Shown in pieces: positions 1 through 48,628 of a stretch of 48,628 nucleotides of DNA. Every line of letters starts with the position of its first letter. Position 1 is the first letter of the stretch. Source of the stretch: Halobacteriaceae archaeon (GTDB taxonomy: Archaea > Halobacteriota > Halobacteria > Halobacteriales > Halobacteriaceae); contig JBDGTS010000021.1 of the NCBI GenBank assembly GCA_042216675.1, forward strand, positions 1-48,628, read 5' to 3'. Position numbers and translations under genes: made by a program. The notes under the pieces were generated by a model. That model had not been told where the DNA came from and did no database searches. It saw nothing but the letters and a program-made list of their open reading frames with translations.

Positions 1-1479
1 TTCAACGACCACCAGACCGGCGCGATGATGTCGGTCATCAACTCCGACATCAACCGACTGGAGAACTTCTTCAACGGCGAGATTCGGATGATCGTCCGCG
101 CCATCGTGATGTTCGCGGCCGTCGGCGCGTACATGGTCTACCTCGCGCCGGAACTCGCGCCCATCGCGCTGGCGCCGATGCCGTTGCTCGCCTACGTCAC
201 CGCGAAGTTCATCGTCTGGATCGAGCCCAAGTACCAGCGCATCCGCGAACTGGTGGCGGAACTCAACACGCGCCTCTCGAACAACCTCGGCGGCGCGCCG
301 GTCATCAAGTCCTTCGACCGCTACGGCGTGGAACTCGACCGCGTCACCGACCAGAGCGCGGAGTACCGCGACGAGAAGATTCAGGCCATCACCGTGCGCC
401 GGGTCTTCTTCTCCTCGCTCCGCCTCGTCATCGGCGCCACGTTCGTCCTCATCCTCGTCTTCGGCGGCCAGACGGCGATTCAGGGCACGCTCTCGGCGGG
501 CACCTTCGCCGTCTTCTTCATGCTGATGCGCCGCCTCGACGGCCCGATGACCCGCATCGGCAAGACGGCGAACAAGTACCAGAAAGCCAAGTCCAGCGCC
601 GAACGCGTCTTCGGCATCCTCGGCCACGAACCGGCCATCACCGCGCCCGACGACGCCTACGACCCCGAGTCGGTGTCGGGAACCGTCGAGTTCGACGACG
701 TGACCTTCAGCTACGAGGGCGTGGACGAACGCATCCTCGGCGGCGTGAGCCTCGACGTCCCCGCCGGCGCGACGGTGGGCCTCGCGGGCACCAGTGGCTC
801 CGGAAAGTCGACGCTCCTCAAACTCCTCTCGCGCTTCTACGACGTGGACGAGGGCGCGGTCCGCGTCGACGGCGTCGACGTGCGCGACTTCGAACTGCAG
901 ACGCTCCGCGACGAGATCGGCGTCGTGGAGCAGAATCCGTACATGTTCTCGGGCACCATCTACGACAACATCGCCTACGGTGACCGGGACATCTTCCGGG
1001 ACCTCTACGAGTCCGCCGAGGACGAGGTGCCCGCCGAGGCCGACGAGAAGGTTCGGGAGGCCGCGCGCCTCGCTGGCGCCGAGGCGTTCATCGAGCACCT
1101 CCCCGACGGCTTCGACACGCAGGTCGGCGAGCGCGGGGTCAAACTCTCCGGCGGCCAGCGTCAGCGGGTCTCCATCGCCCGCGCACTGCTGAACGACCCC
1201 TCCATCATCGTCCTCGACGAGGCCACCTCCGACGTGGACACGGAGACGGAGGAGATCATCCAGGAGAACCTCGAACAGTTGGTCGAGGACCGCACGGCGT
1301 TCGTCATCGCCCACCGCCTCTCGACGATTCAGGACGCCGACCGCATCGTCGTGATGGACGACGGCCACATCATCGAGACGGGGACCCACGACGCCCTCAT
1401 CGACTACGAGGGAACCTACGCCAACCTCTGGCACTCGCAGGCCGACGCCACGACGCCCCCGGTCAGCGCGGACGACTGA
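1..1479 (+). CDS. ABC exporter, fused permease/ATPase (MsbA/MdlB-like), 5'-truncated by the window edge
   Basis: Frame is open from base 1. TM helices, then Walker A GTSGSGKS, signature LSGGQRQR, Walker B IIVLDE and IAHRLS. Confidence 0.93.
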   Translation, partial: FNDHQTGAMMSVINSDINRLENFFNGEIRMIVRAIVMFAAVGAYMVYLAPELAPIALAPMPLLAYVTAKFIVWIEPKYQRIRELVAELNTRLSNNLGGAPVIKSFDRYGVELDRVTDQSAEYRDEKIQAITVRRVFFSSLRLVIGATFVLILVFGGQTAIQGTLSAGTFAVFFMLMRRLDGPMTRIGKTANKYQKAKSSAERVFGILGHEPAITAPDDAYDPESVSGTVEFDDVTFSYEGVDERILGGVSLDVPAGATVGLAGTSGSGKSTLLKLLSRFYDVDEGAVRVDGVDVRDFELQTLRDEIGVVEQNPYMFSGTIYDNIAYGDRDIFRDLYESAEDEVPAEADEKVREAARLAGAEAFIEHLPDGFDTQVGERGVKLSGGQRQRVSIARALLNDPSIIVLDEATSDVDTETEEIIQENLEQLVEDRTAFVIAHRLSTIQDADRIVVMDDGHIIETGTHDALIDYEGTYANLWHSQADATTPPVSADD

Positions 1480-1523
1480 CCAGTTCCGGAAAGACCTTTT
1501 CGCTGTCGGGCGTACCCTCGACC

Positions 1524-2714
1524 GTGTCGCACCGCCGCGCACGCGTTCTCCTCGCCGGCGTCGTCTTCGCGGTTCTGCTCGCGCAGGTCCTCCTGTATCC
1601 GGGCATCGACCTCCTCCTCCCGATGCTGGCGCCCGGCGCCGCCGAATCCGCGAGCATGTGGTTCCTCGCGGCCGAGTTCGCGGCCTTCGTCGTCTTCGCA
1701 CCGGTGTGGGGCGCGCTGAGCGACCGGACCGGCCGCCGCCTGCCGTTCGTCGTCGTCGGCGCCCTCGGCGCGGCCGCGGGCTACGCGCTTCTCGCCGCCG
1801 TGCCGCGGTTCGGCGGCGCATCGCTGGCCGTCGTCCTCGCCCTCCGCGTCGCGCAGGGCGCGGCCACCATCGGCGCCTTCTCGCTGGCGATGACGATGCT
1901 CGTGGACTTGGACGGCGGCCACGGCCGGAACATGGGCGCGGCGGGCATCGCCATCGGCCTCGGCACGGCGATGGGCGCGCCCCTCGGCGGCCAACTGTAC
2001 GAGGTGGACCCGATCGCACCTCTCTACGCGGCGAGTGCGCTCCTGTTCGTCGTCGGTCTCGGCGCGGCGTTCGTCGGCGACAGGGCGCCCGCACCGGGCG
2101 AGCGCCGAATCGCGGCGGCGCTCGCCACCGTCCGCGACACGCCGACGCTGTTGATTCCGTTCGCCTTCGGTTTCATCGACCGCCTCACGGCGGGCTTTTT
2201 CGCCTACGTCGGCCGCGACTACTTCCGCGAGGCGTTCGCGCTGTCGCCCGGCGACACCGGCCTGATGCTGGCGCTGTTCTTCGCCCCCTTCGCCCTGTTC
2301 CAGTACCCCTTCGGCGTCCTCTCGGACCGTGTCGGCCGCACCGGCCCCATCGTCGCCGGGTCGGCGCTGTACGGCGTCGCCGTCGTCGCCGTCGGGTTCG
2401 CGCCTACCGTGGCGCTGGCGGGCGCGGGGATGGTCCTTGTCGGCGTCATCGGGGCGCTGATGGCGCCCGCGACGATGGCGCTCGTCTCGGACCTCGCGGG
2501 CGGCGACGAACGCGGCGTCGCCATCGCGGGCTTCAACGCCGTCGGGAGCGTCGGCTTCCTCGCCGGCATCGTCGTCGGCGGCACCGTCGCCGCGGCCGCT
2601 GGCTTCGACGCCGCCTTCCTCGTGGCCGGGGGCGTCGAAATCGCGCTGGCCGCGGTCACGCTGCCGTTCTTCCTCCGACTGGGACTTGGTCGCGTCGCCG
2701 CTTCGAGCCCCTGA
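1524..2714 (+). CDS. MFS transporter
   Basis: About 12 hydrophobic segments. MFS motif A appears twice (GALSDRTGRR, GVLSDRVGR). Confidence 0.9.
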   Translation: MSHRRARVLLAGVVFAVLLAQVLLYPGIDLLLPMLAPGAAESASMWFLAAEFAAFVVFAPVWGALSDRTGRRLPFVVVGALGAAAGYALLAAVPRFGGASLAVVLALRVAQGAATIGAFSLAMTMLVDLDGGHGRNMGAAGIAIGLGTAMGAPLGGQLYEVDPIAPLYAASALLFVVGLGAAFVGDRAPAPGERRIAAALATVRDTPTLLIPFAFGFIDRLTAGFFAYVGRDYFREAFALSPGDTGLMLALFFAPFALFQYPFGVLSDRVGRTGPIVAGSALYGVAVVAVGFAPTVALAGAGMVLVGVIGALMAPATMALVSDLAGGDERGVAIAGFNAVGSVGFLAGIVVGGTVAAAAGFDAAFLVAGGVEIALAAVTLPFFLRLGLGRVAASSP

Positions 2715-2803
2715 TTCGGCCCGTTCTCGCTTCGAAGCGGAGCTATTGCCGGGCCGCGGGAACTCCCGCCGAACTCTTGTCGGCCGCGCAACTATCCTCA
2801 CGC

Positions 2804-2962
2804 ATGGAGATACCGATCGATCGGCTCGGCATCCTCGGGATCTTCGGGGTCCTCGGCGTGTGGACGAACGAGCCCCCCCTCTACGCGCTGTTCGCCCTCT
2901 TTGCCCTGTTCGCCACCGATCGGACGATCACGCTTCCCATCGGAGACTCGGCGGACCGCTGA
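2804..2962 (+). CDS. Small hypothetical membrane protein (52 aa, MEIPIDRLGILGIFGVLGVW...)
   Basis: ATG at 2804 fills the intergenic gap. Two short hydrophobic segments and GC3-rich codons. Confidence 0.6.
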   Translation: MEIPIDRLGILGIFGVLGVWTNEPPLYALFALFALFATDRTITLPIGDSADR

Positions 2963-3055
2963 TCCGGCGGCAGCCCGGTTGGTGCGAGCCGAATGCGACG
3001 GTGGACCGACCAGAACAGCGGTGCGCTTTTGCCCCGTCTGTCGGTAGCCCCGGAC

Positions 3056-3970
3056 ATGGACCCGCCGCCCACCTCCGTCCTCCTCCCCACCGTCTCGTGG
3101 ACCGACGCCTGCGGCGAGGTGGCCGATCAGATTCGCCCCGACGACGAACTGCTCGTCGTCTGCGACCACCCCGACGACCCGGTGGCCGAACGCGTCCGGA
3201 AGGCGCCCGCGAACGTCCGCCTCGTCGTCGCCGGCGACCCCGAGGGCTGTTCGGGGAAGGCCAACGCCATCGCCGCGGCGATGGACGCGGCCCGCCACGA
3301 CCGACTCGTCTGGACCGACGACGACTTCCACCACCCGCCGGACTGGCTCGACGGCCTCCACGCGGCCTACGAGCGTCACGGGCCGGTGTCGGAACTCCCG
3401 TTTTTCGTCGGCCGCGACTCGCTCTCGACTCTCCTCGAACCGATGTACGCGCTCGGCGGGACGCTCGGCGTCTACGCCGACGACAAGGTGTGGGCGGGCG
3501 CGGTGCTGTTCGAGCGCTCGGACCTCGACGAGGACGCGTTTCTCGCCGACCTCCGGCGCACCGTCAGCGACGACGGCCTGCTCTCGGAGTATCTCGACGC
3601 GACGGCGCTCCGCCGCGTCCGGCGCGTCGAGGTCGGCGGCTCGATCCGCGCGTCGCTCGAACGCCACGTCCGCTTCACGAAAATCGTCGCCCGCCACGAC
3701 CCGAACGGCCTCGCACCGACGGCGCTCGTGACGACGGTCCTCGCCGCGATGTGCCTGCTCGCGCCCCTGTTGGCCTTCGGTGTGACCTCGCTATTCGCCG
3801 CCGGCGTCTACGCCTACTTCGGGGTCCGCCGGACGACGGCGTTCCTGCTCTACCCGGCCGTCCTCGCGCAGGCGCCGCTGACGGCGTACGTCCTCGCCCG
3901 ACGCACGTTCGTCTGGGGCGGCCGGCGCTACCGGTGGCACTCGAAGTTCGACGTCGAGGTCCTCGGCTAG
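3056..3970 (+). CDS. GT-A fold glycosyltransferase (GT2/GT21, ceramide-glucosyltransferase-like) with C-terminal TM segments
   Basis: SVLLPT start, GKANAI, WTDDD (DxD) and SDDGLL motifs, and a C-terminal WGGRRY. ATG at 3056 is preceded by TTTTG at about -28. Confidence 0.8.
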   Translation: MDPPPTSVLLPTVSWTDACGEVADQIRPDDELLVVCDHPDDPVAERVRKAPANVRLVVAGDPEGCSGKANAIAAAMDAARHDRLVWTDDDFHHPPDWLDGLHAAYERHGPVSELPFFVGRDSLSTLLEPMYALGGTLGVYADDKVWAGAVLFERSDLDEDAFLADLRRTVSDDGLLSEYLDATALRRVRRVEVGGSIRASLERHVRFTKIVARHDPNGLAPTALVTTVLAAMCLLAPLLAFGVTSLFAAGVYAYFGVRRTTAFLLYPAVLAQAPLTAYVLARRTFVWGGRRYRWHSKFDVEVLG

Positions 3971-4749
3971 TAGTCGCCCAGCACCCCGAGTCGCCGCGCC
4001 CGCCGCGTCGCGAGGGTGAAGGCGACGTAGCCCGCACCGAGATAGCCCACGGCCGTCGCGACGAGGACGGCCAGCGCCGTCGGCTCGAACTCCCAGAGGC
4101 GGACGCCCTCGGTCATCGCTCGCTGGAGGAGCGCGCTCCCCTGTGCCAACGGGAGCGCCTTCAGCCACGGGATGTCGAAGGCCGGGGCCGAGATGAGGCC
4201 GATGAAGCCGAACTGGACGAGGTTGATGACGTTCCCGATCTGCTTGTAGAGGACGCTGAGGCCCCCCATCGCGAACCCGAGGCCCAGCGCCGACGCGATG
4301 GCGAGCGACGCCACCGGCACGACGGTGAGGACGTTCACGTCGAGGCTCGTCCCCGTCATCGCGAGCATCACGGCGAGGACGACCGTCGAGGTGAGAAACG
4401 TCCGGAACACGATGGCCACCGCCTTCGCGAGCATCACCGGGCCGAAGCCGAAGGGCGTGATGAAGTGGCGTTCGAGGGTTCCCCAACTCGCCTCCGAGCG
4501 CACCTCGTTCGTGATACCCGAGTAGGCGCCGAGCGACAGCGTCCACAGGAAGTAGCCGACGACGAGGCCCTCGATGCTGTCGCTGATGGCCTCGCCGGCG
4601 AGGAGGTTCCCGCCGTAGAACATCACGCCGAAGAAGAACACGCCCATCACCAGCCCCAGCGCCGCGTTGACGGGGTAGCGCACCCACACCAGCAGGTCCC
4701 GGTAGACGACGGCCTTCAGCAGGTGGTAGTAGCCGCCCGTTCGGTTCAT
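3967..4749 (-). CDS. ABC-2 type exporter permease
   Basis: Six TM segments and an EAxxGTLE loop. Its start overlaps the stop of the ATPase gene (ATGA). Confidence 0.88.
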   Translation of the reverse strand: MNRTGGYYHLLKAVVYRDLLVWVRYPVNAALGLVMGVFFFGVMFYGGNLLAGEAISDSIEGLVVGYFLWTLSLGAYSGITNEVRSEASWGTLERHFITPFGFGPVMLAKAVAIVFRTFLTSTVVLAVMLAMTGTSLDVNVLTVVPVASLAIASALGLGFAMGGLSVLYKQIGNVINLVQFGFIGLISAPAFDIPWLKALPLAQGSALLQRAMTEGVRLWEFEPTALAVLVATAVGYLGAGYVAFTLATRRARRLGVLGDY

Positions 4750-5747
4750 CGCTCTGCCTCCTCGGTCATCTCGACGAACGCCTCCGCGAGGTCCGGTTGC
4801 ATCGTCTCGACGCCGTCGAGTTCGACGCCGTGGGCCTCCAGCACGTCCGTGAGCCGGTAGAACGCCGCCGAGTCGCCGGCCACCTCGATTCTGGTGCGAC
4901 CGTCGAGGTCCGTGACTTCGGTCACCTCCACCGCCTCGCGGACGGCCGCCACCGTCGCCGGCGCCACGTCGCGGGCCGTGATGCGGTAGCCCCGCGTCTC
5001 GAAGCCGGCGAGCAGGTTGTCGACGGTGTCGTCGGCGACGACGCGGCCCCGACTCATGATGACGACCCGGTCGCACACGTCCTCGATGACCTCCATGTCG
5101 TGACTGGAGATGACCAGCGTCAGCCCGCGTTCCTCGGCGAGGCGGACGATTTCCCGCCGGAGTTGCAGGGAACTCTCCACGTCGAGTCCCAGCGTCGGTT
5201 CGTCGAGGAACGCCGCCGACACGTCGCCGGCGAGGGCGCTGGCGAGCGACACTTTCTGCTTCATCCCGCGGGAGAGCGCCCGTACCTGCGTGTCCGCCTC
5301 GTCCGCGAGGTCGAAGCGCTCCAGCAGTTCGACGTGCCGGTCCGCGAGCGAATCGGGGTCCCGGCCGCGGATGGCCGCGAAGTAGCGGAGGTTCTCGCGG
5401 ACGGTCAGCCGCCAGTAGTCGTTGCGCGCGCCCTCCAGCATCGCGTCGACGTGGGCGTAGGCCGCACGCGGCCGTTCAGACACGTCGACGCCGCGAATCC
5501 GCACGTCGCCGGCGTCGGGTTCGACCAGCCCCAGAATCGACTTGATGGTCGTCGTCTTGCCGGCGCCGTTCGGCCCGAGTAGTCCCACGACTTCGCCGGG
5601 TTCGACGGCGAAGGACACGTCCGCGACGGCCGTCACGTCCCCGAACTGTTTCCGGAGACCCTCGACGTAGAGGGCCGCGTCGTCCGGGTCTATCGCCGGC
5701 CGCTCGGTCGCGGCCTCCGCCTCTCCCTCCGCAGTCGCGCGTGCCAT
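4746..5747 (-). CDS. ABC-2 type exporter ATP-binding protein
   Basis: GPNGAGKT, LSRGMKQK, FLDEPT and SSHDM motifs. Confidence 0.93.
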   Translation of the reverse strand: MARATAEGEAEAATERPAIDPDDAALYVEGLRKQFGDVTAVADVSFAVEPGEVVGLLGPNGAGKTTTIKSILGLVEPDAGDVRIRGVDVSERPRAAYAHVDAMLEGARNDYWRLTVRENLRYFAAIRGRDPDSLADRHVELLERFDLADEADTQVRALSRGMKQKVSLASALAGDVSAAFLDEPTLGLDVESSLQLRREIVRLAEERGLTLVISSHDMEVIEDVCDRVVIMSRGRVVADDTVDNLLAGFETRGYRITARDVAPATVAAVREAVEVTEVTDLDGRTRIEVAGDSAAFYRLTDVLEAHGVELDGVETMQPDLAEAFVEMTEEAER

Positions 5748-6098
5748 CTGTTCTCGCCCTCTAGTCCTGTCGGAGTCATAAACTTTCTCACGGCGACGAT
5801 ACGGCGCGCCGAAACTATCGAGAAAAAATTCTGTAACGAAGTTTAGTAGTTCCTATCCGAGAATCGGGCGGCAAAATAATTTCGAAAAAATAATTTGGGA
5901 AAGAACTCTAAAACTGGACTTTCATTCCGATACACCCGATACAATCGCTATCTTGGCGCCGATAACTGGAAATAGAGAACAGGAGTAGAATCCCGATAAT
6001 CATACGTAGAATGTTCTTTCCTCTATATTCTCGGATAAATTATTTTTCTCTCGCGCCGTTCCCGCCACTCTTTTGACCCCCCGCTTCGAGTCGCCGCC

Positions 6099-8114
6099 AT
6101 GCAGACAGGAGTATGCTACTTCCCGGAGCACTGGTCGCGGGACCAGTGGGCCGAGGACGTCTCGCGGATGGTCGACGCGGGCATCGAGTACGTCCGGATG
6201 GGCGAGTTCGCGTGGACGCGTTTCGAACCCGAACCGGGAACCTACGACTTCGAGTGGCTGGAAACCGCTGTGGACCTCGTCGCCGACGCGGGGATGCAGG
6301 CGGTCCTCTGTACGCCGACGGCGACGCCGCCGAAGTGGCTCGTGGACGAGCATCCCGACATCAGGCAGGAGGATCAGGACGGCACGGTGCGGCAGTTCGG
6401 GAGCCGTCGTCACTACTGCTTCAACTCCCCCGTCTACCGCCGCGAGTCGCGTCGCATCGTCTCGGCGCTGGCGGAGCACTTCGCGGGGCACCCCGGCGTC
6501 GTCGGCTGGCAGACCGACAACGAGTTTGGCTGTCACGACACGCTTCGGTGTTACTGCGACGACTGCGCCAGTGCGTTCCGTGACTGGCTTCGCGACACCT
6601 ACGAGGACGTCGACGCCCTCAACGAGGCGTGGGGAACCGCGTTCTGGAGCCAGACGTACCGCTCGTTCGGCGAAATCGACCCCCCGCGGCGAACTCCCGC
6701 GAACCATCACCCGGCGCACCTGCTGGACTACCATCGCTTCACCAGCGACCGCGTCGCATCGTACAACCGCCTCCACGCCGACATCCTGCGCGAGGCCGAC
6801 GACGACTGGTTCCTCACGCACAACTTCATGGGCGACTACGGCGCGCTCGACGCCCGCGACGTGAGCGACGACCTCGACTTCGCGTCGTGGGACTCCTATC
6901 CGACGCTCCACGCCCAGACCGGGGGCGACACCGACCCCGCCATCGACACCGAGAGCGAGGAAATCCAGCGCGCGGGCGACCCCGACGTGACCGCACTGAA
7001 CCACGCGCTGTACCGGTGTGCCGGCGACGGGCCGTTCTGGGTCATGGAGCATCAGGCCGGCGACATCCGCGCGTTCCCCTATTCCGCGGAACCCGCCGAC
7101 GGGATGCTCCGCGTCTGGGCCCACGCGTCCGTCGCGCACGGCGCCGAGACGGTGTCGTACTTCCGGTGGCGCCGCTGTCGGTACGGCCAGGAGCAGTACT
7201 GGGGCGCGCTGTGTGACCGCGACGGACGCGCCGACCGGGGGCTCCAGTCGGCGACGCAGGTGGCCGAGGAGTTCGAAGCGCTACCGGACCTCGGGCCAGT
7301 TGAGGCGGACGTGGCGCTCCTGCACGACTACGACAGCCTGTGGGCCATCGAGGCCGAACCCCACTCGCCCGAGTTCGACTACTGGTCGCATCTGCGGACG
7401 TACTTCCGCGCGTGCCGGCGCCACGGCGCCACCGTGGACGTGGTCGGACCCGATGCGGACTTCGGGGACTACGAGGCCGTCGTCGCGCCGTCGCTGTACG
7501 TCCTGCCGTCGGGCCTCGCCGAGCGACTCGCCGACTACGTCGCCGACGGCGGCGACCTCGTGGTGGGCGCGCGCTCCGGGTACGCTGACGCCGCGGACAC
7601 ACTCCACGACGAACCGTCCCCCGGTCCGCTGGCCGACGTCGTCGGAGCGACCGTCGAGCAACACGAGAGCCTCGCGCCCGGCGTCGAGACGACTGTCGCC
7701 TACGACGGCGCGGACTACGACTTCCGCGTGTGGGGCGAGTGGCTAGACGCCGAGGCGGGGTCGGCGCTCGCGACGCACCGCTCGGGGCCGGGCGCGGGGG
7801 CGCCCGCGGCCGTCCGAAACGACCACGGTGCGGGCACGGCCACCTACGTCGGCGTCTGGCCGGGCACTCGTCTCGCCGATGCGCTGGTGAGCGACCTGTT
7901 GGGCCCGGCGCTCCCCCGCGACGAACCGCTCCCCGACGGGGTCCGTCTTGCGCACCGCGGCGGCTACACGTGGGTCCTCAACCACGGCGCGGCACCGGTG
8001 CGCGTCGAGACGGACGCGGCCATACTCCTCGGCGACGCCCACGTGAGTGGTCACGATGTGACGGTGGTCGAGGCTGGGCCGGACGCCGTCGACGTTGACG
8101 TCGTCGCGGAGTAA
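6099..8114 (+). CDS. bgaH: GH42 beta-galactosidase
   Basis: GVCYFPEHW start, RMGEFAW, TPTATPPKWL, DNEFGCH (acid/base), CYCDDC, VMEHQ (nucleophile) and YFRWR. TTTTGA at about -28. Confidence 0.93.
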   Translation: MQTGVCYFPEHWSRDQWAEDVSRMVDAGIEYVRMGEFAWTRFEPEPGTYDFEWLETAVDLVADAGMQAVLCTPTATPPKWLVDEHPDIRQEDQDGTVRQFGSRRHYCFNSPVYRRESRRIVSALAEHFAGHPGVVGWQTDNEFGCHDTLRCYCDDCASAFRDWLRDTYEDVDALNEAWGTAFWSQTYRSFGEIDPPRRTPANHHPAHLLDYHRFTSDRVASYNRLHADILREADDDWFLTHNFMGDYGALDARDVSDDLDFASWDSYPTLHAQTGGDTDPAIDTESEEIQRAGDPDVTALNHALYRCAGDGPFWVMEHQAGDIRAFPYSAEPADGMLRVWAHASVAHGAETVSYFRWRRCRYGQEQYWGALCDRDGRADRGLQSATQVAEEFEALPDLGPVEADVALLHDYDSLWAIEAEPHSPEFDYWSHLRTYFRACRRHGATVDVVGPDADFGDYEAVVAPSLYVLPSGLAERLADYVADGGDLVVGARSGYADAADTLHDEPSPGPLADVVGATVEQHESLAPGVETTVAYDGADYDFRVWGEWLDAEAGSALATHRSGPGAGAPAAVRNDHGAGTATYVGVWPGTRLADALVSDLLGPALPRDEPLPDGVRLAHRGGYTWVLNHGAAPVRVETDAAILLGDAHVSGHDVTVVEAGPDAVDVDVVAE

Positions 8115-8117
8115 CCC

Positions 8118-10913
8118 TTACTCCGCGCGGAGTGCGAGCGAGACCGAACCGACCAGACGCTCGCCTTCTTCGACCGTCGGGTCCTCGTTGAGCAGTTCGT
8201 AGCGGTCCAGCAGTTCGAGGCCGACGCCCGCGAGCGAGCGGTCGAGGACGAACAGGTCCGTCGCGTCGTCGCCGGCCGCACAGCGCACGTGCTGGTCGCC
8301 GTTGCCGTGCACGACGACGCCGCGGCCGTCGTCGTCCGTCACCGCGGCCGTCCGGACGTTTCGTTTCGTGCTACGGAAGTCGTTGGTCCCCCGCGACGTG
8401 GCGCTCGCCGCCCACGGCCGCGTCCGGTCGAGGGTGTCCGCGTCGCCGTCCACGGCGTCGCGCGCGCCGAAGGCCCGCGCCGTGCCCTCGCGCCGGCCGA
8501 TGTGGTCGTCGGGGTACGTGCTCCACCGGGCGTCGCGGTCCCACGACAGGCGGTCGAGCGACGGCGAAAGCGGCAGGACGAGGCCGACTTCGCGGGCCGA
8601 CCGCTCCTCGTGGACCGTGAAGTCGTACGCCACCTCGAAGCCGTCGGCGCGCGGGCGCACCACGAACGACCCGCTCGCGGCGTCGATGGTGTCGTAGTAG
8701 TAGCCGCCCTCGATCTCCACGGCGCCGTCGTCACGCACGGAGACGGACTCACAGCGCCACGGGCTGAGGCGGCCGCTCATCGGTCGGCCGTATTCCGGCG
8801 GCACCGAGATGTCGCTCTGGGGCGGGGTCGCAACGAGCGCGGGTAGGCCGTCCGCCACAGTCGTCCCGTCCGGCGTCCGGAGAGTGACGTGCCCGCCGTT
8901 CCGGTCCACGGTGAGCGTCCCCGCGTCCGTTTCGACTGCAACCTCGGTGTCGGACTCGCGCATTGCCGGCGACGGTTCGACGTCCGCTTCAGCCCCATCG
9001 TTCTCGTCCCGTCGAATCGCGAACTCGTTGATGGCGAAGCCAGCGGGATGGAGCACTCGGAGCGTCACCGTCTCGGCATCGGGAACCGGTAGCGTCGCGC
9101 GGTCGGACTCGCCGGGCGCCGCCGCCATCGCGACGGTGCCTCGCTCCCCGTCGGTCGTCCACTCGACGCGCCGGTCAGCGAGGTCCGCGAACGTGCTCCC
9201 GTTGGCTAGTTCGACCGTCACACCGTCCGCGGTCCACGTGGCGTCGACGAGCGTCACCGGCGCGTACACCTTCTTGACGTGCCAGTGCTCGGGGCGCTTC
9301 CGGCCGTGCCGGTCCACGACGCCCCAGCGGTACTCGGGGGTGTGATGGTCGAGGCCGGCCCAGATGGCCGCGCCCGTGAACGCGTCGAGGTCGGTGACGG
9401 CGTCCCAGCACGCTTCGAGGACGCGAACGTAGTCGTCCCGGAGGCCGGGGTCCGTCGCGAGTTCGCGGCCGTCGTAGCAGTAGGTGTGGGCGAACTCGTC
9501 GAACAGCACCGGGCGGTCGAAGTCCACGAAGTCGTCGAGGGACACCTGCGAGTCGCGGAGCGCGGGGTAGTGGTGGTTCGCCACGTCCACCACGCCGGCG
9601 GCGTCGTCGCGGTACATCCCCCAGTTGAACGTCACCGGGCGCGTCGGGTCCGCGCGCTTCACGACTCTGGCGATGGCTTCGAGGTTCGACCCCCAGTCGG
9701 ACTCGTTCGCGATGGACCAGACACAGACCGACGGGTGATTCTTGTCCCGGGCGACGATCTCGAGCGCCTGCCGGCACAGCGGCTCCCGGAACGACGGGTC
9801 GTCCGCCCGGTGGCTGTTCTCGAAGCGCATGAAGGCGATGGGCGCCTCCATCTCGATCACGATTCCCAGTTCGTCGCAGGCCTCCACGAACGCCTCCGAG
9901 GGCGGGTGGTGGCCCGTGCGGACGTAGTTGACGTTCGCTTCGCGGAGCCGTTCCGCGTCCCGTCGCGTCGCCGCGGCCGCGACGCTGATACCCCGGTCCG
10001 CGTCTGCCTCCCGCCAGTTCACTCCTCGGAGCGTCACCGACTCGCCGTTCAGCCGTAGCTGGTCGCCGTCCACTGTCACCTCGCGGAGGCCCACCGACTG
10101 CGCGACCCGCTCTCGCTCCCCGGCGTCGAGGGCGACCGTGACCTCGTACTGCCGGGGTTGTTCGGGGTTCCACGCCACGAACTCGTCGAGCGTCACTGTC
10201 GCCGTCGTCGTTCGCGTCTCGCCCGCCGGGACGCCCTCGACGCGCTCGTCCACCGTGGCGGCTACTGCCCCGTCCGGCGCGGTCAGCGTGACTTCCCACT
10301 GTGCGTCCGCGGCCGTCTCGCCGGCGTTTCGGACAGCCGTCTCGACCGTCACCTCCGCCACGTCGCCGAGGCTGGTACGCACGTCCACGTCCGCGAGGTG
10401 GCAGTCGGGGACGCGGAACAGCGTCACGTTTCGGACGAGGCCCGCGCCGGGACTCGCCTGCGAGGTGTCGTCGGCTACCGACCCCTCGGCGACGCCGACG
10501 GTCACGACGTTGTCCGGACCGGGGTCGACGGCGTCGGTCACGTCGAACTCGAAGGGCGTGTAGCCGCCGACGTGATCGCCGATTCGCTCGCCGTTCACCG
10601 ACACGACGGCGTCGCTGTACGCGCCGTCGAAGCGGAGGATGATGCGGCCGTCGCGCCACGCCTCGGGGACGCGGAACTCCCGTCGGTACCATCCTCGGCC
10701 GGATTCGACCTCGTATCCCCGTGTATTCCACTGGTTCGGGACCTCGTGGCGACGCCAGTCCGGGGCCGCCGGCGGCGCGTCGTCGGGGCCGGGCGCGAAC
10801 CGCCACGTGCCGTGGAGTGCCGTCCGCGCCGACTCGTCGGACGGGCGCGGCGTCAGTCGCACGTCGAGGTCCGGAAGCTCTCCCTCGTCGAGTGTGTATG
10901 CCTGGTGGTGCAT
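8118..10913 (-). CDS. GH2 glycoside hydrolase (beta-galactosidase/glucuronidase family)
   Basis: LRFDGAYS, HVGGYTPFEFDVT, LRGVNW, NVNYVRTGHHPP, KNHPSVCVWSIANES and DEFAH motifs. Confidence 0.9.
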   Translation of the reverse strand: MHHQAYTLDEGELPDLDVRLTPRPSDESARTALHGTWRFAPGPDDAPPAAPDWRRHEVPNQWNTRGYEVESGRGWYRREFRVPEAWRDGRIILRFDGAYSDAVVSVNGERIGDHVGGYTPFEFDVTDAVDPGPDNVVTVGVAEGSVADDTSQASPGAGLVRNVTLFRVPDCHLADVDVRTSLGDVAEVTVETAVRNAGETAADAQWEVTLTAPDGAVAATVDERVEGVPAGETRTTTATVTLDEFVAWNPEQPRQYEVTVALDAGERERVAQSVGLREVTVDGDQLRLNGESVTLRGVNWREADADRGISVAAAATRRDAERLREANVNYVRTGHHPPSEAFVEACDELGIVIEMEAPIAFMRFENSHRADDPSFREPLCRQALEIVARDKNHPSVCVWSIANESDWGSNLEAIARVVKRADPTRPVTFNWGMYRDDAAGVVDVANHHYPALRDSQVSLDDFVDFDRPVLFDEFAHTYCYDGRELATDPGLRDDYVRVLEACWDAVTDLDAFTGAAIWAGLDHHTPEYRWGVVDRHGRKRPEHWHVKKVYAPVTLVDATWTADGVTVELANGSTFADLADRRVEWTTDGERGTVAMAAAPGESDRATLPVPDAETVTLRVLHPAGFAINEFAIRRDENDGAEADVEPSPAMRESDTEVAVETDAGTLTVDRNGGHVTLRTPDGTTVADGLPALVATPPQSDISVPPEYGRPMSGRLSPWRCESVSVRDDGAVEIEGGYYYDTIDAASGSFVVRPRADGFEVAYDFTVHEERSAREVGLVLPLSPSLDRLSWDRDARWSTYPDDHIGRREGTARAFGARDAVDGDADTLDRTRPWAASATSRGTNDFRSTKRNVRTAAVTDDDGRGVVVHGNGDQHVRCAAGDDATDLFVLDRSLAGVGLELLDRYELLNEDPTVEEGERLVGSVSLALRAE

Positions 10914-10967
10914 CGTCGCGGCTCGGCCCAGCAAACGCCGCCCCCTGACTTAAAATAGGGGGGACGG

Positions 10968-11600
10968 TCAGTCCGACCGACCGAGGTGCGTGTCACAGAT
11001 GTAGCCACGGCGGAGCGCCGTTTCGACCTCGACGCGCGTCGTGCACTCCGGACAGGTGAGGTAGAACTGCACGGAGAGGTCCGCCTCCGTCGCGCCCGGA
11101 ATCTTCCCCTTGTTCGCCAGCGTCTCCAGCGTATCCGTAGCGTGATCGCGGGCGTTCTGCCGCGTGTAGTCGATGCTGGCGGCCTCCCAGTCACGCTCGC
11201 CTTCCCGGCCGGTGGACTTGCTCGCGCCGAGGCACTGCTTGAGATGGCGCGCCATCGTGGACCGGGTCGCGAAGCGCTGTTGGAGCTCCTCGCCGTCGAT
11301 GCCGTCGTGGGCGAGGTCGTCCATCACCTCTCGTGCCGCCACTTCGTCGTCACCGGTGAGGGCGTCGTACTCGCTCTCGATGCGGGTCGTCGTGACCCGG
11401 CGGCCGTGCTCGATGTACGTGCCGCGGAGCAGTTGCTTGTTGAACCACGCGACGAGGGGCCGGATACCGGTCGCATCGTAGTCGCCGTCGCCGCGCCACC
11501 GGGCGACGAGGTACTCGTCCATAGCGTCGTGGGCGTCGCCGGGTGGCTGTAGCTCGTGGCGTCGTGTAGCACGCCCGATCTTACAGCAGTCGTCTGCCAT
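10968..11600 (-). CDS. rdfA: Rod-determining factor RdfA family protein
   Basis: N-terminal CCKIGR and C-terminal CPEC...YICDTH. Divergent from an Sph3-like SMC gene, as in haloarchaeal rdfA/sph3 pairs. TTAAG at about -28. Confidence 0.8.
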   Translation of the reverse strand: MADDCCKIGRATRRHELQPPGDAHDAMDEYLVARWRGDGDYDATGIRPLVAWFNKQLLRGTYIEHGRRVTTTRIESEYDALTGDDEVAAREVMDDLAHDGIDGEELQQRFATRSTMARHLKQCLGASKSTGREGERDWEAASIDYTRQNARDHATDTLETLANKGKIPGATEADLSVQFYLTCPECTTRVEVETALRRGYICDTHLGRSD

Positions 11601-11683
11601 GTGTGTTGAGTGCGGCCGGGGGGACTTAAGTCGCACCCCCGTGGGAGCAAGGCTTTTGTTCGTGCCCTGATGAAACCTGAGTA

Positions 11684-13492
11684 ATGTGGGAAATCGATAT
11701 CGAGAACGTGGCCGGCATCAGGTCGGGGCGCGCGACGCTTCAGCCGGGACTGAACGTGGTGCAGGCCAGCAATTGGCAGGGGAAATCGAGCTTCCTCGCC
11801 GGTATCGAGACGGCGATGGGTACCGCGACGGCGCTCACGGACGGTGCCGAACGGGGCGCGGTGACGGTAGACGGCGACGGGATGGCCGTCTCGGTCACCC
11901 TCGAACGCGAGCACGGCCGCGTCGTCCGCACGGGTGACCCGTATCTCGTCGACGAGCAGGACCGCGCGTACGCCGACCTCTTCGCCTTCCTCAGCGAGGA
12001 CAACCCCGTGCGGAGCGCCGTGCGGCGCGGCGACAACCTCGAGGACGTGCTGACCCGCCCGCTCGACTTCGAGAACATCGACGAGCAGATAGCGGCCTAC
12101 CGGCGGGAGCGCGAGCAGGTCGAGTCCGAACTCCGGGAGGCCGAGCGGGCGCGTGACCGCCTCCCGGCGCTTCAGGAGCGGGTGACCGGACTCGAATCCG
12201 ACCTCGATGACCTCCGCGAGACGCGGGCGGCCCTCGACGACGAGACTGACGAGCACGAGGAACTGACCGCGGTCCGGGACAGCCTCAGCGACGCACGCGC
12301 CCAGCGAGACCAGCTCAGGAGCCGCATCGGCCGCCTCGAATCGAACGTCGAGAGCGCCGAGGACGAACTCGCGGCCAAGCGCGAGGCCCTCGCGGACGTC
12401 GAGGTGCCGGAGACCGAGGACTACGAGGAGCAGATCGAGGAGGCTCGCACGGAACTCGACCGCGTCGAGCGGCAAATCGACGTGTTGACCGACGTATACA
12501 ACGCGAACAGCCGCGTCCTCGACGAGGATCTTCTCGACCTCCTGACCGACGTGGAGCGAGGGCTGATGGAGGACACGCTCACGTGCTGGGTCTGCGGAGA
12601 GACGGCCGACCGGGACGCGTTCGAGAGCCGCCTCGCGGCCATCGACGACGCCACCCAGGATCTCCGGGCGGAGGCCGGCGATCTCCGTTCACAGATCGAG
12701 TCGCTCGAGGCTGACCGCGAGGCGCGCGAGACGGCCCAGCGCCGCGAGGCCGCGCTCGAGGAAGAGATATCGGACCTCAAGCAGCGCCGCGACGAGTACA
12801 CCGCGGAGCTAGAGCGCTCGCGCGACCGGTTAGCCGAACTCGAAGACGAAATCGCGGCCCTCGAAGACGAGATGGCGTCCCTCGAAGCCGACGTGGACGA
12901 GACGGAGTCCGAAATCACCGAGGTCGAGAGCGAGATCAAGTACACCGAGAGCGAACTCGAAGACGCGCGTGCCGACCTCGAAGCGGCCGAGGAGACGGCG
13001 GCCGAGGTAGACGCCCTCGAGGAGCGACGTGAATCCCTTGCCGAGCAGATCACGGAACTGCGGACCCGGAAGGACCGCCTCAAGCAAGACGCCCGCGAGG
13101 CCTTCGACGACGCCATGGCGGAGGTGTTGCCGGTCTTCGAACCGGGCTTCGAGCACGCTCGTCTCACGTCTCAGTTCGACCTCGTCGTGGTTCGCGACGG
13201 CCGCGAGGTGTCCATCGACGTGCTCAGTGAGGGGGAGGTCGAACTGCTCGGCTTCGTCGCGGCCCTGGCCGGCCACGAAGCGTTCGACGTGAGGGAACGC
13301 GTTCCCGTCATCCTCCTCGACGAGCTCGGCGGTCTCGCCACCGAGCATCTCCACCACCTCGTCGACTACTTCCGTGACCGGTCGCCCTACGTCGTCACGA
13401 CGGCGTATCCGGAAGCCGGCGACTTCGACGCCCACGTCGTCTCGCCCGACGGGTGGGAGGTCGTCTCCGACGACGTGGAGCGGGTGGCGTGA
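11684..13492 (+). CDS. sph3: Archaea-specific SMC-related protein (Sph3-like)
   Basis: ENVAGI, Walker A NWQGKSS, long acidic coiled coils with a central CWVCG hook, LSEGE signature and ILLDE Walker B. Confidence 0.85.
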   Translation: MWEIDIENVAGIRSGRATLQPGLNVVQASNWQGKSSFLAGIETAMGTATALTDGAERGAVTVDGDGMAVSVTLEREHGRVVRTGDPYLVDEQDRAYADLFAFLSEDNPVRSAVRRGDNLEDVLTRPLDFENIDEQIAAYRREREQVESELREAERARDRLPALQERVTGLESDLDDLRETRAALDDETDEHEELTAVRDSLSDARAQRDQLRSRIGRLESNVESAEDELAAKREALADVEVPETEDYEEQIEEARTELDRVERQIDVLTDVYNANSRVLDEDLLDLLTDVERGLMEDTLTCWVCGETADRDAFESRLAAIDDATQDLRAEAGDLRSQIESLEADREARETAQRREAALEEEISDLKQRRDEYTAELERSRDRLAELEDEIAALEDEMASLEADVDETESEITEVESEIKYTESELEDARADLEAAEETAAEVDALEERRESLAEQITELRTRKDRLKQDAREAFDDAMAEVLPVFEPGFEHARLTSQFDLVVVRDGREVSIDVLSEGEVELLGFVAALAGHEAFDVRERVPVILLDELGGLATEHLHHLVDYFRDRSPYVVTTAYPEAGDFDAHVVSPDGWEVVSDDVERVA

Positions 13493-13622
13493 GCGGCACG
13501 TATCGGTGAGACGGACTTAGGGTGTCTCATCTACGCGCGATGCGTTCCCTGTCAGCGAACCCACTGTCCTATAACGAGCGATAGCGGCGGCAACTGCCCA
13601 CGACGTTCGACGTGAGGGAACG
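13281..13622 (+). repeat. 19-bp exact direct repeat CGTTCGACGTGAGGGAACG at 13281-13299 and 13604-13622
   Basis: Read directly. Both copies are also preceded by CCACGA, with a 2-nt indel. Confidence 0.85.
13544..13621. promoter_or_regulatory. Two GTTC-N9-GAAC palindromes (13544-13560, 13605-13621), candidate IclR operators
   Basis: Same half-sites and spacing as the boxes upstream of the IclR gene. Confidence 0.45.
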
Positions 13623-13625
13623 ACG

Positions 13626-14525
13626 CTACTGATGGCGGATGTTCACCTCGATCTCGTTGGCCATCCCAAGGAGCATGTCCGCGATGTCGTTCGTGAGGCG
13701 GTCCTTCGTCATCCGCCGCGCGGGGCCGCCGACGCTGATGGCGCCGTAGACGCCGCCGTCGACGCGGCGGATGGGTGCACCGGCCGCGTGAACGCCCTCC
13801 ATCGATTCCTCGAAGTTGAACGCGATACCGCGCTCCCGGATCTCGGCGAGTTCGTTGTAGATGTCGTCGTGAGTCGTGATCGTCCGTTCGGTTTCGGCGT
13901 CGAGATCCATCTCCTCGAAGTCCTCGTCGAAGTCGTCGTCGGCGAGGAACTGGCGCGGTGCGTCCGAGAGGATGGCCTGCCGTGCGCTGACGGGGTCGCC
14001 CTCCGACGAGGGCCTCGTGGTGTCGGCCGCCTCAAGGTCGGTCGCTTCGACGATTTCCTCGATTCGCTCGTCCGGGAGGAACGCGAGAATCGCCTTTCCG
14101 GCGGCGATATCGTGGAGCGTCCGGTGCTCGCCGACGTGCTCGTGGGTTTGGATGGCCCGCCGCCCCGTCGCTCCGTAGAGATACACTGCCTGCCCGTTCC
14201 GCTCGATGACACACCACGCGCGCTCGTTGGTTTCCTCGGCGAGTTCGTCCACGCTCTGCTTGGCCGCCTTGAAGAGAGGGTGGTTGTTCCGCGCGAAGAT
14301 GCCGTAGTCGAGGAAGCGAAAGCCCACGTCGTACTGACCGTCGGTCCGGTCGAGGAAGCCGTGTTCCTCGAGGGTCGTGAGGTGGCCGTGAACCGTGCTC
14401 TTCGCCATGTCGAGTTCCTCGGCGATTTCGGTCACGCCGTGGCGGTCGTCCTCCCGAATCGCCCGCAGGATGGCGAGCAGGTTCTCGTCCGATTGTACCG
14501 TGTTCGACGTCCCGTCGGTGCCCAT
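13626..14525 (-). CDS. IclR family transcriptional regulator with an internal insertion
   Basis: HTH GVTEIAEELDMAKSTVHGHLTTL. Effector domain with AAGKAILA, IRERGIAFNFEE and GAISVGGP. Confidence 0.93.
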   Translation of the reverse strand: MGTDGTSNTVQSDENLLAILRAIREDDRHGVTEIAEELDMAKSTVHGHLTTLEEHGFLDRTDGQYDVGFRFLDYGIFARNNHPLFKAAKQSVDELAEETNERAWCVIERNGQAVYLYGATGRRAIQTHEHVGEHRTLHDIAAGKAILAFLPDERIEEIVEATDLEAADTTRPSSEGDPVSARQAILSDAPRQFLADDDFDEDFEEMDLDAETERTITTHDDIYNELAEIRERGIAFNFEESMEGVHAAGAPIRRVDGGVYGAISVGGPARRMTKDRLTNDIADMLLGMANEIEVNIRHQ

Positions 14526-14585
14526 GCTCCGACCATGTCGAACCACGGTTATAGTCCTTGCTCGGGTCGCAAACTGTTCGACGCG

Positions 14586-14676
14586 TGTTCGATTCTGACG
14601 AACAGGGTACCACTCCCGTCCTATATTCGTCGACGACAGCGCCTCAAATTATATCGCGTTCACTCTCGCCGAACGC
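14586..14676. promoter_or_regulatory. Two palindromes, TGTTCG-N7-CGAACA (14586-14604) and GCGTTC-N9-GAACGC (14656-14676), upstream of the IclR gene
   Basis: Perfect 6-bp inverted arms that share a GTTC-N9-GAAC core. Confidence 0.6.
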
Positions 14677-15950
14677 TATCGACCTGTCCCGACCGGCCCG
14701 AACTTCTCGATGGCGCGCCGGAGTTCAGCGTGGTCTTCGGCGTACTCTTCGAGGGGGACGCCCTCCATCGCGGCCGCCCAGCCCTGTTTGAGGTGCTCGA
14801 CGCCCGCGGCCGGGCCGTCAGGATGGCCCACGATGCCGCCGCCGGCGAGGTACATGCAGTCGACGTTTCCGAGCGCCTCGTACGTGTCGGGGGCCTGTCC
14901 CGCCCACTGTCCCGAGGAGAATACGGGCATCGCCACGTCGTCCTCCGCGATGGGGCGCTGGAGCGACTGAGCGGACTCGATGACCGACTCGTCGGACTCG
15001 CAGAACTTGTTCCGGATGCCGTTGACGTGAATGTGGTCGACGCCGGCCATCCGGAAGAGCTTCTGGTACGCCGTGAACTCGAAGCCCAGCTGTGGGCACC
15101 GGGAGAGCGCCCCCCAGCCGTTGCGGTGGCCGTGGATGGGGACCTCCGCGTGTTCGCGTAGCTTCGTCACGGCGCCGAGCCCGACGCTGTTCAGACTCAC
15201 CATCACGCAGTTCCCGCCCGCCTCCACGACGGCGTCGTGGCGCCGTAGCATCTCGTCCACGTCGCCGGTGATGTTGCAGGCGTACATCACCTCCTTGCCC
15301 GTCTCGGCCTCGTGTCTGTCGAGGACATCCATCACCGCTTCGATGCGCTCTTCGACGGGCGAGTACGGCGGGCTCGCGATCAGTTCGTCGTCCTTGATGA
15401 AGTCCACCCCCGCCGCCGCGAGGTCCGAGACGAGGTTCGCGGTGTCCTCGGGTTCGAGGCCGACGCTCGGCTTGATTATCGTCCCCACGATGGGGCGGTC
15501 CTGAACGTCCACCACGTCGCGGGTCCCCTCGATGCCGAAGGCGGGGCCGGGATAGGTCTCCGCAATCACGTCTGGAATCTCCACGTCGAGGAGGCGCAGG
15601 CCCGTGAAGTAGCGCAACTCGAAGAGGTTGCCCGCCACCGTCGTCTTGAGGTTCGGCAACGAAGCGCCGACGTTCTCGACGGGGATCGAGAGCTCCACTT
15701 CGGCGCGGGTGTACTCGTCGGGGTCGCCGTCGGATGGTGGTTCCGCGCCCGGGAGCGTCGGCTCGGATACCGTCCCGAGTTCCGTGATAGACTCCACGCT
15801 GGCGGCGTGTCGCTCCCGCAGTTCGTCCGTCTCGCCGGGCACATCGACGAACGTCCCCGAGGACTGCTCGCCGGCCATCGCCTCCGCCGCCTCGGAGAGC
15901 GGATGGGCCGTCTCGATGCGGTACGTCGCGCTGAAGCGCTCCGAAGCCAT
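14676..15950 (-). CDS. oiaT: RuBisCO-like protein (form IV), probable 3-oxo-isoapionate-4-phosphate transcarboxylase/hydrolase (OiaT; decarboxylase OiaX not excluded)
   Basis: AGEQSSGTF, GTIIKPSVGL, DFIKDDE, HGHRNG and GGGIVGHP motifs. Loop 6 is non-canonical (HVNGIRNKF). Divergent from an ApnO-like gene, with an OiaK-like kinase nearby. Confidence 0.75.
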   Translation of the reverse strand: MASERFSATYRIETAHPLSEAAEAMAGEQSSGTFVDVPGETDELRERHAASVESITELGTVSEPTLPGAEPPSDGDPDEYTRAEVELSIPVENVGASLPNLKTTVAGNLFELRYFTGLRLLDVEIPDVIAETYPGPAFGIEGTRDVVDVQDRPIVGTIIKPSVGLEPEDTANLVSDLAAAGVDFIKDDELIASPPYSPVEERIEAVMDVLDRHEAETGKEVMYACNITGDVDEMLRRHDAVVEAGGNCVMVSLNSVGLGAVTKLREHAEVPIHGHRNGWGALSRCPQLGFEFTAYQKLFRMAGVDHIHVNGIRNKFCESDESVIESAQSLQRPIAEDDVAMPVFSSGQWAGQAPDTYEALGNVDCMYLAGGGIVGHPDGPAAGVEHLKQGWAAAMEGVPLEEYAEDHAELRRAIEKFGPVGTGR

Positions 15951-15976
15951 CGTGACCACCCCTTCCGGCGCCCGGG

Positions 15977-16010
15977 TAGTAACTCTCCCGGTGGCGGAAT
16001 TACTATTGTA
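15977..16010. promoter_or_regulatory. Back-to-back TATA-like elements (TAGTAA...TTACTA inverted repeat) for the RLP and apnO genes
   Basis: TAGTAA at 15977-15982 and TTACTA at 16000-16005, each 27-40 nt from the respective ATG. Confidence 0.5.
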
Positions 16011-16039
16011 GTGGGGCGCGCCGCTGTTGGTGCGCGACC

Positions 16040-16885
16040 ATGACTCTCGCACTCACACTCGTCGGTGCCGGCGGCAAGATGGGGACTCGAATCACCGACG
16101 CCCTCGCGGACGACTCGGCCTACGACGTGCGCCACGTCGAACCGGGCGAGGATGGGCGCGAACGGCTTCGTGAACGGGGCGTCGAGCCGATACCACTCGA
16201 CGACGCCCTCGACGGCACCGACGCCGTCGTGATGGCCGTCCCGGACGAGGTCATCGGCGACGTCTGCACGGACGTGATCGAGCGTCTCGATGGGGATGCG
16301 CTGATCCTCCTCCTCGACCCTGCGGCCGCGTACGCCGGCGCCCTCCCGGACTCGGACGGCGTCTCCTACGTCGTCGCCCATCCCTGCCACCCCCCGCTGT
16401 TCACCGACGGCCTCGACGTGGACCCGGACGCCCGCGCGAACGACTACTTCGGCGGCGACGCGGCGCAGAGCGTCGTCTGCGCTCTTCACCGCGGCGACGA
16501 GGCCGACTACGACCGCGGCGCGCGCATCGCCCGCGACGTGTACGCCCCGGTCATCGACGTCCATCGACTGACGACCGAACAGATGGCGATTCTCGAACCC
16601 GCCCTCGTCGAGACGGTGACCGCGACGCTCCTCTACGCGATGCGGGAGGGACTGGAGCGCGCCGTCGAGATGGGCGTCCCCGAGGCGGCGGCCCGCGACT
16701 TCCTGTACGGCCATCTTCGCACGGAAGCGGCCATCGTCTTCGGCGAAGCCGACTTCCCGCTCTCGGACGCCGCACAGGCCGCCGTCGAGGACGCGATAGA
16801 CGACATCTTCACCGACGGCTGGGCGGATGCGGTGTTCGACCGGGAGGCCGTGCGTGAGAGCACGGCGCGAATCGCGTCGGAATAA
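16040..16885 (+). CDS. apnO: D-apionate oxidoisomerase-like protein (Rossmann fold plus PGDH C-terminal-like domain)
   Basis: GAGGKMG Rossmann motif, LDPAAAYAG, HPCHPPLF, QMAILEPALVET and ARDFLYGH. Adjacent to the RLP gene. Confidence 0.82.
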   Translation: MTLALTLVGAGGKMGTRITDALADDSAYDVRHVEPGEDGRERLRERGVEPIPLDDALDGTDAVVMAVPDEVIGDVCTDVIERLDGDALILLLDPAAAYAGALPDSDGVSYVVAHPCHPPLFTDGLDVDPDARANDYFGGDAAQSVVCALHRGDEADYDRGARIARDVYAPVIDVHRLTTEQMAILEPALVETVTATLLYAMREGLERAVEMGVPEAAARDFLYGHLRTEAAIVFGEADFPLSDAAQAAVEDAIDDIFTDGWADAVFDREAVRESTARIASE

Positions 16886-16915
16886 GGGATCGGTATCGGT
16901 TCGAGCGCCGTGCCG

Positions 16916-18889
16916 TCACTCGGTCTGGCCGCGGGCGCCGAGACGTTGCATGAAGTAGTAGCCGCCGCCGTAGAGCGGGTCGTGGTCCTCGTTGGGCACC
17001 GCGAACGTCCCGTCCGGGGCCGGCTGTGCCCAGTTCATCGCCTCGTCGTTCACCATGAAGCCGCCCATCCACGGCATCAGCGGGATGTTCGTGAGGTGGT
17101 AGGCGTACGTCCACACCAGCTTCTTCGTCGCCTCCGCGTGGGCCGAGGGGTTCTCCGTCTCGAAGCCCTTGGTCAGTTCCCGCGGATGGACCGTCTCTGT
17201 GGGTTCGGCGTCCATCTCCCCGATGGGCGGCACCTTGTACTTCTCGGGCACGGGCCCCGCGGGCCACACTGCGCCGGGCACGAGGTGGCCACGCGCTTCG
17301 AGGCCGACCGGAAGCTTGTCCTGGTTCCACCCCATCACCGCGCCGTAGCTACCCTGGTTATAGTGCTTCCAGACCTGGGAGCCGAGCGTCTGCAGTTCGG
17401 TCTTGACGCCGAAGTCCTTGAGGTCGTTGTGAATCGTCCGCATCATCGACACGTCCGTGGACGACGCCTGAATGACGAACTTGAGGGGGTCGCCGTTGGG
17501 CTTCGTCCACGTCCCGCCCTCCTTCGTCAGGCCAGCCTCCTCGAAGCGCTGGGCGGCCATCTCCAAGTCGCGCGCCGTGTAGGAGGGTAGGTCGTTCTCG
17601 TAGAAGTCCGGGAACCGCCCCTTGACGCGGTGGACCGAGCTCGGATGCGCCTTCTGGAACGGGTCGATGAGGTCCGCAGCGCGGGACCCGAGGTGGTTCG
17701 CCAGCACGTCCGAGAATTTGATGGCGTGACCGATACCCTGCCGGACCTTGGCCTGTTGCGCTCCCGCGACCCACTCTTCACGGGGCTTGTCCGTGTCGAT
17801 TCCCATGTACGGGTCGATCTTCCCCCCGTAGTTCATTTTCAGCGTCCAGCCGGCGGCCGTGGCGTAGGTGACCTGCTTGACCTGGTCGGGCACGGAGTTG
17901 TTGGGGATGCTGTCCGGAATCTGGGTGTCCGAGATGTGGATGTCGCCCGACTTGAGCGCCTGGTACCCTGCACTGGAGCCACCGCCGACGACCTTGATTT
18001 CGAGCGTCCGCGGCGTCGTGGCGTCCGACTTCGCGACCCAGTGGTCCTCGTTGAGCGTGAAGCGCGCGGTCTGGGGGTTCGCGGTCTCCAGCATCCACGG
18101 AGTACAGATCGGCGGATCGTCGGCCAGCGTGATCTCCTTGTTCGCGACTTCTTTCCGGATGGCCGACTTCTCCTCCTTCGTGGACGCCGACCGGAGCTCC
18201 TCCAGCTTCGTCCCGAAGAAGCCGTTCCGGTACGTCGTGATGTACTGGGACTCGAGGTCCGAGGTCACCACCTCGATGTTGTATCCGTTGGGGTTGAGTT
18301 CCATCACGAACGTGCGGTCGTTATCGCCCTCGACGCGCCAGCCGACGACCGCGGGGTTCTCGGGCCGGTTCTTCTTCGGGGTCATGCGACGTTGCAGTTC
18401 GAACCACGTCTTGAGGTCCCCGGCGGTGAACGGATCGATCGTCTCGCCACCCTGCGTCCAGTACACGTCTTCGCGGACCTGCACGCGGAGTTCGTTGTTC
18501 TCCTGGTCCTCGGTCCAGCCGAGGACGGACAGCGGAATCCAGTCGTAGTTGTGCGTCTCGGAGTCGGTGCCGGTGTGGGTGTACACCTGCCGGCTCAGGT
18601 CGCCGTTGGGGTTCGCCGCCCACCAGTTCAGGTTCGCGGAGGGGATGTCCGTGGACGTCTCCCTGAGGTGCCACTTCAGCGTGTCCTCGACGATTTTTGG
18701 GCCGCTCGTGGTCGTCGACGACCCGTTCCCGCCGTCGCCCCCACTGCTGGTGTCGGTGGGGTCGTTCGAACTGCCGCCACCGCTCGAACAGCCCGCCATG
18801 GCCACGACTGACGCTGCTGCAGCGGATTGCAGACAGCGGCGACGGCTGAACCTAGTACTCCCATTCTCGCCTCTGCCATCATCTGGCAT
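16916..18889 (-). CDS. ABC substrate-binding lipoprotein, family 5 (Dpp/Opp-type, probably oligosaccharide-binding)
   Basis: Tat signal FSRRRCL, lipobox MAGC, a Ser/Gly/Thr linker, and VREDVYW and KVRQGIGHAI motifs. Confidence 0.85.
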   Translation of the reverse strand: MPDDGRGENGSTRFSRRRCLQSAAAASVVAMAGCSSGGGSSNDPTDTSSGGDGGNGSSTTTSGPKIVEDTLKWHLRETSTDIPSANLNWWAANPNGDLSRQVYTHTGTDSETHNYDWIPLSVLGWTEDQENNELRVQVREDVYWTQGGETIDPFTAGDLKTWFELQRRMTPKKNRPENPAVVGWRVEGDNDRTFVMELNPNGYNIEVVTSDLESQYITTYRNGFFGTKLEELRSASTKEEKSAIRKEVANKEITLADDPPICTPWMLETANPQTARFTLNEDHWVAKSDATTPRTLEIKVVGGGSSAGYQALKSGDIHISDTQIPDSIPNNSVPDQVKQVTYATAAGWTLKMNYGGKIDPYMGIDTDKPREEWVAGAQQAKVRQGIGHAIKFSDVLANHLGSRAADLIDPFQKAHPSSVHRVKGRFPDFYENDLPSYTARDLEMAAQRFEEAGLTKEGGTWTKPNGDPLKFVIQASSTDVSMMRTIHNDLKDFGVKTELQTLGSQVWKHYNQGSYGAVMGWNQDKLPVGLEARGHLVPGAVWPAGPVPEKYKVPPIGEMDAEPTETVHPRELTKGFETENPSAHAEATKKLVWTYAYHLTNIPLMPWMGGFMVNDEAMNWAQPAPDGTFAVPNEDHDPLYGGGYYFMQRLGARGQTE

Positions 18890-19029
18890 GGTAGGTCAAC
18901 TCAACCCCATGCTGATAAAATTTTCCATGGATTATAATCGGCTACTGTCACACGCCTATCGTGTCTGCGGAATCGCCGACCGGCGAAAGACGTAATACCT
19001 CCCCATCGGAGAATCGAAGCGCACCCGCA

Positions 19030-20061
19030 ATGAGCGCACATCCCATCGACTACGAGACGCTGTCCGAGTGGACCGAACCGTTCCGGGACTGGCACTACTA
19101 CCCGGAGCACGTCATCGACCCCGAACCCGGAATCGACGGACATCCAGACGTGGTCCGAACGGACGTGCCGACCGTGTACCAGATTCCGGGTGACGACCGG
19201 TACTACATGTCGTTCGTCGGGTTCAACGGCGACGGCTACAAGACGTTCGTCGCGGAGAGCGAGGACCTCGTCCACTGGTCCGAGCCCCGCCTCGCGATGG
19301 GCTTCGGCCCGGAGGACGGCTTCGACCACGGCGGGGTCATCCTCGGCGCCTACCTCTACGACTCCTACGACCTCGACGCGCCGCGGCGACTGAAGCGCCA
19401 CGACGGCTACTACTGGAGCCTCTACGGCGGCTACCCCCGACAGGGGTCGTACGAACCCCGACCCGGTGCGGAGGGCCTCGCCCGGAGCGAGGACGGCATC
19501 CACTGGGAGCGTGCGACCGAGGACCCGATTCTCTCGGTGTACGACGCCGACTGCGGCGACTGGGAGCAGAGCTGTATCTACCAGCCGTGGCTCGTGGAGC
19601 ACGAGGGGACCTACTACAACTTCTACAACGCCGCGGAGGGGTCCGTCGAGCAGACCGGGCTGGCCGTCTCCGACGACCTGTACGAGTGGGAGCGCTCCGA
19701 CCGGAACCCCATCGTCGAGACGGGGCCGCCCGCGAGCTACAACTCACAGTTTTCCTCGGACCCGAAGGTGTTCCGCCACGACGACCACTGGGTGATGCTG
19801 TTCTTCGGCGTCGGTCGCGACGGCGCGCACATCATGGCGGCGTTCTCCTGGGACCTCCAGCACTGGACCGTCAACCCCGAGCCGCTGTACCGCGCGGGCG
19901 GGCATCCGGACGGGCTCGACGAGCGCTTCGCGCACAAGATTTCGCTCGTCTACGAGGCGGACGAGGACCGCTACTACATGTTCTACAACGCCGTGGGCGA
20001 TGCGGGCCGCGGCATCGGCCTCCTCACCAGCGAGCCGCTTTCGGACGTGGAGCGCCCCTGA
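19030..20061 (+). CDS. Five-bladed beta-propeller glycosidase, GH137-like (beta-L-arabinofuranosidase candidate)
   Basis: Repeated SxDxxxW blades (SEDLVHW, SEDGIHW, SDDLYEW, SWDLQHW). N-terminal DVPTV...YMSFVGFNGDGYKTFVAES. Confidence 0.7.
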   Translation: MSAHPIDYETLSEWTEPFRDWHYYPEHVIDPEPGIDGHPDVVRTDVPTVYQIPGDDRYYMSFVGFNGDGYKTFVAESEDLVHWSEPRLAMGFGPEDGFDHGGVILGAYLYDSYDLDAPRRLKRHDGYYWSLYGGYPRQGSYEPRPGAEGLARSEDGIHWERATEDPILSVYDADCGDWEQSCIYQPWLVEHEGTYYNFYNAAEGSVEQTGLAVSDDLYEWERSDRNPIVETGPPASYNSQFSSDPKVFRHDDHWVMLFFGVGRDGAHIMAAFSWDLQHWTVNPEPLYRAGGHPDGLDERFAHKISLVYEADEDRYYMFYNAVGDAGRGIGLLTSEPLSDVERP

Positions 20062-20116
20062 CGCGGCTGTTCACCCCCACAGTTAAGAGGTCGCACGGTG
20101 ACGAATCCATCACGCG

Positions 20117-20971
20117 ATGCTCACCTTCGCACCGGGAGTCACCGGGTCGGGTAGCGCCGTCGTCGCGCTGAGCGCGGTTCTGCTCGTCGGTGCGTCGGCG
20201 TTTGCCACCGTCGCGTACGTACCGCGGGCGCGCTCGCTCGTCGAACGGGAACGAGAGCGGACCGCCACGGAGCGGGACGCGTTCGTCGCCTTCGCGAGCG
20301 AAGTGTCGTCGCTCGACGCGTCTCTCTCCAGTGCGCGCCGAGAGCCGTCGTCAGCGGCGGGCGGGACGGCGCGCCTCGCGGGCACCGACCGGGGCGGAGG
20401 GTCCCAGACCAGACGGATCGTGCGTGCGTACCGCGACACAGTTCTCGCTGTGGATCACCGCGACAGCGTCGAGGAGTCGCTCGCGCGGAATCTGGCCGCG
20501 GAGCTCGGCACCGACCTGGCCGCGCCTCTCCTCGACGGAGCGACCGTCTCGCCACAGCTTCAAGCGGCCCTCGCGCGGCGGGCCCGGGCGGTGGCCGACA
20601 CCCGCGACTCGGCCGTCACCGAGCTCGACAGGGAGGCCGACGCGCTCGCGGACGCCGAGCGGACCCTCGACGACGTGGCGAGCGACGTCGACGAACTCGG
20701 CGTCGAACCGGCGCGGCGCCTGTCCTTCGAGGCACTGTTCGAGGAGTGGACACGCCTCGGCGACGTCCAGTCGCGCGTCGAGGCCCTGCTCGACGACCGC
20801 CAACGTGACCTCCACGCCCGCGACGGAAGTGGTAATCTCAAGCGGGGGCTCGCGTTCGTCTACGGGCCGCTCCCGGTCCGTCACCCGGTCCTCGCGGCGG
20901 GGGTGGAACTCGCCAATCGGATTCGCGAGGCACGCGAAACGCGGGCGTCGCGGCTGACGTGGCGCTCTTGA
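20117..20971 (+). CDS. Haloarchaeal hypothetical helical protein (DUF7260-like) with an N-terminal TM segment
   Basis: ERERTATERDAFVAF, RAYRDTVLAVDH, LAAELG, DDRQRDLH and HPVL motifs resemble a recurrent haloarchaeal family. Confidence 0.65.
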   Translation: MLTFAPGVTGSGSAVVALSAVLLVGASAFATVAYVPRARSLVERERERTATERDAFVAFASEVSSLDASLSSARREPSSAAGGTARLAGTDRGGGSQTRRIVRAYRDTVLAVDHRDSVEESLARNLAAELGTDLAAPLLDGATVSPQLQAALARRARAVADTRDSAVTELDREADALADAERTLDDVASDVDELGVEPARRLSFEALFEEWTRLGDVQSRVEALLDDRQRDLHARDGSGNLKRGLAFVYGPLPVRHPVLAAGVELANRIREARETRASRLTWRS

Positions 20972-20996
20972 CCGGGCCGGGCCGGGCCGGGCCGGG
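20972..20996 (+). repeat. Perfect (CCGGG)5 tandem repeat
   Basis: Read directly, between a stop codon and the TTTGAAG box upstream of the kinase gene. Confidence 0.9.
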
Positions 20997-21031
20997 ATGG
21001 TTTGAAGTGTCCCGCTCGCCACGCCGACAGC

Positions 21032-22384
21032 ATGGACGAACCGTTGCTCGCCTTCTACGGCGACGACTTCACGGGATCGACTGACGCGCTCGAGGGCCTC
21101 GCGTTGAACGGCGTGCGCGCGATGCTGTTTCTCGACCCGCCCACATCCGCGGAACTCGCGGCCGTCGGCGACCTCGACGCCGTCGGCGTGGCCGGCCGCT
21201 CACGCTCGATGAGCCCCGAACAGATGGACGAGACCCTCCCCGACGTGTTCCGGGCGCTGGGTGACCTCGAACCCGAGATGATTCACTACAAGGTGTGCTC
21301 GACGTTCGACTCAGCGCCCGACGTGGGGAGCATCGGCCGCGCAATCGACGTGGCACAGTCGACGCTCGATTCGCCGTTCGTTCCCGTCTCGCAGGCCTCG
21401 ACGGTCCCGGCGGGCCGCTACGTCGCCTTCGGGAACCTCTTCGCGGCGGAGGGCGACGACGTGTACCGCATCGACCGCCACCCGACGATGCGCGACCACC
21501 CGACGACGCCGATGCGCGAGAGCGACTTGCGCCGTCACCTCGGCGAGCAGACGGACCGCGACATCGGCCTCGTCGACCTCCGGCAACTGGAGCGCGGCGC
21601 GGTGTCGCTCCCCGAGTCTGAGGTGGTAGTCTTCGACGCCATCGCGCCGCGGCACCTCCACACCATCGGCGAGTTCCTCTGGGACCGCGCGACGGCCGCC
21701 GACGGCCCCCTCTTCGCCGTCGGGTCGTCGGGACTCGAACACCACGCGCTCACGACTCGGTGGGCCGAGACGGGCGCTATTCCGGACACGGACTCGTTGC
21801 TCGAACCCCACCCGCCGGTGGAACAGGTCGCCGTCGTCTCCGGGAGTGCGTCCCCGGTGACGGATCGACAGATACAGCGCGCGGCCGACGACGGCTTCGC
21901 CACCCTCCGCCTCGACGCGCCGCGCCTCGTCGACCCCGACGAGGCGGCCGCGGCCCGCGAGGACGCCCTCGACGCCGCACTCGCCGCGGTCGAAGATGGG
22001 CGGAGCGTCGTCCTCTACACGGCGCGTGGTCCCGACGACCCCGCCATCGAGCGGACGCGCGAGCGGTACGCGGCCCTCGACTGCGACGAGAGCATGGGCG
22101 CGCGCCTCGGCCGTGAGCAGGGCCGCGTGTTCCGGGCCCTCATCGCGGAGAGTGGGCTCGAGCGCGTCTGCGTCGCTGGCGGCGACACGAGTGGCTACGT
22201 CGTCCCCCAACTCGACGCCTACGCGCTCGAACCGGTCGCGCCCACCGCGCCCGGCGCGCCGCTCTGTCGGATCCACTCGCACACCGACGTCTTCGACGGC
22301 ATCGAAATCACGCTCAAGGGCGGCCAGACGGGCGGCGAGAACTACTTCGAGGCTTTGCGGGCGGGCGGCGTCGACCCGGAATGA
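21032..22384 (+). CDS. oiaK: DUF1537 acid-sugar kinase, probable 3-oxo-isoapionate kinase
   Basis: YGDDFTGSTD, HYKVCSTFDS, GRYVAFGNLFA, DRHPTM, SGSASPVT, AGGDTSG and LKGGQ motifs. Co-located with the RLP and ApnO genes. Confidence 0.8.
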   Translation: MDEPLLAFYGDDFTGSTDALEGLALNGVRAMLFLDPPTSAELAAVGDLDAVGVAGRSRSMSPEQMDETLPDVFRALGDLEPEMIHYKVCSTFDSAPDVGSIGRAIDVAQSTLDSPFVPVSQASTVPAGRYVAFGNLFAAEGDDVYRIDRHPTMRDHPTTPMRESDLRRHLGEQTDRDIGLVDLRQLERGAVSLPESEVVVFDAIAPRHLHTIGEFLWDRATAADGPLFAVGSSGLEHHALTTRWAETGAIPDTDSLLEPHPPVEQVAVVSGSASPVTDRQIQRAADDGFATLRLDAPRLVDPDEAAAAREDALDAALAAVEDGRSVVLYTARGPDDPAIERTRERYAALDCDESMGARLGREQGRVFRALIAESGLERVCVAGGDTSGYVVPQLDAYALEPVAPTAPGAPLCRIHSHTDVFDGIEITLKGGQTGGENYFEALRAGGVDPE

Positions 22385-24049
22385 TCACCACTCGATAGCG
22401 GACCAGCGGCGGCGCAGGTCTGCCTCGCGGTGGCCCGCCTCGTCCCGCACTGTCCGGTCGGCGTACAGCGGATGGTGGTCGCCCTCGGGCGCGACGTCGA
22501 CGACGGTATCGCCGCGCCACGTCACGTTGAAGGACCGATCGGCCGCCGTCGCCGTCGTCTTCGCGTCGCGCACCGGGAACGACACCGACAGCCGGTCACC
22601 GTCGGCCACATTCGAGAGGCGGAGGAAGTCCCCCTCCCAGCCGTCCCGCTCGGCGCCGGAGACGCTCACGCGCGCAGGGTCCACCCACGACGGAACGCGG
22701 ACCCGCAGGCGCGGCACGTCGCGGTTCGCGTCCACCACGACGCGCCCCTCGTGGGGGAGATAGCTGTAGACGTCTACCGCCGGCGTCTCGCGGTTGAGGA
22801 GGAGGTTCACCGACACGTCGTCGCCGTCTGTCGTGACTGCGTGGTGCCACGCGAGGAAGAGGCCGCGAGTCCCCGCTGCGACACAGCACGTCATCACGTC
22901 CGGGTCGTCGCCCACGTCACAGACGAAGTCGTTGGGCGCGGCCCACCCCGGGAACGCGCCGCGCAGTCGCTCGGCCACCTCGTCGTCGCCGAGCCACGCG
23001 GTGTCGCGCAACTGCGTCCCGGCGAGGTGGTTGCGGACGAAGCGCTCGACGCGGCCCCAGTGCTCGGGATAGCCGTGCTCGGCGAGCAAGATTCCGAGTT
23101 CGATCATGTCGACGAGCGCACACGTCTCGTGCTTGTGGACGTAGTCCTCGCGGAGCGCACCCGGGAACCAGCCGAACGCGGTACCCTGCGAGAGCGCCCA
23201 GTCGTATACCGTCGCGGCCCAGTCGAGGGTGGCGGCGTCGTCCGCGGTCAGCGCGTACCGCGCGATGGCGGTGACGCTGACCATTCGGCTGTGGAAGTGG
23301 CCCGTGCGGAACTCCACGCCGTCGTTGAAGCTCCCGTCGTCGTTGAACGCGCCGCTGTACTCGACGGTGTGACGCGTGAACTCCCGGGAGAGGTCGAGCG
23401 CGTCGTGGTTGCCCGTCAGTTCGTGGTAGCGCGCGAGCGGATTGATCATCCGGGCGCTGGTGTGGGCCGGATCCGTCGCCAGACCGAGGTAGATGGTGTC
23501 CGGCGACGGCCAGCCGTCGCGCGTGTACTCGACGGCCGGGAAGTACCAGAAGTCCTGCTTCTCGAGGTGAGGGTGCCCCTCCTTGACGGCGATGCGGCGG
23601 AGCGCCGCACACAGGTCGTCGGCGGCGTCGCGCACGTCCGGGTCTGACTCCTGCATGTACCACGTCACCAACCCCAACAGCACCGAACGCTGATCGTGCA
23701 TGTTGGCACGGGGTTCGGTGTGCTCGGACGCCGCACGGTAGTTGAGGCCGTCGTCATCGAACATGTCGAGGAGCCGCTCCCTGAGGTCAGCCTCCACGTC
23801 GCGGCCGGTGTCTGCCCCCGTCATCTCGCGGGCCAGCGCGATGGAGCTGACGAGGCGGCCGACGCTACTGCCGTAGTCCCAACTCGAGTGTGCCAGCGAG
23901 GGCGGCGACGCGGTGAGGTCGGCGGTCATGTACGGCCGCCCGTCGTCCGCGTCGAGACAGCGCGTGAGCGCGTTGAGCGCGGTGCGGGCGCGGTCTTCCA
24001 GCGAGAGCGTGTCGGGAACGGTCCCGTCCCCGGGCGGTGTGTCAACCAT
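22385..24049 (-). CDS. GH127/GH146-like cysteine glycosidase (beta-L-arabinofuranosidase/aceric acid hydrolase superfamily), divergent
   Basis: HETCA and MTCC zinc/nucleophile motifs, ERFVRNHL and a C-terminal LRVRVPSW sandwich. The true start is ATG 24049. Confidence 0.7.
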   Translation of the reverse strand: MVDTPPGDGTVPDTLSLEDRARTALNALTRCLDADDGRPYMTADLTASPPSLAHSSWDYGSSVGRLVSSIALAREMTGADTGRDVEADLRERLLDMFDDDGLNYRAASEHTEPRANMHDQRSVLLGLVTWYMQESDPDVRDAADDLCAALRRIAVKEGHPHLEKQDFWYFPAVEYTRDGWPSPDTIYLGLATDPAHTSARMINPLARYHELTGNHDALDLSREFTRHTVEYSGAFNDDGSFNDGVEFRTGHFHSRMVSVTAIARYALTADDAATLDWAATVYDWALSQGTAFGWFPGALREDYVHKHETCALVDMIELGILLAEHGYPEHWGRVERFVRNHLAGTQLRDTAWLGDDEVAERLRGAFPGWAAPNDFVCDVGDDPDVMTCCVAAGTRGLFLAWHHAVTTDGDDVSVNLLLNRETPAVDVYSYLPHEGRVVVDANRDVPRLRVRVPSWVDPARVSVSGAERDGWEGDFLRLSNVADGDRLSVSFPVRDAKTTATAADRSFNVTWRGDTVVDVAPEGDHHPLYADRTVRDEAGHREADLRRRWSAIEW

Positions 24050-24139
24050 CGGCGTATCGGGGCCTGCTCCCCGACCCGTAATAATTGCACCGGGGGTCGC
24101 GCCACGAACATTTATGTCGTTGCTCCGTTCCGATGCGGT

Positions 24140-24922
24140 ATGGCGTTGCCAGATCTCCTCGACGACGAGGTAGCCGTCGTTACCGGCGGCGCGAGCGGAA
24201 ACGGCCGGCAGATCGCTCTCAGCTTCGCCGAACAGGGCGCCGACGTAGTCGTGGCCGACCTCACCGACGAACCACGAGAGGGTGGCGTACCCACACACGA
24301 GCGCATCCGCGAAGAGACGGATGCAGACGCGGCGTACGTCGAGTGTGACGTGTCCGACGTGGACGACGTGTACGCGGCCGTCGATTCGGCGGAACAGTTC
24401 GGCGGCGTGACCGTGATGGTGAACAACGCTGGCATCACCGAGAGCCAGTCCTTCGCGGAGACGACGGAAGCGGAGTTCGACCAGATGATGGACGTGAACG
24501 TGAAGGGTGTCTTCTTCGGCGCGCAGGCCGCCGCACGCTCCATGGCGGAGGGCGACCGCCGGGGCTCTATCGTCAACATCTCCAGCACGTCGGGTCTGCG
24601 CGGCCGCGGGGACGGCGTGCGCTACTGCACCTCGAAGGGCGCGGTGCGCCTGATGACCTACGCGCTGGCCGACGCCCTCGCGCCCCGGATTCGCGTCAAC
24701 GCGATCCATCCCGACTACACGGAGACGGCGATGACGCGCGACGACCTCGACATGATCGGCACCGACGAGGGCGCGCGCTACGTTGAGGAGAACCTCCTCC
24801 TCGACCGGCCGAGCCAACCCGACGACATCGCCAACGCCGCGCTCTACCTGTCGAGCGACCTCGGGTCCTTCGTCACCGGTCACTCGCTCGTCGTGGACGG
24901 TGGCGTGACGGCGACGAAGTGA
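24140..24922 (+). CDS. SDR family oxidoreductase (sugar dehydrogenase-like)
   Basis: TGGASGNG, NNAG, YCTSK, IRVNAIHP and VDGG motifs. Confidence 0.93.
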   Translation: MALPDLLDDEVAVVTGGASGNGRQIALSFAEQGADVVVADLTDEPREGGVPTHERIREETDADAAYVECDVSDVDDVYAAVDSAEQFGGVTVMVNNAGITESQSFAETTEAEFDQMMDVNVKGVFFGAQAAARSMAEGDRRGSIVNISSTSGLRGRGDGVRYCTSKGAVRLMTYALADALAPRIRVNAIHPDYTETAMTRDDLDMIGTDEGARYVEENLLLDRPSQPDDIANAALYLSSDLGSFVTGHSLVVDGGVTATK

Positions 24923-24966
24923 CCGCCGTCGGTACATATATGGCGCCCCCCACGCAGGAGGGCAAC

Positions 24967-25962
24967 ATGGAGTACACGACTCTCGGTGACACCGGACTCG
25001 AAGTGAGTCGTATCGGTCTCGGTTGCATGTCCTTCGGCGACCCGGATTGGCGAGACTGGGTCCTCGGCGAGGACGAGAGCCGCGAGATCATCGAGCGCGC
25101 GATCGACCTCGGTATCAACTTCTTCGACACCGCGAACCAGTATTCGACAGGCGAGTCCGAGCGCATCCTCGGGACCGTCCTCGACGACTACGACCGGGAC
25201 TGGCCGGTGGTGGCGTCGAAGGTGTACAACCCGATGGACCCCGACAACCCGAACGCGGAGGGCCTCTCACGGAAAGCCATCGAGCAGGAACTGCAGAACA
25301 GTCTCGACCGACTGGGCATGGACACCATCGACCTGTATCAGATCCACCGCTGGGACTACGACACGCCCATCGAGGAGACGGTGCGCGCCCTCGACGACGC
25401 CGTGCGGCGCGGCGACGTGCGCTATCTCGGTGCCTCCTCGATGTGGGCCCATCAGTTCGCGGACGCCATCCGCACGGCGGACGCCCTCGGCGCCGAACAG
25501 TTCGTCTCGATGCAGAACCACTACAACCTCGCGTACCGCGAGGAGGAGCGCGAGATGCTTCCGTTCTGTCGCAAACACGGCATCGGCGTCGTGACCTGGA
25601 GCCCGCTCGCGCGGGGCTTCCTCGCGCGGCCTCACGAGACGTTCGCGGACACCACGCGCGGCGACCAGAGCCTCGAACGCGGCGACGTAGTCACGGACAT
25701 GATCCGGACCTACCGCGCGAACGGCGGCGACGAAATCAACGAGCGCGTGCAGGAACTGGCCGACGAGAAGCAGGTGTCGATGGCGCAGATCGCGCTCGCG
25801 TGGCTCCTTCACAAGGACACCGTGGACGCTCCCATCGTCGGAACGACGAGCGTCGAACACCTCGAAGACGCCGTCGAAGCCCTCGACATCGACCTCTCGG
25901 ACAGCGACATCGAGTGGCTCGAAGAGCCCTATCAGCCCGTCCCCGTCGTCGGGCACGAGTGA
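24967..25962 (+). CDS. Aldo/keto reductase
   Basis: GLGCMSFG, FFDTANQY, DLYQIHRWD, QNHYNL and WSPLARG motifs. Confidence 0.93.
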   Translation: MEYTTLGDTGLEVSRIGLGCMSFGDPDWRDWVLGEDESREIIERAIDLGINFFDTANQYSTGESERILGTVLDDYDRDWPVVASKVYNPMDPDNPNAEGLSRKAIEQELQNSLDRLGMDTIDLYQIHRWDYDTPIEETVRALDDAVRRGDVRYLGASSMWAHQFADAIRTADALGAEQFVSMQNHYNLAYREEEREMLPFCRKHGIGVVTWSPLARGFLARPHETFADTTRGDQSLERGDVVTDMIRTYRANGGDEINERVQELADEKQVSMAQIALAWLLHKDTVDAPIVGTTSVEHLEDAVEALDIDLSDSDIEWLEEPYQPVPVVGHE

Positions 25963-25963
25963 G

Positions 25964-27391
25964 TCAGTCGAGTTCGATCCGCAGACCGTAGGCGTACCGG
26001 CACGGGCGCTCGTCGGGGAGGTCCACGACGAGCCCCTCCTCGGTGGCGTCCCAGTCGACGGCGGCGTCCGAGCCGAGCAGTTCCACGCGCGTGGCCTCGC
26101 CCCACGGCTCTGGGTCCGGCCCGAGCGACCACTCGCCTGCAAACGCACTCAGCCGACGCCCCGCGGGCGTCTCGATTGTGACCGGCCCTTCCGGCCACGC
26201 GAGGAAGAACACGTACACCGCGTCGTCGGTGCGGGTGAAGCGCACATCCTCGGGCGTGTACGACACCAGCGACGCGTCCTCGTACTCCGTGGACGTGACT
26301 TCGGTGGGCCCCTCCCCGAACGTCCACCACGGCCGCGTGTCGCGGAGGCCCTCGGCGTTCGTGTCCATCCACTCGCCGATGGCCCGGAGGCGCTCGGCCG
26401 CTGGCTCCGGGATAGTCCCGTCCGGGCGCGGCCCGATGTTGAGCATCGTGCGCCCGTTCTTGCTCACCCGGTCCACGAGCCCCGTGACCAGCGTATCCGC
26501 CGACTTGAAGTCGGGGTCCTCGACGTAGCCCCACGACTCGAGGTCCACCGGCGTGTCGGTCAGCCACGCGTGGTGGGCCACGTCGTCGGCGCGGGTGCGC
26601 TCGTAGTCCACCACGCCGACGCCGGGTTGGACGTTGGTCTTCTGGCAGATGTCTACCTCCTTCCCCCACTCCTCGGCCCGGTTGTAGTAGTGCGCGACGA
26701 CCTCTCGGCGGTACTCGTCGTGGCCCACGAACCAGTCGTTACCCCATCCCCAGTCGAAGTACAGCAGGTCCGGACGGTAGTCGTCTATGACTTCGAACGT
26801 CAGGTCGCGCCACCGCTCGTAGTAGGACTCCGGGGGTTGCTCGCCGCGCTCGTGGGCGGGGCCGTACAGCCCCTCGTAGGCCGGGTCAGCCGTGTCCCAG
26901 CCCTCCTCGTGGGGGTACCACCACCAGTGACAGGCGTGGTGAACCGAGGCGACGAACTTCAGGTCCCGGTCGCGCACTGCGGCCGCCAACTCCCCGAGGA
27001 CGTCGCGTTCGGGCCCCTTCTCGGCGGCGTTCCACTCGGTCACGTCGCTGTCCCACATGCAGAACCCGTCGGCGTGGACCGCCGTGACGCCGACGAACTC
27101 GGCGCCCGCGTCGACGCATCGGTCGACCCACGCCTCGGGGTCCCACTCGGCGGCGTCGAACTCTGGGAGGAAGTCCTTGTACCCGAACTCGGACTGGTCG
27201 CCGTAGGTCTCGCGATGGTAGTCGAAGACGTCGGTGTCCTCGTCGTACATGTTCCGCGAGTACCACTCGTTGTCGTGAGCCGGAACCGAGTACGGCCCCC
27301 AGTGGAAGTAGACGCCGAAGGCGGCGTCCTTGAACCATCGCGGGATCGGGTGCTGTTCGAGCGACCGCCAGTTCTCCTCGTAGGTCGGCAT
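25964..27391 (-). CDS. GH29 alpha-L-fucosidase
   Basis: PRWFKDAAFGVYFHWGPYSVP, HADGF, LLYFD (nucleophile) and VSKNGRTMLNIGP motifs. Confidence 0.92.
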   Translation of the reverse strand: MPTYEENWRSLEQHPIPRWFKDAAFGVYFHWGPYSVPAHDNEWYSRNMYDEDTDVFDYHRETYGDQSEFGYKDFLPEFDAAEWDPEAWVDRCVDAGAEFVGVTAVHADGFCMWDSDVTEWNAAEKGPERDVLGELAAAVRDRDLKFVASVHHACHWWWYPHEEGWDTADPAYEGLYGPAHERGEQPPESYYERWRDLTFEVIDDYRPDLLYFDWGWGNDWFVGHDEYRREVVAHYYNRAEEWGKEVDICQKTNVQPGVGVVDYERTRADDVAHHAWLTDTPVDLESWGYVEDPDFKSADTLVTGLVDRVSKNGRTMLNIGPRPDGTIPEPAAERLRAIGEWMDTNAEGLRDTRPWWTFGEGPTEVTSTEYEDASLVSYTPEDVRFTRTDDAVYVFFLAWPEGPVTIETPAGRRLSAFAGEWSLGPDPEPWGEATRVELLGSDAAVDWDATEEGLVVDLPDERPCRYAYGLRIELD

Positions 27392-27479
27392 ACCCCCACC
27401 TCACCCCCCACCCACAAATGGATTTGGTCGGGTCGGCCACGTCGGTGGGTTTTATGCCGCCGCACGGGAACGAGGAGAT

Positions 27480-27935
27480 ATGCCAGCGGCACCATCCAAG
27501 GACACCGACCGCTACTTCGAGGCCATCGAGGAGGGTGAGACGTACACCGTCGAGGACGCGCGGACCATCACCGAGGCGGACGTGATGAACTTCGCGGGCG
27601 TCTCCGGCGACTTCCACCCGCTTCACGTCAGCACGGCCGCCGCGGCCGACTCGGACTTCGAGGAGCGCATCGCGCACGGCAACCTCGTGTTCTCCGTCGC
27701 AGAGGCGCTGGTGGCGGACATGAATCCAAAGTCGTTCTCCTACGGCTACGACTCGCTACGCTTCACGGCGCCAGTCACCATCGGTACCACCATCAGCGCG
27801 CGCCGGGAGGTCGTCTCGACTGAGTCCTACGACGAGGACTTCGGGCGCGTCGTCTACGAGTACGAGGTGACGGACGAGGACGACGAGACGGTACTCGTCT
27901 GCGAGCACATCACGCTCGTCGAGAAGTCAGAGTAG
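27480..27935 (+). CDS. MaoC-family (hot-dog fold) acyl-CoA dehydratase
   Basis: RTITEADV, FAGVSGDFHPLH, RIAHG and LRFTAPV motifs. TTTATG at about -29. Confidence 0.92.
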   Translation: MPAAPSKDTDRYFEAIEEGETYTVEDARTITEADVMNFAGVSGDFHPLHVSTAAAADSDFEERIAHGNLVFSVAEALVADMNPKSFSYGYDSLRFTAPVTIGTTISARREVVSTESYDEDFGRVVYEYEVTDEDDETVLVCEHITLVEKSE

Positions 27936-29558
27936 GTCCTCGCGGTCCGCCTTCCCGGTGCGGGTGGCGGGGAGGTCGGACACGAACGACACCTCGCGGG
28001 GCGCCTTGTGCGCGCCGATGCGGTCCCGCACGAAGTCCCGCAGGTCGGCCGCCAGTTCGTCGGACGGCGTCGCGTCCGCTACGGGGAGAACGGCGGCTTT
28101 CACGCGCTCGCCCCGCTCGTCGTCGGGGACGCCGCCGACGACGGCCTCGACGACGGCGGGGTGGTCGGCCAGTGTTCGTTCGACTTCGAGGGGGTCCACG
28201 CGGTAGCCGGCGGTGACAACCAACTCGTCGGCGCGGCCGGCGTGGACGAGGTGGCCGTCCGCCCTCCGGCGCGCGAGGTCTCCCGTGTGGAGCCGGCCGT
28301 CGCGCACCGTTCGTGCCGTCGCCTCGGGGTCGTCCCAGTAGCGCAGGAAGGCCACCGGGTCGGGGAGTTCGACCACGAGTTCGCCCCGCTCGCCGGCGGG
28401 CACCGCGCACCCGTCGTCGTCCACGACCGCCACCTCGTGGCCGGGGTATGCCTTCCCGATCGACCCCGGGTTCGCCTCGAACGCCGCGGCGCAGTTCCCC
28501 ACGGTGGCGTTGGCCTCTGTCTGTCCGTAGGCCTCGTTCACGACCGCGTCGAGCGCGTCCTCGGCCCAACGCCGGAGATCCGGTGCGAGACTCTCGCCGC
28601 CGCACATCACCACGTCGAGTGCCCGCGGCGCGGCGTCGACGCCCGCCGAGCGCAGTTGCGCAACGGCCGTCGGCGGGAGGAAGGCGTGGCTCACGTCTGC
28701 CTCGCGGAGGAGCGACAAGCCGACCTCCGGGTCGAAGCCGGACCGCCGGCACCGCGAGACGACGGTACCTCCGAGCGCGAGCGTCGGGTACACCACGTCG
28801 AACAGCGCCCCCGCCCACGCCCACTCGGCGGGCGTCCACACTCGCGCGTCCGCCGCGTCGTCCAGCGAGAACAGGTGGAACCAGCAGTGATACCCCGGGA
28901 GCGACCCGGCGAGGTAGCTGTGAGGGACCAGCGCCCCCTTCGGAGCGCCGCTCGTGCCCGACGTGAACAGCACCATCGCGGGGTCGTCCGGGGCGGTGGC
29001 GGCGGCCTCGACGGCCGCGTCGGCGCGCGCCAGCGACCCGAGGTCCCCGACGGGCCCCCGGTCGGCGTATCTCCCGGGCGTCACTTCGAGGACCGCCTCG
29101 GCCGCGCTCGCGTCGGCGTCCGCGCGGTACTCGGCGTCCGCGACGTAGACGGTCGGCGCGGTCCGGTCGAGGGCATCCGATACCGCCTCGTCACCCAGCA
29201 GAACCGAGAGCGGCACCACGACGGCGCCCAGACGGAGGGCCCCGAGATGGACCGCTAGGAGTTCGGGACAGGTCGGGAGCCGAACCGCGACGCGGTCCCC
29301 TCGGCCGACGCCCGCCTCGGCGAGGCCCGCCGCGACGGCGTCGACCGCCTCGCGCAGGGCGCTGTAGGTGAACGCATGGCGTTCGCCGCTCGCGTCCACG
29401 TGCCGGAGCGCCGTGCGGTCCGCGGGCGCCCGGGCATCGAGGGTCGCCGCGGCGACGTTGTAGCGCTCGGGCAGAGCCCACGCGAACTCCTCGTAGAAGG
29501 CCGTCGCCGTCGCTTCCGACGGGAGCGTGTACCCGAGCGCCCCGAGGTCGTCGGTCAT
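27927..29558 (-). CDS. AMP-forming acyl-CoA synthetase
   Basis: FTSGTSGAPKG, NEAYGQTE, HTGDL, GRADE and TGK motifs. Confidence 0.92.
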   Translation of the reverse strand: MTDDLGALGYTLPSEATATAFYEEFAWALPERYNVAAATLDARAPADRTALRHVDASGERHAFTYSALREAVDAVAAGLAEAGVGRGDRVAVRLPTCPELLAVHLGALRLGAVVVPLSVLLGDEAVSDALDRTAPTVYVADAEYRADADASAAEAVLEVTPGRYADRGPVGDLGSLARADAAVEAAATAPDDPAMVLFTSGTSGAPKGALVPHSYLAGSLPGYHCWFHLFSLDDAADARVWTPAEWAWAGALFDVVYPTLALGGTVVSRCRRSGFDPEVGLSLLREADVSHAFLPPTAVAQLRSAGVDAAPRALDVVMCGGESLAPDLRRWAEDALDAVVNEAYGQTEANATVGNCAAAFEANPGSIGKAYPGHEVAVVDDDGCAVPAGERGELVVELPDPVAFLRYWDDPEATARTVRDGRLHTGDLARRRADGHLVHAGRADELVVTAGYRVDPLEVERTLADHPAVVEAVVGGVPDDERGERVKAAVLPVADATPSDELAADLRDFVRDRIGAHKAPREVSFVSDLPATRTGKADREDLL

Positions 29559-30649
29559 CGGTCGTCGGGATACCAGTCGTCGGTGACCGTCGCGGGGTCT
29601 ACCGCCGCCCCCGTGGCCGCGGACTTGTACGTCGCGTTCGCCAGGCGGAGGGTATCGAGGTTGTCGGCCGGGTGGGTCGGGGGTCGCCCCCCGTCCTCAG
29701 CCGCGGCGAGCAGGGTCCCCATCGGCCCCACGAAGGCGTCGGGGACCCACGCGTCAGGGACGGTGCGCGACTCCCACTCCGCGTCGCGGCCGAGGCGGTA
29801 CTCGAAGGTGTCGGGCGCGCCCTCGGGATAGTCGTCGAAGAGGCCGATGGTGCCCCGGACGACGCCCTCGGTGCCCTCGACGCGGAACTCCGCGTAGGCG
29901 TCGGCCCAGTTGTTGTGATTCACGTCCACCGTCGCGAACAGGTCGCCGGGGTACTCCAGCACGTGGAGCGTCCGCGTCTCGGCCGCCGCCTCCTGATACG
30001 GCGCCCGCGCCATCGTCGACCGGACGCGCTCGGGGTCGCCGAGGAGGAAGCGCAGGGCGTCGAGGTAGTGGAGGCTGTGGAACATCACCTCGAGGCGCGG
30101 CGCATCGAGGAGCCAGTCCCACCCGCTCCAGTCCGTGTCGATGTTGACCTCGATTTTGGCCCGGAGCGGTTCGCCGAGTGCGCCTGATTCGAGCAGGTCC
30201 CCGACGGCGCGGACGGACTTCTGCCAGCGCATCTGCTGGTTCACGGCGGCGGTCACGTCCGCGTCTTCTACTGTCGAGACGAGCGCTCGCGCGTCGTCCA
30301 TCGACTCAGCGAGTGGTTTCTGACACAGGACGTGGCGCCCGCTCTCGACGACGCGCTCCACGATGTCGTACTGGTACTGGGGCGGGACGGCCACGTCCAC
30401 GACGTCCACCGCCGGATCGTCGAGGACGGCGTCGAGGTCCTCGTACACGGACAGCGAGCGGTCGGCGTCGTCGGCAACCGTCGCCGCACGCTCCGGGTCG
30501 GCGTCCATCACGCCGCGCACGTCGAAGCCGGCGCGCCGGTACGCCGGCAGGTGCGCCGCCTCGACGATGGCGCCCGCGCCGACGACGGCGATGCCGCGGC
30601 CGTGGTCGTCGTATTCCGCCGCGTAGTCGCGCTCGGTGTTCGGCTCCAT
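29555..30649 (-). CDS. Gfo/Idh/MocA family NAD-dependent oxidoreductase
   Basis: GAGAIV...HLPAY, HVLCQKPLA (Q in place of the usual E), VNQQMRW and HYLD motifs. Confidence 0.9.
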   Translation of the reverse strand: MEPNTERDYAAEYDDHGRGIAVVGAGAIVEAAHLPAYRRAGFDVRGVMDADPERAATVADDADRSLSVYEDLDAVLDDPAVDVVDVAVPPQYQYDIVERVVESGRHVLCQKPLAESMDDARALVSTVEDADVTAAVNQQMRWQKSVRAVGDLLESGALGEPLRAKIEVNIDTDWSGWDWLLDAPRLEVMFHSLHYLDALRFLLGDPERVRSTMARAPYQEAAAETRTLHVLEYPGDLFATVDVNHNNWADAYAEFRVEGTEGVVRGTIGLFDDYPEGAPDTFEYRLGRDAEWESRTVPDAWVPDAFVGPMGTLLAAAEDGGRPPTHPADNLDTLRLANATYKSAATGAAVDPATVTDDWYPDDR

Positions 30650-30674
30650 GTGCCCGACCACAGGACGGCCCCGA

Positions 30675-31874
30675 TTATACTTTTTCACCGGGACGACCCG
30701 TCACCTCGGCCGCGACGAGGTCCGCGATCAGGTCGTCGTCGTAGCCCAGTTCCCGCAGAATCTCCTCGGCGTGTTCGCCGACGCGCGGCGGCCCGCGGTC
30801 GATTTCGGCCTCGGTCGCGGAGAAGGACGCGGGGATGCCCGTCGTCTCGAACGCCTCGGCGTCGGGGTCCGGATGCGCCACGTCCACGAGCATGTCGTTG
30901 TGCTGAATCTGTGGGTGGTCAGCGGCCGCCGCGAAGTCGTTGACTGCGGCCGCCCACACGTCGGCGTCCACCAGTGTCTCCACCAGCTCCTCGGTCTCGC
31001 GTTCGCGGGTGTGAGCTTCGAGGCGTCGCTTCACCTCGTCTCGCTCCTCGTAGGGCGCGTATTCCATCAGATCCGGACAGTCGAGGACCGCCGCGAGTCG
31101 GTCGAGGGGGGTCATCGCGATGGCCGCGTACCCGTCGGCCGTCTCGTAGATGCCGTACGGCGCCGGGAGGTACTTCTGACCGATGCCGGCCTCGCTCCGC
31201 TCGAAGTCGTCGTCCATGTTGCACTCGACGGTGAACGCCTGACACTGGCTGTCGACGGCGGCGTCGAGGAGGTTCACCTCGACGCGCTGACCCTCCCCGG
31301 TGCGTTCGCGGTGGAACAGCGCGACCATCGCGTGGAGTGCAATCTGCATCGCGGCGTGGCCATCGACGATGGGGAACGGCACCGGGAGCGGGGGATCGTC
31401 CCGCCGGCCGACGGAACTCGCGATGCCGGAGACGGCCTGCATCAGCAGGTCCTGTCCGGGCCGATCCGCGTAGGGCCCGTCGCTCCCGAACCCGCTCGCG
31501 GAGACGTACACCACCTCGGGGTTCACCTCGCGCACGTCCTCGTAGCCGAGGCCGAGGCGGTCCATCACGCCCGGCCGGAAGTTCTCTACGACCACGTCGG
31601 CTTCCGACACTAGGTCGAGGGCCACCTCGTGACCTCCCTCTGTCTTCAGGTCGAGGTTGATGCTACGCTTGCTCCGGTTCGCCGAGAGCCAGAACGGGCT
31701 GGCGCCGTCCACGTACCGGTCGCCTCCCACAGTCAGGTCGCGCGCCCACTCTCCCTCGTAGCGTTCGACCTTGATGACCTCCGCGCCGAGGTCCCCGAGT
31801 TTCTGCGTCGCCCACGGCCCCTGATGTGCCGTCGTGAAGTCCGCCACCGTCACGCCGTCGAGTGGTTGCGTCAT
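30675..31874 (-). CDS. Family III (CaiB/BaiF) CoA-transferase
   Basis: LGDLGAEVIKVE, NRSKRSI, ENFRPG, SGFG...PGQDL and the catalytic Asp in PIVD. Confidence 0.93.
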   Translation of the reverse strand: MTQPLDGVTVADFTTAHQGPWATQKLGDLGAEVIKVERYEGEWARDLTVGGDRYVDGASPFWLSANRSKRSINLDLKTEGGHEVALDLVSEADVVVENFRPGVMDRLGLGYEDVREVNPEVVYVSASGFGSDGPYADRPGQDLLMQAVSGIASSVGRRDDPPLPVPFPIVDGHAAMQIALHAMVALFHRERTGEGQRVEVNLLDAAVDSQCQAFTVECNMDDDFERSEAGIGQKYLPAPYGIYETADGYAAIAMTPLDRLAAVLDCPDLMEYAPYEERDEVKRRLEAHTRERETEELVETLVDADVWAAAVNDFAAAADHPQIQHNDMLVDVAHPDPDAEAFETTGIPASFSATEAEIDRGPPRVGEHAEEILRELGYDDDLIADLVAAEVTGRPGEKV

Positions 31875-31976
31875 CGGTGCCACCAACCGGAACCAGGCAT
31901 AAATAGTTCAGCCCGACCCCGGGTGTGAAGGCACAACACTTATCGTGACGTCCACAAATCTGCGTAGGTGTTGACG

Positions 31977-33206
31977 ATGGACCGGGGACGCCTACAGACG
32001 GCTACGGACGTAGAGCGAGGTCGGTTGCGGGCCGCGATGGATGCACTCACCGCTCGCACCGAAGAGACGCTCGCCGAGACCGGCGACGAGTTCCCGTACG
32101 TCGTGGACGCCGACACCGGTCGGTGGATGACGACGAGCGACGGGAACTGGTGTGGGGGCCACTGGGTCGACCTCCTGTGGCTGGCCCGCGACCACGCGGC
32201 GCGCGACGGGACCGACCTCAACGTGGACCCTCCCCGCTTCGCGGACGCCGCACGCACACACGCCGAGACGCTCCGCGCCGAGATGCCGCGCGACAACATG
32301 TTCTGCGGGATGAACTTCCACTACGCTGGCTTCCGCGGCTACGACACTACAGGCGACCGCTCGTTCTTCGCGCTCGGACTCGAGGGTGCCGACGCGATGG
32401 TCGCGGCCTTTCACGAGCGGGCGCGTATGGTGCCCATCGGCGAGTATCAGATCGAGGGGCCCGAGGAGCAGTTCGACCTCGAGACGGAACACGCCGATCG
32501 GCCGCCCGGTAGCCGCGTCGGCGCGACGGATGCGGTGTACACGGCGCTCCCGGTGCTGTGGCGGGCGTACCGCGAAACCTCGATACCTGAGTTCCGCGAC
32601 GTGGCCGTGGCCCACGCCGACCGACACCTCGACTGGTGTCTCCGACCCGACGGCTCGACGTGGCACGAGTGTGCCTTCGACCCGGAGACGGGGGCGCTCG
32701 AACGGCAGTTCAACGACCTCGCGCACGGGGCCGACACCTGCTGGTCGCGGGGACAGGGCTGGAGCATTGCCGGCGTCGCTCGCGCCTACTCCGAGACGGG
32801 AGCCGAGCGCTACCTCGCCGCCCTCGAACGGATGGTGGACTACTACACCGACCACACGCCGTCGGACATGGTTCCCTACTGGGACTTCGAGGACCCGGAA
32901 ATCCCGGACGCGCCACGGGACTCCAGCGCCGCGGCGCTGGTGGCCTACGGGCTGACGCGCCTCCGCGACGAAGGTGACGACCCCGAGCGGGTGGCGGCCC
33001 TCCGCGACGTGGGCCACGCGACGCTCGACTCGCTCCTGCGGAACTACCTCGTCACCGACCCCGACGACGACCGGTACGGCGCCGTTCTCCACGGTTGCTT
33101 CGACAGACCGGGTGACTACGCCGTGGATACTGAACTCCTCTGGACGAACTACTACCTCGCCCGCACGGTCCACGACGCCCTCCGCGACAGCACTCCCCTC
33201 GGGTAA
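31977..33206 (+). CDS. GH88-like unsaturated glucuronyl hydrolase, divergent
   Basis: NWCGGHW, RPDGSTWH, WSRGQGWSIAG, VPYWDF, RDSSAAA and LWTNYY motifs. Start is uncertain (31968, 31977 or 32037). Confidence 0.85.
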   Translation: MDRGRLQTATDVERGRLRAAMDALTARTEETLAETGDEFPYVVDADTGRWMTTSDGNWCGGHWVDLLWLARDHAARDGTDLNVDPPRFADAARTHAETLRAEMPRDNMFCGMNFHYAGFRGYDTTGDRSFFALGLEGADAMVAAFHERARMVPIGEYQIEGPEEQFDLETEHADRPPGSRVGATDAVYTALPVLWRAYRETSIPEFRDVAVAHADRHLDWCLRPDGSTWHECAFDPETGALERQFNDLAHGADTCWSRGQGWSIAGVARAYSETGAERYLAALERMVDYYTDHTPSDMVPYWDFEDPEIPDAPRDSSAAALVAYGLTRLRDEGDDPERVAALRDVGHATLDSLLRNYLVTDPDDDRYGAVLHGCFDRPGDYAVDTELLWTNYYLARTVHDALRDSTPLG

Positions 33207-33238
33207 CGTTTATTCGCCGTCGGATGGGTGGATAGCAC

Positions 33239-34477
33239 ATGGCACCGACGCTACGGGTCCTAGTTCGTCCCTTCGAGGGATTCGAACGCGCACTCGACCG
33301 ACAGATAGACGCCTTCACCGAGGACCGCGACGTGGCCGTGGAGGTAGACCACCGCCCGCTCCCGGAGATTCACGCGGACCTCATCGAGGACGAGGGGCTG
33401 GCCGACGCCGACTACGACGTGTTCATCTGCCTGAGCGACTGGCTCCCCGACGTGGCCGACCGGGGACTGATCGAACCGTTGGACGACCGGCTTGCGGCCG
33501 ACCCGCCCGCCGACTACCCCGAGGGGTGGGCCGAGAGCATGCGGTCGCTATTGTGCTACGACGGCCACACGTACGGCCTCCCCTACCACGACGGGCCCGA
33601 ACTCTTCCACTACCGCACCGACCTCTTCGAGAGCGTCGCCGAACAGCGACGCTTTCGCGAGGAGTACGGGCGCCCTCTCCACCCGCCGAAGACGTGGGCC
33701 GAGTTCCGAGAGGTAGCGGAGTTCTTCACCCGCCCCGAGGAGGACCTCTGGGGGACCGTCGTCGCGGCGCTCCCGGACGGCCACAACGACGTGTACGACT
33801 TCCTCATTCAGCTCTGGTCGCGGGGCGGCGACGTGTTCGACGACGAAATGAATCCCACGTTCCACGACGAGACGGGCGTTGAGGCCCTCCAGTTCTACCA
33901 CGACTTGATCCACGAGGACGAAGTGGCGCCCCCGGAGTCCGTCGAGATGGAGTCCGTCGAGGCCGGCCAGTTCTACGCCGAGGGGAAGGCGGCCATGATG
34001 TGGAACTGGGCCGGGTTCGGGGCGCTCGCGGAGGACCTCGACTCGGCCGTGTTCGGTCACACCGGCTACGGGCTAATTCCGCGCGCCGATGGGCCTGACG
34101 GGCGCCACACTTCACTCACCGTCAACTACGGGACGACCATTCCCGCGAGCGCTCCGAACCCCGATCTCGCCTACGAGTTCATCCGCCACCTCGGGTCCCC
34201 GGAGATGGACAAGGTAACCACCACCGCCGGCGGGAGCGGCACCCGCCTCTCGACGTGGCGCGATCCCGACGTCGTCGCCGACCAGTCGTTCTACCCGATG
34301 GTCGAGGAAATAAACACCGGCCCGGTGAACACGATGCCGAAGATTCCCCAGTTTACCGCGTTCAACGACGTGCTGAATGAGGCCGTCGAGCGCGTCGTCG
34401 TCGAACAGTCGGCGACGCCCGCGGAGGCGCTCGCCGACGCTGCACGTGAAGTCGAGTCGCTGCTCGACGGTCCGTGA
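33239..34477 (+). CDS. Sugar ABC solute-binding-protein homologue (family 1) with no signal peptide
   Basis: YGLPYHDGPELFHYRTDLF, PKTWAEF and GKAAMMWNW motifs. An in-frame TAG at 33233-33235 fixes the start. Confidence 0.85.
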   Translation: MAPTLRVLVRPFEGFERALDRQIDAFTEDRDVAVEVDHRPLPEIHADLIEDEGLADADYDVFICLSDWLPDVADRGLIEPLDDRLAADPPADYPEGWAESMRSLLCYDGHTYGLPYHDGPELFHYRTDLFESVAEQRRFREEYGRPLHPPKTWAEFREVAEFFTRPEEDLWGTVVAALPDGHNDVYDFLIQLWSRGGDVFDDEMNPTFHDETGVEALQFYHDLIHEDEVAPPESVEMESVEAGQFYAEGKAAMMWNWAGFGALAEDLDSAVFGHTGYGLIPRADGPDGRHTSLTVNYGTTIPASAPNPDLAYEFIRHLGSPEMDKVTTTAGGSGTRLSTWRDPDVVADQSFYPMVEEINTGPVNTMPKIPQFTAFNDVLNEAVERVVVEQSATPAEALADAAREVESLLDGP

Positions 34478-34520
34478 CGCCGGTGCATTTATCTGTCCGG
34501 ACCAAACCATCCAAGGTAGC

Positions 34521-34757
34521 ATGGCACAAGGTATGCAGCAGAATCCACTCACGCCGCTTCTGACCGCGGTCCGAGAACAGACGTTCATGTCGGCGCTCGT
34601 GGCATTCCTCCTCTCCTTGGGCGCCTTCGCGGTGTTCTTCGAACTCATCGGCAAGCCCGTGGTGGCGGCGCTGACAGTCGCGTTCGCCATCATCCTGATC
34701 ATCGTGTCCGTCCTGTTCGTCGTCGTTCCCGTCTCGGCGCTGTCACTACTCGATTGA
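34521..34757 (+). CDS. Small two-TM membrane protein (78 aa)
   Basis: Two long hydrophobic helices. TTTAT at about -30 from ATG 34521. Confidence 0.7.
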   Translation: MAQGMQQNPLTPLLTAVREQTFMSALVAFLLSLGAFAVFFELIGKPVVAALTVAFAIILIIVSVLFVVVPVSALSLLD

Positions 34758-34843
34758 GGAACGCCATGAAGAACCACCAAAACAAACAAGTAACCGGTTC
34801 CGAAATGCGTCTCCATGAGCGAGTCTACCATGGGTGACGACTG

Positions 34844-37045
34844 ATGGCAATGCAAACTGCCGAATCGACGCGACTTGACGACGGGACCGTGATGGAGGTC
34901 TCGGACGCTCGCGTGACCTTCGACATGAGTCGCGGTGAATCGTGTGTCCTCGACGACGTGGATCTCACCATCGAACGCGACGAGGTCCTCGGCATCGTCG
35001 GCGAGAGCGGGAGCGGAAAGTCGATGCTCGCTAATGCGCTCCTCGACGCCGTCGTCGAACCGGGGCAACTCTCCGGCGACATCACGTACAATCCGTCCGA
35101 CGGCGGGGAGCCGGTGGACGTGCTGGAGCTGTCCGAGGACGAGCTCCGGTCGTTCCGGTGGGAGGAGGTGTCGATGGTGTTCCAGGGGGCGATGAGCTCG
35201 TTCAACCCGACGATGAAGGTGCGCGACCACTTCATCGAGACGCTCGACGCCCACGACGTCGACGTCGAGGAGGGGATGGAACGCGCCGAAAACCTCCTCC
35301 GGGATCTCTATCTCGAACCGGACCACGTCCTCGACGCCTACGCGCACGAACTGAGCGGCGGCATGCAACAGCGGACGCTCATCGCCCTCTCGCTCGTCCT
35401 CGAACCCGAGGTGCTCGTGATGGACGAGCCGACGGCTGCACTGGACTTGCTGATGCAGCGGTCGATCATCTCCCTGCTCGAACGTCTCCAGTCGGAGTAC
35501 GACCTGACGCTGGTGTTCATCACGCACGACTTGCCGCTGGTGGCCCACCTCGCGGACCGAATCGGCGTGCTGTACGCCTTCGAACTCGTCGAGGTCGGTC
35601 CGGCGGGCGACATCATTCGCAACGCCGCTCACCCCTATACCCGGCTGTTGCTCGGGGCGACACCGGATCTCGACGCGCCCGTGGACGAGATGGAGGTCAT
35701 CGAGGGGTCGAGTCCGGATCCGGTGTCGGTTCCTGACGGCTGTCGTTTCCACCCCCGCTGTCCAATCGCGAAGGACGTCTGTCGGGAAGACGACCCCGAC
35801 TTCCAGGACGTCACCGACGACCACGTGTCGGCGTGTCACTTCTGGGAGGACGCCCGCGAGTCGGTGGACTACTCTATCGACGAAACCGGAGGCGCTGAGG
35901 TCAGCGTGGCCGACGACGCCGCCGCCACGGCCGCCGCAGACGTCGAACCAACGGACGAGGACCCCCTCGTCTCGCTCGACGACGTGACCGTGGAGTTCCG
36001 CTCCGACGAGTCGATTTTCGACCTCTTCGGGGAGTCGGAAGGGGTCCGCGCCGTCGACGGCGTTGACCTCGACGTGTACGCGAACGACGTCGTCGCGCTG
36101 GTCGGGGAGTCCGGGTGTGGCAAGACGTCGCTCGGGAAAGCGATGATCGGCATCCACCGTCCCGAGTCGGGAACGGTCCGGTATCGCGGCCACGACGTGT
36201 GGGATGTCCGGGATGGGGACTCCGATGCCGACATCGGGTTCGAGGAGATTCGGCAGTCCCTCCAGATGATCCACCAGGACCCTGGGAGTTCACTGAACCC
36301 GAACAAGCGGGTCCTCAGTTCGCTGGGGAAGCCCCTCCAGAAGTCCCGGCCGGGCCTGTCTCGCGTCGAACGCGAGCAGGCGATCAAGGCGATGCTCGAA
36401 CGGGTCGGGATGACGCCGCCCGACGACTACGCGCATCGCTATCCCCATCAGCTCTCCGGCGGCGAGAAACAGCGCGTCGCGCTCATCCGCGCGCTGTTCA
36501 TGAATCCGGATCTGATCCTCGCAGACGAGGCCATCAGCGCCCTCGACGTGAGCCTTCGGGTCGAGATGATGGACCTCATGCTCGACCTCCAGACGATGTT
36601 CGACACGTCTTTCGTGTTCGTGAGCCACGACCTCGCCAACGCCCGCTATCTCGCCGAGAAGGCGGACGGGCGCATCGCGGTGATGTACCTCGGCGAAATC
36701 GTGGAAATCGGGCCGGTCGAGCAGATCATCCATAACCCACAACACCCCTACACCAAGGCGCTCCGGTGGGCGACTCCGAGTCTCGACCCGGCCGCCGGAA
36801 CGGAGTCGCCGCCAGTGCGACGGATCGACATCCCGGACCCACAGGACCCGCCGAGTGGCTGTCGCTTCCACACGCGGTGCCCGGAGGCCCGCGAGGTGTG
36901 CACCCGTGAGCGGCCATCGCCCGACGACGCCGACGCCGGCACCGTCGCCTGCTTCCGGTCACAGTCCGACCACGAGTACTGGGAGAGTGAGGAACTGACC
37001 GACGCCGACGAGACGACCGACGTGTTTGACACCAACCGAGAGTGA
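34844..37045 (+). CDS. Dpp/Opp-type ABC ATP-binding protein, fused DppD-DppF
   Basis: Two NBDs (GESGSGKS and GESGCGKT; LSGGM and LSGGE), each with a C-terminal GCRFHxRC. Confidence 0.93.
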   Translation: MAMQTAESTRLDDGTVMEVSDARVTFDMSRGESCVLDDVDLTIERDEVLGIVGESGSGKSMLANALLDAVVEPGQLSGDITYNPSDGGEPVDVLELSEDELRSFRWEEVSMVFQGAMSSFNPTMKVRDHFIETLDAHDVDVEEGMERAENLLRDLYLEPDHVLDAYAHELSGGMQQRTLIALSLVLEPEVLVMDEPTAALDLLMQRSIISLLERLQSEYDLTLVFITHDLPLVAHLADRIGVLYAFELVEVGPAGDIIRNAAHPYTRLLLGATPDLDAPVDEMEVIEGSSPDPVSVPDGCRFHPRCPIAKDVCREDDPDFQDVTDDHVSACHFWEDARESVDYSIDETGGAEVSVADDAAATAAADVEPTDEDPLVSLDDVTVEFRSDESIFDLFGESEGVRAVDGVDLDVYANDVVALVGESGCGKTSLGKAMIGIHRPESGTVRYRGHDVWDVRDGDSDADIGFEEIRQSLQMIHQDPGSSLNPNKRVLSSLGKPLQKSRPGLSRVEREQAIKAMLERVGMTPPDDYAHRYPHQLSGGEKQRVALIRALFMNPDLILADEAISALDVSLRVEMMDLMLDLQTMFDTSFVFVSHDLANARYLAEKADGRIAVMYLGEIVEIGPVEQIIHNPQHPYTKALRWATPSLDPAAGTESPPVRRIDIPDPQDPPSGCRFHTRCPEAREVCTRERPSPDDADAGTVACFRSQSDHEYWESEELTDADETTDVFDTNRE

Positions 37046-37115
37046 TACAGATGCAACGTGAGCAAACCGACCGCATCGCGCCCGCCCCAACGGGCATCGA
37101 CGACGGAGACACGCA

Positions 37116-38156
37116 ATGAACTACTACGCCAAGCGCATCGGCCAGACCCTCTTCACCATCTGGGCGGTGCTGACCATCACCTTCGTCCTCATCCGGTTCA
37201 TGCCCGGCGGGCCGCTGGACTACCTCCGGGCGCAGGTGATCGCGGGCAACATCGGGCAGGGTAGCTCGTCCGGCCTGCAGGGGAGCACCGACCAACTGGC
37301 CGCGTTCAACCGACTCGCGGAACTGTACATCAACATCGACCCGGACAAGCCGATTCACGAGCAGTACATCCAGTACATGTCGCAACTGGCGCAGGGCGAC
37401 TTGGGCCAGTCCATCTACTTCACCGCGCCCGTGGAGAACGTCCTGTTGCCCGCCATCCCGTGGACCGTCTTCCTCGGGACCATCGCCGTCTTCATCTCCT
37501 TCGTCAGCCGCGTCGTCGTCGGGGCGGCGTTGGCGTACAAGGAGGGGACGCGCTTCGACGCGGGCGGTACGACGGCCCTCGTCTGGGGGCACTCGCTACC
37601 GTTCTACATCATCGGCATCCTGCTCCTGTACGTCTTCGGCTACCAGTGGGGATGGTTCCCCACGAGCGGTCGCTACAATGCAGACGCGGTGGCCGGCCTC
37701 AACTGGCCGTTCATCTCGGGTATCCTGAATCACGCGGCGTTGCCCGTCGCGGCGCTCGCGTGGGCCTCCTTCGGTGCCGGGGCCATCGCGATGCGCGCGA
37801 ACGCGATCCAGGTGCTCGGGGAGGACTACGTCCGCACGGCGAAGCTCCGGGGCATCGGCTCCAGGCGAATCACCATCCTGTACGTGGCGCGCAACGCCAT
37901 CTTGCCGATGTACACGGGGATGCTCATCCAGATCGGCTTCATCTTCGCAGGCTCGATCATCCTCGAACGCATCTTCGTGTACCGCGGCGTCGGCTGGTAC
38001 ATGTTCCGGGCGATACAGGCCGACGACTACCCGCTGATGATGGGCGGGTTCATCCTCATCACCGTGACCGTCGCCATCGCGATGCTCGTCGCGGACCTCA
38101 CGTACGGCATCGTCGACCCCCGCGTCTCCCGAGGTGAGTCAGATGAGTCCTTCTGA
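37116..38156 (+). CDS. Dpp/Opp-type ABC permease (DppB-like)
   Basis: RFMPGGP, EDYVRTAKLRG EAA loop, ARNAILP and DYPL motifs. Confidence 0.92.
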   Translation: MNYYAKRIGQTLFTIWAVLTITFVLIRFMPGGPLDYLRAQVIAGNIGQGSSSGLQGSTDQLAAFNRLAELYINIDPDKPIHEQYIQYMSQLAQGDLGQSIYFTAPVENVLLPAIPWTVFLGTIAVFISFVSRVVVGAALAYKEGTRFDAGGTTALVWGHSLPFYIIGILLLYVFGYQWGWFPTSGRYNADAVAGLNWPFISGILNHAALPVAALAWASFGAGAIAMRANAIQVLGEDYVRTAKLRGIGSRRITILYVARNAILPMYTGMLIQIGFIFAGSIILERIFVYRGVGWYMFRAIQADDYPLMMGGFILITVTVAIAMLVADLTYGIVDPRVSRGESDESF

Positions 38157-39249
38157 GACCGAGCGCACCAAGACCGACGGCGGCACCGCGGCGGGCACCG
38201 ACCCGCTGGAGGTGTTGCAAGGCACCGACGACATCGAAGCGAGTTCGCTGTCCGAACGCCTGTGGGCGTGGACCGACCTGTGGATCCTCGCACCGGCCCG
38301 GATCATGTGGCAGGACTACCGCACCCGCTACGGCGCGCTGATCATCGGGCTGTTCATCTTCGTGGGGACGGCCGGCGTCCGGCTCGTCTCCGCGCCGACG
38401 CAGAACGAGGGCCCGGCGTACGTCCAGCCGTTCGACCCGGCGTACACGGTGGACGCCTTCGGCGTCGCACCGTTCACGATCGATGTGGGCGTCGCGTCGT
38501 GGACGTACTCGGGCCTCTGGCAGTTCCCGCTCGGGACGAACGGGTTCGGCACGGGGCTGTTCGAACTCACCGTCCATGCGACGCCGGCGATGCTGAAGAT
38601 GATGCTCGCCGGCGGCGTGTTCACGACGGCTGTCGGTGCCGTCGTGGGCACTATCGCGGGCTACAAGCGGGGGACGGTCGAGAGCGTTCTGATGACCGCG
38701 ACGGACATCCAAATCGCGATTCCGGGACTGCCGCTGCTCATCGTCCTCGCACTGGCGATTCAGCCCGACGACCCGTTCGTGGTCGGTCTCATCCTCGGTG
38801 TGGACGCGTGGGCCGGCCTCTCGCGGTCCATCCACTCGCAGGTACTCGCGCTCCGGAGCGAGTCCTACGTTGAGGCGTCCCGGCTGATGGGCTTCGGGTC
38901 GGGGGCCATCGTCCGCGACGACATCCTCCCCAACGTGATGCCGTACATCATGATCAACTTCATGGGGAACGCCATCCGCGTCATCCACGCCTCCGTCGGC
39001 CTGTACTTCCTCGGCGTCCTGCCGTTCACGACTCAGAACTGGGGCGTGATGATCAACGCCGCGTACAACCGCGGCGCGATGCTGTCGTGGCAGGGCCTCC
39101 CGTGGCTACTGGTGCCGATCGTCACCATCAGCCTCCTCGGCTTCGGCATCACCATCTTCTCGCAGGGGATGGACCGCTTGTTCAACCCCCGGGTGCGCGC
39201 ACGACACGCCGACTCCACGGCGGACACGGTCAGCACCGAGGAGCCGTAG
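38143..39249 (+). CDS. Dpp/Opp-type ABC permease (DppC-like)
   Basis: FPLGTNGFG, YVEASRLMG, ILPNV and FNPRVR motifs. GAGGTGA SD-like site upstream. Confidence 0.92.
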   Translation: MSPSETERTKTDGGTAAGTDPLEVLQGTDDIEASSLSERLWAWTDLWILAPARIMWQDYRTRYGALIIGLFIFVGTAGVRLVSAPTQNEGPAYVQPFDPAYTVDAFGVAPFTIDVGVASWTYSGLWQFPLGTNGFGTGLFELTVHATPAMLKMMLAGGVFTTAVGAVVGTIAGYKRGTVESVLMTATDIQIAIPGLPLLIVLALAIQPDDPFVVGLILGVDAWAGLSRSIHSQVLALRSESYVEASRLMGFGSGAIVRDDILPNVMPYIMINFMGNAIRVIHASVGLYFLGVLPFTTQNWGVMINAAYNRGAMLSWQGLPWLLVPIVTISLLGFGITIFSQGMDRLFNPRVRARHADSTADTVSTEEP

Positions 39250-39288
39250 CCCTACACACTTTTCCGGGGACCAGTCCATACGGTCGGT

Positions 39289-39495
39289 ATGGCTTTCCGT
39301 GACCTGATGCGTCGGTTACTCGTCGCCGACATCGCGCTGGGTGTGTTGCTCGCGCTCTCCACCGTCGGCATCCTCGTCACCGGCGCGCGACTCACGTCCG
39401 CGACGCGCGTCGTCATCCAGCTCTGTGCCGGCCTCATCGTCCTGAACTTCCTGCTGGTCAGCGCGGTTCTCTATTCGGACTGGGAGCCGGTGTGA
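39289..39495 (+). CDS. Small two-TM membrane protein (68 aa)
   Basis: Two hydrophobic segments. Fills the gap between dppC and the SGNH gene. Confidence 0.65.
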   Translation: MAFRDLMRRLLVADIALGVLLALSTVGILVTGARLTSATRVVIQLCAGLIVLNFLLVSAVLYSDWEPV

Positions 39496-40506
39496 TCAGT
39501 CCGCGAGGTCCGCGAGCCGGTCCGCCAGCCGCGCCCCGATTTCGCCCATGCCGTAGTCGCTGGGATGGACGAGGTCGGGGGACAGCCCGGTCACGTCGGT
39601 CAGCAGGTCCGGCCCCTCGACCAGATGGAGGTCGTCGTGAGGCGATTCGGCGACGACGTCCCGGAGCGTCTCGCGGTACGCCGCCGTGGACCCGCCCCAC
39701 TCCTCGGGCGCGTCCTCGTCGCGCACGTCGGTGAACAGCGGGTAGAGCGTGACGCAGGCGACGGGTCGCTCGCCGCCCGCCACGGCGTCGACCATGTACG
39801 CCGCGCGCTTCCGGAACTCGGCGGGCGTGAAGCCGTTCGCGAGCATGTTCACCGAGATGGAGAGGACGCCGACGTCCCAGTCGTCGCGGTCTGCGACGTG
39901 GTCCGCGATCACCCGCTCGCAGTGGGCCGACCCGCTCGTGCCGAGGTTCACGAGGTCCGTGCCGAGGCGGCGCGCGGTCCGCGCGGCGTAGGTGTGGTGC
40001 CCGGCGCTCGCCAGCAGGCCCTGCGTGATGGAGGTGCCGTACGTCAGGAGCGTCCGGTCGGGTAGTTCCGCCTCGTGGGGCGGGCGCACGTCGCCCGCGA
40101 CATCGTGGAGGTGGACCGGTTCCCCCTGCAGACAGAGCCGGACCACAGCGGGGTCGAACGCCATCTCCGCTCGCCGGTCCGCGTCGATGGCGTGGAGTCC
40201 GTCGGGCGCGTCGAGTTCGAGCGCCGTCGGCTCCGGCCCGAGCGTCTCCCACTCCGCGGGATCGGCCGCGAACGAGCCGTAGTGGGGGACGACCGTACAC
40301 TCTCCAGTCGGACAGGAGAGCGTCACTGTCGCGGACCCGTCGCAGACGAATCTGACCTCGGTCCCGGCCGCCCACGTGTACATCTCGCGGGCGTTCTCGT
40401 TCACGTCGGCGCGGAGTTCCGGGGACAGTCTGTCGAGGCGACGGCCGTCGGTGTCCGTCTCGGTCAGCGCTTCCACGTTGTGCAAATCGACGCCGGCGTG
40501 GCGCAT
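39496..40506 (-). CDS. SGNH/GDSL hydrolase (probable carbohydrate acetylesterase)
   Basis: YGTSITQG (block I), NLGTSG, SISVN and DLVHP motifs. Confidence 0.88.
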   Translation of the reverse strand: MRHAGVDLHNVEALTETDTDGRRLDRLSPELRADVNENAREMYTWAAGTEVRFVCDGSATVTLSCPTGECTVVPHYGSFAADPAEWETLGPEPTALELDAPDGLHAIDADRRAEMAFDPAVVRLCLQGEPVHLHDVAGDVRPPHEAELPDRTLLTYGTSITQGLLASAGHHTYAARTARRLGTDLVNLGTSGSAHCERVIADHVADRDDWDVGVLSISVNMLANGFTPAEFRKRAAYMVDAVAGGERPVACVTLYPLFTDVRDEDAPEEWGGSTAAYRETLRDVVAESPHDDLHLVEGPDLLTDVTGLSPDLVHPSDYGMGEIGARLADRLADLAD

Positions 40507-40588
40507 ACCGACTCTGTGCCGAGCGGCGACTTAATCGTACCCCCGCGCCGACGAAGGTTTTTGTGGGTGGGAGGTGACCGCTCAGAGG

Positions 40589-43177
40589 ATGGCGACGCAG
40601 TCACCGCCGCGACGACTCCGCGTTGACGGCCGGCCCGAGCCACTCGGCACCGCACACGACGCCGTGACGTTCGGGTGGGAGACGCCGGCCGAGACACAGA
40701 CGGCGTACCGCATCCGCCTCGCGACGGACAGCGACCCGCGCGAGGCCCCCGACTGGGACAGCGGCCCGGTCGAGTCGGGCGATTCGACGGCCGTGCCCTA
40801 CGCCGGCCCGCGCCTCGACTCCCGGACGCGCTACCGCTGGACCGTCCGGGTCCGCGACGGCGACGGCGACTGGACGCCGTGGAGCGACCCCGCGGCGTTC
40901 GCTACCGGCGTCACGGACTGGACGGCCGACTGGCTGGCGCCGACCGGTCCCGAGTACGAGACGACGCCCGCCCCCGCGCCCGTCTTTCGGACGACGTTCG
41001 ACGTGGACCGGCCGGTGGAACGCGCGCGCCTCGACGTGGCGGCCGGCGGCACCGCCGACCCGCGCCTGAACGGCACGCGCGTCGCCGAGAGCGGCCTCGA
41101 CCCCGCCCAGACCGACTACGAGGAGCGCGTCCTCTACACCACCTACGACGTGACAGAGGCCCTCGACGCCGGCGAGAACGCACTGGCCGTCGCCTGCGGC
41201 CGCGAGCGCTACGCGATGACCGTCGAGAACGAGTGGGCGTGGCACGACACGCCGTGGCAGCGTCCCCACCCCGAACTGTCGGCGTCGCTGACGCTCACCT
41301 TCGCCGACGGCGAGACGCGGACGATTCGCACGGACGACTCGTGGCGCGTCGGCCCGAGCGCCACCCGCTTCGACTCGCTGTACACCGGCGAGCGCTACGA
41401 CGCCCGCGAAGCCGAGACGTGGAGCGACCCGGGCCTGTCGGTGGACTGGCCGACCGCGGCCGTCGTTGACGGGCCGGACGGGACGCTCGCGCCCCAGACC
41501 GCCCAGCGCGTCGCGCCGGTGCGCGAGGTGGCCGCCGACGACGTCTCCGAACCCGAACCCGGCGTCTATGTCTTCGACTTCGGCGAGCAGATTGCGGGCT
41601 GGGTCCGCCTCGCCGTCTCGGCCCCGGCGGGCACCGAACTCGACGTGATTCACGGCGAGACGCGACACGACGACGGCACCGTCGGCACCGAACAGGACCA
41701 TCTCGACGCGCCGTTCCAGACGGACACCTACGTCTGCGCCGGCGGCGACGAGACGTGGGAACCCCGCTTCACGTACAAGGGCTTCCGCTACGTACAGGTC
41801 GAGGGCCTGCCGGAGCGGCCCGACCCCGACACGCTCACGGGCGTCGTCGCGCACTCGACCATCGAGGCCGACTCCCGGAGCGAGTTCACCGCCACCGACG
41901 AGCGCCTGAACGAGATTCACGACCGGGCCACGCGGGCGCTTCTCAGCAACCACCACGGCGTCCCCACGGACACGCCGGCCTACGAGAAACACGGCTGGAC
42001 CGGCGACGTGCAGGTGACGGCCTCGACGGCGCTCTACAACTTCGAGATGGCGCCGTTCTACCGCAAGTGGCTCGCCGACTGCGCCGACGCCCAACGGGAC
42101 ACCGGCGAACTCCCGCCGTTCGCGCCCACGAGCGACTGGGGGTACAGCGACGGCCCGCACGACGCGGTCATCCGGGCCCCGAACCCCGCGTGGGACGCGG
42201 CGTACGTCCTCGTGCCGTGGTGGACCTACCGCCACACGGGCGACCGCACGTTCCTCGCCGACCACTACGAGGGGATGCAGGCGCTCGTGCGCTACCTCGC
42301 CGACTTCGCCGAGGACGGCATCCTCGACGAGGGACTGGGCGACTGGTTCCCGCCGGGCCACGGCGAACCGCGCTGGAACCCTCCGGAGGGCACCGCCATC
42401 ACCTCGACGGGCTATCTCTATCGCTTCGCCGAGGTGCTGTCCGACGCCGCGGACGTCCTCGGGCGCCCCCGCGACAGCGACGCCTACGGCGCTCTCGCCG
42501 ACCGCACCCGCGCGGCGTTCAACGACGCCTTCCTCGACGCCGACGCCGGCCTGTACGCCACCGGCGAAACCGAGGAGTACCGACAGACCTCGAACGCCTT
42601 CCCGCTGGCGTTCGACATGGTGCCCGACGAGCACCGCGACGCCGTCGTCGAGACCCTCGTCGCGAACGTCCGCGACGAACACGACGCGCACCTCGACACG
42701 GGCATTCTGGGCACGCGCTACCTCCTCGGCGTCCTCTGTGACGCGGGCCACACCGACCTGGCGTACGAGGTGGCGACCCAGTCGGACTACCCCGGGTGGG
42801 GCTACTGGATAGAACAGGGCGAGACGTCGATGCTGGAGACGTGGGAACTGTCGGCGCGGAGCCACAACCACCACATGTTCGGCAGCGTTGACGGCTGGTT
42901 CTACGAGTACCTCGCCGGCGTTCGGCCCGCGGCCCCCGGCTACGAGACGGTGGCGCTCGAACCGCATGTCCCGACTGGCCTCGACGGCGTCTCGGCCACC
43001 GTAGATACGCCGCGTGGCACCGTCGAGTCCGCGTGGGAGCGCACGGAGGACGGTGTCGAGTTCGAGTTCCGCGTCCCCAAGAACACCGAGGCCGTCGTCC
43101 GCCTGCCGGGGTCGAGCGACGCCCCCGACTCGACGGCGACGCTGTCGCCCGGGACGTGGACGTTCGTCACCGAGTAG
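40589..43177 (+). CDS. GH78 alpha-L-rhamnosidase
   Basis: FDFGEQIAGW, PRFTYKGFRY, VPTDTPAYEKHGWTGD, GDW, ETW and SHNHHMFG motifs. Confidence 0.92.
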   Translation: MATQSPPRRLRVDGRPEPLGTAHDAVTFGWETPAETQTAYRIRLATDSDPREAPDWDSGPVESGDSTAVPYAGPRLDSRTRYRWTVRVRDGDGDWTPWSDPAAFATGVTDWTADWLAPTGPEYETTPAPAPVFRTTFDVDRPVERARLDVAAGGTADPRLNGTRVAESGLDPAQTDYEERVLYTTYDVTEALDAGENALAVACGRERYAMTVENEWAWHDTPWQRPHPELSASLTLTFADGETRTIRTDDSWRVGPSATRFDSLYTGERYDAREAETWSDPGLSVDWPTAAVVDGPDGTLAPQTAQRVAPVREVAADDVSEPEPGVYVFDFGEQIAGWVRLAVSAPAGTELDVIHGETRHDDGTVGTEQDHLDAPFQTDTYVCAGGDETWEPRFTYKGFRYVQVEGLPERPDPDTLTGVVAHSTIEADSRSEFTATDERLNEIHDRATRALLSNHHGVPTDTPAYEKHGWTGDVQVTASTALYNFEMAPFYRKWLADCADAQRDTGELPPFAPTSDWGYSDGPHDAVIRAPNPAWDAAYVLVPWWTYRHTGDRTFLADHYEGMQALVRYLADFAEDGILDEGLGDWFPPGHGEPRWNPPEGTAITSTGYLYRFAEVLSDAADVLGRPRDSDAYGALADRTRAAFNDAFLDADAGLYATGETEEYRQTSNAFPLAFDMVPDEHRDAVVETLVANVRDEHDAHLDTGILGTRYLLGVLCDAGHTDLAYEVATQSDYPGWGYWIEQGETSMLETWELSARSHNHHMFGSVDGWFYEYLAGVRPAAPGYETVALEPHVPTGLDGVSATVDTPRGTVESAWERTEDGVEFEFRVPKNTEAVVRLPGSSDAPDSTATLSPGTWTFVTE

Positions 43178-46100
43178 TCACGGCCGCTCGAACGCGTACG
43201 ACCCCGCGCCGACTTCGACGACGACGGCGTCGCCGTCGCGTTCGACGGACGCGACGCCGTCGGGGAGGGAGTCGGCGGCCCCGCCGTCCCAGAGGGCGTC
43301 GCCGCCTTCGGTGACCGTCGCGTCGGCCGCGTCGGGAACGCGCACCGTCGCACTCGTGTTCCACGGAACCGTCACGTCGAGGGAGAGCGCGTCGCCTTCG
43401 GTCTCCCAGCGCACCGCGGCTTCGCCGTCCACCGTCTCCAGCGACGCCGACGCCCAGTCGAGGGCATCGACGACGCGGGGCGCGACGGTCAGGCCCTCGG
43501 CCACGGAGTCGTCGAAGTCGAGGCCGGCGAGCGCCGAGAAGAACCACTCCGAGACGAACGTGAACGGCGAGTGGTTGAACGAGTTCATCCCGTCGCCGAT
43601 TCGGTCGTCGGAGTCCCAGCGCTCCCACATCGTCGTGGCGCCGTTCCGGACCATATACACCCATCCCGGCCGCTCGGGTTGGCTCACGACTTCGTACGCC
43701 ACGTCGGCGTGGCCGTAGTCGGCGAGCGCGTTGATCAGCGGCCGCGCGCCGAGGAACCCGGTCTGGAGTTTGCCGCCGGCGTCGCGCACCGCCTCCGCGA
43801 GGCCGTCAGCGACCGCCGCCTCGTGCTCCTCGGGCACGAGACCCACGAACAGCGGTACCGCGTACGAGGACTGCGTGCCGGGACCGTACGTCGCCGTCTC
43901 CGGGTCGAAGAACCGGTCGTTGAACGCCGCCTTCACGGCCGCTGCGCGCTCCGCGTAGCGCTCGCGGTCCCCCTCGTTGCCGAGGACGCCCGCGATGTCC
44001 GCGAACAGCGATACGGTGTGGTAGTGGAATGCCGTGTTGAACAGATCGAACGGTAGGCCGCGGCGCCCGTCGGCGTTCTCGAAGGCGAGCCAGTCGCCGT
44101 AGTTGCCCGCTTCTTCGCCGATGATGCCGTCCTCCGCCACGTCGTGCCAGTAGTCCACGTAGCGCCGCATGTTCTCGTAGTGTCGCTCTAGCACCCGCCG
44201 ATCACCGAAGTGCCGGTAGAGGTGCCACGGGAGCGTCACCTGCGTCAGCGCCCACGTTCGGTCCTCCGGAATCGTGCCGTAGGCGAAGGGGACGGTGTCG
44301 GCGACGTAGCCGTGCTCGGACTGCTGGTCTGCGTGGTCCCGGAGCCACTTCTCGTGGAAGCGCACCGACTCGAAGTTGTACATCAGTGCTCGACCCGCGA
44401 TGTGGCCGTCGCCGGTCCAGCCCAGCCGCTCCGCGCGCTGGGGGCAGTCTGTCGGGATGCCGTGGCTGTTGCCGCGGAGGCTCCACTCGGCGTTGTGCTG
44501 GACCTGCGCGAGCTCCTCGTTCGAACAGTCGAAGGAGCCGGTTTCGGGCATGTCCGTGTGGACGACGCGGGCGGTCACGTCGTCGGCGTCGAGATCACCG
44601 GGGTAGCCGTCCACCTGCACGTAGCGAAAGCCGTGGTACGTGAACCGGGGTTCGTACGTCTCTACGTCGTCGCCGGCGCAGACGTAGGTGTCCGTCGGGT
44701 CCGCGGGTTCGAGGTCGATGCGGTTCAGGCTCCCGTCGTCGAGCCGTATCTCCGCGTACCGCAGGTCGATTTCGTCGCCCGCGTCACCGTCCTGCACCAC
44801 GAGTTCGACCCAGCCGGTGAGGTTCTGCCCGAAGTCCACGATGGGGCCGTCCTCGTGGTCGTGAATCGCCTCGGGCGTCCGCTCCTCGACTCGGCGCATC
44901 GGCGGCGTACGCTGGGGGACGAGCGTCCCGTCCGGTCCCTCGACGCGCGCGGCGTCGTCCCAATCGGTGGCGTCGTGGCCCGGCGTCGCCCATCCCGGTC
45001 GCTCGCGGCGTGCGTCGTACACCTCGCCGTCGTAGAGGTCGTTCTCCACGAGCGGACTTTCTGCGGCGTCCCAGCCCTCGTCCGTCGTGACGGTCCGCGT
45101 CGTCCCGTCCTCGTACTCGACGTGTAGCTGGAGGATGGCCCGCGGCGACCCGCCGGCGGTCCAGCCGCCGGCGTTCTGCCCGAAGCGCCCGCGCCCGAGC
45201 CAGATACCGAGGGCGTTCTCGCCGGCCCCGAGGGCGTCCGTCACGTCGTGCGTGGTGTACAGCGCCCGCTCGTCGTAGTCCGTCCACGCCGGGTCAAGCA
45301 CCTCGTCACCGATGCGCTCGCCGTTGACGTACAGCTCGCCACAGCCGAGCGTGCAGACGTGGGCGCGGGCCTCGGCCACCGGCTTCGTGAGGGCCACCTC
45401 ACGGCGCAGTAGCGGCGACGCGGCGCCGAACCGTGACTCGTAGTGGCCATCCACCAGCATGTCACGGCCCCACGACGCCGACTCGACGCTCGAACTGGCC
45501 GTCACGTCCGCGCCCCGCGCCACGTCGACGCCGTCGCCGGTCCGCACTGCGACGGCCGCGAGCGCGACGACGTGCCACGACTCGTAGGCTTCGCGAACGA
45601 GGTCCGGTTTGTACTGCGGCCCCCGCCCGGGCGGGTCGAAGGGGTCGAACTCGTACGGTTCGGTCGCGACGACGCGGAGGTAGCGCGCTCGCCCGTCCGC
45701 GTCGAGGGTCACCGGCTCCGCGCCGGGATTGGGCTGTGCGTCGCCGGTGCGGTCCGCGACGGTCCACGCGTCCTCGAACTCGGGATCCGTGGCCGCCTCG
45801 ACGCGGTACTCGACTGGGAAACCGAACCCCTCGGCGCCGCCCTGTCGGCTCCCCGACTTCCCGTGAATCGGCGACACGGTGAACCCGTCGGGCGTCTCCG
45901 GACCGTCGAGCGGCTCAGCGGGGTACAGCGTCACTTCCGCGACGTCGCGGCGCTCCCCGAGGTCGATTCGGACCCACTGCTCGTCCGGGCCCGTCGTCCA
46001 CTCGCTCCGATACCCGTTGGCGTCGCCGCCGTTCGGTTCGTGCGCGAGCCACGCCCCCTCCCAGTCGCCCGCGTCGCCCAGCGCCGTCGCGAACCGCGCC

Positions 46101-46438
46101 GGCTCGGCCCACTCGCTTGCCTCGCCGTCGCCGTCCCAGACGCGCACGGTCCACCAGTACGTCGCGTCGGCGTCGAGGTCCGGCCCGCCATACGCGACAT
46201 CGGTCGCTCGGTCGCTCTCGACGCGGCCGGTGTCCCACACGTCCGCGCCCCCGTCGCGGAGCGTCCCAACGTCCCGCGCGACTCTGAGCCGGTACGCAGA
46301 CTGTCGGTGCCCCCGGCCGTCTGTCGGGACACGCCACGAGAAGCGCACGTCGTCTTCCGGGACGGCGGCTGGGTCCCGGTCGTAGCCGATACGGAGGTCT
46401 ACAGGCGGGGCTCTCGCCCCGGCCTCGCTTCGTGCCAT
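43178..46438 (-). CDS. GH78 alpha-L-rhamnosidase with an inserted F5/8-type (discoidin-like) domain
   Basis: DFGQNLTGW, PRFTYHGFRY, PTDCPQRAERLGWTGD, GATTMWERW and MNSFNH motifs. The insert contains WVRIDLG and ARYLRV. Confidence 0.93.
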   Translation of the reverse strand: MARSEAGARAPPVDLRIGYDRDPAAVPEDDVRFSWRVPTDGRGHRQSAYRLRVARDVGTLRDGGADVWDTGRVESDRATDVAYGGPDLDADATYWWTVRVWDGDGEASEWAEPARFATALGDAGDWEGAWLAHEPNGGDANGYRSEWTTGPDEQWVRIDLGERRDVAEVTLYPAEPLDGPETPDGFTVSPIHGKSGSRQGGAEGFGFPVEYRVEAATDPEFEDAWTVADRTGDAQPNPGAEPVTLDADGRARYLRVVATEPYEFDPFDPPGRGPQYKPDLVREAYESWHVVALAAVAVRTGDGVDVARGADVTASSSVESASWGRDMLVDGHYESRFGAASPLLRREVALTKPVAEARAHVCTLGCGELYVNGERIGDEVLDPAWTDYDERALYTTHDVTDALGAGENALGIWLGRGRFGQNAGGWTAGGSPRAILQLHVEYEDGTTRTVTTDEGWDAAESPLVENDLYDGEVYDARRERPGWATPGHDATDWDDAARVEGPDGTLVPQRTPPMRRVEERTPEAIHDHEDGPIVDFGQNLTGWVELVVQDGDAGDEIDLRYAEIRLDDGSLNRIDLEPADPTDTYVCAGDDVETYEPRFTYHGFRYVQVDGYPGDLDADDVTARVVHTDMPETGSFDCSNEELAQVQHNAEWSLRGNSHGIPTDCPQRAERLGWTGDGHIAGRALMYNFESVRFHEKWLRDHADQQSEHGYVADTVPFAYGTIPEDRTWALTQVTLPWHLYRHFGDRRVLERHYENMRRYVDYWHDVAEDGIIGEEAGNYGDWLAFENADGRRGLPFDLFNTAFHYHTVSLFADIAGVLGNEGDRERYAERAAAVKAAFNDRFFDPETATYGPGTQSSYAVPLFVGLVPEEHEAAVADGLAEAVRDAGGKLQTGFLGARPLINALADYGHADVAYEVVSQPERPGWVYMVRNGATTMWERWDSDDRIGDGMNSFNHSPFTFVSEWFFSALAGLDFDDSVAEGLTVAPRVVDALDWASASLETVDGEAAVRWETEGDALSLDVTVPWNTSATVRVPDAADATVTEGGDALWDGGAADSLPDGVASVERDGDAVVVEVGAGSYAFERP

Positions 46439-46599
46439 GCGTTATCGCGCGATTCGAGGATCAAAAAGATTCGGGTCTCTCAGGGCCCGACGCCGACTCG
46501 CGACTCTGTAAGGGGATCGCCATCGACGCACTCGCCCGGGTCGGATGCCGTCACAACGAGGACACCGTCGGACTCATTCGGCCACCTCTCGTGAAATTG

Positions 46600-47040
46600 A
46601 CTCGTCGGCCTCGAATGACTGGATGAAACATATATAATCTGGGGTATATTCATATAAATCAGGAATAGTATGTTTTAGACATATTTTTGATATGAATCGG
46701 TATATAGTCACGTAGAGCGCCTCTAAGGCCGGAATAGGCTGTATTTTCCACTCCCTCTCCGTCATTGACTCGTGAAAAGTTGAAGCGGTGAAATACTGGG
46801 ATTAAGGCTCTAGCTAGCGCGGATTTGAGAATAGGGTGATTCGATGGGAGATAGAAACAACAGTTAATTTAGATACCTCTATTTCTGACTTTTCTTCCAC
46901 AGTCGAGTTTCAAAACGGAATTGGGCAAGCGTATCTACTTTTCCGAAGAATTTGGACTATCTAACCCATAAATGGGACATTAGAGGAGGACTACGAACGG
47001 AAATACAATTCAGATGGGGCATTACAAACAACCGAATCGC
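46600..47040. other. AT-rich non-coding tract
   Basis: Visibly far lower GC than the flanks, with no credible protein. Confidence 0.7.
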
Positions 47041-47161
47041 AAAACGCGGAGGTCGTGTCTGGAACTCTCACCGAACGCTCGACCGCGCGGGTCGTCCGCG
47101 CAGTCCGGTTCCGCTCACCGCGAGCGTGGGATACTTTCCCCGGCCGGCGCAATCGGGCGCA

Positions 47162-48259
47162 ATGTCAGCCGACCTGTTCACGCCGCTCACCCTCGGCGAC
47201 GTGGAACTCCCGAACCGCGTGATGGTGTCTCCGATGTGCCAGTACTCCTGTGCGGCCCGCGACGGCCTCGCCACCGACTGGCACCGCCAGCACCTCGGCA
47301 GTCGCGCCGTCGGCGGCGCCGGCGTCGTGATGACCGAGGCCACCGCCGTCGAGGCGCGCGGGCGCATCTCGCCTGAGGACCTCGGCATCTGGAGCGACGC
47401 GCACGCCGACGCCCTCGCCGACGTGACGGCCTTCGCCCGCGAACAGGGCGCAGTCCCGGGCATCCAACTCGCCCACGCCGGCCGGAAGGCGGCCACGTCG
47501 CGCCCGTGGGAGGGTCACGACCCGCTCCAACCCGACGAGGGCGGGTGGCCCGTCGTCGGTCCGACGGCCGAGCCGTGGCCCTACGACGACGAGGCGCCGC
47601 CGACGAGCGCCCTCGACGAGGGCGGACTGGCCACGGTTCGGGACGCTTTCGCCGACGCCGCGCGCCGCGCCGACGACGCCGGGTTCCAAATCGCGGAGGT
47701 TCACGCCGCTCACGGCTACCTCCTCCACGAGTTCCTCTCGCCGGTCACGAACACCCGCGAGGACGCCTACGGCGGTGACTTCGAGTCCCGCGTCCGCTTC
47801 CCGCTGTCGGTCATCGACGCGGTGCGTGACGCGTGGCCCGACGACAAACCACTGTTCGTCCGCATCTCCGCGACGGACTGGCTCCCGGACCGCGACTCGT
47901 GGGACGTCGCGCAGTCGATTCGCTTCGCGGAGCGGGCCGCCGCCCGCGGCGTGGACCTCGTGGACGTGAGCGCGGGCGGCATCCACCCCGACCAGCACGT
48001 GCCCGACACCGGCCCCGGCTACCAGATTCGCTACGGCCGCCGCGTCAAAGCGGGCGTGGACGCCGACGTGGCCGTGGGCGCCGTCGGCGGCATCACGACG
48101 CCCGAGCAAGCCGACGCTCTCGTCCGAAACGAGCGTGCTGACGTGGCTGTCGTCGGCCGCGAGCATCTTCGGGACCCCTACTTCGCGCTCCACGCCGCGC
48201 GCGAACTCGGCCGCGAGGACGCCGTCGAGGCGCCCCCGCAGTACCACCGGGCGTTCTAG
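47162..48259 (+). CDS. NADH:flavin oxidoreductase (Old Yellow Enzyme, YqjM/NamA-like)
   Basis: NRVMVSPMCQYS, QLAHAGRK, HAAHGYLLHEFLSP, YGG and GREHLRDP motifs. Confidence 0.93.
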   Translation: MSADLFTPLTLGDVELPNRVMVSPMCQYSCAARDGLATDWHRQHLGSRAVGGAGVVMTEATAVEARGRISPEDLGIWSDAHADALADVTAFAREQGAVPGIQLAHAGRKAATSRPWEGHDPLQPDEGGWPVVGPTAEPWPYDDEAPPTSALDEGGLATVRDAFADAARRADDAGFQIAEVHAAHGYLLHEFLSPVTNTREDAYGGDFESRVRFPLSVIDAVRDAWPDDKPLFVRISATDWLPDRDSWDVAQSIRFAERAAARGVDLVDVSAGGIHPDQHVPDTGPGYQIRYGRRVKAGVDADVAVGAVGGITTPEQADALVRNERADVAVVGREHLRDPYFALHAARELGREDAVEAPPQYHRAF

Positions 48260-48376
48260 TCGCGTCCAGCCTCCACACTGACCTCTGGCGGATTCAGGCG
48301 GGCCTACTCGACGACTTGCCCCCGGAATTCATCGAACGGGCGGCCCGGCGCGGGGCGGCGGTGAACGAGGACTGAG

Positions 48377-48628
48377 TCAGGCGACGACGAACTGGTACTC
48401 CCCTGCTGTCACGTCGAACGCTACGCCGCCGTCGACTCGGCGCGCGTCGTCGACGCCTGCAGGAAGCGTCGCCGGCGCGCCGTCCCACACCGTGTCACCG
48501 TCGAGACGGATGCTGTCGCCCTCAGCCGCCGGCACGCGGACGGTGGCGGTGGTGTTCCACGGGACGGTGACCGCGAGTTCGAGGCCGTCGTCGGTGCGCT
48601 CCCAGCGCGATTCGACGTCGCCGTGACG
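48377..48628 (-). CDS. C-terminal end of a third GH78 alpha-L-rhamnosidase (truncated by the window edge; absent from the ORF track)
   Basis: Manual translation RHGDVESRWERTDDGLELAVTVPWNTTATVRVP...AGEYQFVVA* matches the C-terminus of 43178-46438 (VTVPWNTSATVRVP). Confidence 0.85.
   Translation of the reverse strand, partial: RHGDVESRWERTDDGLELAVTVPWNTTATVRVPAAEGDSIRLDGDTVWDGAPATLPAGVDDARRVDGGVAFDVTAGEYQFVVA

Follow-up and report, generated by a model that had tools for sequence, protein, structure and literature searches.

The polysaccharide utilization loci (PULs) with which Bacteroides thetaiotaomicron consumes rhamnogalacturonan-II (RG-II) reportedly make up the RG-II degradome of Ndeh et al. 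2017. According to the available part of a preprint on this system (10.64898/2026.03.13.711244), BT1012 cleaves the Api-β1,2-GalA linkage, BT1003 frees aceric acid to leave Rha-α1,3-Api, and BT1001 splits this α1,3-linked Rha-Api; BT0996 releases L-arabinose, BT1011 is the unsaturated galacturonyl hydrolase, and the products secreted by the bacterium include free D-apiose. Apiose itself is consumed by the bacterial oxidative D-apiose/D-apionate pathways of Carter et al. 2018, taken here from the summary in the accessible text of PMC13753588. Among haloarchaea, the available text of PMC9726719 reports failed enrichments for pectin users and no growth on pectin by strains that carry pectinase genes, which counts against a pectin assignment of the locus described below. 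Like the initial annotation of the DNA analyzed here, whose author knew of no archaeal characterization of such a system, we found no archaeal locus for apiose-containing pectin oligosaccharides in the searchable literature.

The stretch analyzed (48,628 nucleotides; hereafter the window) spans the whole of contig C12 of a haloarchaeal metagenome-assembled genome (MAG; 80% complete) from salt lake metagenomes, so that no flanking sequence exists around the locus. Genes were called by third-position GC, and their proteins were compared with Pfam, NCBIfam and PDB sequences. These scans bear out the clustering, over more than 40 kb, of the glycosidase, importer, IclR and apionate genes that the initial annotation had listed, and its observation of the gene content is confirmed apart from the corrections given below. 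The list had missed a short-chain dehydrogenase (SDR) gene at 24140-24922. The cluster is interrupted by RdfA (10968-11636), by a gene for an SMC-like coiled-coil protein (11684-13492) and by one for a DUF7260 protein with a hydrophobic N-terminal segment (20117..20971, + strand; Pfam DUF7260, 193 bits). Membership of the DUF7260 gene in the locus is uncertain; a homologue lies near SDR and OiaK genes in another genome (G345). With modest confidence, we favor reading the whole as a locus for oligosaccharides from apiose-containing pectin, of the RG-II side-chain type.

The glycosidases begin with a GH42 protein of the β-galactosidase/α-L-arabinopyranosidase type (6099..8114, +; Pfam Glyco_hydro_42, 485 bits), which also carries the 42M and 42C domains and has no signal peptide. 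Next to it lies a cytoplasmic GH2 glycosidase of 938 aa (8118..10934, −) with the Pfam GH2 N, Ig-like and TIM domains, whose best NCBIfam matches are LacZ-type β-galactosidases (235 bits; the GH2 part of BT0996 scores 88 bits). A cytoplasmic, GH137-like five-bladed β-propeller glycosidase (18961..20061, +) matches the BT0996 model NF049877 of NCBIfam (88 bits, model positions 46-352) and PDB entries 5mt2/5mui/5muj (E 5e-15), which we take to be BT0996; that the similarity is only distant counts against a pectic substrate. The remaining cytoplasmic enzymes are a GH29 α-L-fucosidase (25964..27391, −; Pfam Alpha_L_fucos, 314 bits, and Fucosidase_C), an SGNH/GDSL esterase (39496..40506, −; Pfam Lipase_GDSL_3 and Lipase_GDSL_2), which has four tandem paralogues on contig C3 of the MAG, and a GH88 unsaturated glucuronyl hydrolase (31968..33206, +). 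The GH88 assignment follows from the alignment of residues 25-399 with the Bacillus enzyme UGL (2ahf/1vd5, E 6e-32); Pfam Glyco_hydro_88 scores 29.7 bits against a cut-off of 26.6. Two α-L-rhamnosidase genes are complete and contain all five GH78 Pfam domains: GH78a (867 aa; 40574..43177, +; NCBIfam rhamnosidase, 524 bits) and GH78b (1086 aa, with an F5/8-type insertion recognized by Pfam; 43178..46438, −; 617 bits to PDB 6i60). The third of the three GH78 proteins originally described is real but present only as its C-terminal 83 residues (48377..48628, −), the gene being cut by the contig end; the fragment is 48% identical to residues 1005-1083 of GH78b (tblastn, E 1e-12).

Enzymes of the GH78, GH29, GH42, GH2, GH88 and β-L-arabinofuranosidase types fit the side chains of arabinogalactan proteins, and the family set could also serve non-pectic plant glycosides or glycans, with apiose a minor by-product. 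Candidate substrates would be arabinogalactan-protein or gum-type side chains (Rha-GlcA-Gal, Fuc, β-L-Araf) or small apiosides and rhamnosides (flavonoid and saponin glycosides such as apiin, and rutinosides). To our knowledge, however, arabinogalactan proteins contain no apiose, and apiosyl-glucosides or rutinosides would need a GH1 or GH3 β-glucosidase, whereas Pfam scans found neither in the window. GH88 enzymes target unsaturated glucuronides, which are not made in RG-II degradation, where the available preprint text has BT1011 in use (10.64898/2026.03.13.711244), and PL42 Rha-GlcA lyases are reported from haloarchaeal genomes in the accessible parts of PMC12343721 and PMC10963439. We nevertheless judge a non-pectic plant target to be distinctly unlikely, given that the conserved module described below stands in a pectin context both in Kribbella (pectinesterase, GH28) and in this MAG.

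Of 401 Halobacteria genomes, one has the GH137-like gene. Its product falls in a family of Planctomycetota and Verrucomicrobiota with high conservation (60-65% identity), and both phyla are known as degraders of algal polysaccharides. These closest relatives suit a glycan made by microbes or algae in the salt lake, for instance an exopolysaccharide of haloarchaea or bacteria or a polymer from algal walls, with rhamnose, fucose, galactose, uronic acid and a branched pentose among its sugars; so does the salt lake source, where vascular-plant pectin may be scarce, a point made in the available text of PMC9726719. Such a target appears very improbable to us: apiose is mainly a plant cell-wall sugar, as the accessible text of PMC13753588 has it, and it is a soil actinomycete, Kribbella, that carries the module beside pectinesterase and GH28 genes.

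The most unusual glycosidase had been annotated as an 850-aa GH127-like ORF. The likeness to GH127 stands, but the real gene encodes a cytoplasmic protein of 554 aa (22385..24049, −), the remainder belonging to the SDR gene on the opposite strand. PF07944, a label that some homologues bear as precomputed, does not match the 554-aa protein; the only Pfam hit is GH127M, below threshold (21.2 bits against a cut-off of 24.2, E 3e-4). NCBIfam returned no match, nor did phmmer against the PDB at E values up to 1. When an AF2 model was used as the Foldseek query, all of the best 20 matches listed (ranks 1-21 without 18) were GH146/GH127 structures, including 5mqo (BT_1003), with E values of 1e-14 to 5e-11 and TMq of 0.53-0.62. 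Alignment with canonical GH127 by hhalign (probability 85%, E 6.6e-6) pairs HETC with AETC and TCC with ACC, and the Cys-Cys motif also aligns with the WCC of the GH146 structure 5opj. The protein thus combines a GH127 fold with the Glu-x-Cys and Cys-Cys motifs, which in GH127 bind zinc and supply the nucleophile. Identity to GH127/GH146 structures is just 12-15%, and the protein is too divergent to be filed in either family. On fold, motifs and synteny, we treat it as a glycosidase with the GH127/GH146 fold whose family is rare and lacks a name; 2 of 401 Halobacteria genomes have it, and about 185,000 species genomes yielded 34 loci.

The neighborhoods of these 34 loci carry much of the argument. 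At a distance of up to 10 kb from the GH127-like gene, an OiaX-like RuBisCO-like protein (RLP) is encoded at 26, an OiaK-like kinase at 23 and a GH78 enzyme at 26, with GH78b as best match in 25 of the latter; GH78 and an apionate gene are both within this distance at 25 loci, in several phyla. The lineages represented are Kribbella, Actinopolymorpha, Acidimicrobiales, a Bacillota MAG and Halobacteria; since most loci are from Kribbella, few lineages are independent, which weighs against the pectin assignment. In one Kribbella locus (L050), genes for a secreted SGNH-pectinesterase fusion and for GH28 come after the GH127-like and GH78 genes. A haloarchaeal genome (G031) combines ApnO, GH127-like, an ABC system, OiaX, OiaK, a GH78b orthologue and rhamnose-pathway-type genes; in a Halobacteriaceae MAG (L047), the GH127-like gene adjoins an orthologue of the GH29 enzyme (63% identity), and ApnO is present too. 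GH42, GH2, GH127-like and OiaX genes occur together in the Bacillota MAG, and Natronoglomus mannanivorans has GH127-like and GH137-like homologues on one contig. The link to pectin is now supported by this independent synteny of the GH127-like family.

These associations also bear on whether the window holds a single system or a mosaic of independent sugar modules (for β-galactosides, apiose/apionate monomers, fucosides/rhamnosides, unsaturated uronates and acyl-CoA) that are neighbors on a genomic island and have no one substrate in common. The RdfA, SMC-like and DUF7260 genes, unrelated to the rest, break up the cluster, and the gene for the substrate-binding protein is 16 kb from the presumed permease genes. 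The surroundings of 10 of the 11 other haloarchaeal apionate loci lack any homologue of the window glycosidases within the 20-40 kb fetched, and TRAP-type transporter genes are present in 2 of 4 such loci inspected by eye. The interruptions, the lack of such homologues and the TRAP genes both count against the pectin assignment and favor a mosaic, and the rarity in Halobacteria of the GH137-like and GH127-like genes suggests separate acquisitions. Against this stand the 25 of 34 loci in which GH127-like, GH78 and OiaX/OiaK genes recur together, and the combinations just described for the Bacillota MAG (GH42, GH2, GH127-like, OiaX), the other haloarchaeal MAG (GH127-like, GH29, ApnO) and N. mannanivorans. 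On this evidence we consider a mosaic unlikely.

Apionate genes had been proposed together with an IclR regulator, and both are present. The gene for the IclR-family protein (13626..14546, −; Pfam HTH_IclR and IclR_C) lies beside that for an OiaX-like RLP (14676..16052, −; NCBIfam NF042437) that scores 503 bits, with rubisco III next at 286, and has relatives in 13 of 401 Halobacteria genomes. The OiaK-like 3-oxo-isoapionate kinase of the DUF1537 family (21002..22384, +; Pfam SBD_N and NBD_C) scores 437 bits with NF042436, with OtnK next at 179. Both scores are under the curated NCBIfam cut-off of 700, which weighs against the apiose assignment. The candidate D-apionate oxidoisomerase (16040..16885, +; Pfam PGDH_C and F420_oxidored) is ApnO-like: it matches PDB 5t57, a "semialdehyde dehydrogenase NAD-binding protein" that is presumably an ApnO, with 241 bits, and ketol-acid reductoisomerase (KARI) matches are weak. 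The ApnO fold is KARI-like according to the accessible text of PMC13753588. At the other haloarchaeal loci covered, OiaX and OiaK are adjacent in 11 of 11 (they are 5 kb apart in the window), and an ApnO-like gene adjoins them in 6. The SDR (24140..24922, +; motifs TGGASGNG...YCTSKGA in the translation) has orthologues of 56-71% identity near OiaX/OiaK in 7 of these 11 loci and is a candidate apiose 1-dehydrogenase; further candidates are an aldo/keto reductase (AKR; 24919..25962, +; Pfam Aldo_ket_red, 246 bits) and a Gfo/Idh/MocA sugar dehydrogenase (29555..30688, −; Pfam GFO_IDH_MocA), whose best NCBIfam match is the haloarchaeal xylose dehydrogenase Gfo6 (82 bits). No homologue of ApsD or ApnL, no lactonase-type domain (Pfam) and no erythrulose-phosphate isomerase was recognized in the window; the lack of a lactonase and of the isomerase also weighs against the assignment. 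Around the Gfo-type gene lie a MaoC-type (R)-hydratase/dehydratase (27480..27935, +; Pfam MaoC_dehydratas), an AMP-forming acyl-CoA ligase (27927..29558, −; Pfam AMP-binding and AMP-binding_C) and a family III CoA-transferase (30675..31886, −; Pfam CoA_transf_3, 346 bits; best NCBIfam match succinyl-CoA:mesaconate CoA-transferase, 219 bits).

The Dpp-type importer is likewise found. It comprises an extracellular Dpp/Opp-type substrate-binding lipoprotein (16916..18889, −; Pfam SBP_bac_5), a fused DppD/DppF-type double ATPase (34844..37045, +; two ABC_tran and two oligo_HPY domains) and two ABC permeases (37116-38156 and 38134-39249, +; BPD_transp_1 in each). Pfam scans of all window genes gave no match to a TonB-dependent receptor or SusD, and, lacking a SusC/D pair, the locus resembles a PUL but does not qualify as one of the Bacteroides type. 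The binding protein has the only Tat/lipobox signal of the window (N-terminus SRRRCLQ...VVAMAGC), while inspection of the N-termini of all nine complete hydrolase and esterase genes revealed neither Tat nor Sec signals, as had been claimed. This confinement of the export signal to the binding protein supports the earlier proposal of import followed by cytoplasmic breakdown. A second, signal-less protein of the SBP_bac_1 fold (33239..34477, +; Pfam SBP_bac_1) matches the sugar-binding protein 1eu8 over nearly its full length, and a homologue at another locus (L065; 49% identity) also lacks a signal. Homologues of the signal-less SBP-fold, Gfo-type, CoA-transferase and MaoC genes lie beside the module in Actinopolymorpha, the ligase not being among them.

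No secreted depolymerase and no backbone-active enzyme is encoded in the window, the latter absence counting against the pectin assignment, and GH138, GH106, GH28 and lyase partners are likewise missing there. Elsewhere in the MAG, contig C4 contains a GH106-like gene (83 bits, only the end of the model covered), PL22, PL2, GH28, GH78, a BT4151-like GH2 (716 bits) and a canonical GH127; judged by these predicted families, it is a second pectin locus of the same MAG. GH28 is also encoded on C41 and C54, and a GH138-like gene on C48 (117 bits, model positions 11-320 of 901). Of the families that the initial annotation had named as worth seeking, GH106 and GH138 have these candidate counterparts on other contigs; GH140 (PF13204) was not found in the MAG, at its 80% completeness, or in the haloarchaea G031 and G404. 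That GH140 was found in none of three haloarchaeal genomes tested, and in all three actinomycete genomes, argues against apiose-containing pectin. The original view of a locus tuned to RG-II is partly supported: the apiose catabolism genes and the pectin synteny speak for it, but specificity for RG-II itself is no more than putative. By analogy, a mapping of the enzyme set onto RG-II side chain B, as drawn in the available part of the preprint (10.64898/2026.03.13.711244), is supported.

If the locus does serve apiose-containing pectin, RG-II side-chain-type fragments are most parsimoniously its substrate, and we propose the following route. Oligosaccharides released extracellularly, whether by other organisms or by enzymes of this genome whose genes lie outside the window, would be captured outside by the Tat-exported SBP_bac_5 lipoprotein and imported by the permease pair and fused ATPase. 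Signal-less exo-enzymes could then trim the fragment in the cytoplasm, with linkages suggested by their families: the SGNH esterase may remove acetyl groups, the GH137-like enzyme β-L-arabinofuranose, the three GH78 enzymes α-L-rhamnose, GH42 and GH2 β-galactose, α-L-arabinopyranose or glucuronate, GH29 α-L-fucose, and GH88 the 4,5-unsaturated uronate that lyase cleavage creates. Neighborhood and fold suggest that the GH127/GH146-fold enzyme and GH78b finish the Rha/Api core, in which case the former would release a furanosyl sugar, be it aceric acid or apiose. Free apiose would be oxidized to apionate by the SDR, the Gfo-type dehydrogenase or the AKR, and the ApnO-like, OiaK-like and OiaX-like proteins would lead apionate into central metabolism; IclR probably regulates the locus. 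A bolder extension, which we put forward as speculative and doubtful, is that the 554-aa protein founds a new GH family opening the RG-II Rha-Api core and that its neighbors form a catabolic route for aceric acid, a branched acidic sugar. The protein would then be either an aceric acid hydrolase with no sequence relationship to BT1003 or the exo-β-D-apiofuranosidase that haloarchaea with the module would need if they lack GH140; the route would comprise the Gfo-type dehydrogenase, CoA-transferase, acyl-CoA ligase, MaoC hydratase and signal-less SBP-fold protein. If true, aceric acid would have its first catabolic route, and some haloarchaea would be complete consumers of RG-II side chains.

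Compared with known systems, the 554-aa protein is modeled to have the (α/α)6 barrel and β-sandwich fold of the GH127/GH146 β-L-arabinofuranosidases, including BT1003, but its family is small and set apart from them by a strict neighborhood (OiaX/OiaK and GH78). Haloarchaeal pectin clusters (Haloterrigena turkmenica, PMC3102087; Sorokin's isolates, PMC9726719, PMC10963439) resemble the window in their pectin-related CAZymes, cytoplasmic glycosidases and presumed oligomer import; as far as the available parts of these papers go, they target homogalacturonan and RG-I backbones (PL1, PL2, PL11, GH28, GH105), and those parts report no apiose catabolism, GH137-like or GH127-like genes. With the bacterial D-apiose/D-apionate pathways, the window shares the predicted trio of an ApnO-type enzyme, the DUF1537 kinase OiaK and an OiaX-type RLP, which in the new bacterial contexts covered by the accessible text of PMC13753588 also clusters with a putative dehydrogenase. 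Unlike those pathways, that of the window is in an archaeon, scores below the NCBIfam equivalog cut-offs, has the conserved SDR as dehydrogenase candidate in place of a recognized ApsD or ApnL, and is surrounded by glycosidase genes instead of adjoining a monosaccharide transporter. The B. thetaiotaomicron RG-II degradome and the window both employ many exo-acting enzymes, each for one linkage, and have GH127-fold, GH78 and GH2 enzymes in common, besides an esterase, an enzyme for unsaturated uronyl residues and, in the window as a candidate, a GH137-type enzyme; as in the bacterium, a GH127-fold enzyme and a GH78 would handle the final aceric acid/Rha/Api core. The haloarchaeal locus, for which no GH140 apiosidase was found in the MAG, has a Dpp-type ABC importer and cytoplasmic enzymes where the bacterium has SusC/D and a periplasm. 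In the degradome, fucosyl linkages are handled by GH139 and GH141, and we know of no role for GH29 or GH42; the window locus uses both of these families and, in addition, carries genes for the catabolism of apiose.

The sugar cluster starts at position 6099, after unrelated transport and glycosyltransferase genes (1-5747), in a window that is contig C12 in its entirety from a haloarchaeal metagenome-assembled genome (MAG; 2.15 Mb, 58 contigs, 80% complete) and that hence has no flanks in which to pursue the search recommended by the initial annotation. The GC content is ~68%, the encoded proteins are acidic and their relatives are exclusively Halobacteria. Because raw ORF lists mislead at such a GC content, genes were called by third-position GC and then scanned with Pfam, NCBIfam and PDB sequences. 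From 6099 on, this bore out the content first described: GH42, GH2, a beta-propeller glycosidase (GH137-like; 18961-20061, plus strand), a GH127-like protein, GH29, GH88, an SGNH esterase and two complete GH78 genes, together with an IclR regulator, a RuBisCO-like protein, a 281-aa PGDH_C-type oxidoreductase, an SBP_bac_5 protein, a DUF1537 kinase, a fused DppD/F ATPase and two permeases. A count of only two GH78 genes was dropped when tblastn recovered the last 83 residues of a third at 48377-48628 (minus strand), where the contig end cuts the gene; the original count of three thus holds. The GH127-like gene had been given as an 850-aa ORF, which we rejected as a single gene: homologues span just 554 aa (22385-24049, minus strand), and the upstream part of the spurious ORF hid an overlooked opposite-strand SDR gene (24140-24922, plus strand).

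Several further genes lie within or relate to this region. An RdfA (rod-determining factor A) gene, divergent from a gene for a 602-aa SMC-like coiled-coil protein with an AAA_23 domain (10968-13492), sits mid-cluster and is unrelated to it. A DUF7260 gene (20117-20971) separates the GH137-like gene from the kinase gene; in another Halobacteria genome (G345) a DUF7260 gene 30% identical to it lies ~1.7 kb from SDR and kinase genes. The SGNH esterase resembles only one PDB entry, an uncharacterised protein, and that weakly; it has four tandem paralogues (47-53% identity) on contig C3 of the same MAG (32-37 kb, L010), which also carries a GH29 paralogue (C3:56759-58285).

Inspection of N-termini confirmed the reported absence of Tat and Sec signals on the hydrolases: an export signal is lacking from the products of all nine complete genes for hydrolases or esterases. 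The SBP_bac_5 protein alone carries one, in which a twin-arginine motif and hydrophobic stretch lead to a lipobox cysteine, with a Ser/Gly/Thr linker behind it. The architecture comprises a single binding lipoprotein outside the cell, an ABC importer, whose DppD and DppF ATPases are joined in a single 733-aa protein (34844-37045), and cytoplasmic enzymes. A second, signal-less protein of SBP_bac_1 fold (33239-34477, plus strand) matches extracellular sugar-binding proteins nearly end to end, and is putatively a binding-protein fold residing in the cytoplasm. Its homologue in Actinopolymorpha (L065, 14428-15477, minus strand; 49% identity) likewise lacks a signal and lies beside CoA-transferase, Gfo and MaoC genes.

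The most informative gene of the window is that of the GH127-like protein. Close homologues number ~10 in a set of 5.8 billion proteins, the three with a named source all being haloarchaeal, and 2 of 401 Halobacteria genomes carry the gene. No PDB relative was found by phmmer; the family profile reaches the GH146 structure 5opj at E 0.0014, aligned at the Cys-Cys motif. When the AlphaFold model (pLDDT 74, pTM 0.83) was submitted to Foldseek, the best 20 matches listed (ranks 1-21) were all GH146/GH127 beta-L-arabinofuranosidases, including 5mqo (BT_1003), at E 1e-14 to 5e-11, TMq 0.53-0.62 and 12-15% identity. An hhalign alignment with the MAG's canonical GH127 pairs HETC with AETC and TCC with ACC. 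In the ESM Atlas the protein falls among unnamed clusters that bear GH127 Pfam labels only in part. The predicted fold and the motifs are thus those of GH127/GH146, yet we do not assign the protein to GH127, because the test against the Pfam GH127 catalytic domain failed. These features point to an uncharacterised glycosidase family, with a neighborhood of apionate genes and GH78 that is conserved from Kribbella to Halobacteria.

This neighborhood was defined by a scan of one genome per species across ~185,000 species, which returned 34 GH127-like loci: 23 from Kribbella and 2 of Actinopolymorpha type, others from Acidimicrobiales and further Actinomycetota MAGs, and the remainder from Natronoglomus mannanivorans, a Halobacteriaceae MAG, a Bacillota MAG, two Spirochaetota MAGs and two Chthonomonadaceae MAGs. 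At a distance of up to 10 kb from the GH127-like gene, an OiaX-like RuBisCO-like protein is encoded in 26 of the 34 loci, an OiaK-like kinase in 23 and ApnO in 2, so that 28 have at least one apionate gene; GH78 is found in 26, and 25 combine GH78 with an apionate gene. Three of the six loci without apionate genes are on short or truncated contigs. As most loci are from Kribbella, the independent lineages number only ~5. In one Halobacteria genome (G031), ApnO, the GH127-like gene, an ABC system, OiaX, OiaK and an orthologue of the second GH78 (window 43178-46438, minus strand) occur together, along with enolase-type dehydratase, FAH-hydrolase, amidohydrolase and glycolate-oxidase-like genes. 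Besides G031, complete genomes carrying the module include those of Natronoglomus mannanivorans AArc-m2/3/4 and of Halorarum halobium, from which the protein P0008 comes. GH42, GH2, the GH127-like gene and OiaX are consecutive in the Bacillota MAG, and the Halobacteriaceae MAG (L047) has the GH127-like gene with ApnO and a GH29 63% identical to that of the window. One Kribbella locus (L050) places the GH127-like/GH78 pair before a LacI-type gene, identified from its N-terminal sequence, a secreted SGNH-pectinesterase fusion and GH28, which is a pectin context. An exception to the conserved neighborhood is found in the Spirochaetota MAGs (L046, L048), in which the GH127-like gene is tandemly duplicated with no apionate genes within reach.

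The apionate genes of the window score best against the corresponding NCBIfam models, at values under the curated cut-off of 700 in both cases: the RuBisCO-like protein gives 503 bits with OiaX (runner-up rubisco III, 286) and the DUF1537 kinase 437 bits with OiaK (runner-up OtnK, 179). The 281-aa protein matches PDB 5t57, which we take to be an ApnO, at 241 bits, and ketol-acid reductoisomerases (KARI) weakly. The latter matches fit the KARI-like fold reported for ApnO in PMC13753588, on which the pathway details also draw. Among 401 sampled Halobacteria genomes, 13 (9 of 91 genera, the MAG of the window included) carry an OiaX-like gene, at ~460-515 bits and in no case above the curated cut-off. 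Comparison of 20-40 kb around these genes covered the OiaX region of 11 other genomes. OiaK adjoins OiaX in all 11, ApnO is present in 6, and an orthologue of the window SDR (56-71% identity) lies within ~4 kb of OiaX/OiaK in 7; TRAP-type transporter genes were seen in two of four haloarchaeal apionate loci inspected by eye. Homologues of the window GH78 or GH127-like genes lie near OiaX in only one of the 11 (G031), so that the haloarchaeal apionate module exists by itself and what is rare is to find it embedded among glycosidases. The stand-alone form (L012-L043) comprises OiaX and OiaK, variably with ApnO, SDR and IclR, and we found no published description of it.

When the composition of side chain B of rhamnogalacturonan-II (RG-II) is mapped onto the predicted enzymes, each type of step has a candidate in the window, alongside the genes for apiose catabolism. 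The GH137-like protein could remove beta-L-Araf, the three GH78 enzymes Rha, GH42 and GH2 Arap or Gal, GH29 Fuc, the GH127-fold enzyme a furanosyl acid sugar, the SGNH esterase acetyl groups and GH88 an unsaturated uronate. In Bacteroides thetaiotaomicron, according to 10.64898/2026.03.13.711244, BT1012 (GH140) cleaves Api-beta1,2-GalA, BT1003 frees aceric acid to leave Rha-alpha1,3-Api, which BT1001 splits, and BT0996 liberates L-arabinose; BT0985 and BT1011 are, respectively, an esterase and an unsaturated glycoside hydrolase. Arabinogalactan-protein side chains would also be a plausible target for GH88, GH42, GH2 and GH29. The GH137-like protein is distant from BT0996 and belongs to a family whose members in Planctomycetota, Verrucomicrobiota and a few haloarchaea share 60-65% identity; PF22847, the precomputed label on its homologues, has no match in the genome of the window. 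The initial interpretation has good in silico support as regards import, breakdown in the cytoplasm, catabolism of apiose and origin from pectin. Specificity for RG-II side chains is the most economical reading, though unproven.

Of the enzymes that the initial annotation proposed to seek, GH106-like and partial GH138-like proteins were found elsewhere in the MAG and GH140 was not. The GH140 domain was found in none of the three haloarchaea searched (this MAG, 80% complete; G031; Natronoglomus) and in all three actinomycete genomes tested, with weak copies within Kribbella loci. Its absence in haloarchaea would mean that they import side chains after release from the backbone, or that a different enzyme acts as apiosidase. 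The GH138-like protein (731 aa, C48 5185-7380) matches the B. thetaiotaomicron GH138 alpha-galacturonidase model (NF049878) partially, over its first 300 residues (117 bits). Contig C4 holds a second glycan locus (~23.6-62 kb and 105.9-107.8 kb, L007-L009), with a Tat-signal beta-helix protein, a 1430-aa GH2, a GH106-like protein, PL22, SBP_bac_5, GH42, PL2, ThuA, GH28, enolase-type dehydratases, GH78, a BT4151-like GH2 (716 bits with the BT4151 model) and, further along the contig, the canonical GH127, whose sole NCBIfam match is the aceric acid hydrolase model (461 bits, cut-off 950). The gene content suggests a locus of homogalacturonan/RG-I type; its secreted beta-helix protein, a candidate depolymerase, has no PDB or NCBIfam match.

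A consecutive set of MaoC hydratase, AMP-forming ligase, Gfo-type dehydrogenase and family III CoA-transferase genes occupies 27480-31886. The CoA-transferase, Gfo-type dehydrogenase, MaoC and signal-less SBP-fold protein have counterparts of 37-49% identity in Actinopolymorpha L065, beside GH127-like/OiaK/OiaX genes and with an HpcH-type lyase and an enolase-type dehydratase nearby. Both sets resemble itaconate/mesaconate-type CoA pathways for branched dicarboxylates and, speculating from these two loci, could serve the catabolism of a branched acidic sugar, for example aceric acid.

Pectin backbone genes of haloarchaea are already known (PMC3102087). PMC9726719 reports that enrichments failed and that pectin has so far not supported the growth of haloarchaea that carry pectinase genes; according to PMC12343721, pectinolytic natronoarchaea have "eluded detection". 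The locus provides a concrete, testable route in which imported side-chain oligosaccharides, not the polymer, would be the substrate, which could account for the negative growth on whole pectin, and it would extend the bacterial apionate pathway to archaea. For a 9.4-kb stretch, no RNA dataset was listed, only salt lake metagenome DNA runs, a possible source. Natronoglomus mannanivorans AArc-m2/3/4, a carrier in culture, together with defined RG-II oligosaccharides such as those of 10.64898/2026.03.13.711244, makes a test feasible. A literature search covering the main text of mostly open-access articles turned up no report of haloarchaea that catabolise apiose or degrade RG-II. The system is of a kind known in bacteria; what is new is the archaeal host, the design combining ABC import with cytoplasmic breakdown, and the unnamed GH127-fold family.

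What the first reader, a model, noticed from the sequence alone, without database searches (positions are those of the whole stretch)
14676..22384. RuBisCO-like-protein-based D-apionate catabolic pathway in a haloarchaeon
Seen: a form IV RLP (KDDE retained, non-canonical loop 6) divergent from an ApnO-like gene, with a DUF1537 kinase about 4 kb further on. Known: in bacteria ApnO, OiaK and an RLP convert D-apionate via 3-oxo-isoapionate 4-phosphate to either 3-phosphoglycerate plus glycolate (OiaT) or L-erythrulose 1-phosphate plus CO2 (OiaX). Inference: the three-step core is complete here. With no LerI/DerI isomerases in the window, the OiaT route is favoured. I know of this pathway only from bacteria, so an acidic, salt-adapted archaeal version probably reflects horizontal acquisition.
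Basis: partly seen in the sequence, partly recalled or inferred. Interest (0 to 1): 0.9.

Follow-up and report, generated by a model that had tools for sequence, protein, structure and literature searches.

The report
Haloarchaeal RuBisCO-like D-apionate breakdown genes
A salt-lake archaeon carries salt-adapted copies of the three bacterial genes that break down the branched plant sugar acid D-apionate, one of them a RuBisCO look-alike, set among many sugar-cutting enzymes; this extends a known bacterial pathway to archaea but its activity is untested.

Summary
The window is a whole 48.6-kb contig of an 80%-complete haloarchaeal genome. It holds:
- a form IV RuBisCO-like protein (RLP, 14676-15950, minus strand), with KDDE and the loop-6 lysine kept;
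- an ApnO-family gene (16040-16885) transcribed divergently from it, 89 bp away;
- a DUF1537 kinase (21002-22384) 4.1 kb further on.

The ApnO-like protein keeps all nine catalytic residues that I mapped. The kinase's best family model is OiaK.

The RLP lies outside the long-branched OiaX decarboxylase clade. It scores 503 bits on the OiaX model (cut-off 700), as OiaT-labelled relatives do (444-462). At the positions where OiaX differs from the rest of the family it keeps Asn108, His308 and Glu28. No RpiB-type isomerase and no second TIM was found in the genome. An OiaT-type route to 3-phosphoglycerate plus glycolate is therefore favoured. It is not proven, because the tree backbone is unresolved (AU p = 0.28).

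Orthologues occur in 12 of 400 sampled haloarchaeal species, and the nearest bacterial relatives are Chloroflexota. The proteins are fully acidic and match the genome's G+C, so any transfer is old.

The genes sit in a glycoside-hydrolase-rich locus (GH127-like, GH137-like, GH78, GH42, GH2, GH29).

Verdict: a new archaeal member of a known pathway, of moderate interest.

The parts
13626..14546 (-). IclR-family transcriptional regulator, just downstream of the RLP on the same strand; the likely local regulator.
   Evidence: Pfam IclR_C 112.7 bits and HTH_IclR 56.9 bits. IclR homologues also lie beside the RLP cluster in 4 other haloarchaeal loci (cluster c8).
14676..15950 (-). Form IV RuBisCO-like protein (424 aa). 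Proposed 3-oxo-isoapionate-4-phosphate transcarboxylase/hydrolase (OiaT-like).
   Evidence: Pfam. NCBIfam OiaX model 503 bits against a cut-off of 700. Best solved structure 3nwr, 426 bits. Carries the OiaT-type residue at 28 of 43 discriminating columns, including N108, H308 and E28. Outside the OiaX clade.
15951..16039 (.). 89-bp spacer between the divergent RLP and ApnO-like genes; presumed shared promoter region.
   Evidence: Read directly from the sequence. No promoter test was run.
16040..16885 (+). ApnO-family NAD-dependent oxidoisomerase (281 aa). Proposed D-apionate to 3-oxo-isoapionate step.
   Evidence: PF16896 166 bits. 5t57 241 bits. D68, D92, H113, H116, F133, E183, E188, H222 and S239 (AaApnO numbering) are kept, as in all 41 aligned ApnO-likes. 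It is the only PF16896 gene found in the genome.
16916..18889 (-). Family-5 ABC substrate-binding protein (657 aa); candidate oligosaccharide binder.
   Evidence: Pfam SBP_bac_5 94.8 bits. Opp/Dpp-type ATPase and permease genes lie at 34844-39249.
18961..20061 (+). Beta-propeller glycosidase, GH137-like.
   Evidence: NCBIfam NF049877 (beta-D-glucuronidase/beta-L-arabinofuranosidase) positions 46-352, 87.8 bits, far below the 1800 cut-off. Pfam GH32N and GH130 propeller matches. Homologues of 30-37% identity lie near RLPs in L005, L038, L054, L063, L069 and L071.
20117..20971 (+). DUF7260 protein; role unknown.
   Evidence: Pfam PF23921 192.7 bits.
21002..22384 (+). DUF1537 four-carbon-acid-sugar-type kinase. 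Proposed 3-oxo-isoapionate 4-kinase (OiaK-like). The start is probably the ATG at 21032.
   Evidence: SBD_N and NBD_C. NCBIfam OiaK 436.8 bits (cut-off 700) against OtnK 179 bits. The kinase beside a true OiaX scores 477 on the same model.
22385..24049 (-). Divergent GH127-like glycosidase (about 554 aa).
   Evidence: Weak Pfam matches to the GH127 middle domain (E 7e-4) and catalytic domain (E 0.015). Homologues of 40-47% identity sit beside the RLP or kinase in L030, L047, L063, L077 and L103, and a homologue is in the G031 locus (cluster c27).
24170..24922 (+). SDR of the 'glucose 1-dehydrogenase' subfamily; candidate aldose (apiose) 1-dehydrogenase.
   Evidence: NF005559 257.3 bits, above the 215 cut-off. 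37% identical to the SDR upstream of the RLP in Cupriavidus pinatubonensis.
24919..25962 (+). Aldo/keto reductase; possible sugar dehydrogenase or reductase.
   Evidence: Pfam Aldo_ket_red 245.6 bits. AKR genes flank oiaX in Rhizobium sp. CCGE531.
29555..30688 (-). Gfo/Idh/MocA oxidoreductase; a weaker candidate for apiose 1-dehydrogenase.
   Evidence: Pfam. 28-31% identical to the Gfo/Idh/MocA genes in three OiaX clusters and 37% to the one in the Croceibacterium locus.

Best explanation
The three genes encode the core of an oxidative D-apionate pathway in a haloarchaeon.

Proposed steps:
1. The ApnO-like enzyme uses NAD+ and a two-metal centre to oxidise D-apionate at C2 and shift a hydroxymethyl group, giving 3-oxo-isoapionate.
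2. The DUF1537 kinase phosphorylates the 4-hydroxyl with ATP.
3. The RLP takes 3-oxo-isoapionate 4-phosphate, which resembles RuBisCO's own carboxylated keto intermediate. Most likely it moves the carboxyl group and hydrolyses the product to 3-phosphoglycerate plus glycolate (OiaT-type, 'route 2').

Apionate probably comes from D-apiose released from apiose-bearing pectic glycans by the surrounding glycosidases. The neighbouring SDR, AKR or Gfo/Idh/MocA dehydrogenases may oxidise the apiose. No lactonase was identified.

Shown here: gene identity, conserved catalytic residues, gene linkage and phyletic pattern. Inferred: the substrate, the products and the feeding steps.
For: - Family matches.
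- ApnO-like: 9 of 9 mapped catalytic residues are kept, and its pocket residues are the majority state among 41 ApnO-likes (residue roles from PMC13753588, sections read).
- Kinase: OiaK is the best model, at 437 bits against 179 for OtnK. The kinase next to a genuine OiaX scores 477, and the Cupriavidus necator N-1 kinase scores 760.
- Linkage: the kinase lies beside the RLP in 85 of 87 bacterial loci and 11 of 12 haloarchaeal loci. ApnO lies within 10 kb in 40 of 87 bacterial loci.
- Co-occurrence: all 12 RLP-bearing sampled haloarchaea have the kinase and 7 of 12 have ApnO.
- Not OiaX: the window RLP scores 503 bits. True OiaX scores 780. The RLP beside the cutoff-passing OiaK of C. necator scores 444, and a Xanthobacteraceae RLP about 80% identical to proteins that JGI names OiaT scores 462.
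- Discriminating columns: at 43 columns that separate OiaX from OiaT-labelled sequences, the window has the OiaT state at 28, the OiaX state at 11 and neither at 4. At E28, N108, N226, H308 and four more columns, all 75 other bacterial and all 16 haloarchaeal sequences agree against OiaX.
- No onward route: no PF02502 gene and only one TIM in the genome.
- Glycolate: one GlcD-type FAD oxidase is present for possible glycolate use.
Against: - No biochemistry exists for any archaeal member.
- The residues shared with OiaT are also the ancestral RuBisCO states, so they show that OiaX changes are absent, not that OiaT chemistry is present.
- The tree backbone is unresolved. Haloarchaeal RLPs do not fall inside the OiaT-labelled clade, and the AU test does not reject haloarchaea plus OiaX as one clade (p = 0.28).
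- The sequence of the characterised Xanthobacter OiaT was not available to me. The OiaT label comes from automated JGI names on 8 of 120 listed hits.
- ApnO is promiscuous in vitro, acting on D-erythronate, D-ribonate and others.
- Five of 12 RLP-bearing haloarchaeal genomes and 5 of 5 tested bacterial genomes have no PF16896 gene at all, so the RLP-kinase pair does not need ApnO everywhere.
- No GH140 apiosidase, no lactonase in the window, and no homologue of the 652-aa protein typical of ApnO-bearing clusters were found.
- The genome is only 80% complete.
- Both the RLP and the kinase score below their NCBIfam equivalog cut-offs.
Confidence: 0.55

Rival explanations
1. Same apionate pathway, but the RLP is a plain decarboxylase (OiaX-like in function). 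It makes L-erythrulose 1-phosphate plus CO2, which other enzymes then handle, for example an aldolase or isomerases on unassembled contigs.
For: - OiaX is the only named model that the RLP hits strongly (503 bits).
- The AU test does not reject haloarchaea plus OiaX as one clade (p = 0.28).
- The window has the OiaX residue at 11 of 43 discriminating columns.
- The genome is 80% complete, so isomerases could have been missed.
Against: - The score is 277 bits below that of a true OiaX and in the range of the non-OiaX relatives.
- None of the eight OiaX-specific changes (such as N108G, H308Q, E28D) is present.
- The OiaX clade has a long stem, 0.97 changes per site with support 100, and excludes all haloarchaeal rows.
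- No RpiB-type gene or second TIM was found.
Confidence: 0.15
2. The trio acts mainly on another sugar acid, such as D-erythronate, D-ribonate or an unknown acid from the local glycan. ApnO would serve as a one-step 3-oxo-acid maker and the RLP would process the phosphorylated 3-oxo acid.
For: - A bacterial ApnO oxidises D-erythronate, D-ribonate, L-lyxonate and L-rhamnonate with kcat/Km of 123-274 per min per mM.
- Other haloarchaeal RLP-kinase loci carry TRAP or GntP acid transporters, SDRs, Zn-ADHs and an HpcH aldolase, which are general sugar-acid genes.
- Two sampled haloarchaea have ApnO plus the kinase without the RLP.
Against: - Where characterised, 3-oxo-tetronate 4-phosphate is handled by OtnC, not by an RLP.
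- The kinase matches OiaK far better than OtnK, 437 against 179 bits.
- The Km values reported for D-apionate with the four characterised ApnOs (0.13-0.27 mM) are lower than those for the other acids.
- An RLP fits a substrate with a tertiary carboxylated carbon; this point is an inference from chemistry.
Confidence: 0.12
3. The RLP-kinase pair belongs to an undescribed pathway for a second branched acidic sugar freed by the GH127-type enzyme, for example aceric acid of rhamnogalacturonan II. ApnO's presence in this window would then be an add-on.
For: - In ApnO-less bacterial loci the RLP-kinase pair travels with true GH127 (15 loci against 2 with ApnO), an Asp/Glu-racemase-family gene (20 against 1), an SDR (14 against 4), GH78 (9 against 0) and GH42 (8 against 0).
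- Whole genomes of 5 such bacteria and of 5 haloarchaea lack PF16896.
- The window has a GH127-like gene, an SDR and an AKR next to the kinase.
- That a GH127 enzyme of Bacteroides thetaiotaomicron releases aceric acid is recalled, not checked here.
Against: - No alignment column separates RLPs of ApnO-bearing loci (37) from those of GH127/racemase-linked ApnO-less loci (24) at the 80% level. This argues for one RLP chemistry.
- In the window, ApnO shares a promoter region with the RLP.
- No Asp/Glu-racemase-family homologue was found in the window's genome.
- No chemistry has been tested.
Confidence: 0.07

Closest known systems
OiaT, 3-oxo-isoapionate-4-phosphate transcarboxylase/hydrolase (Xanthobacter autotrophicus; 'route 2': ApnO-OiaK-OiaT)
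   Same: It uses the same three gene families. The window RLP is 57% identical to Xanthobacteraceae RLPs whose close relatives carry JGI's OiaT name. The active-site states are the same at all columns where OiaX departs from the family. There are no onward isomerases.
   Different: The host is archaeal and the proteins are strongly acidic. The RLP is not inside the OiaT-labelled clade. The kinase is separated from the RLP by four inserted genes. The genes are embedded in a glycosidase locus rather than a sugar-acid cluster. The characterised OiaT sequence was not seen (Carter et al. 2018 not held). The organism names come from a passage in PMC6302742.
[quoted passage not shown]
   Same: It is the best-scoring named model, belongs to the same superfamily branch, and has the same ApnO and kinase partners.
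   Different: Identity is only 44-48%. The score is 503 bits against 780 for a true OiaX. The window has N108, H308 and E28 where OiaX has G, Q and D. OiaX clusters carry Gfo/Idh/MocA plus a roughly 600-aa protein, or TIM and RpiB genes, none of which has an equivalent here.
ApnO, D-apionate oxidoisomerase (PDB 5t57; AaApnO of PMC13753588)
   Same: PF16896 fold. About 46% identity to the Cupriavidus necator N-1 protein. All catalytic and metal-binding residues are kept.
   Different: Pocket positions differ from AaApnO (S187V, V225T, L226E, F238L, C242A). E226 and A242 are nevertheless the majority state among the 36 other (non-haloarchaeal, non-OiaX-context) aligned bacterial ApnO-likes. pI is 4.15 against a bacterial median of 5.4.
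PDB 3nwr, RuBisCO-like protein (recalled as from Burkholderia fungorum; function not given in the entry name)
   Same: It is the closest solved structure, 426 bits over residues 38-452. A Paraburkholderia fungorum RLP lies in the same family tree (L050).
   Different: It belongs to the Burkholderiales subclade, where ApnO is usually not within 10 km of sequence context shown here, that is, not within 10 kb.
Rhamnogalacturonan-II utilisation loci of Bacteroides thetaiotaomicron (enzyme roles recalled)
   Same: The window combines GH2, GH78, a GH127-like gene, a GH137-like gene, a fucosidase, a GH88/105-like gene and a GDSL esterase. The genome holds 3 GH28 genes elsewhere.
   Different: No GH140 apiosidase family gene was found. 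Uptake is by ABC transporters, not SusCD. The hydrolases are divergent and unassigned. The substrate is unknown.

Membership tests
Form IV RuBisCO-like proteins (not a true RuBisCO) | RuBisCO large-subunit fold, with some ribulose-bisphosphate-binding or catalytic residues replaced. | tested here: met
   Pfam PF00016 and PF02788. K160, K186, D188, E189, H275, R276, H308 and K315 are kept. The positions I map (spinach numbering, recalled) to K177, H298 and W66 are S162, W279 and F34. The score on the form III model is 286 bits, below the 497 cut-off.
OiaX (NF042437 equivalog) | Score at or above the curated cut-off of 700 bits. | tested here: not met
   503 bits. The control OiaX of Rhizobium johnstonii scores 780.
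OiaX (NF042437 equivalog) | Placement inside the OiaX clade, and the clade's own residue changes. | tested here: not met
   The OiaX clade (5 rows) has support 100 and excludes the window. The window lacks all eight clade-specific states. A sister relation of haloarchaea and OiaX is not rejected (AU p = 0.28).
OiaT (transcarboxylase/hydrolase) | Groups with the characterised or labelled OiaT sequences. | tested here: inconclusive
   It belongs to the same slowly evolving family and is 57% identical. It falls in a basal polytomy, not inside the labelled clade. The labels are automated JGI names on 8 of 120 listed hits.
OiaT (transcarboxylase/hydrolase) | Gene neighbourhood with ApnO and OiaK, and no LerI/DerI isomerases. 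| tested here: met
   ApnO is divergent at 89 bp and the kinase lies 5 kb away. No PF02502 gene and one TIM were found in the 80%-complete genome.
OiaT (transcarboxylase/hydrolase) | Forms 3-phosphoglycerate and glycolate from 3-oxo-isoapionate 4-phosphate. | not testable with these tools
   Needs an enzyme assay.
ApnO (D-apionate oxidoisomerase, PF16896) | Conserved two-metal and catalytic residues: D68, D92, H113, H116, E183, E188, H222, S239 (and F133). | tested here: met
   All are present in the window protein and in all 41 aligned homologues. Residue roles come from sections 10, 14 and 15 of PMC13753588.
ApnO (D-apionate oxidoisomerase, PF16896) | Activity on D-apionate. | not testable with these tools
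   Needs an assay. Identity to the characterised type is about 46%, a level similar to that between the characterised ApnOs themselves (39-80%).
OiaK (NF042436 equivalog) | Score at or above the curated cut-off of 700 bits. | tested here: not met
   436.8 bits. The cut-off is very strict: the kinase beside a true OiaX scores 477, the one beside a Xanthobacteraceae RLP 550, and only the C. necator N-1 kinase passes, at 760.
OiaK (NF042436 equivalog) | DUF1537 two-domain kinase that is closer to OiaK than to OtnK or DtnK and is linked to an apionate-type RLP. | tested here: met
   OiaK 437 bits, OtnK 179, DtnK 70. Orthologues of 48-65% identity occur in all 12 RLP-bearing sampled haloarchaea and lie adjacent to the RLP in 11 of them.

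The most novel reading that the evidence does not exclude
The RLP-kinase pair may be the fixed core of a wider, partly ApnO-independent pathway built into rhamnogalacturonan-II-like degradation loci of bacteria and haloarchaea, next to GH127- and GH137-type furanosidases. In about half of the carriers, ApnO would be replaced by a non-homologous front end (an SDR plus an Asp/Glu-racemase-family protein). Alternatively, the pair would also process a second branched acidic sugar such as aceric acid. The divergent GH127-like enzyme would then be the missing glycosidase that frees the branched sugar, in organisms that lack GH140.
Probability: 0.2. Interest if true: 0.75.

Novelty: new member of a known kind. 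Interest (0 to 1): 0.5.

Why it matters
This would be the first archaeal case of RLP-based apiose/apionate catabolism. My literature searches found none reported. 'apiose' plus 'haloarchaea' gave one paper, which was irrelevant. 'RuBisCO-like protein', 'Halobacteria' and 'form IV' gave nothing on haloarchaea.

It matters in three ways:
- It adds to the recent view that haloarchaea in salt lakes feed on complex plant or algal glycans.
- These genes are annotated 'ribulose-bisphosphate carboxylase' in public records, so they can inflate counts of autotrophs in hypersaline metagenomes.
- Salt-adapted OiaT-like enzymes that keep the RuBisCO carboxylation residues could help study how the RuBisCO fold moves a carboxyl group.

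Tried and rejected
- Carter et al. 2018, the source paper for the pathway, is not held under its DOI or its PMC id. Enzyme names and organisms therefore come from passages in PMC13753588 and PMC6302742. Supplements are closed, and the UniProt ids of OiaT/OiaX given there could settle the clade assignment.
- No RNA holder was listed for the stretch, and two DNA holders may be the source sample.
- The AU test of 'haloarchaea plus OiaX as one clade' did not reject it (p = 0.28), so I make no tree-based claim of OiaT membership.
- I first read 22385-24937 as one 850-aa GH127-like gene. tblastn and the ORF translations showed two genes.
- In the bacterial locus clustering, 'cluster 2' (66 of 87 loci) looked like a universal SDR. 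It is an antisense shadow ORF of the RLP and was dropped. Clusters 3, 4, 6, 23 and 27 are probably also shadow ORFs and were not used.
- My first haloarchaeal gene calling used too strict a G+C threshold and was redone.
- I looked for residues separating RLPs of ApnO-bearing loci from those of ApnO-less loci and found none at 80%.
- I searched the genome with the 652-aa 'hypothetical' protein of ApnO-bearing clusters, the Asp/Glu-racemase-family protein and a 530-aa unknown. None matched at E below 1e-8.
- The 266-aa protein found directly upstream of the RLP in 6 haloarchaeal loci has no Pfam match and no copy in the window.
- True RuBisCO function is rejected on the replaced residues and the sub-threshold form III score.
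- Methionine-salvage RLP function is rejected: the MtnW models score 162-213 bits against 503.

Full report
WHAT IS THERE

The window is the whole of contig C12 of a 2.15-Mb, 58-contig genome that is 80% complete. It has 68.5% G+C and comes from a haloarchaeon; two salt-lake metagenome runs hold the stretch. I called genes by third-position G+C and by family searches. The gene order across the finding is:

- IclR regulator, 13626-14546, minus strand
- RLP, 14676-15950, minus strand
- 89-bp spacer
- ApnO-like gene, 16040-16885, plus strand
- Family-5 substrate-binding protein, 16916-18889, minus strand
- GH137-like beta-propeller, 18961-20061, plus strand
- DUF7260 gene, 20117-20971, plus strand
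- DUF1537 kinase, 21002-22384, plus strand
- GH127-like gene, 22385-24049, minus strand
- SDR of the glucose-1-dehydrogenase type, 24170-24922, plus strand
- Aldo/keto reductase, 24919-25962, plus strand
- GH29 fucosidase, 25964-27391, minus strand

The rest of the contig holds GH42, GH2, a GH88/105-like gene, two GH78 rhamnosidases, a GDSL esterase, ABC transporter genes, a Gfo/Idh/MocA oxidoreductase and CoA-related enzymes. The only correction is that the long ORF beside the kinase is two genes.

THE THREE CORE GENES

RLP. The RLP is the only RuBisCO-family gene found in the genome. It keeps 'DFIKDDE' and the loop-6 lysine. Several ribulose-bisphosphate-binding positions are replaced, and it scores well below the form III cut-off, so it is a form IV protein.

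ApnO-like protein. Its best solved relative is 5t57 (241 bits). Over the aligned stretch, 5t57 reads the same as the ApnO-like ORF on plasmid pBB1 of Cupriavidus necator N-1. A 2026 structural study of ApnO names the catalytic and metal residues; I read its abstract and sections 4, 10, 14, 15 and 17 (PMC13753588). All nine residues that I mapped are present in the window protein and in all 41 ApnO-like proteins from my loci. The pocket residues E226 and A242, which differ from the crystallised enzyme, are the majority state among those bacterial homologues.

Kinase. The kinase matches the OiaK model at 437 bits and OtnK at 179 bits. The 700-bit OiaK cut-off is very strict. The kinase beside a PGAP-named OiaX scores only 477, and only the C. 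necator N-1 kinase passes, at 760.

LINKAGE

- Bacteria. I examined 87 bacterial loci holding RLP relatives: 80 from one species-level genome scan plus 7 plasmid loci. The kinase lies beside the RLP in 85 of them, and ApnO lies within 10 kb in 40.
- Haloarchaea. Among 400 sampled haloarchaeal species, 12 have an orthologue of 67-72% identity, and none of the 22 in the window's own family does. All 12 have the kinase, adjacent to the RLP in 11, and 7 have ApnO.
- Compact form. A Halalkalicoccus plasmid shows the cassette as RLP, kinase, ApnO and a GntP-type acid permease.
- Other haloarchaeal loci carry TRAP transporters, SDRs, an HpcH aldolase and IclR regulators.

All of this points to catabolism of a sugar acid.

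WHICH RLP FUNCTION

A passage in PMC6302742 states that the Agrobacterium radiobacter K84 RLP decarboxylates 3-oxo-isoapionate 4-phosphate and that the Xanthobacter autotrophicus RLP does the transcarboxylation/hydrolysis. NCBIfam has a model only for the decarboxylase, OiaX.

- Similarity. PGAP-named OiaX proteins are 44-48% identical to the window RLP, whereas unnamed bacterial RLPs reach 51-58%.
- Trees. In both trees OiaX is a strongly supported clade with a long stem, nested in a large, slowly evolving family. The haloarchaeal sequences form two groups in a basal polytomy beside Chloroflexota sequences.
- Labelled OiaT. Xanthobacteraceae RLPs in the family are about 80% identical to 8 proteins (of 120 listed) that JGI names '3-oxoisoapionate-4-phosphate transcarboxylase/hydrolase'. 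Three of these cluster with the Xanthobacteraceae rows.
- Scores on the OiaX model. The window scores 503, the Xanthobacteraceae RLP 462, the C. necator RLP 444, the Croceibacterium RLP 453 and a true OiaX 780.
- Discriminating columns. At 43 columns that separate OiaX from the OiaT-labelled set, the window has the OiaT state at 28, the OiaX state at 11 and neither at 4. At eight columns every non-OiaX sequence agrees against OiaX (75 other bacterial and 16 haloarchaeal rows). Three of these I map, from recalled spinach numbering, to E60, N123 and H327.

These are ancestral states, so they show only that the OiaX-specific losses did not happen here. The AU test does not reject a haloarchaea-plus-OiaX clade (p = 0.28). 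The genome has no RpiB-type gene and a single TIM, whereas one OiaX locus has TIM and RpiB genes beside it. Taken together, an OiaT-type reaction is the better reading, at roughly 4 to 1 over a plain decarboxylase. It is not established.

ORIGIN

The nearest non-archaeal relatives of the RLP (63-67% identity), the kinase (47-52%) and ApnO (48-51%) are largely the same set of loci, from Anaerolineae and a few other phyla. With the patchy haloarchaeal distribution, this fits transfer of the set as a unit, followed by spread among haloarchaea. The direction of transfer is not shown.

The window proteins have pI 4.15-4.45 and 17-21% Asp plus Glu. Bacterial medians are pI 6.1 for the RLP and 5.4 for ApnO. 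The genes' G+C (0.68-0.71) equals the genome's (0.688). The genes are therefore long resident.

FEEDING STEPS AND CONTEXT

- Candidate apiose dehydrogenases are the SDR, the aldo/keto reductase and the Gfo/Idh/MocA gene, which is 28-31% identical to those in OiaX clusters. The SDR is 37% identical to the one upstream of the RLP in Cupriavidus pinatubonensis. PMC13753588 says that clusters of this type are being studied for a new apiose dehydrogenase.
- No lactonase was identified in the window. Four Amidohydro_2 genes lie elsewhere in the genome.
- No GH140 'Apiosidase' family gene was found, while three GH28 genes were.
- A sponge-derived Croceibacterium plasmid has GH127, a GH137-like gene, RLP, kinase, GH42, a fucosidase, GH2, GH28, a sialidase-family gene and GDSL esterases together. 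The haloarchaeon with one of the closest RLPs (G031) also has the GH127-like gene and a GH78 beside the pair.

The locus therefore looks like a toolkit for a rhamnogalacturonan-II-like or other apiose-bearing glycan. That is an inference from the family mix.

A LOOSE END

The RLP-kinase pair does not always come with ApnO.

- PF16896 was not found anywhere in 5 of the 12 RLP-bearing haloarchaeal genomes, each 99% complete, nor in 5 of 5 tested bacterial genomes. The same search does find the window's own gene, so the method works.
- ApnO-less bacterial loci are enriched for true GH127, an Asp/Glu-racemase-family gene, an SDR, GH78 and GH42.
- No alignment column separates the RLPs of the two contexts at 80%.

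This favours one RLP chemistry with alternative front ends over a second substrate. It does not affect the window, where ApnO shares a spacer with the RLP.

VERDICT

This is a new, archaeal and salt-adapted member of a known bacterial pathway, with the RLP most likely of the OiaT type. The function is inferred from homology, conserved residues and gene linkage only.

Noticed in passing
window 22385-24937: The 850-aa minus-strand ORF is an artefact of high G+C. The real genes are a GH127-like gene of about 554 aa (22385-24049, minus strand) and a divergent SDR (24170-24922, plus strand). The GH127-like protein contains 'ETC' and, about 78 residues later, 'CC'. I recall this as the zinc and nucleophile motif of GH127, but did not test it.
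   Followed up: partly
L028-L107, L001, L003-L005, L108-L110 (87 bacterial loci): ApnO and an Asp/Glu-racemase-family gene are almost mutually exclusive next to the RLP-kinase pair. The racemase-family gene is in 20 ApnO-less loci and 1 ApnO-bearing locus. True GH127 (15 against 2), GH78 (9 against 0) and GH42 (8 against 0) also go with the ApnO-less form. This may be a non-homologous replacement of ApnO or a second substrate.
   Followed up: partly
G144:C9:660656-662956 and G306:C11:26310-31108: Two sampled haloarchaea of one genus have the OiaK-like kinase and ApnO, adjacent in G144, but no RLP orthologue at E below 1e-60. The last step there must differ.
   Followed up: no
L005 (Croceibacterium plasmid NZ_CP156083.1, 162988-188250): A marine sphingomonad plasmid carries the RLP-kinase pair inside a glycan locus (GH127, GH137-like, GH42 twice, fucosidase, GH2, GH28, sialidase-family, GDSL esterases, TonB receptor). 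This closely mirrors the window's enzyme mix.
   Followed up: partly
window 10968-13492: Genes for rod-determining factor RdfA and an archaea-specific SMC-related protein (NF045487, 500 bits) sit between the GH2 gene and the IclR regulator. They look unrelated to sugar use.
   Followed up: no
window 27480-31886: A MaoC dehydratase, an AMP-forming acyl-CoA ligase, a Gfo/Idh/MocA oxidoreductase and a family III CoA-transferase form a block inside the glycosidase locus. Their substrate is unknown.
   Followed up: no
L112, L113, L118, L120, L121, L124 (haloarchaeal loci): A conserved protein of about 266 aa with an internal duplication and no Pfam match lies directly upstream of the RLP in 6 haloarchaeal loci, often with a glyoxalase/VOC gene. 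It is absent from the window.
   Followed up: partly
public annotation of P0003-P0119: The haloarchaeal orthologues are named 'ribulose-bisphosphate carboxylase (large chain / family protein)' by NCBI and JGI. None of the 120 listed hits carries an apionate-pathway name. This could mislead surveys of carbon fixation.
   Followed up: yes
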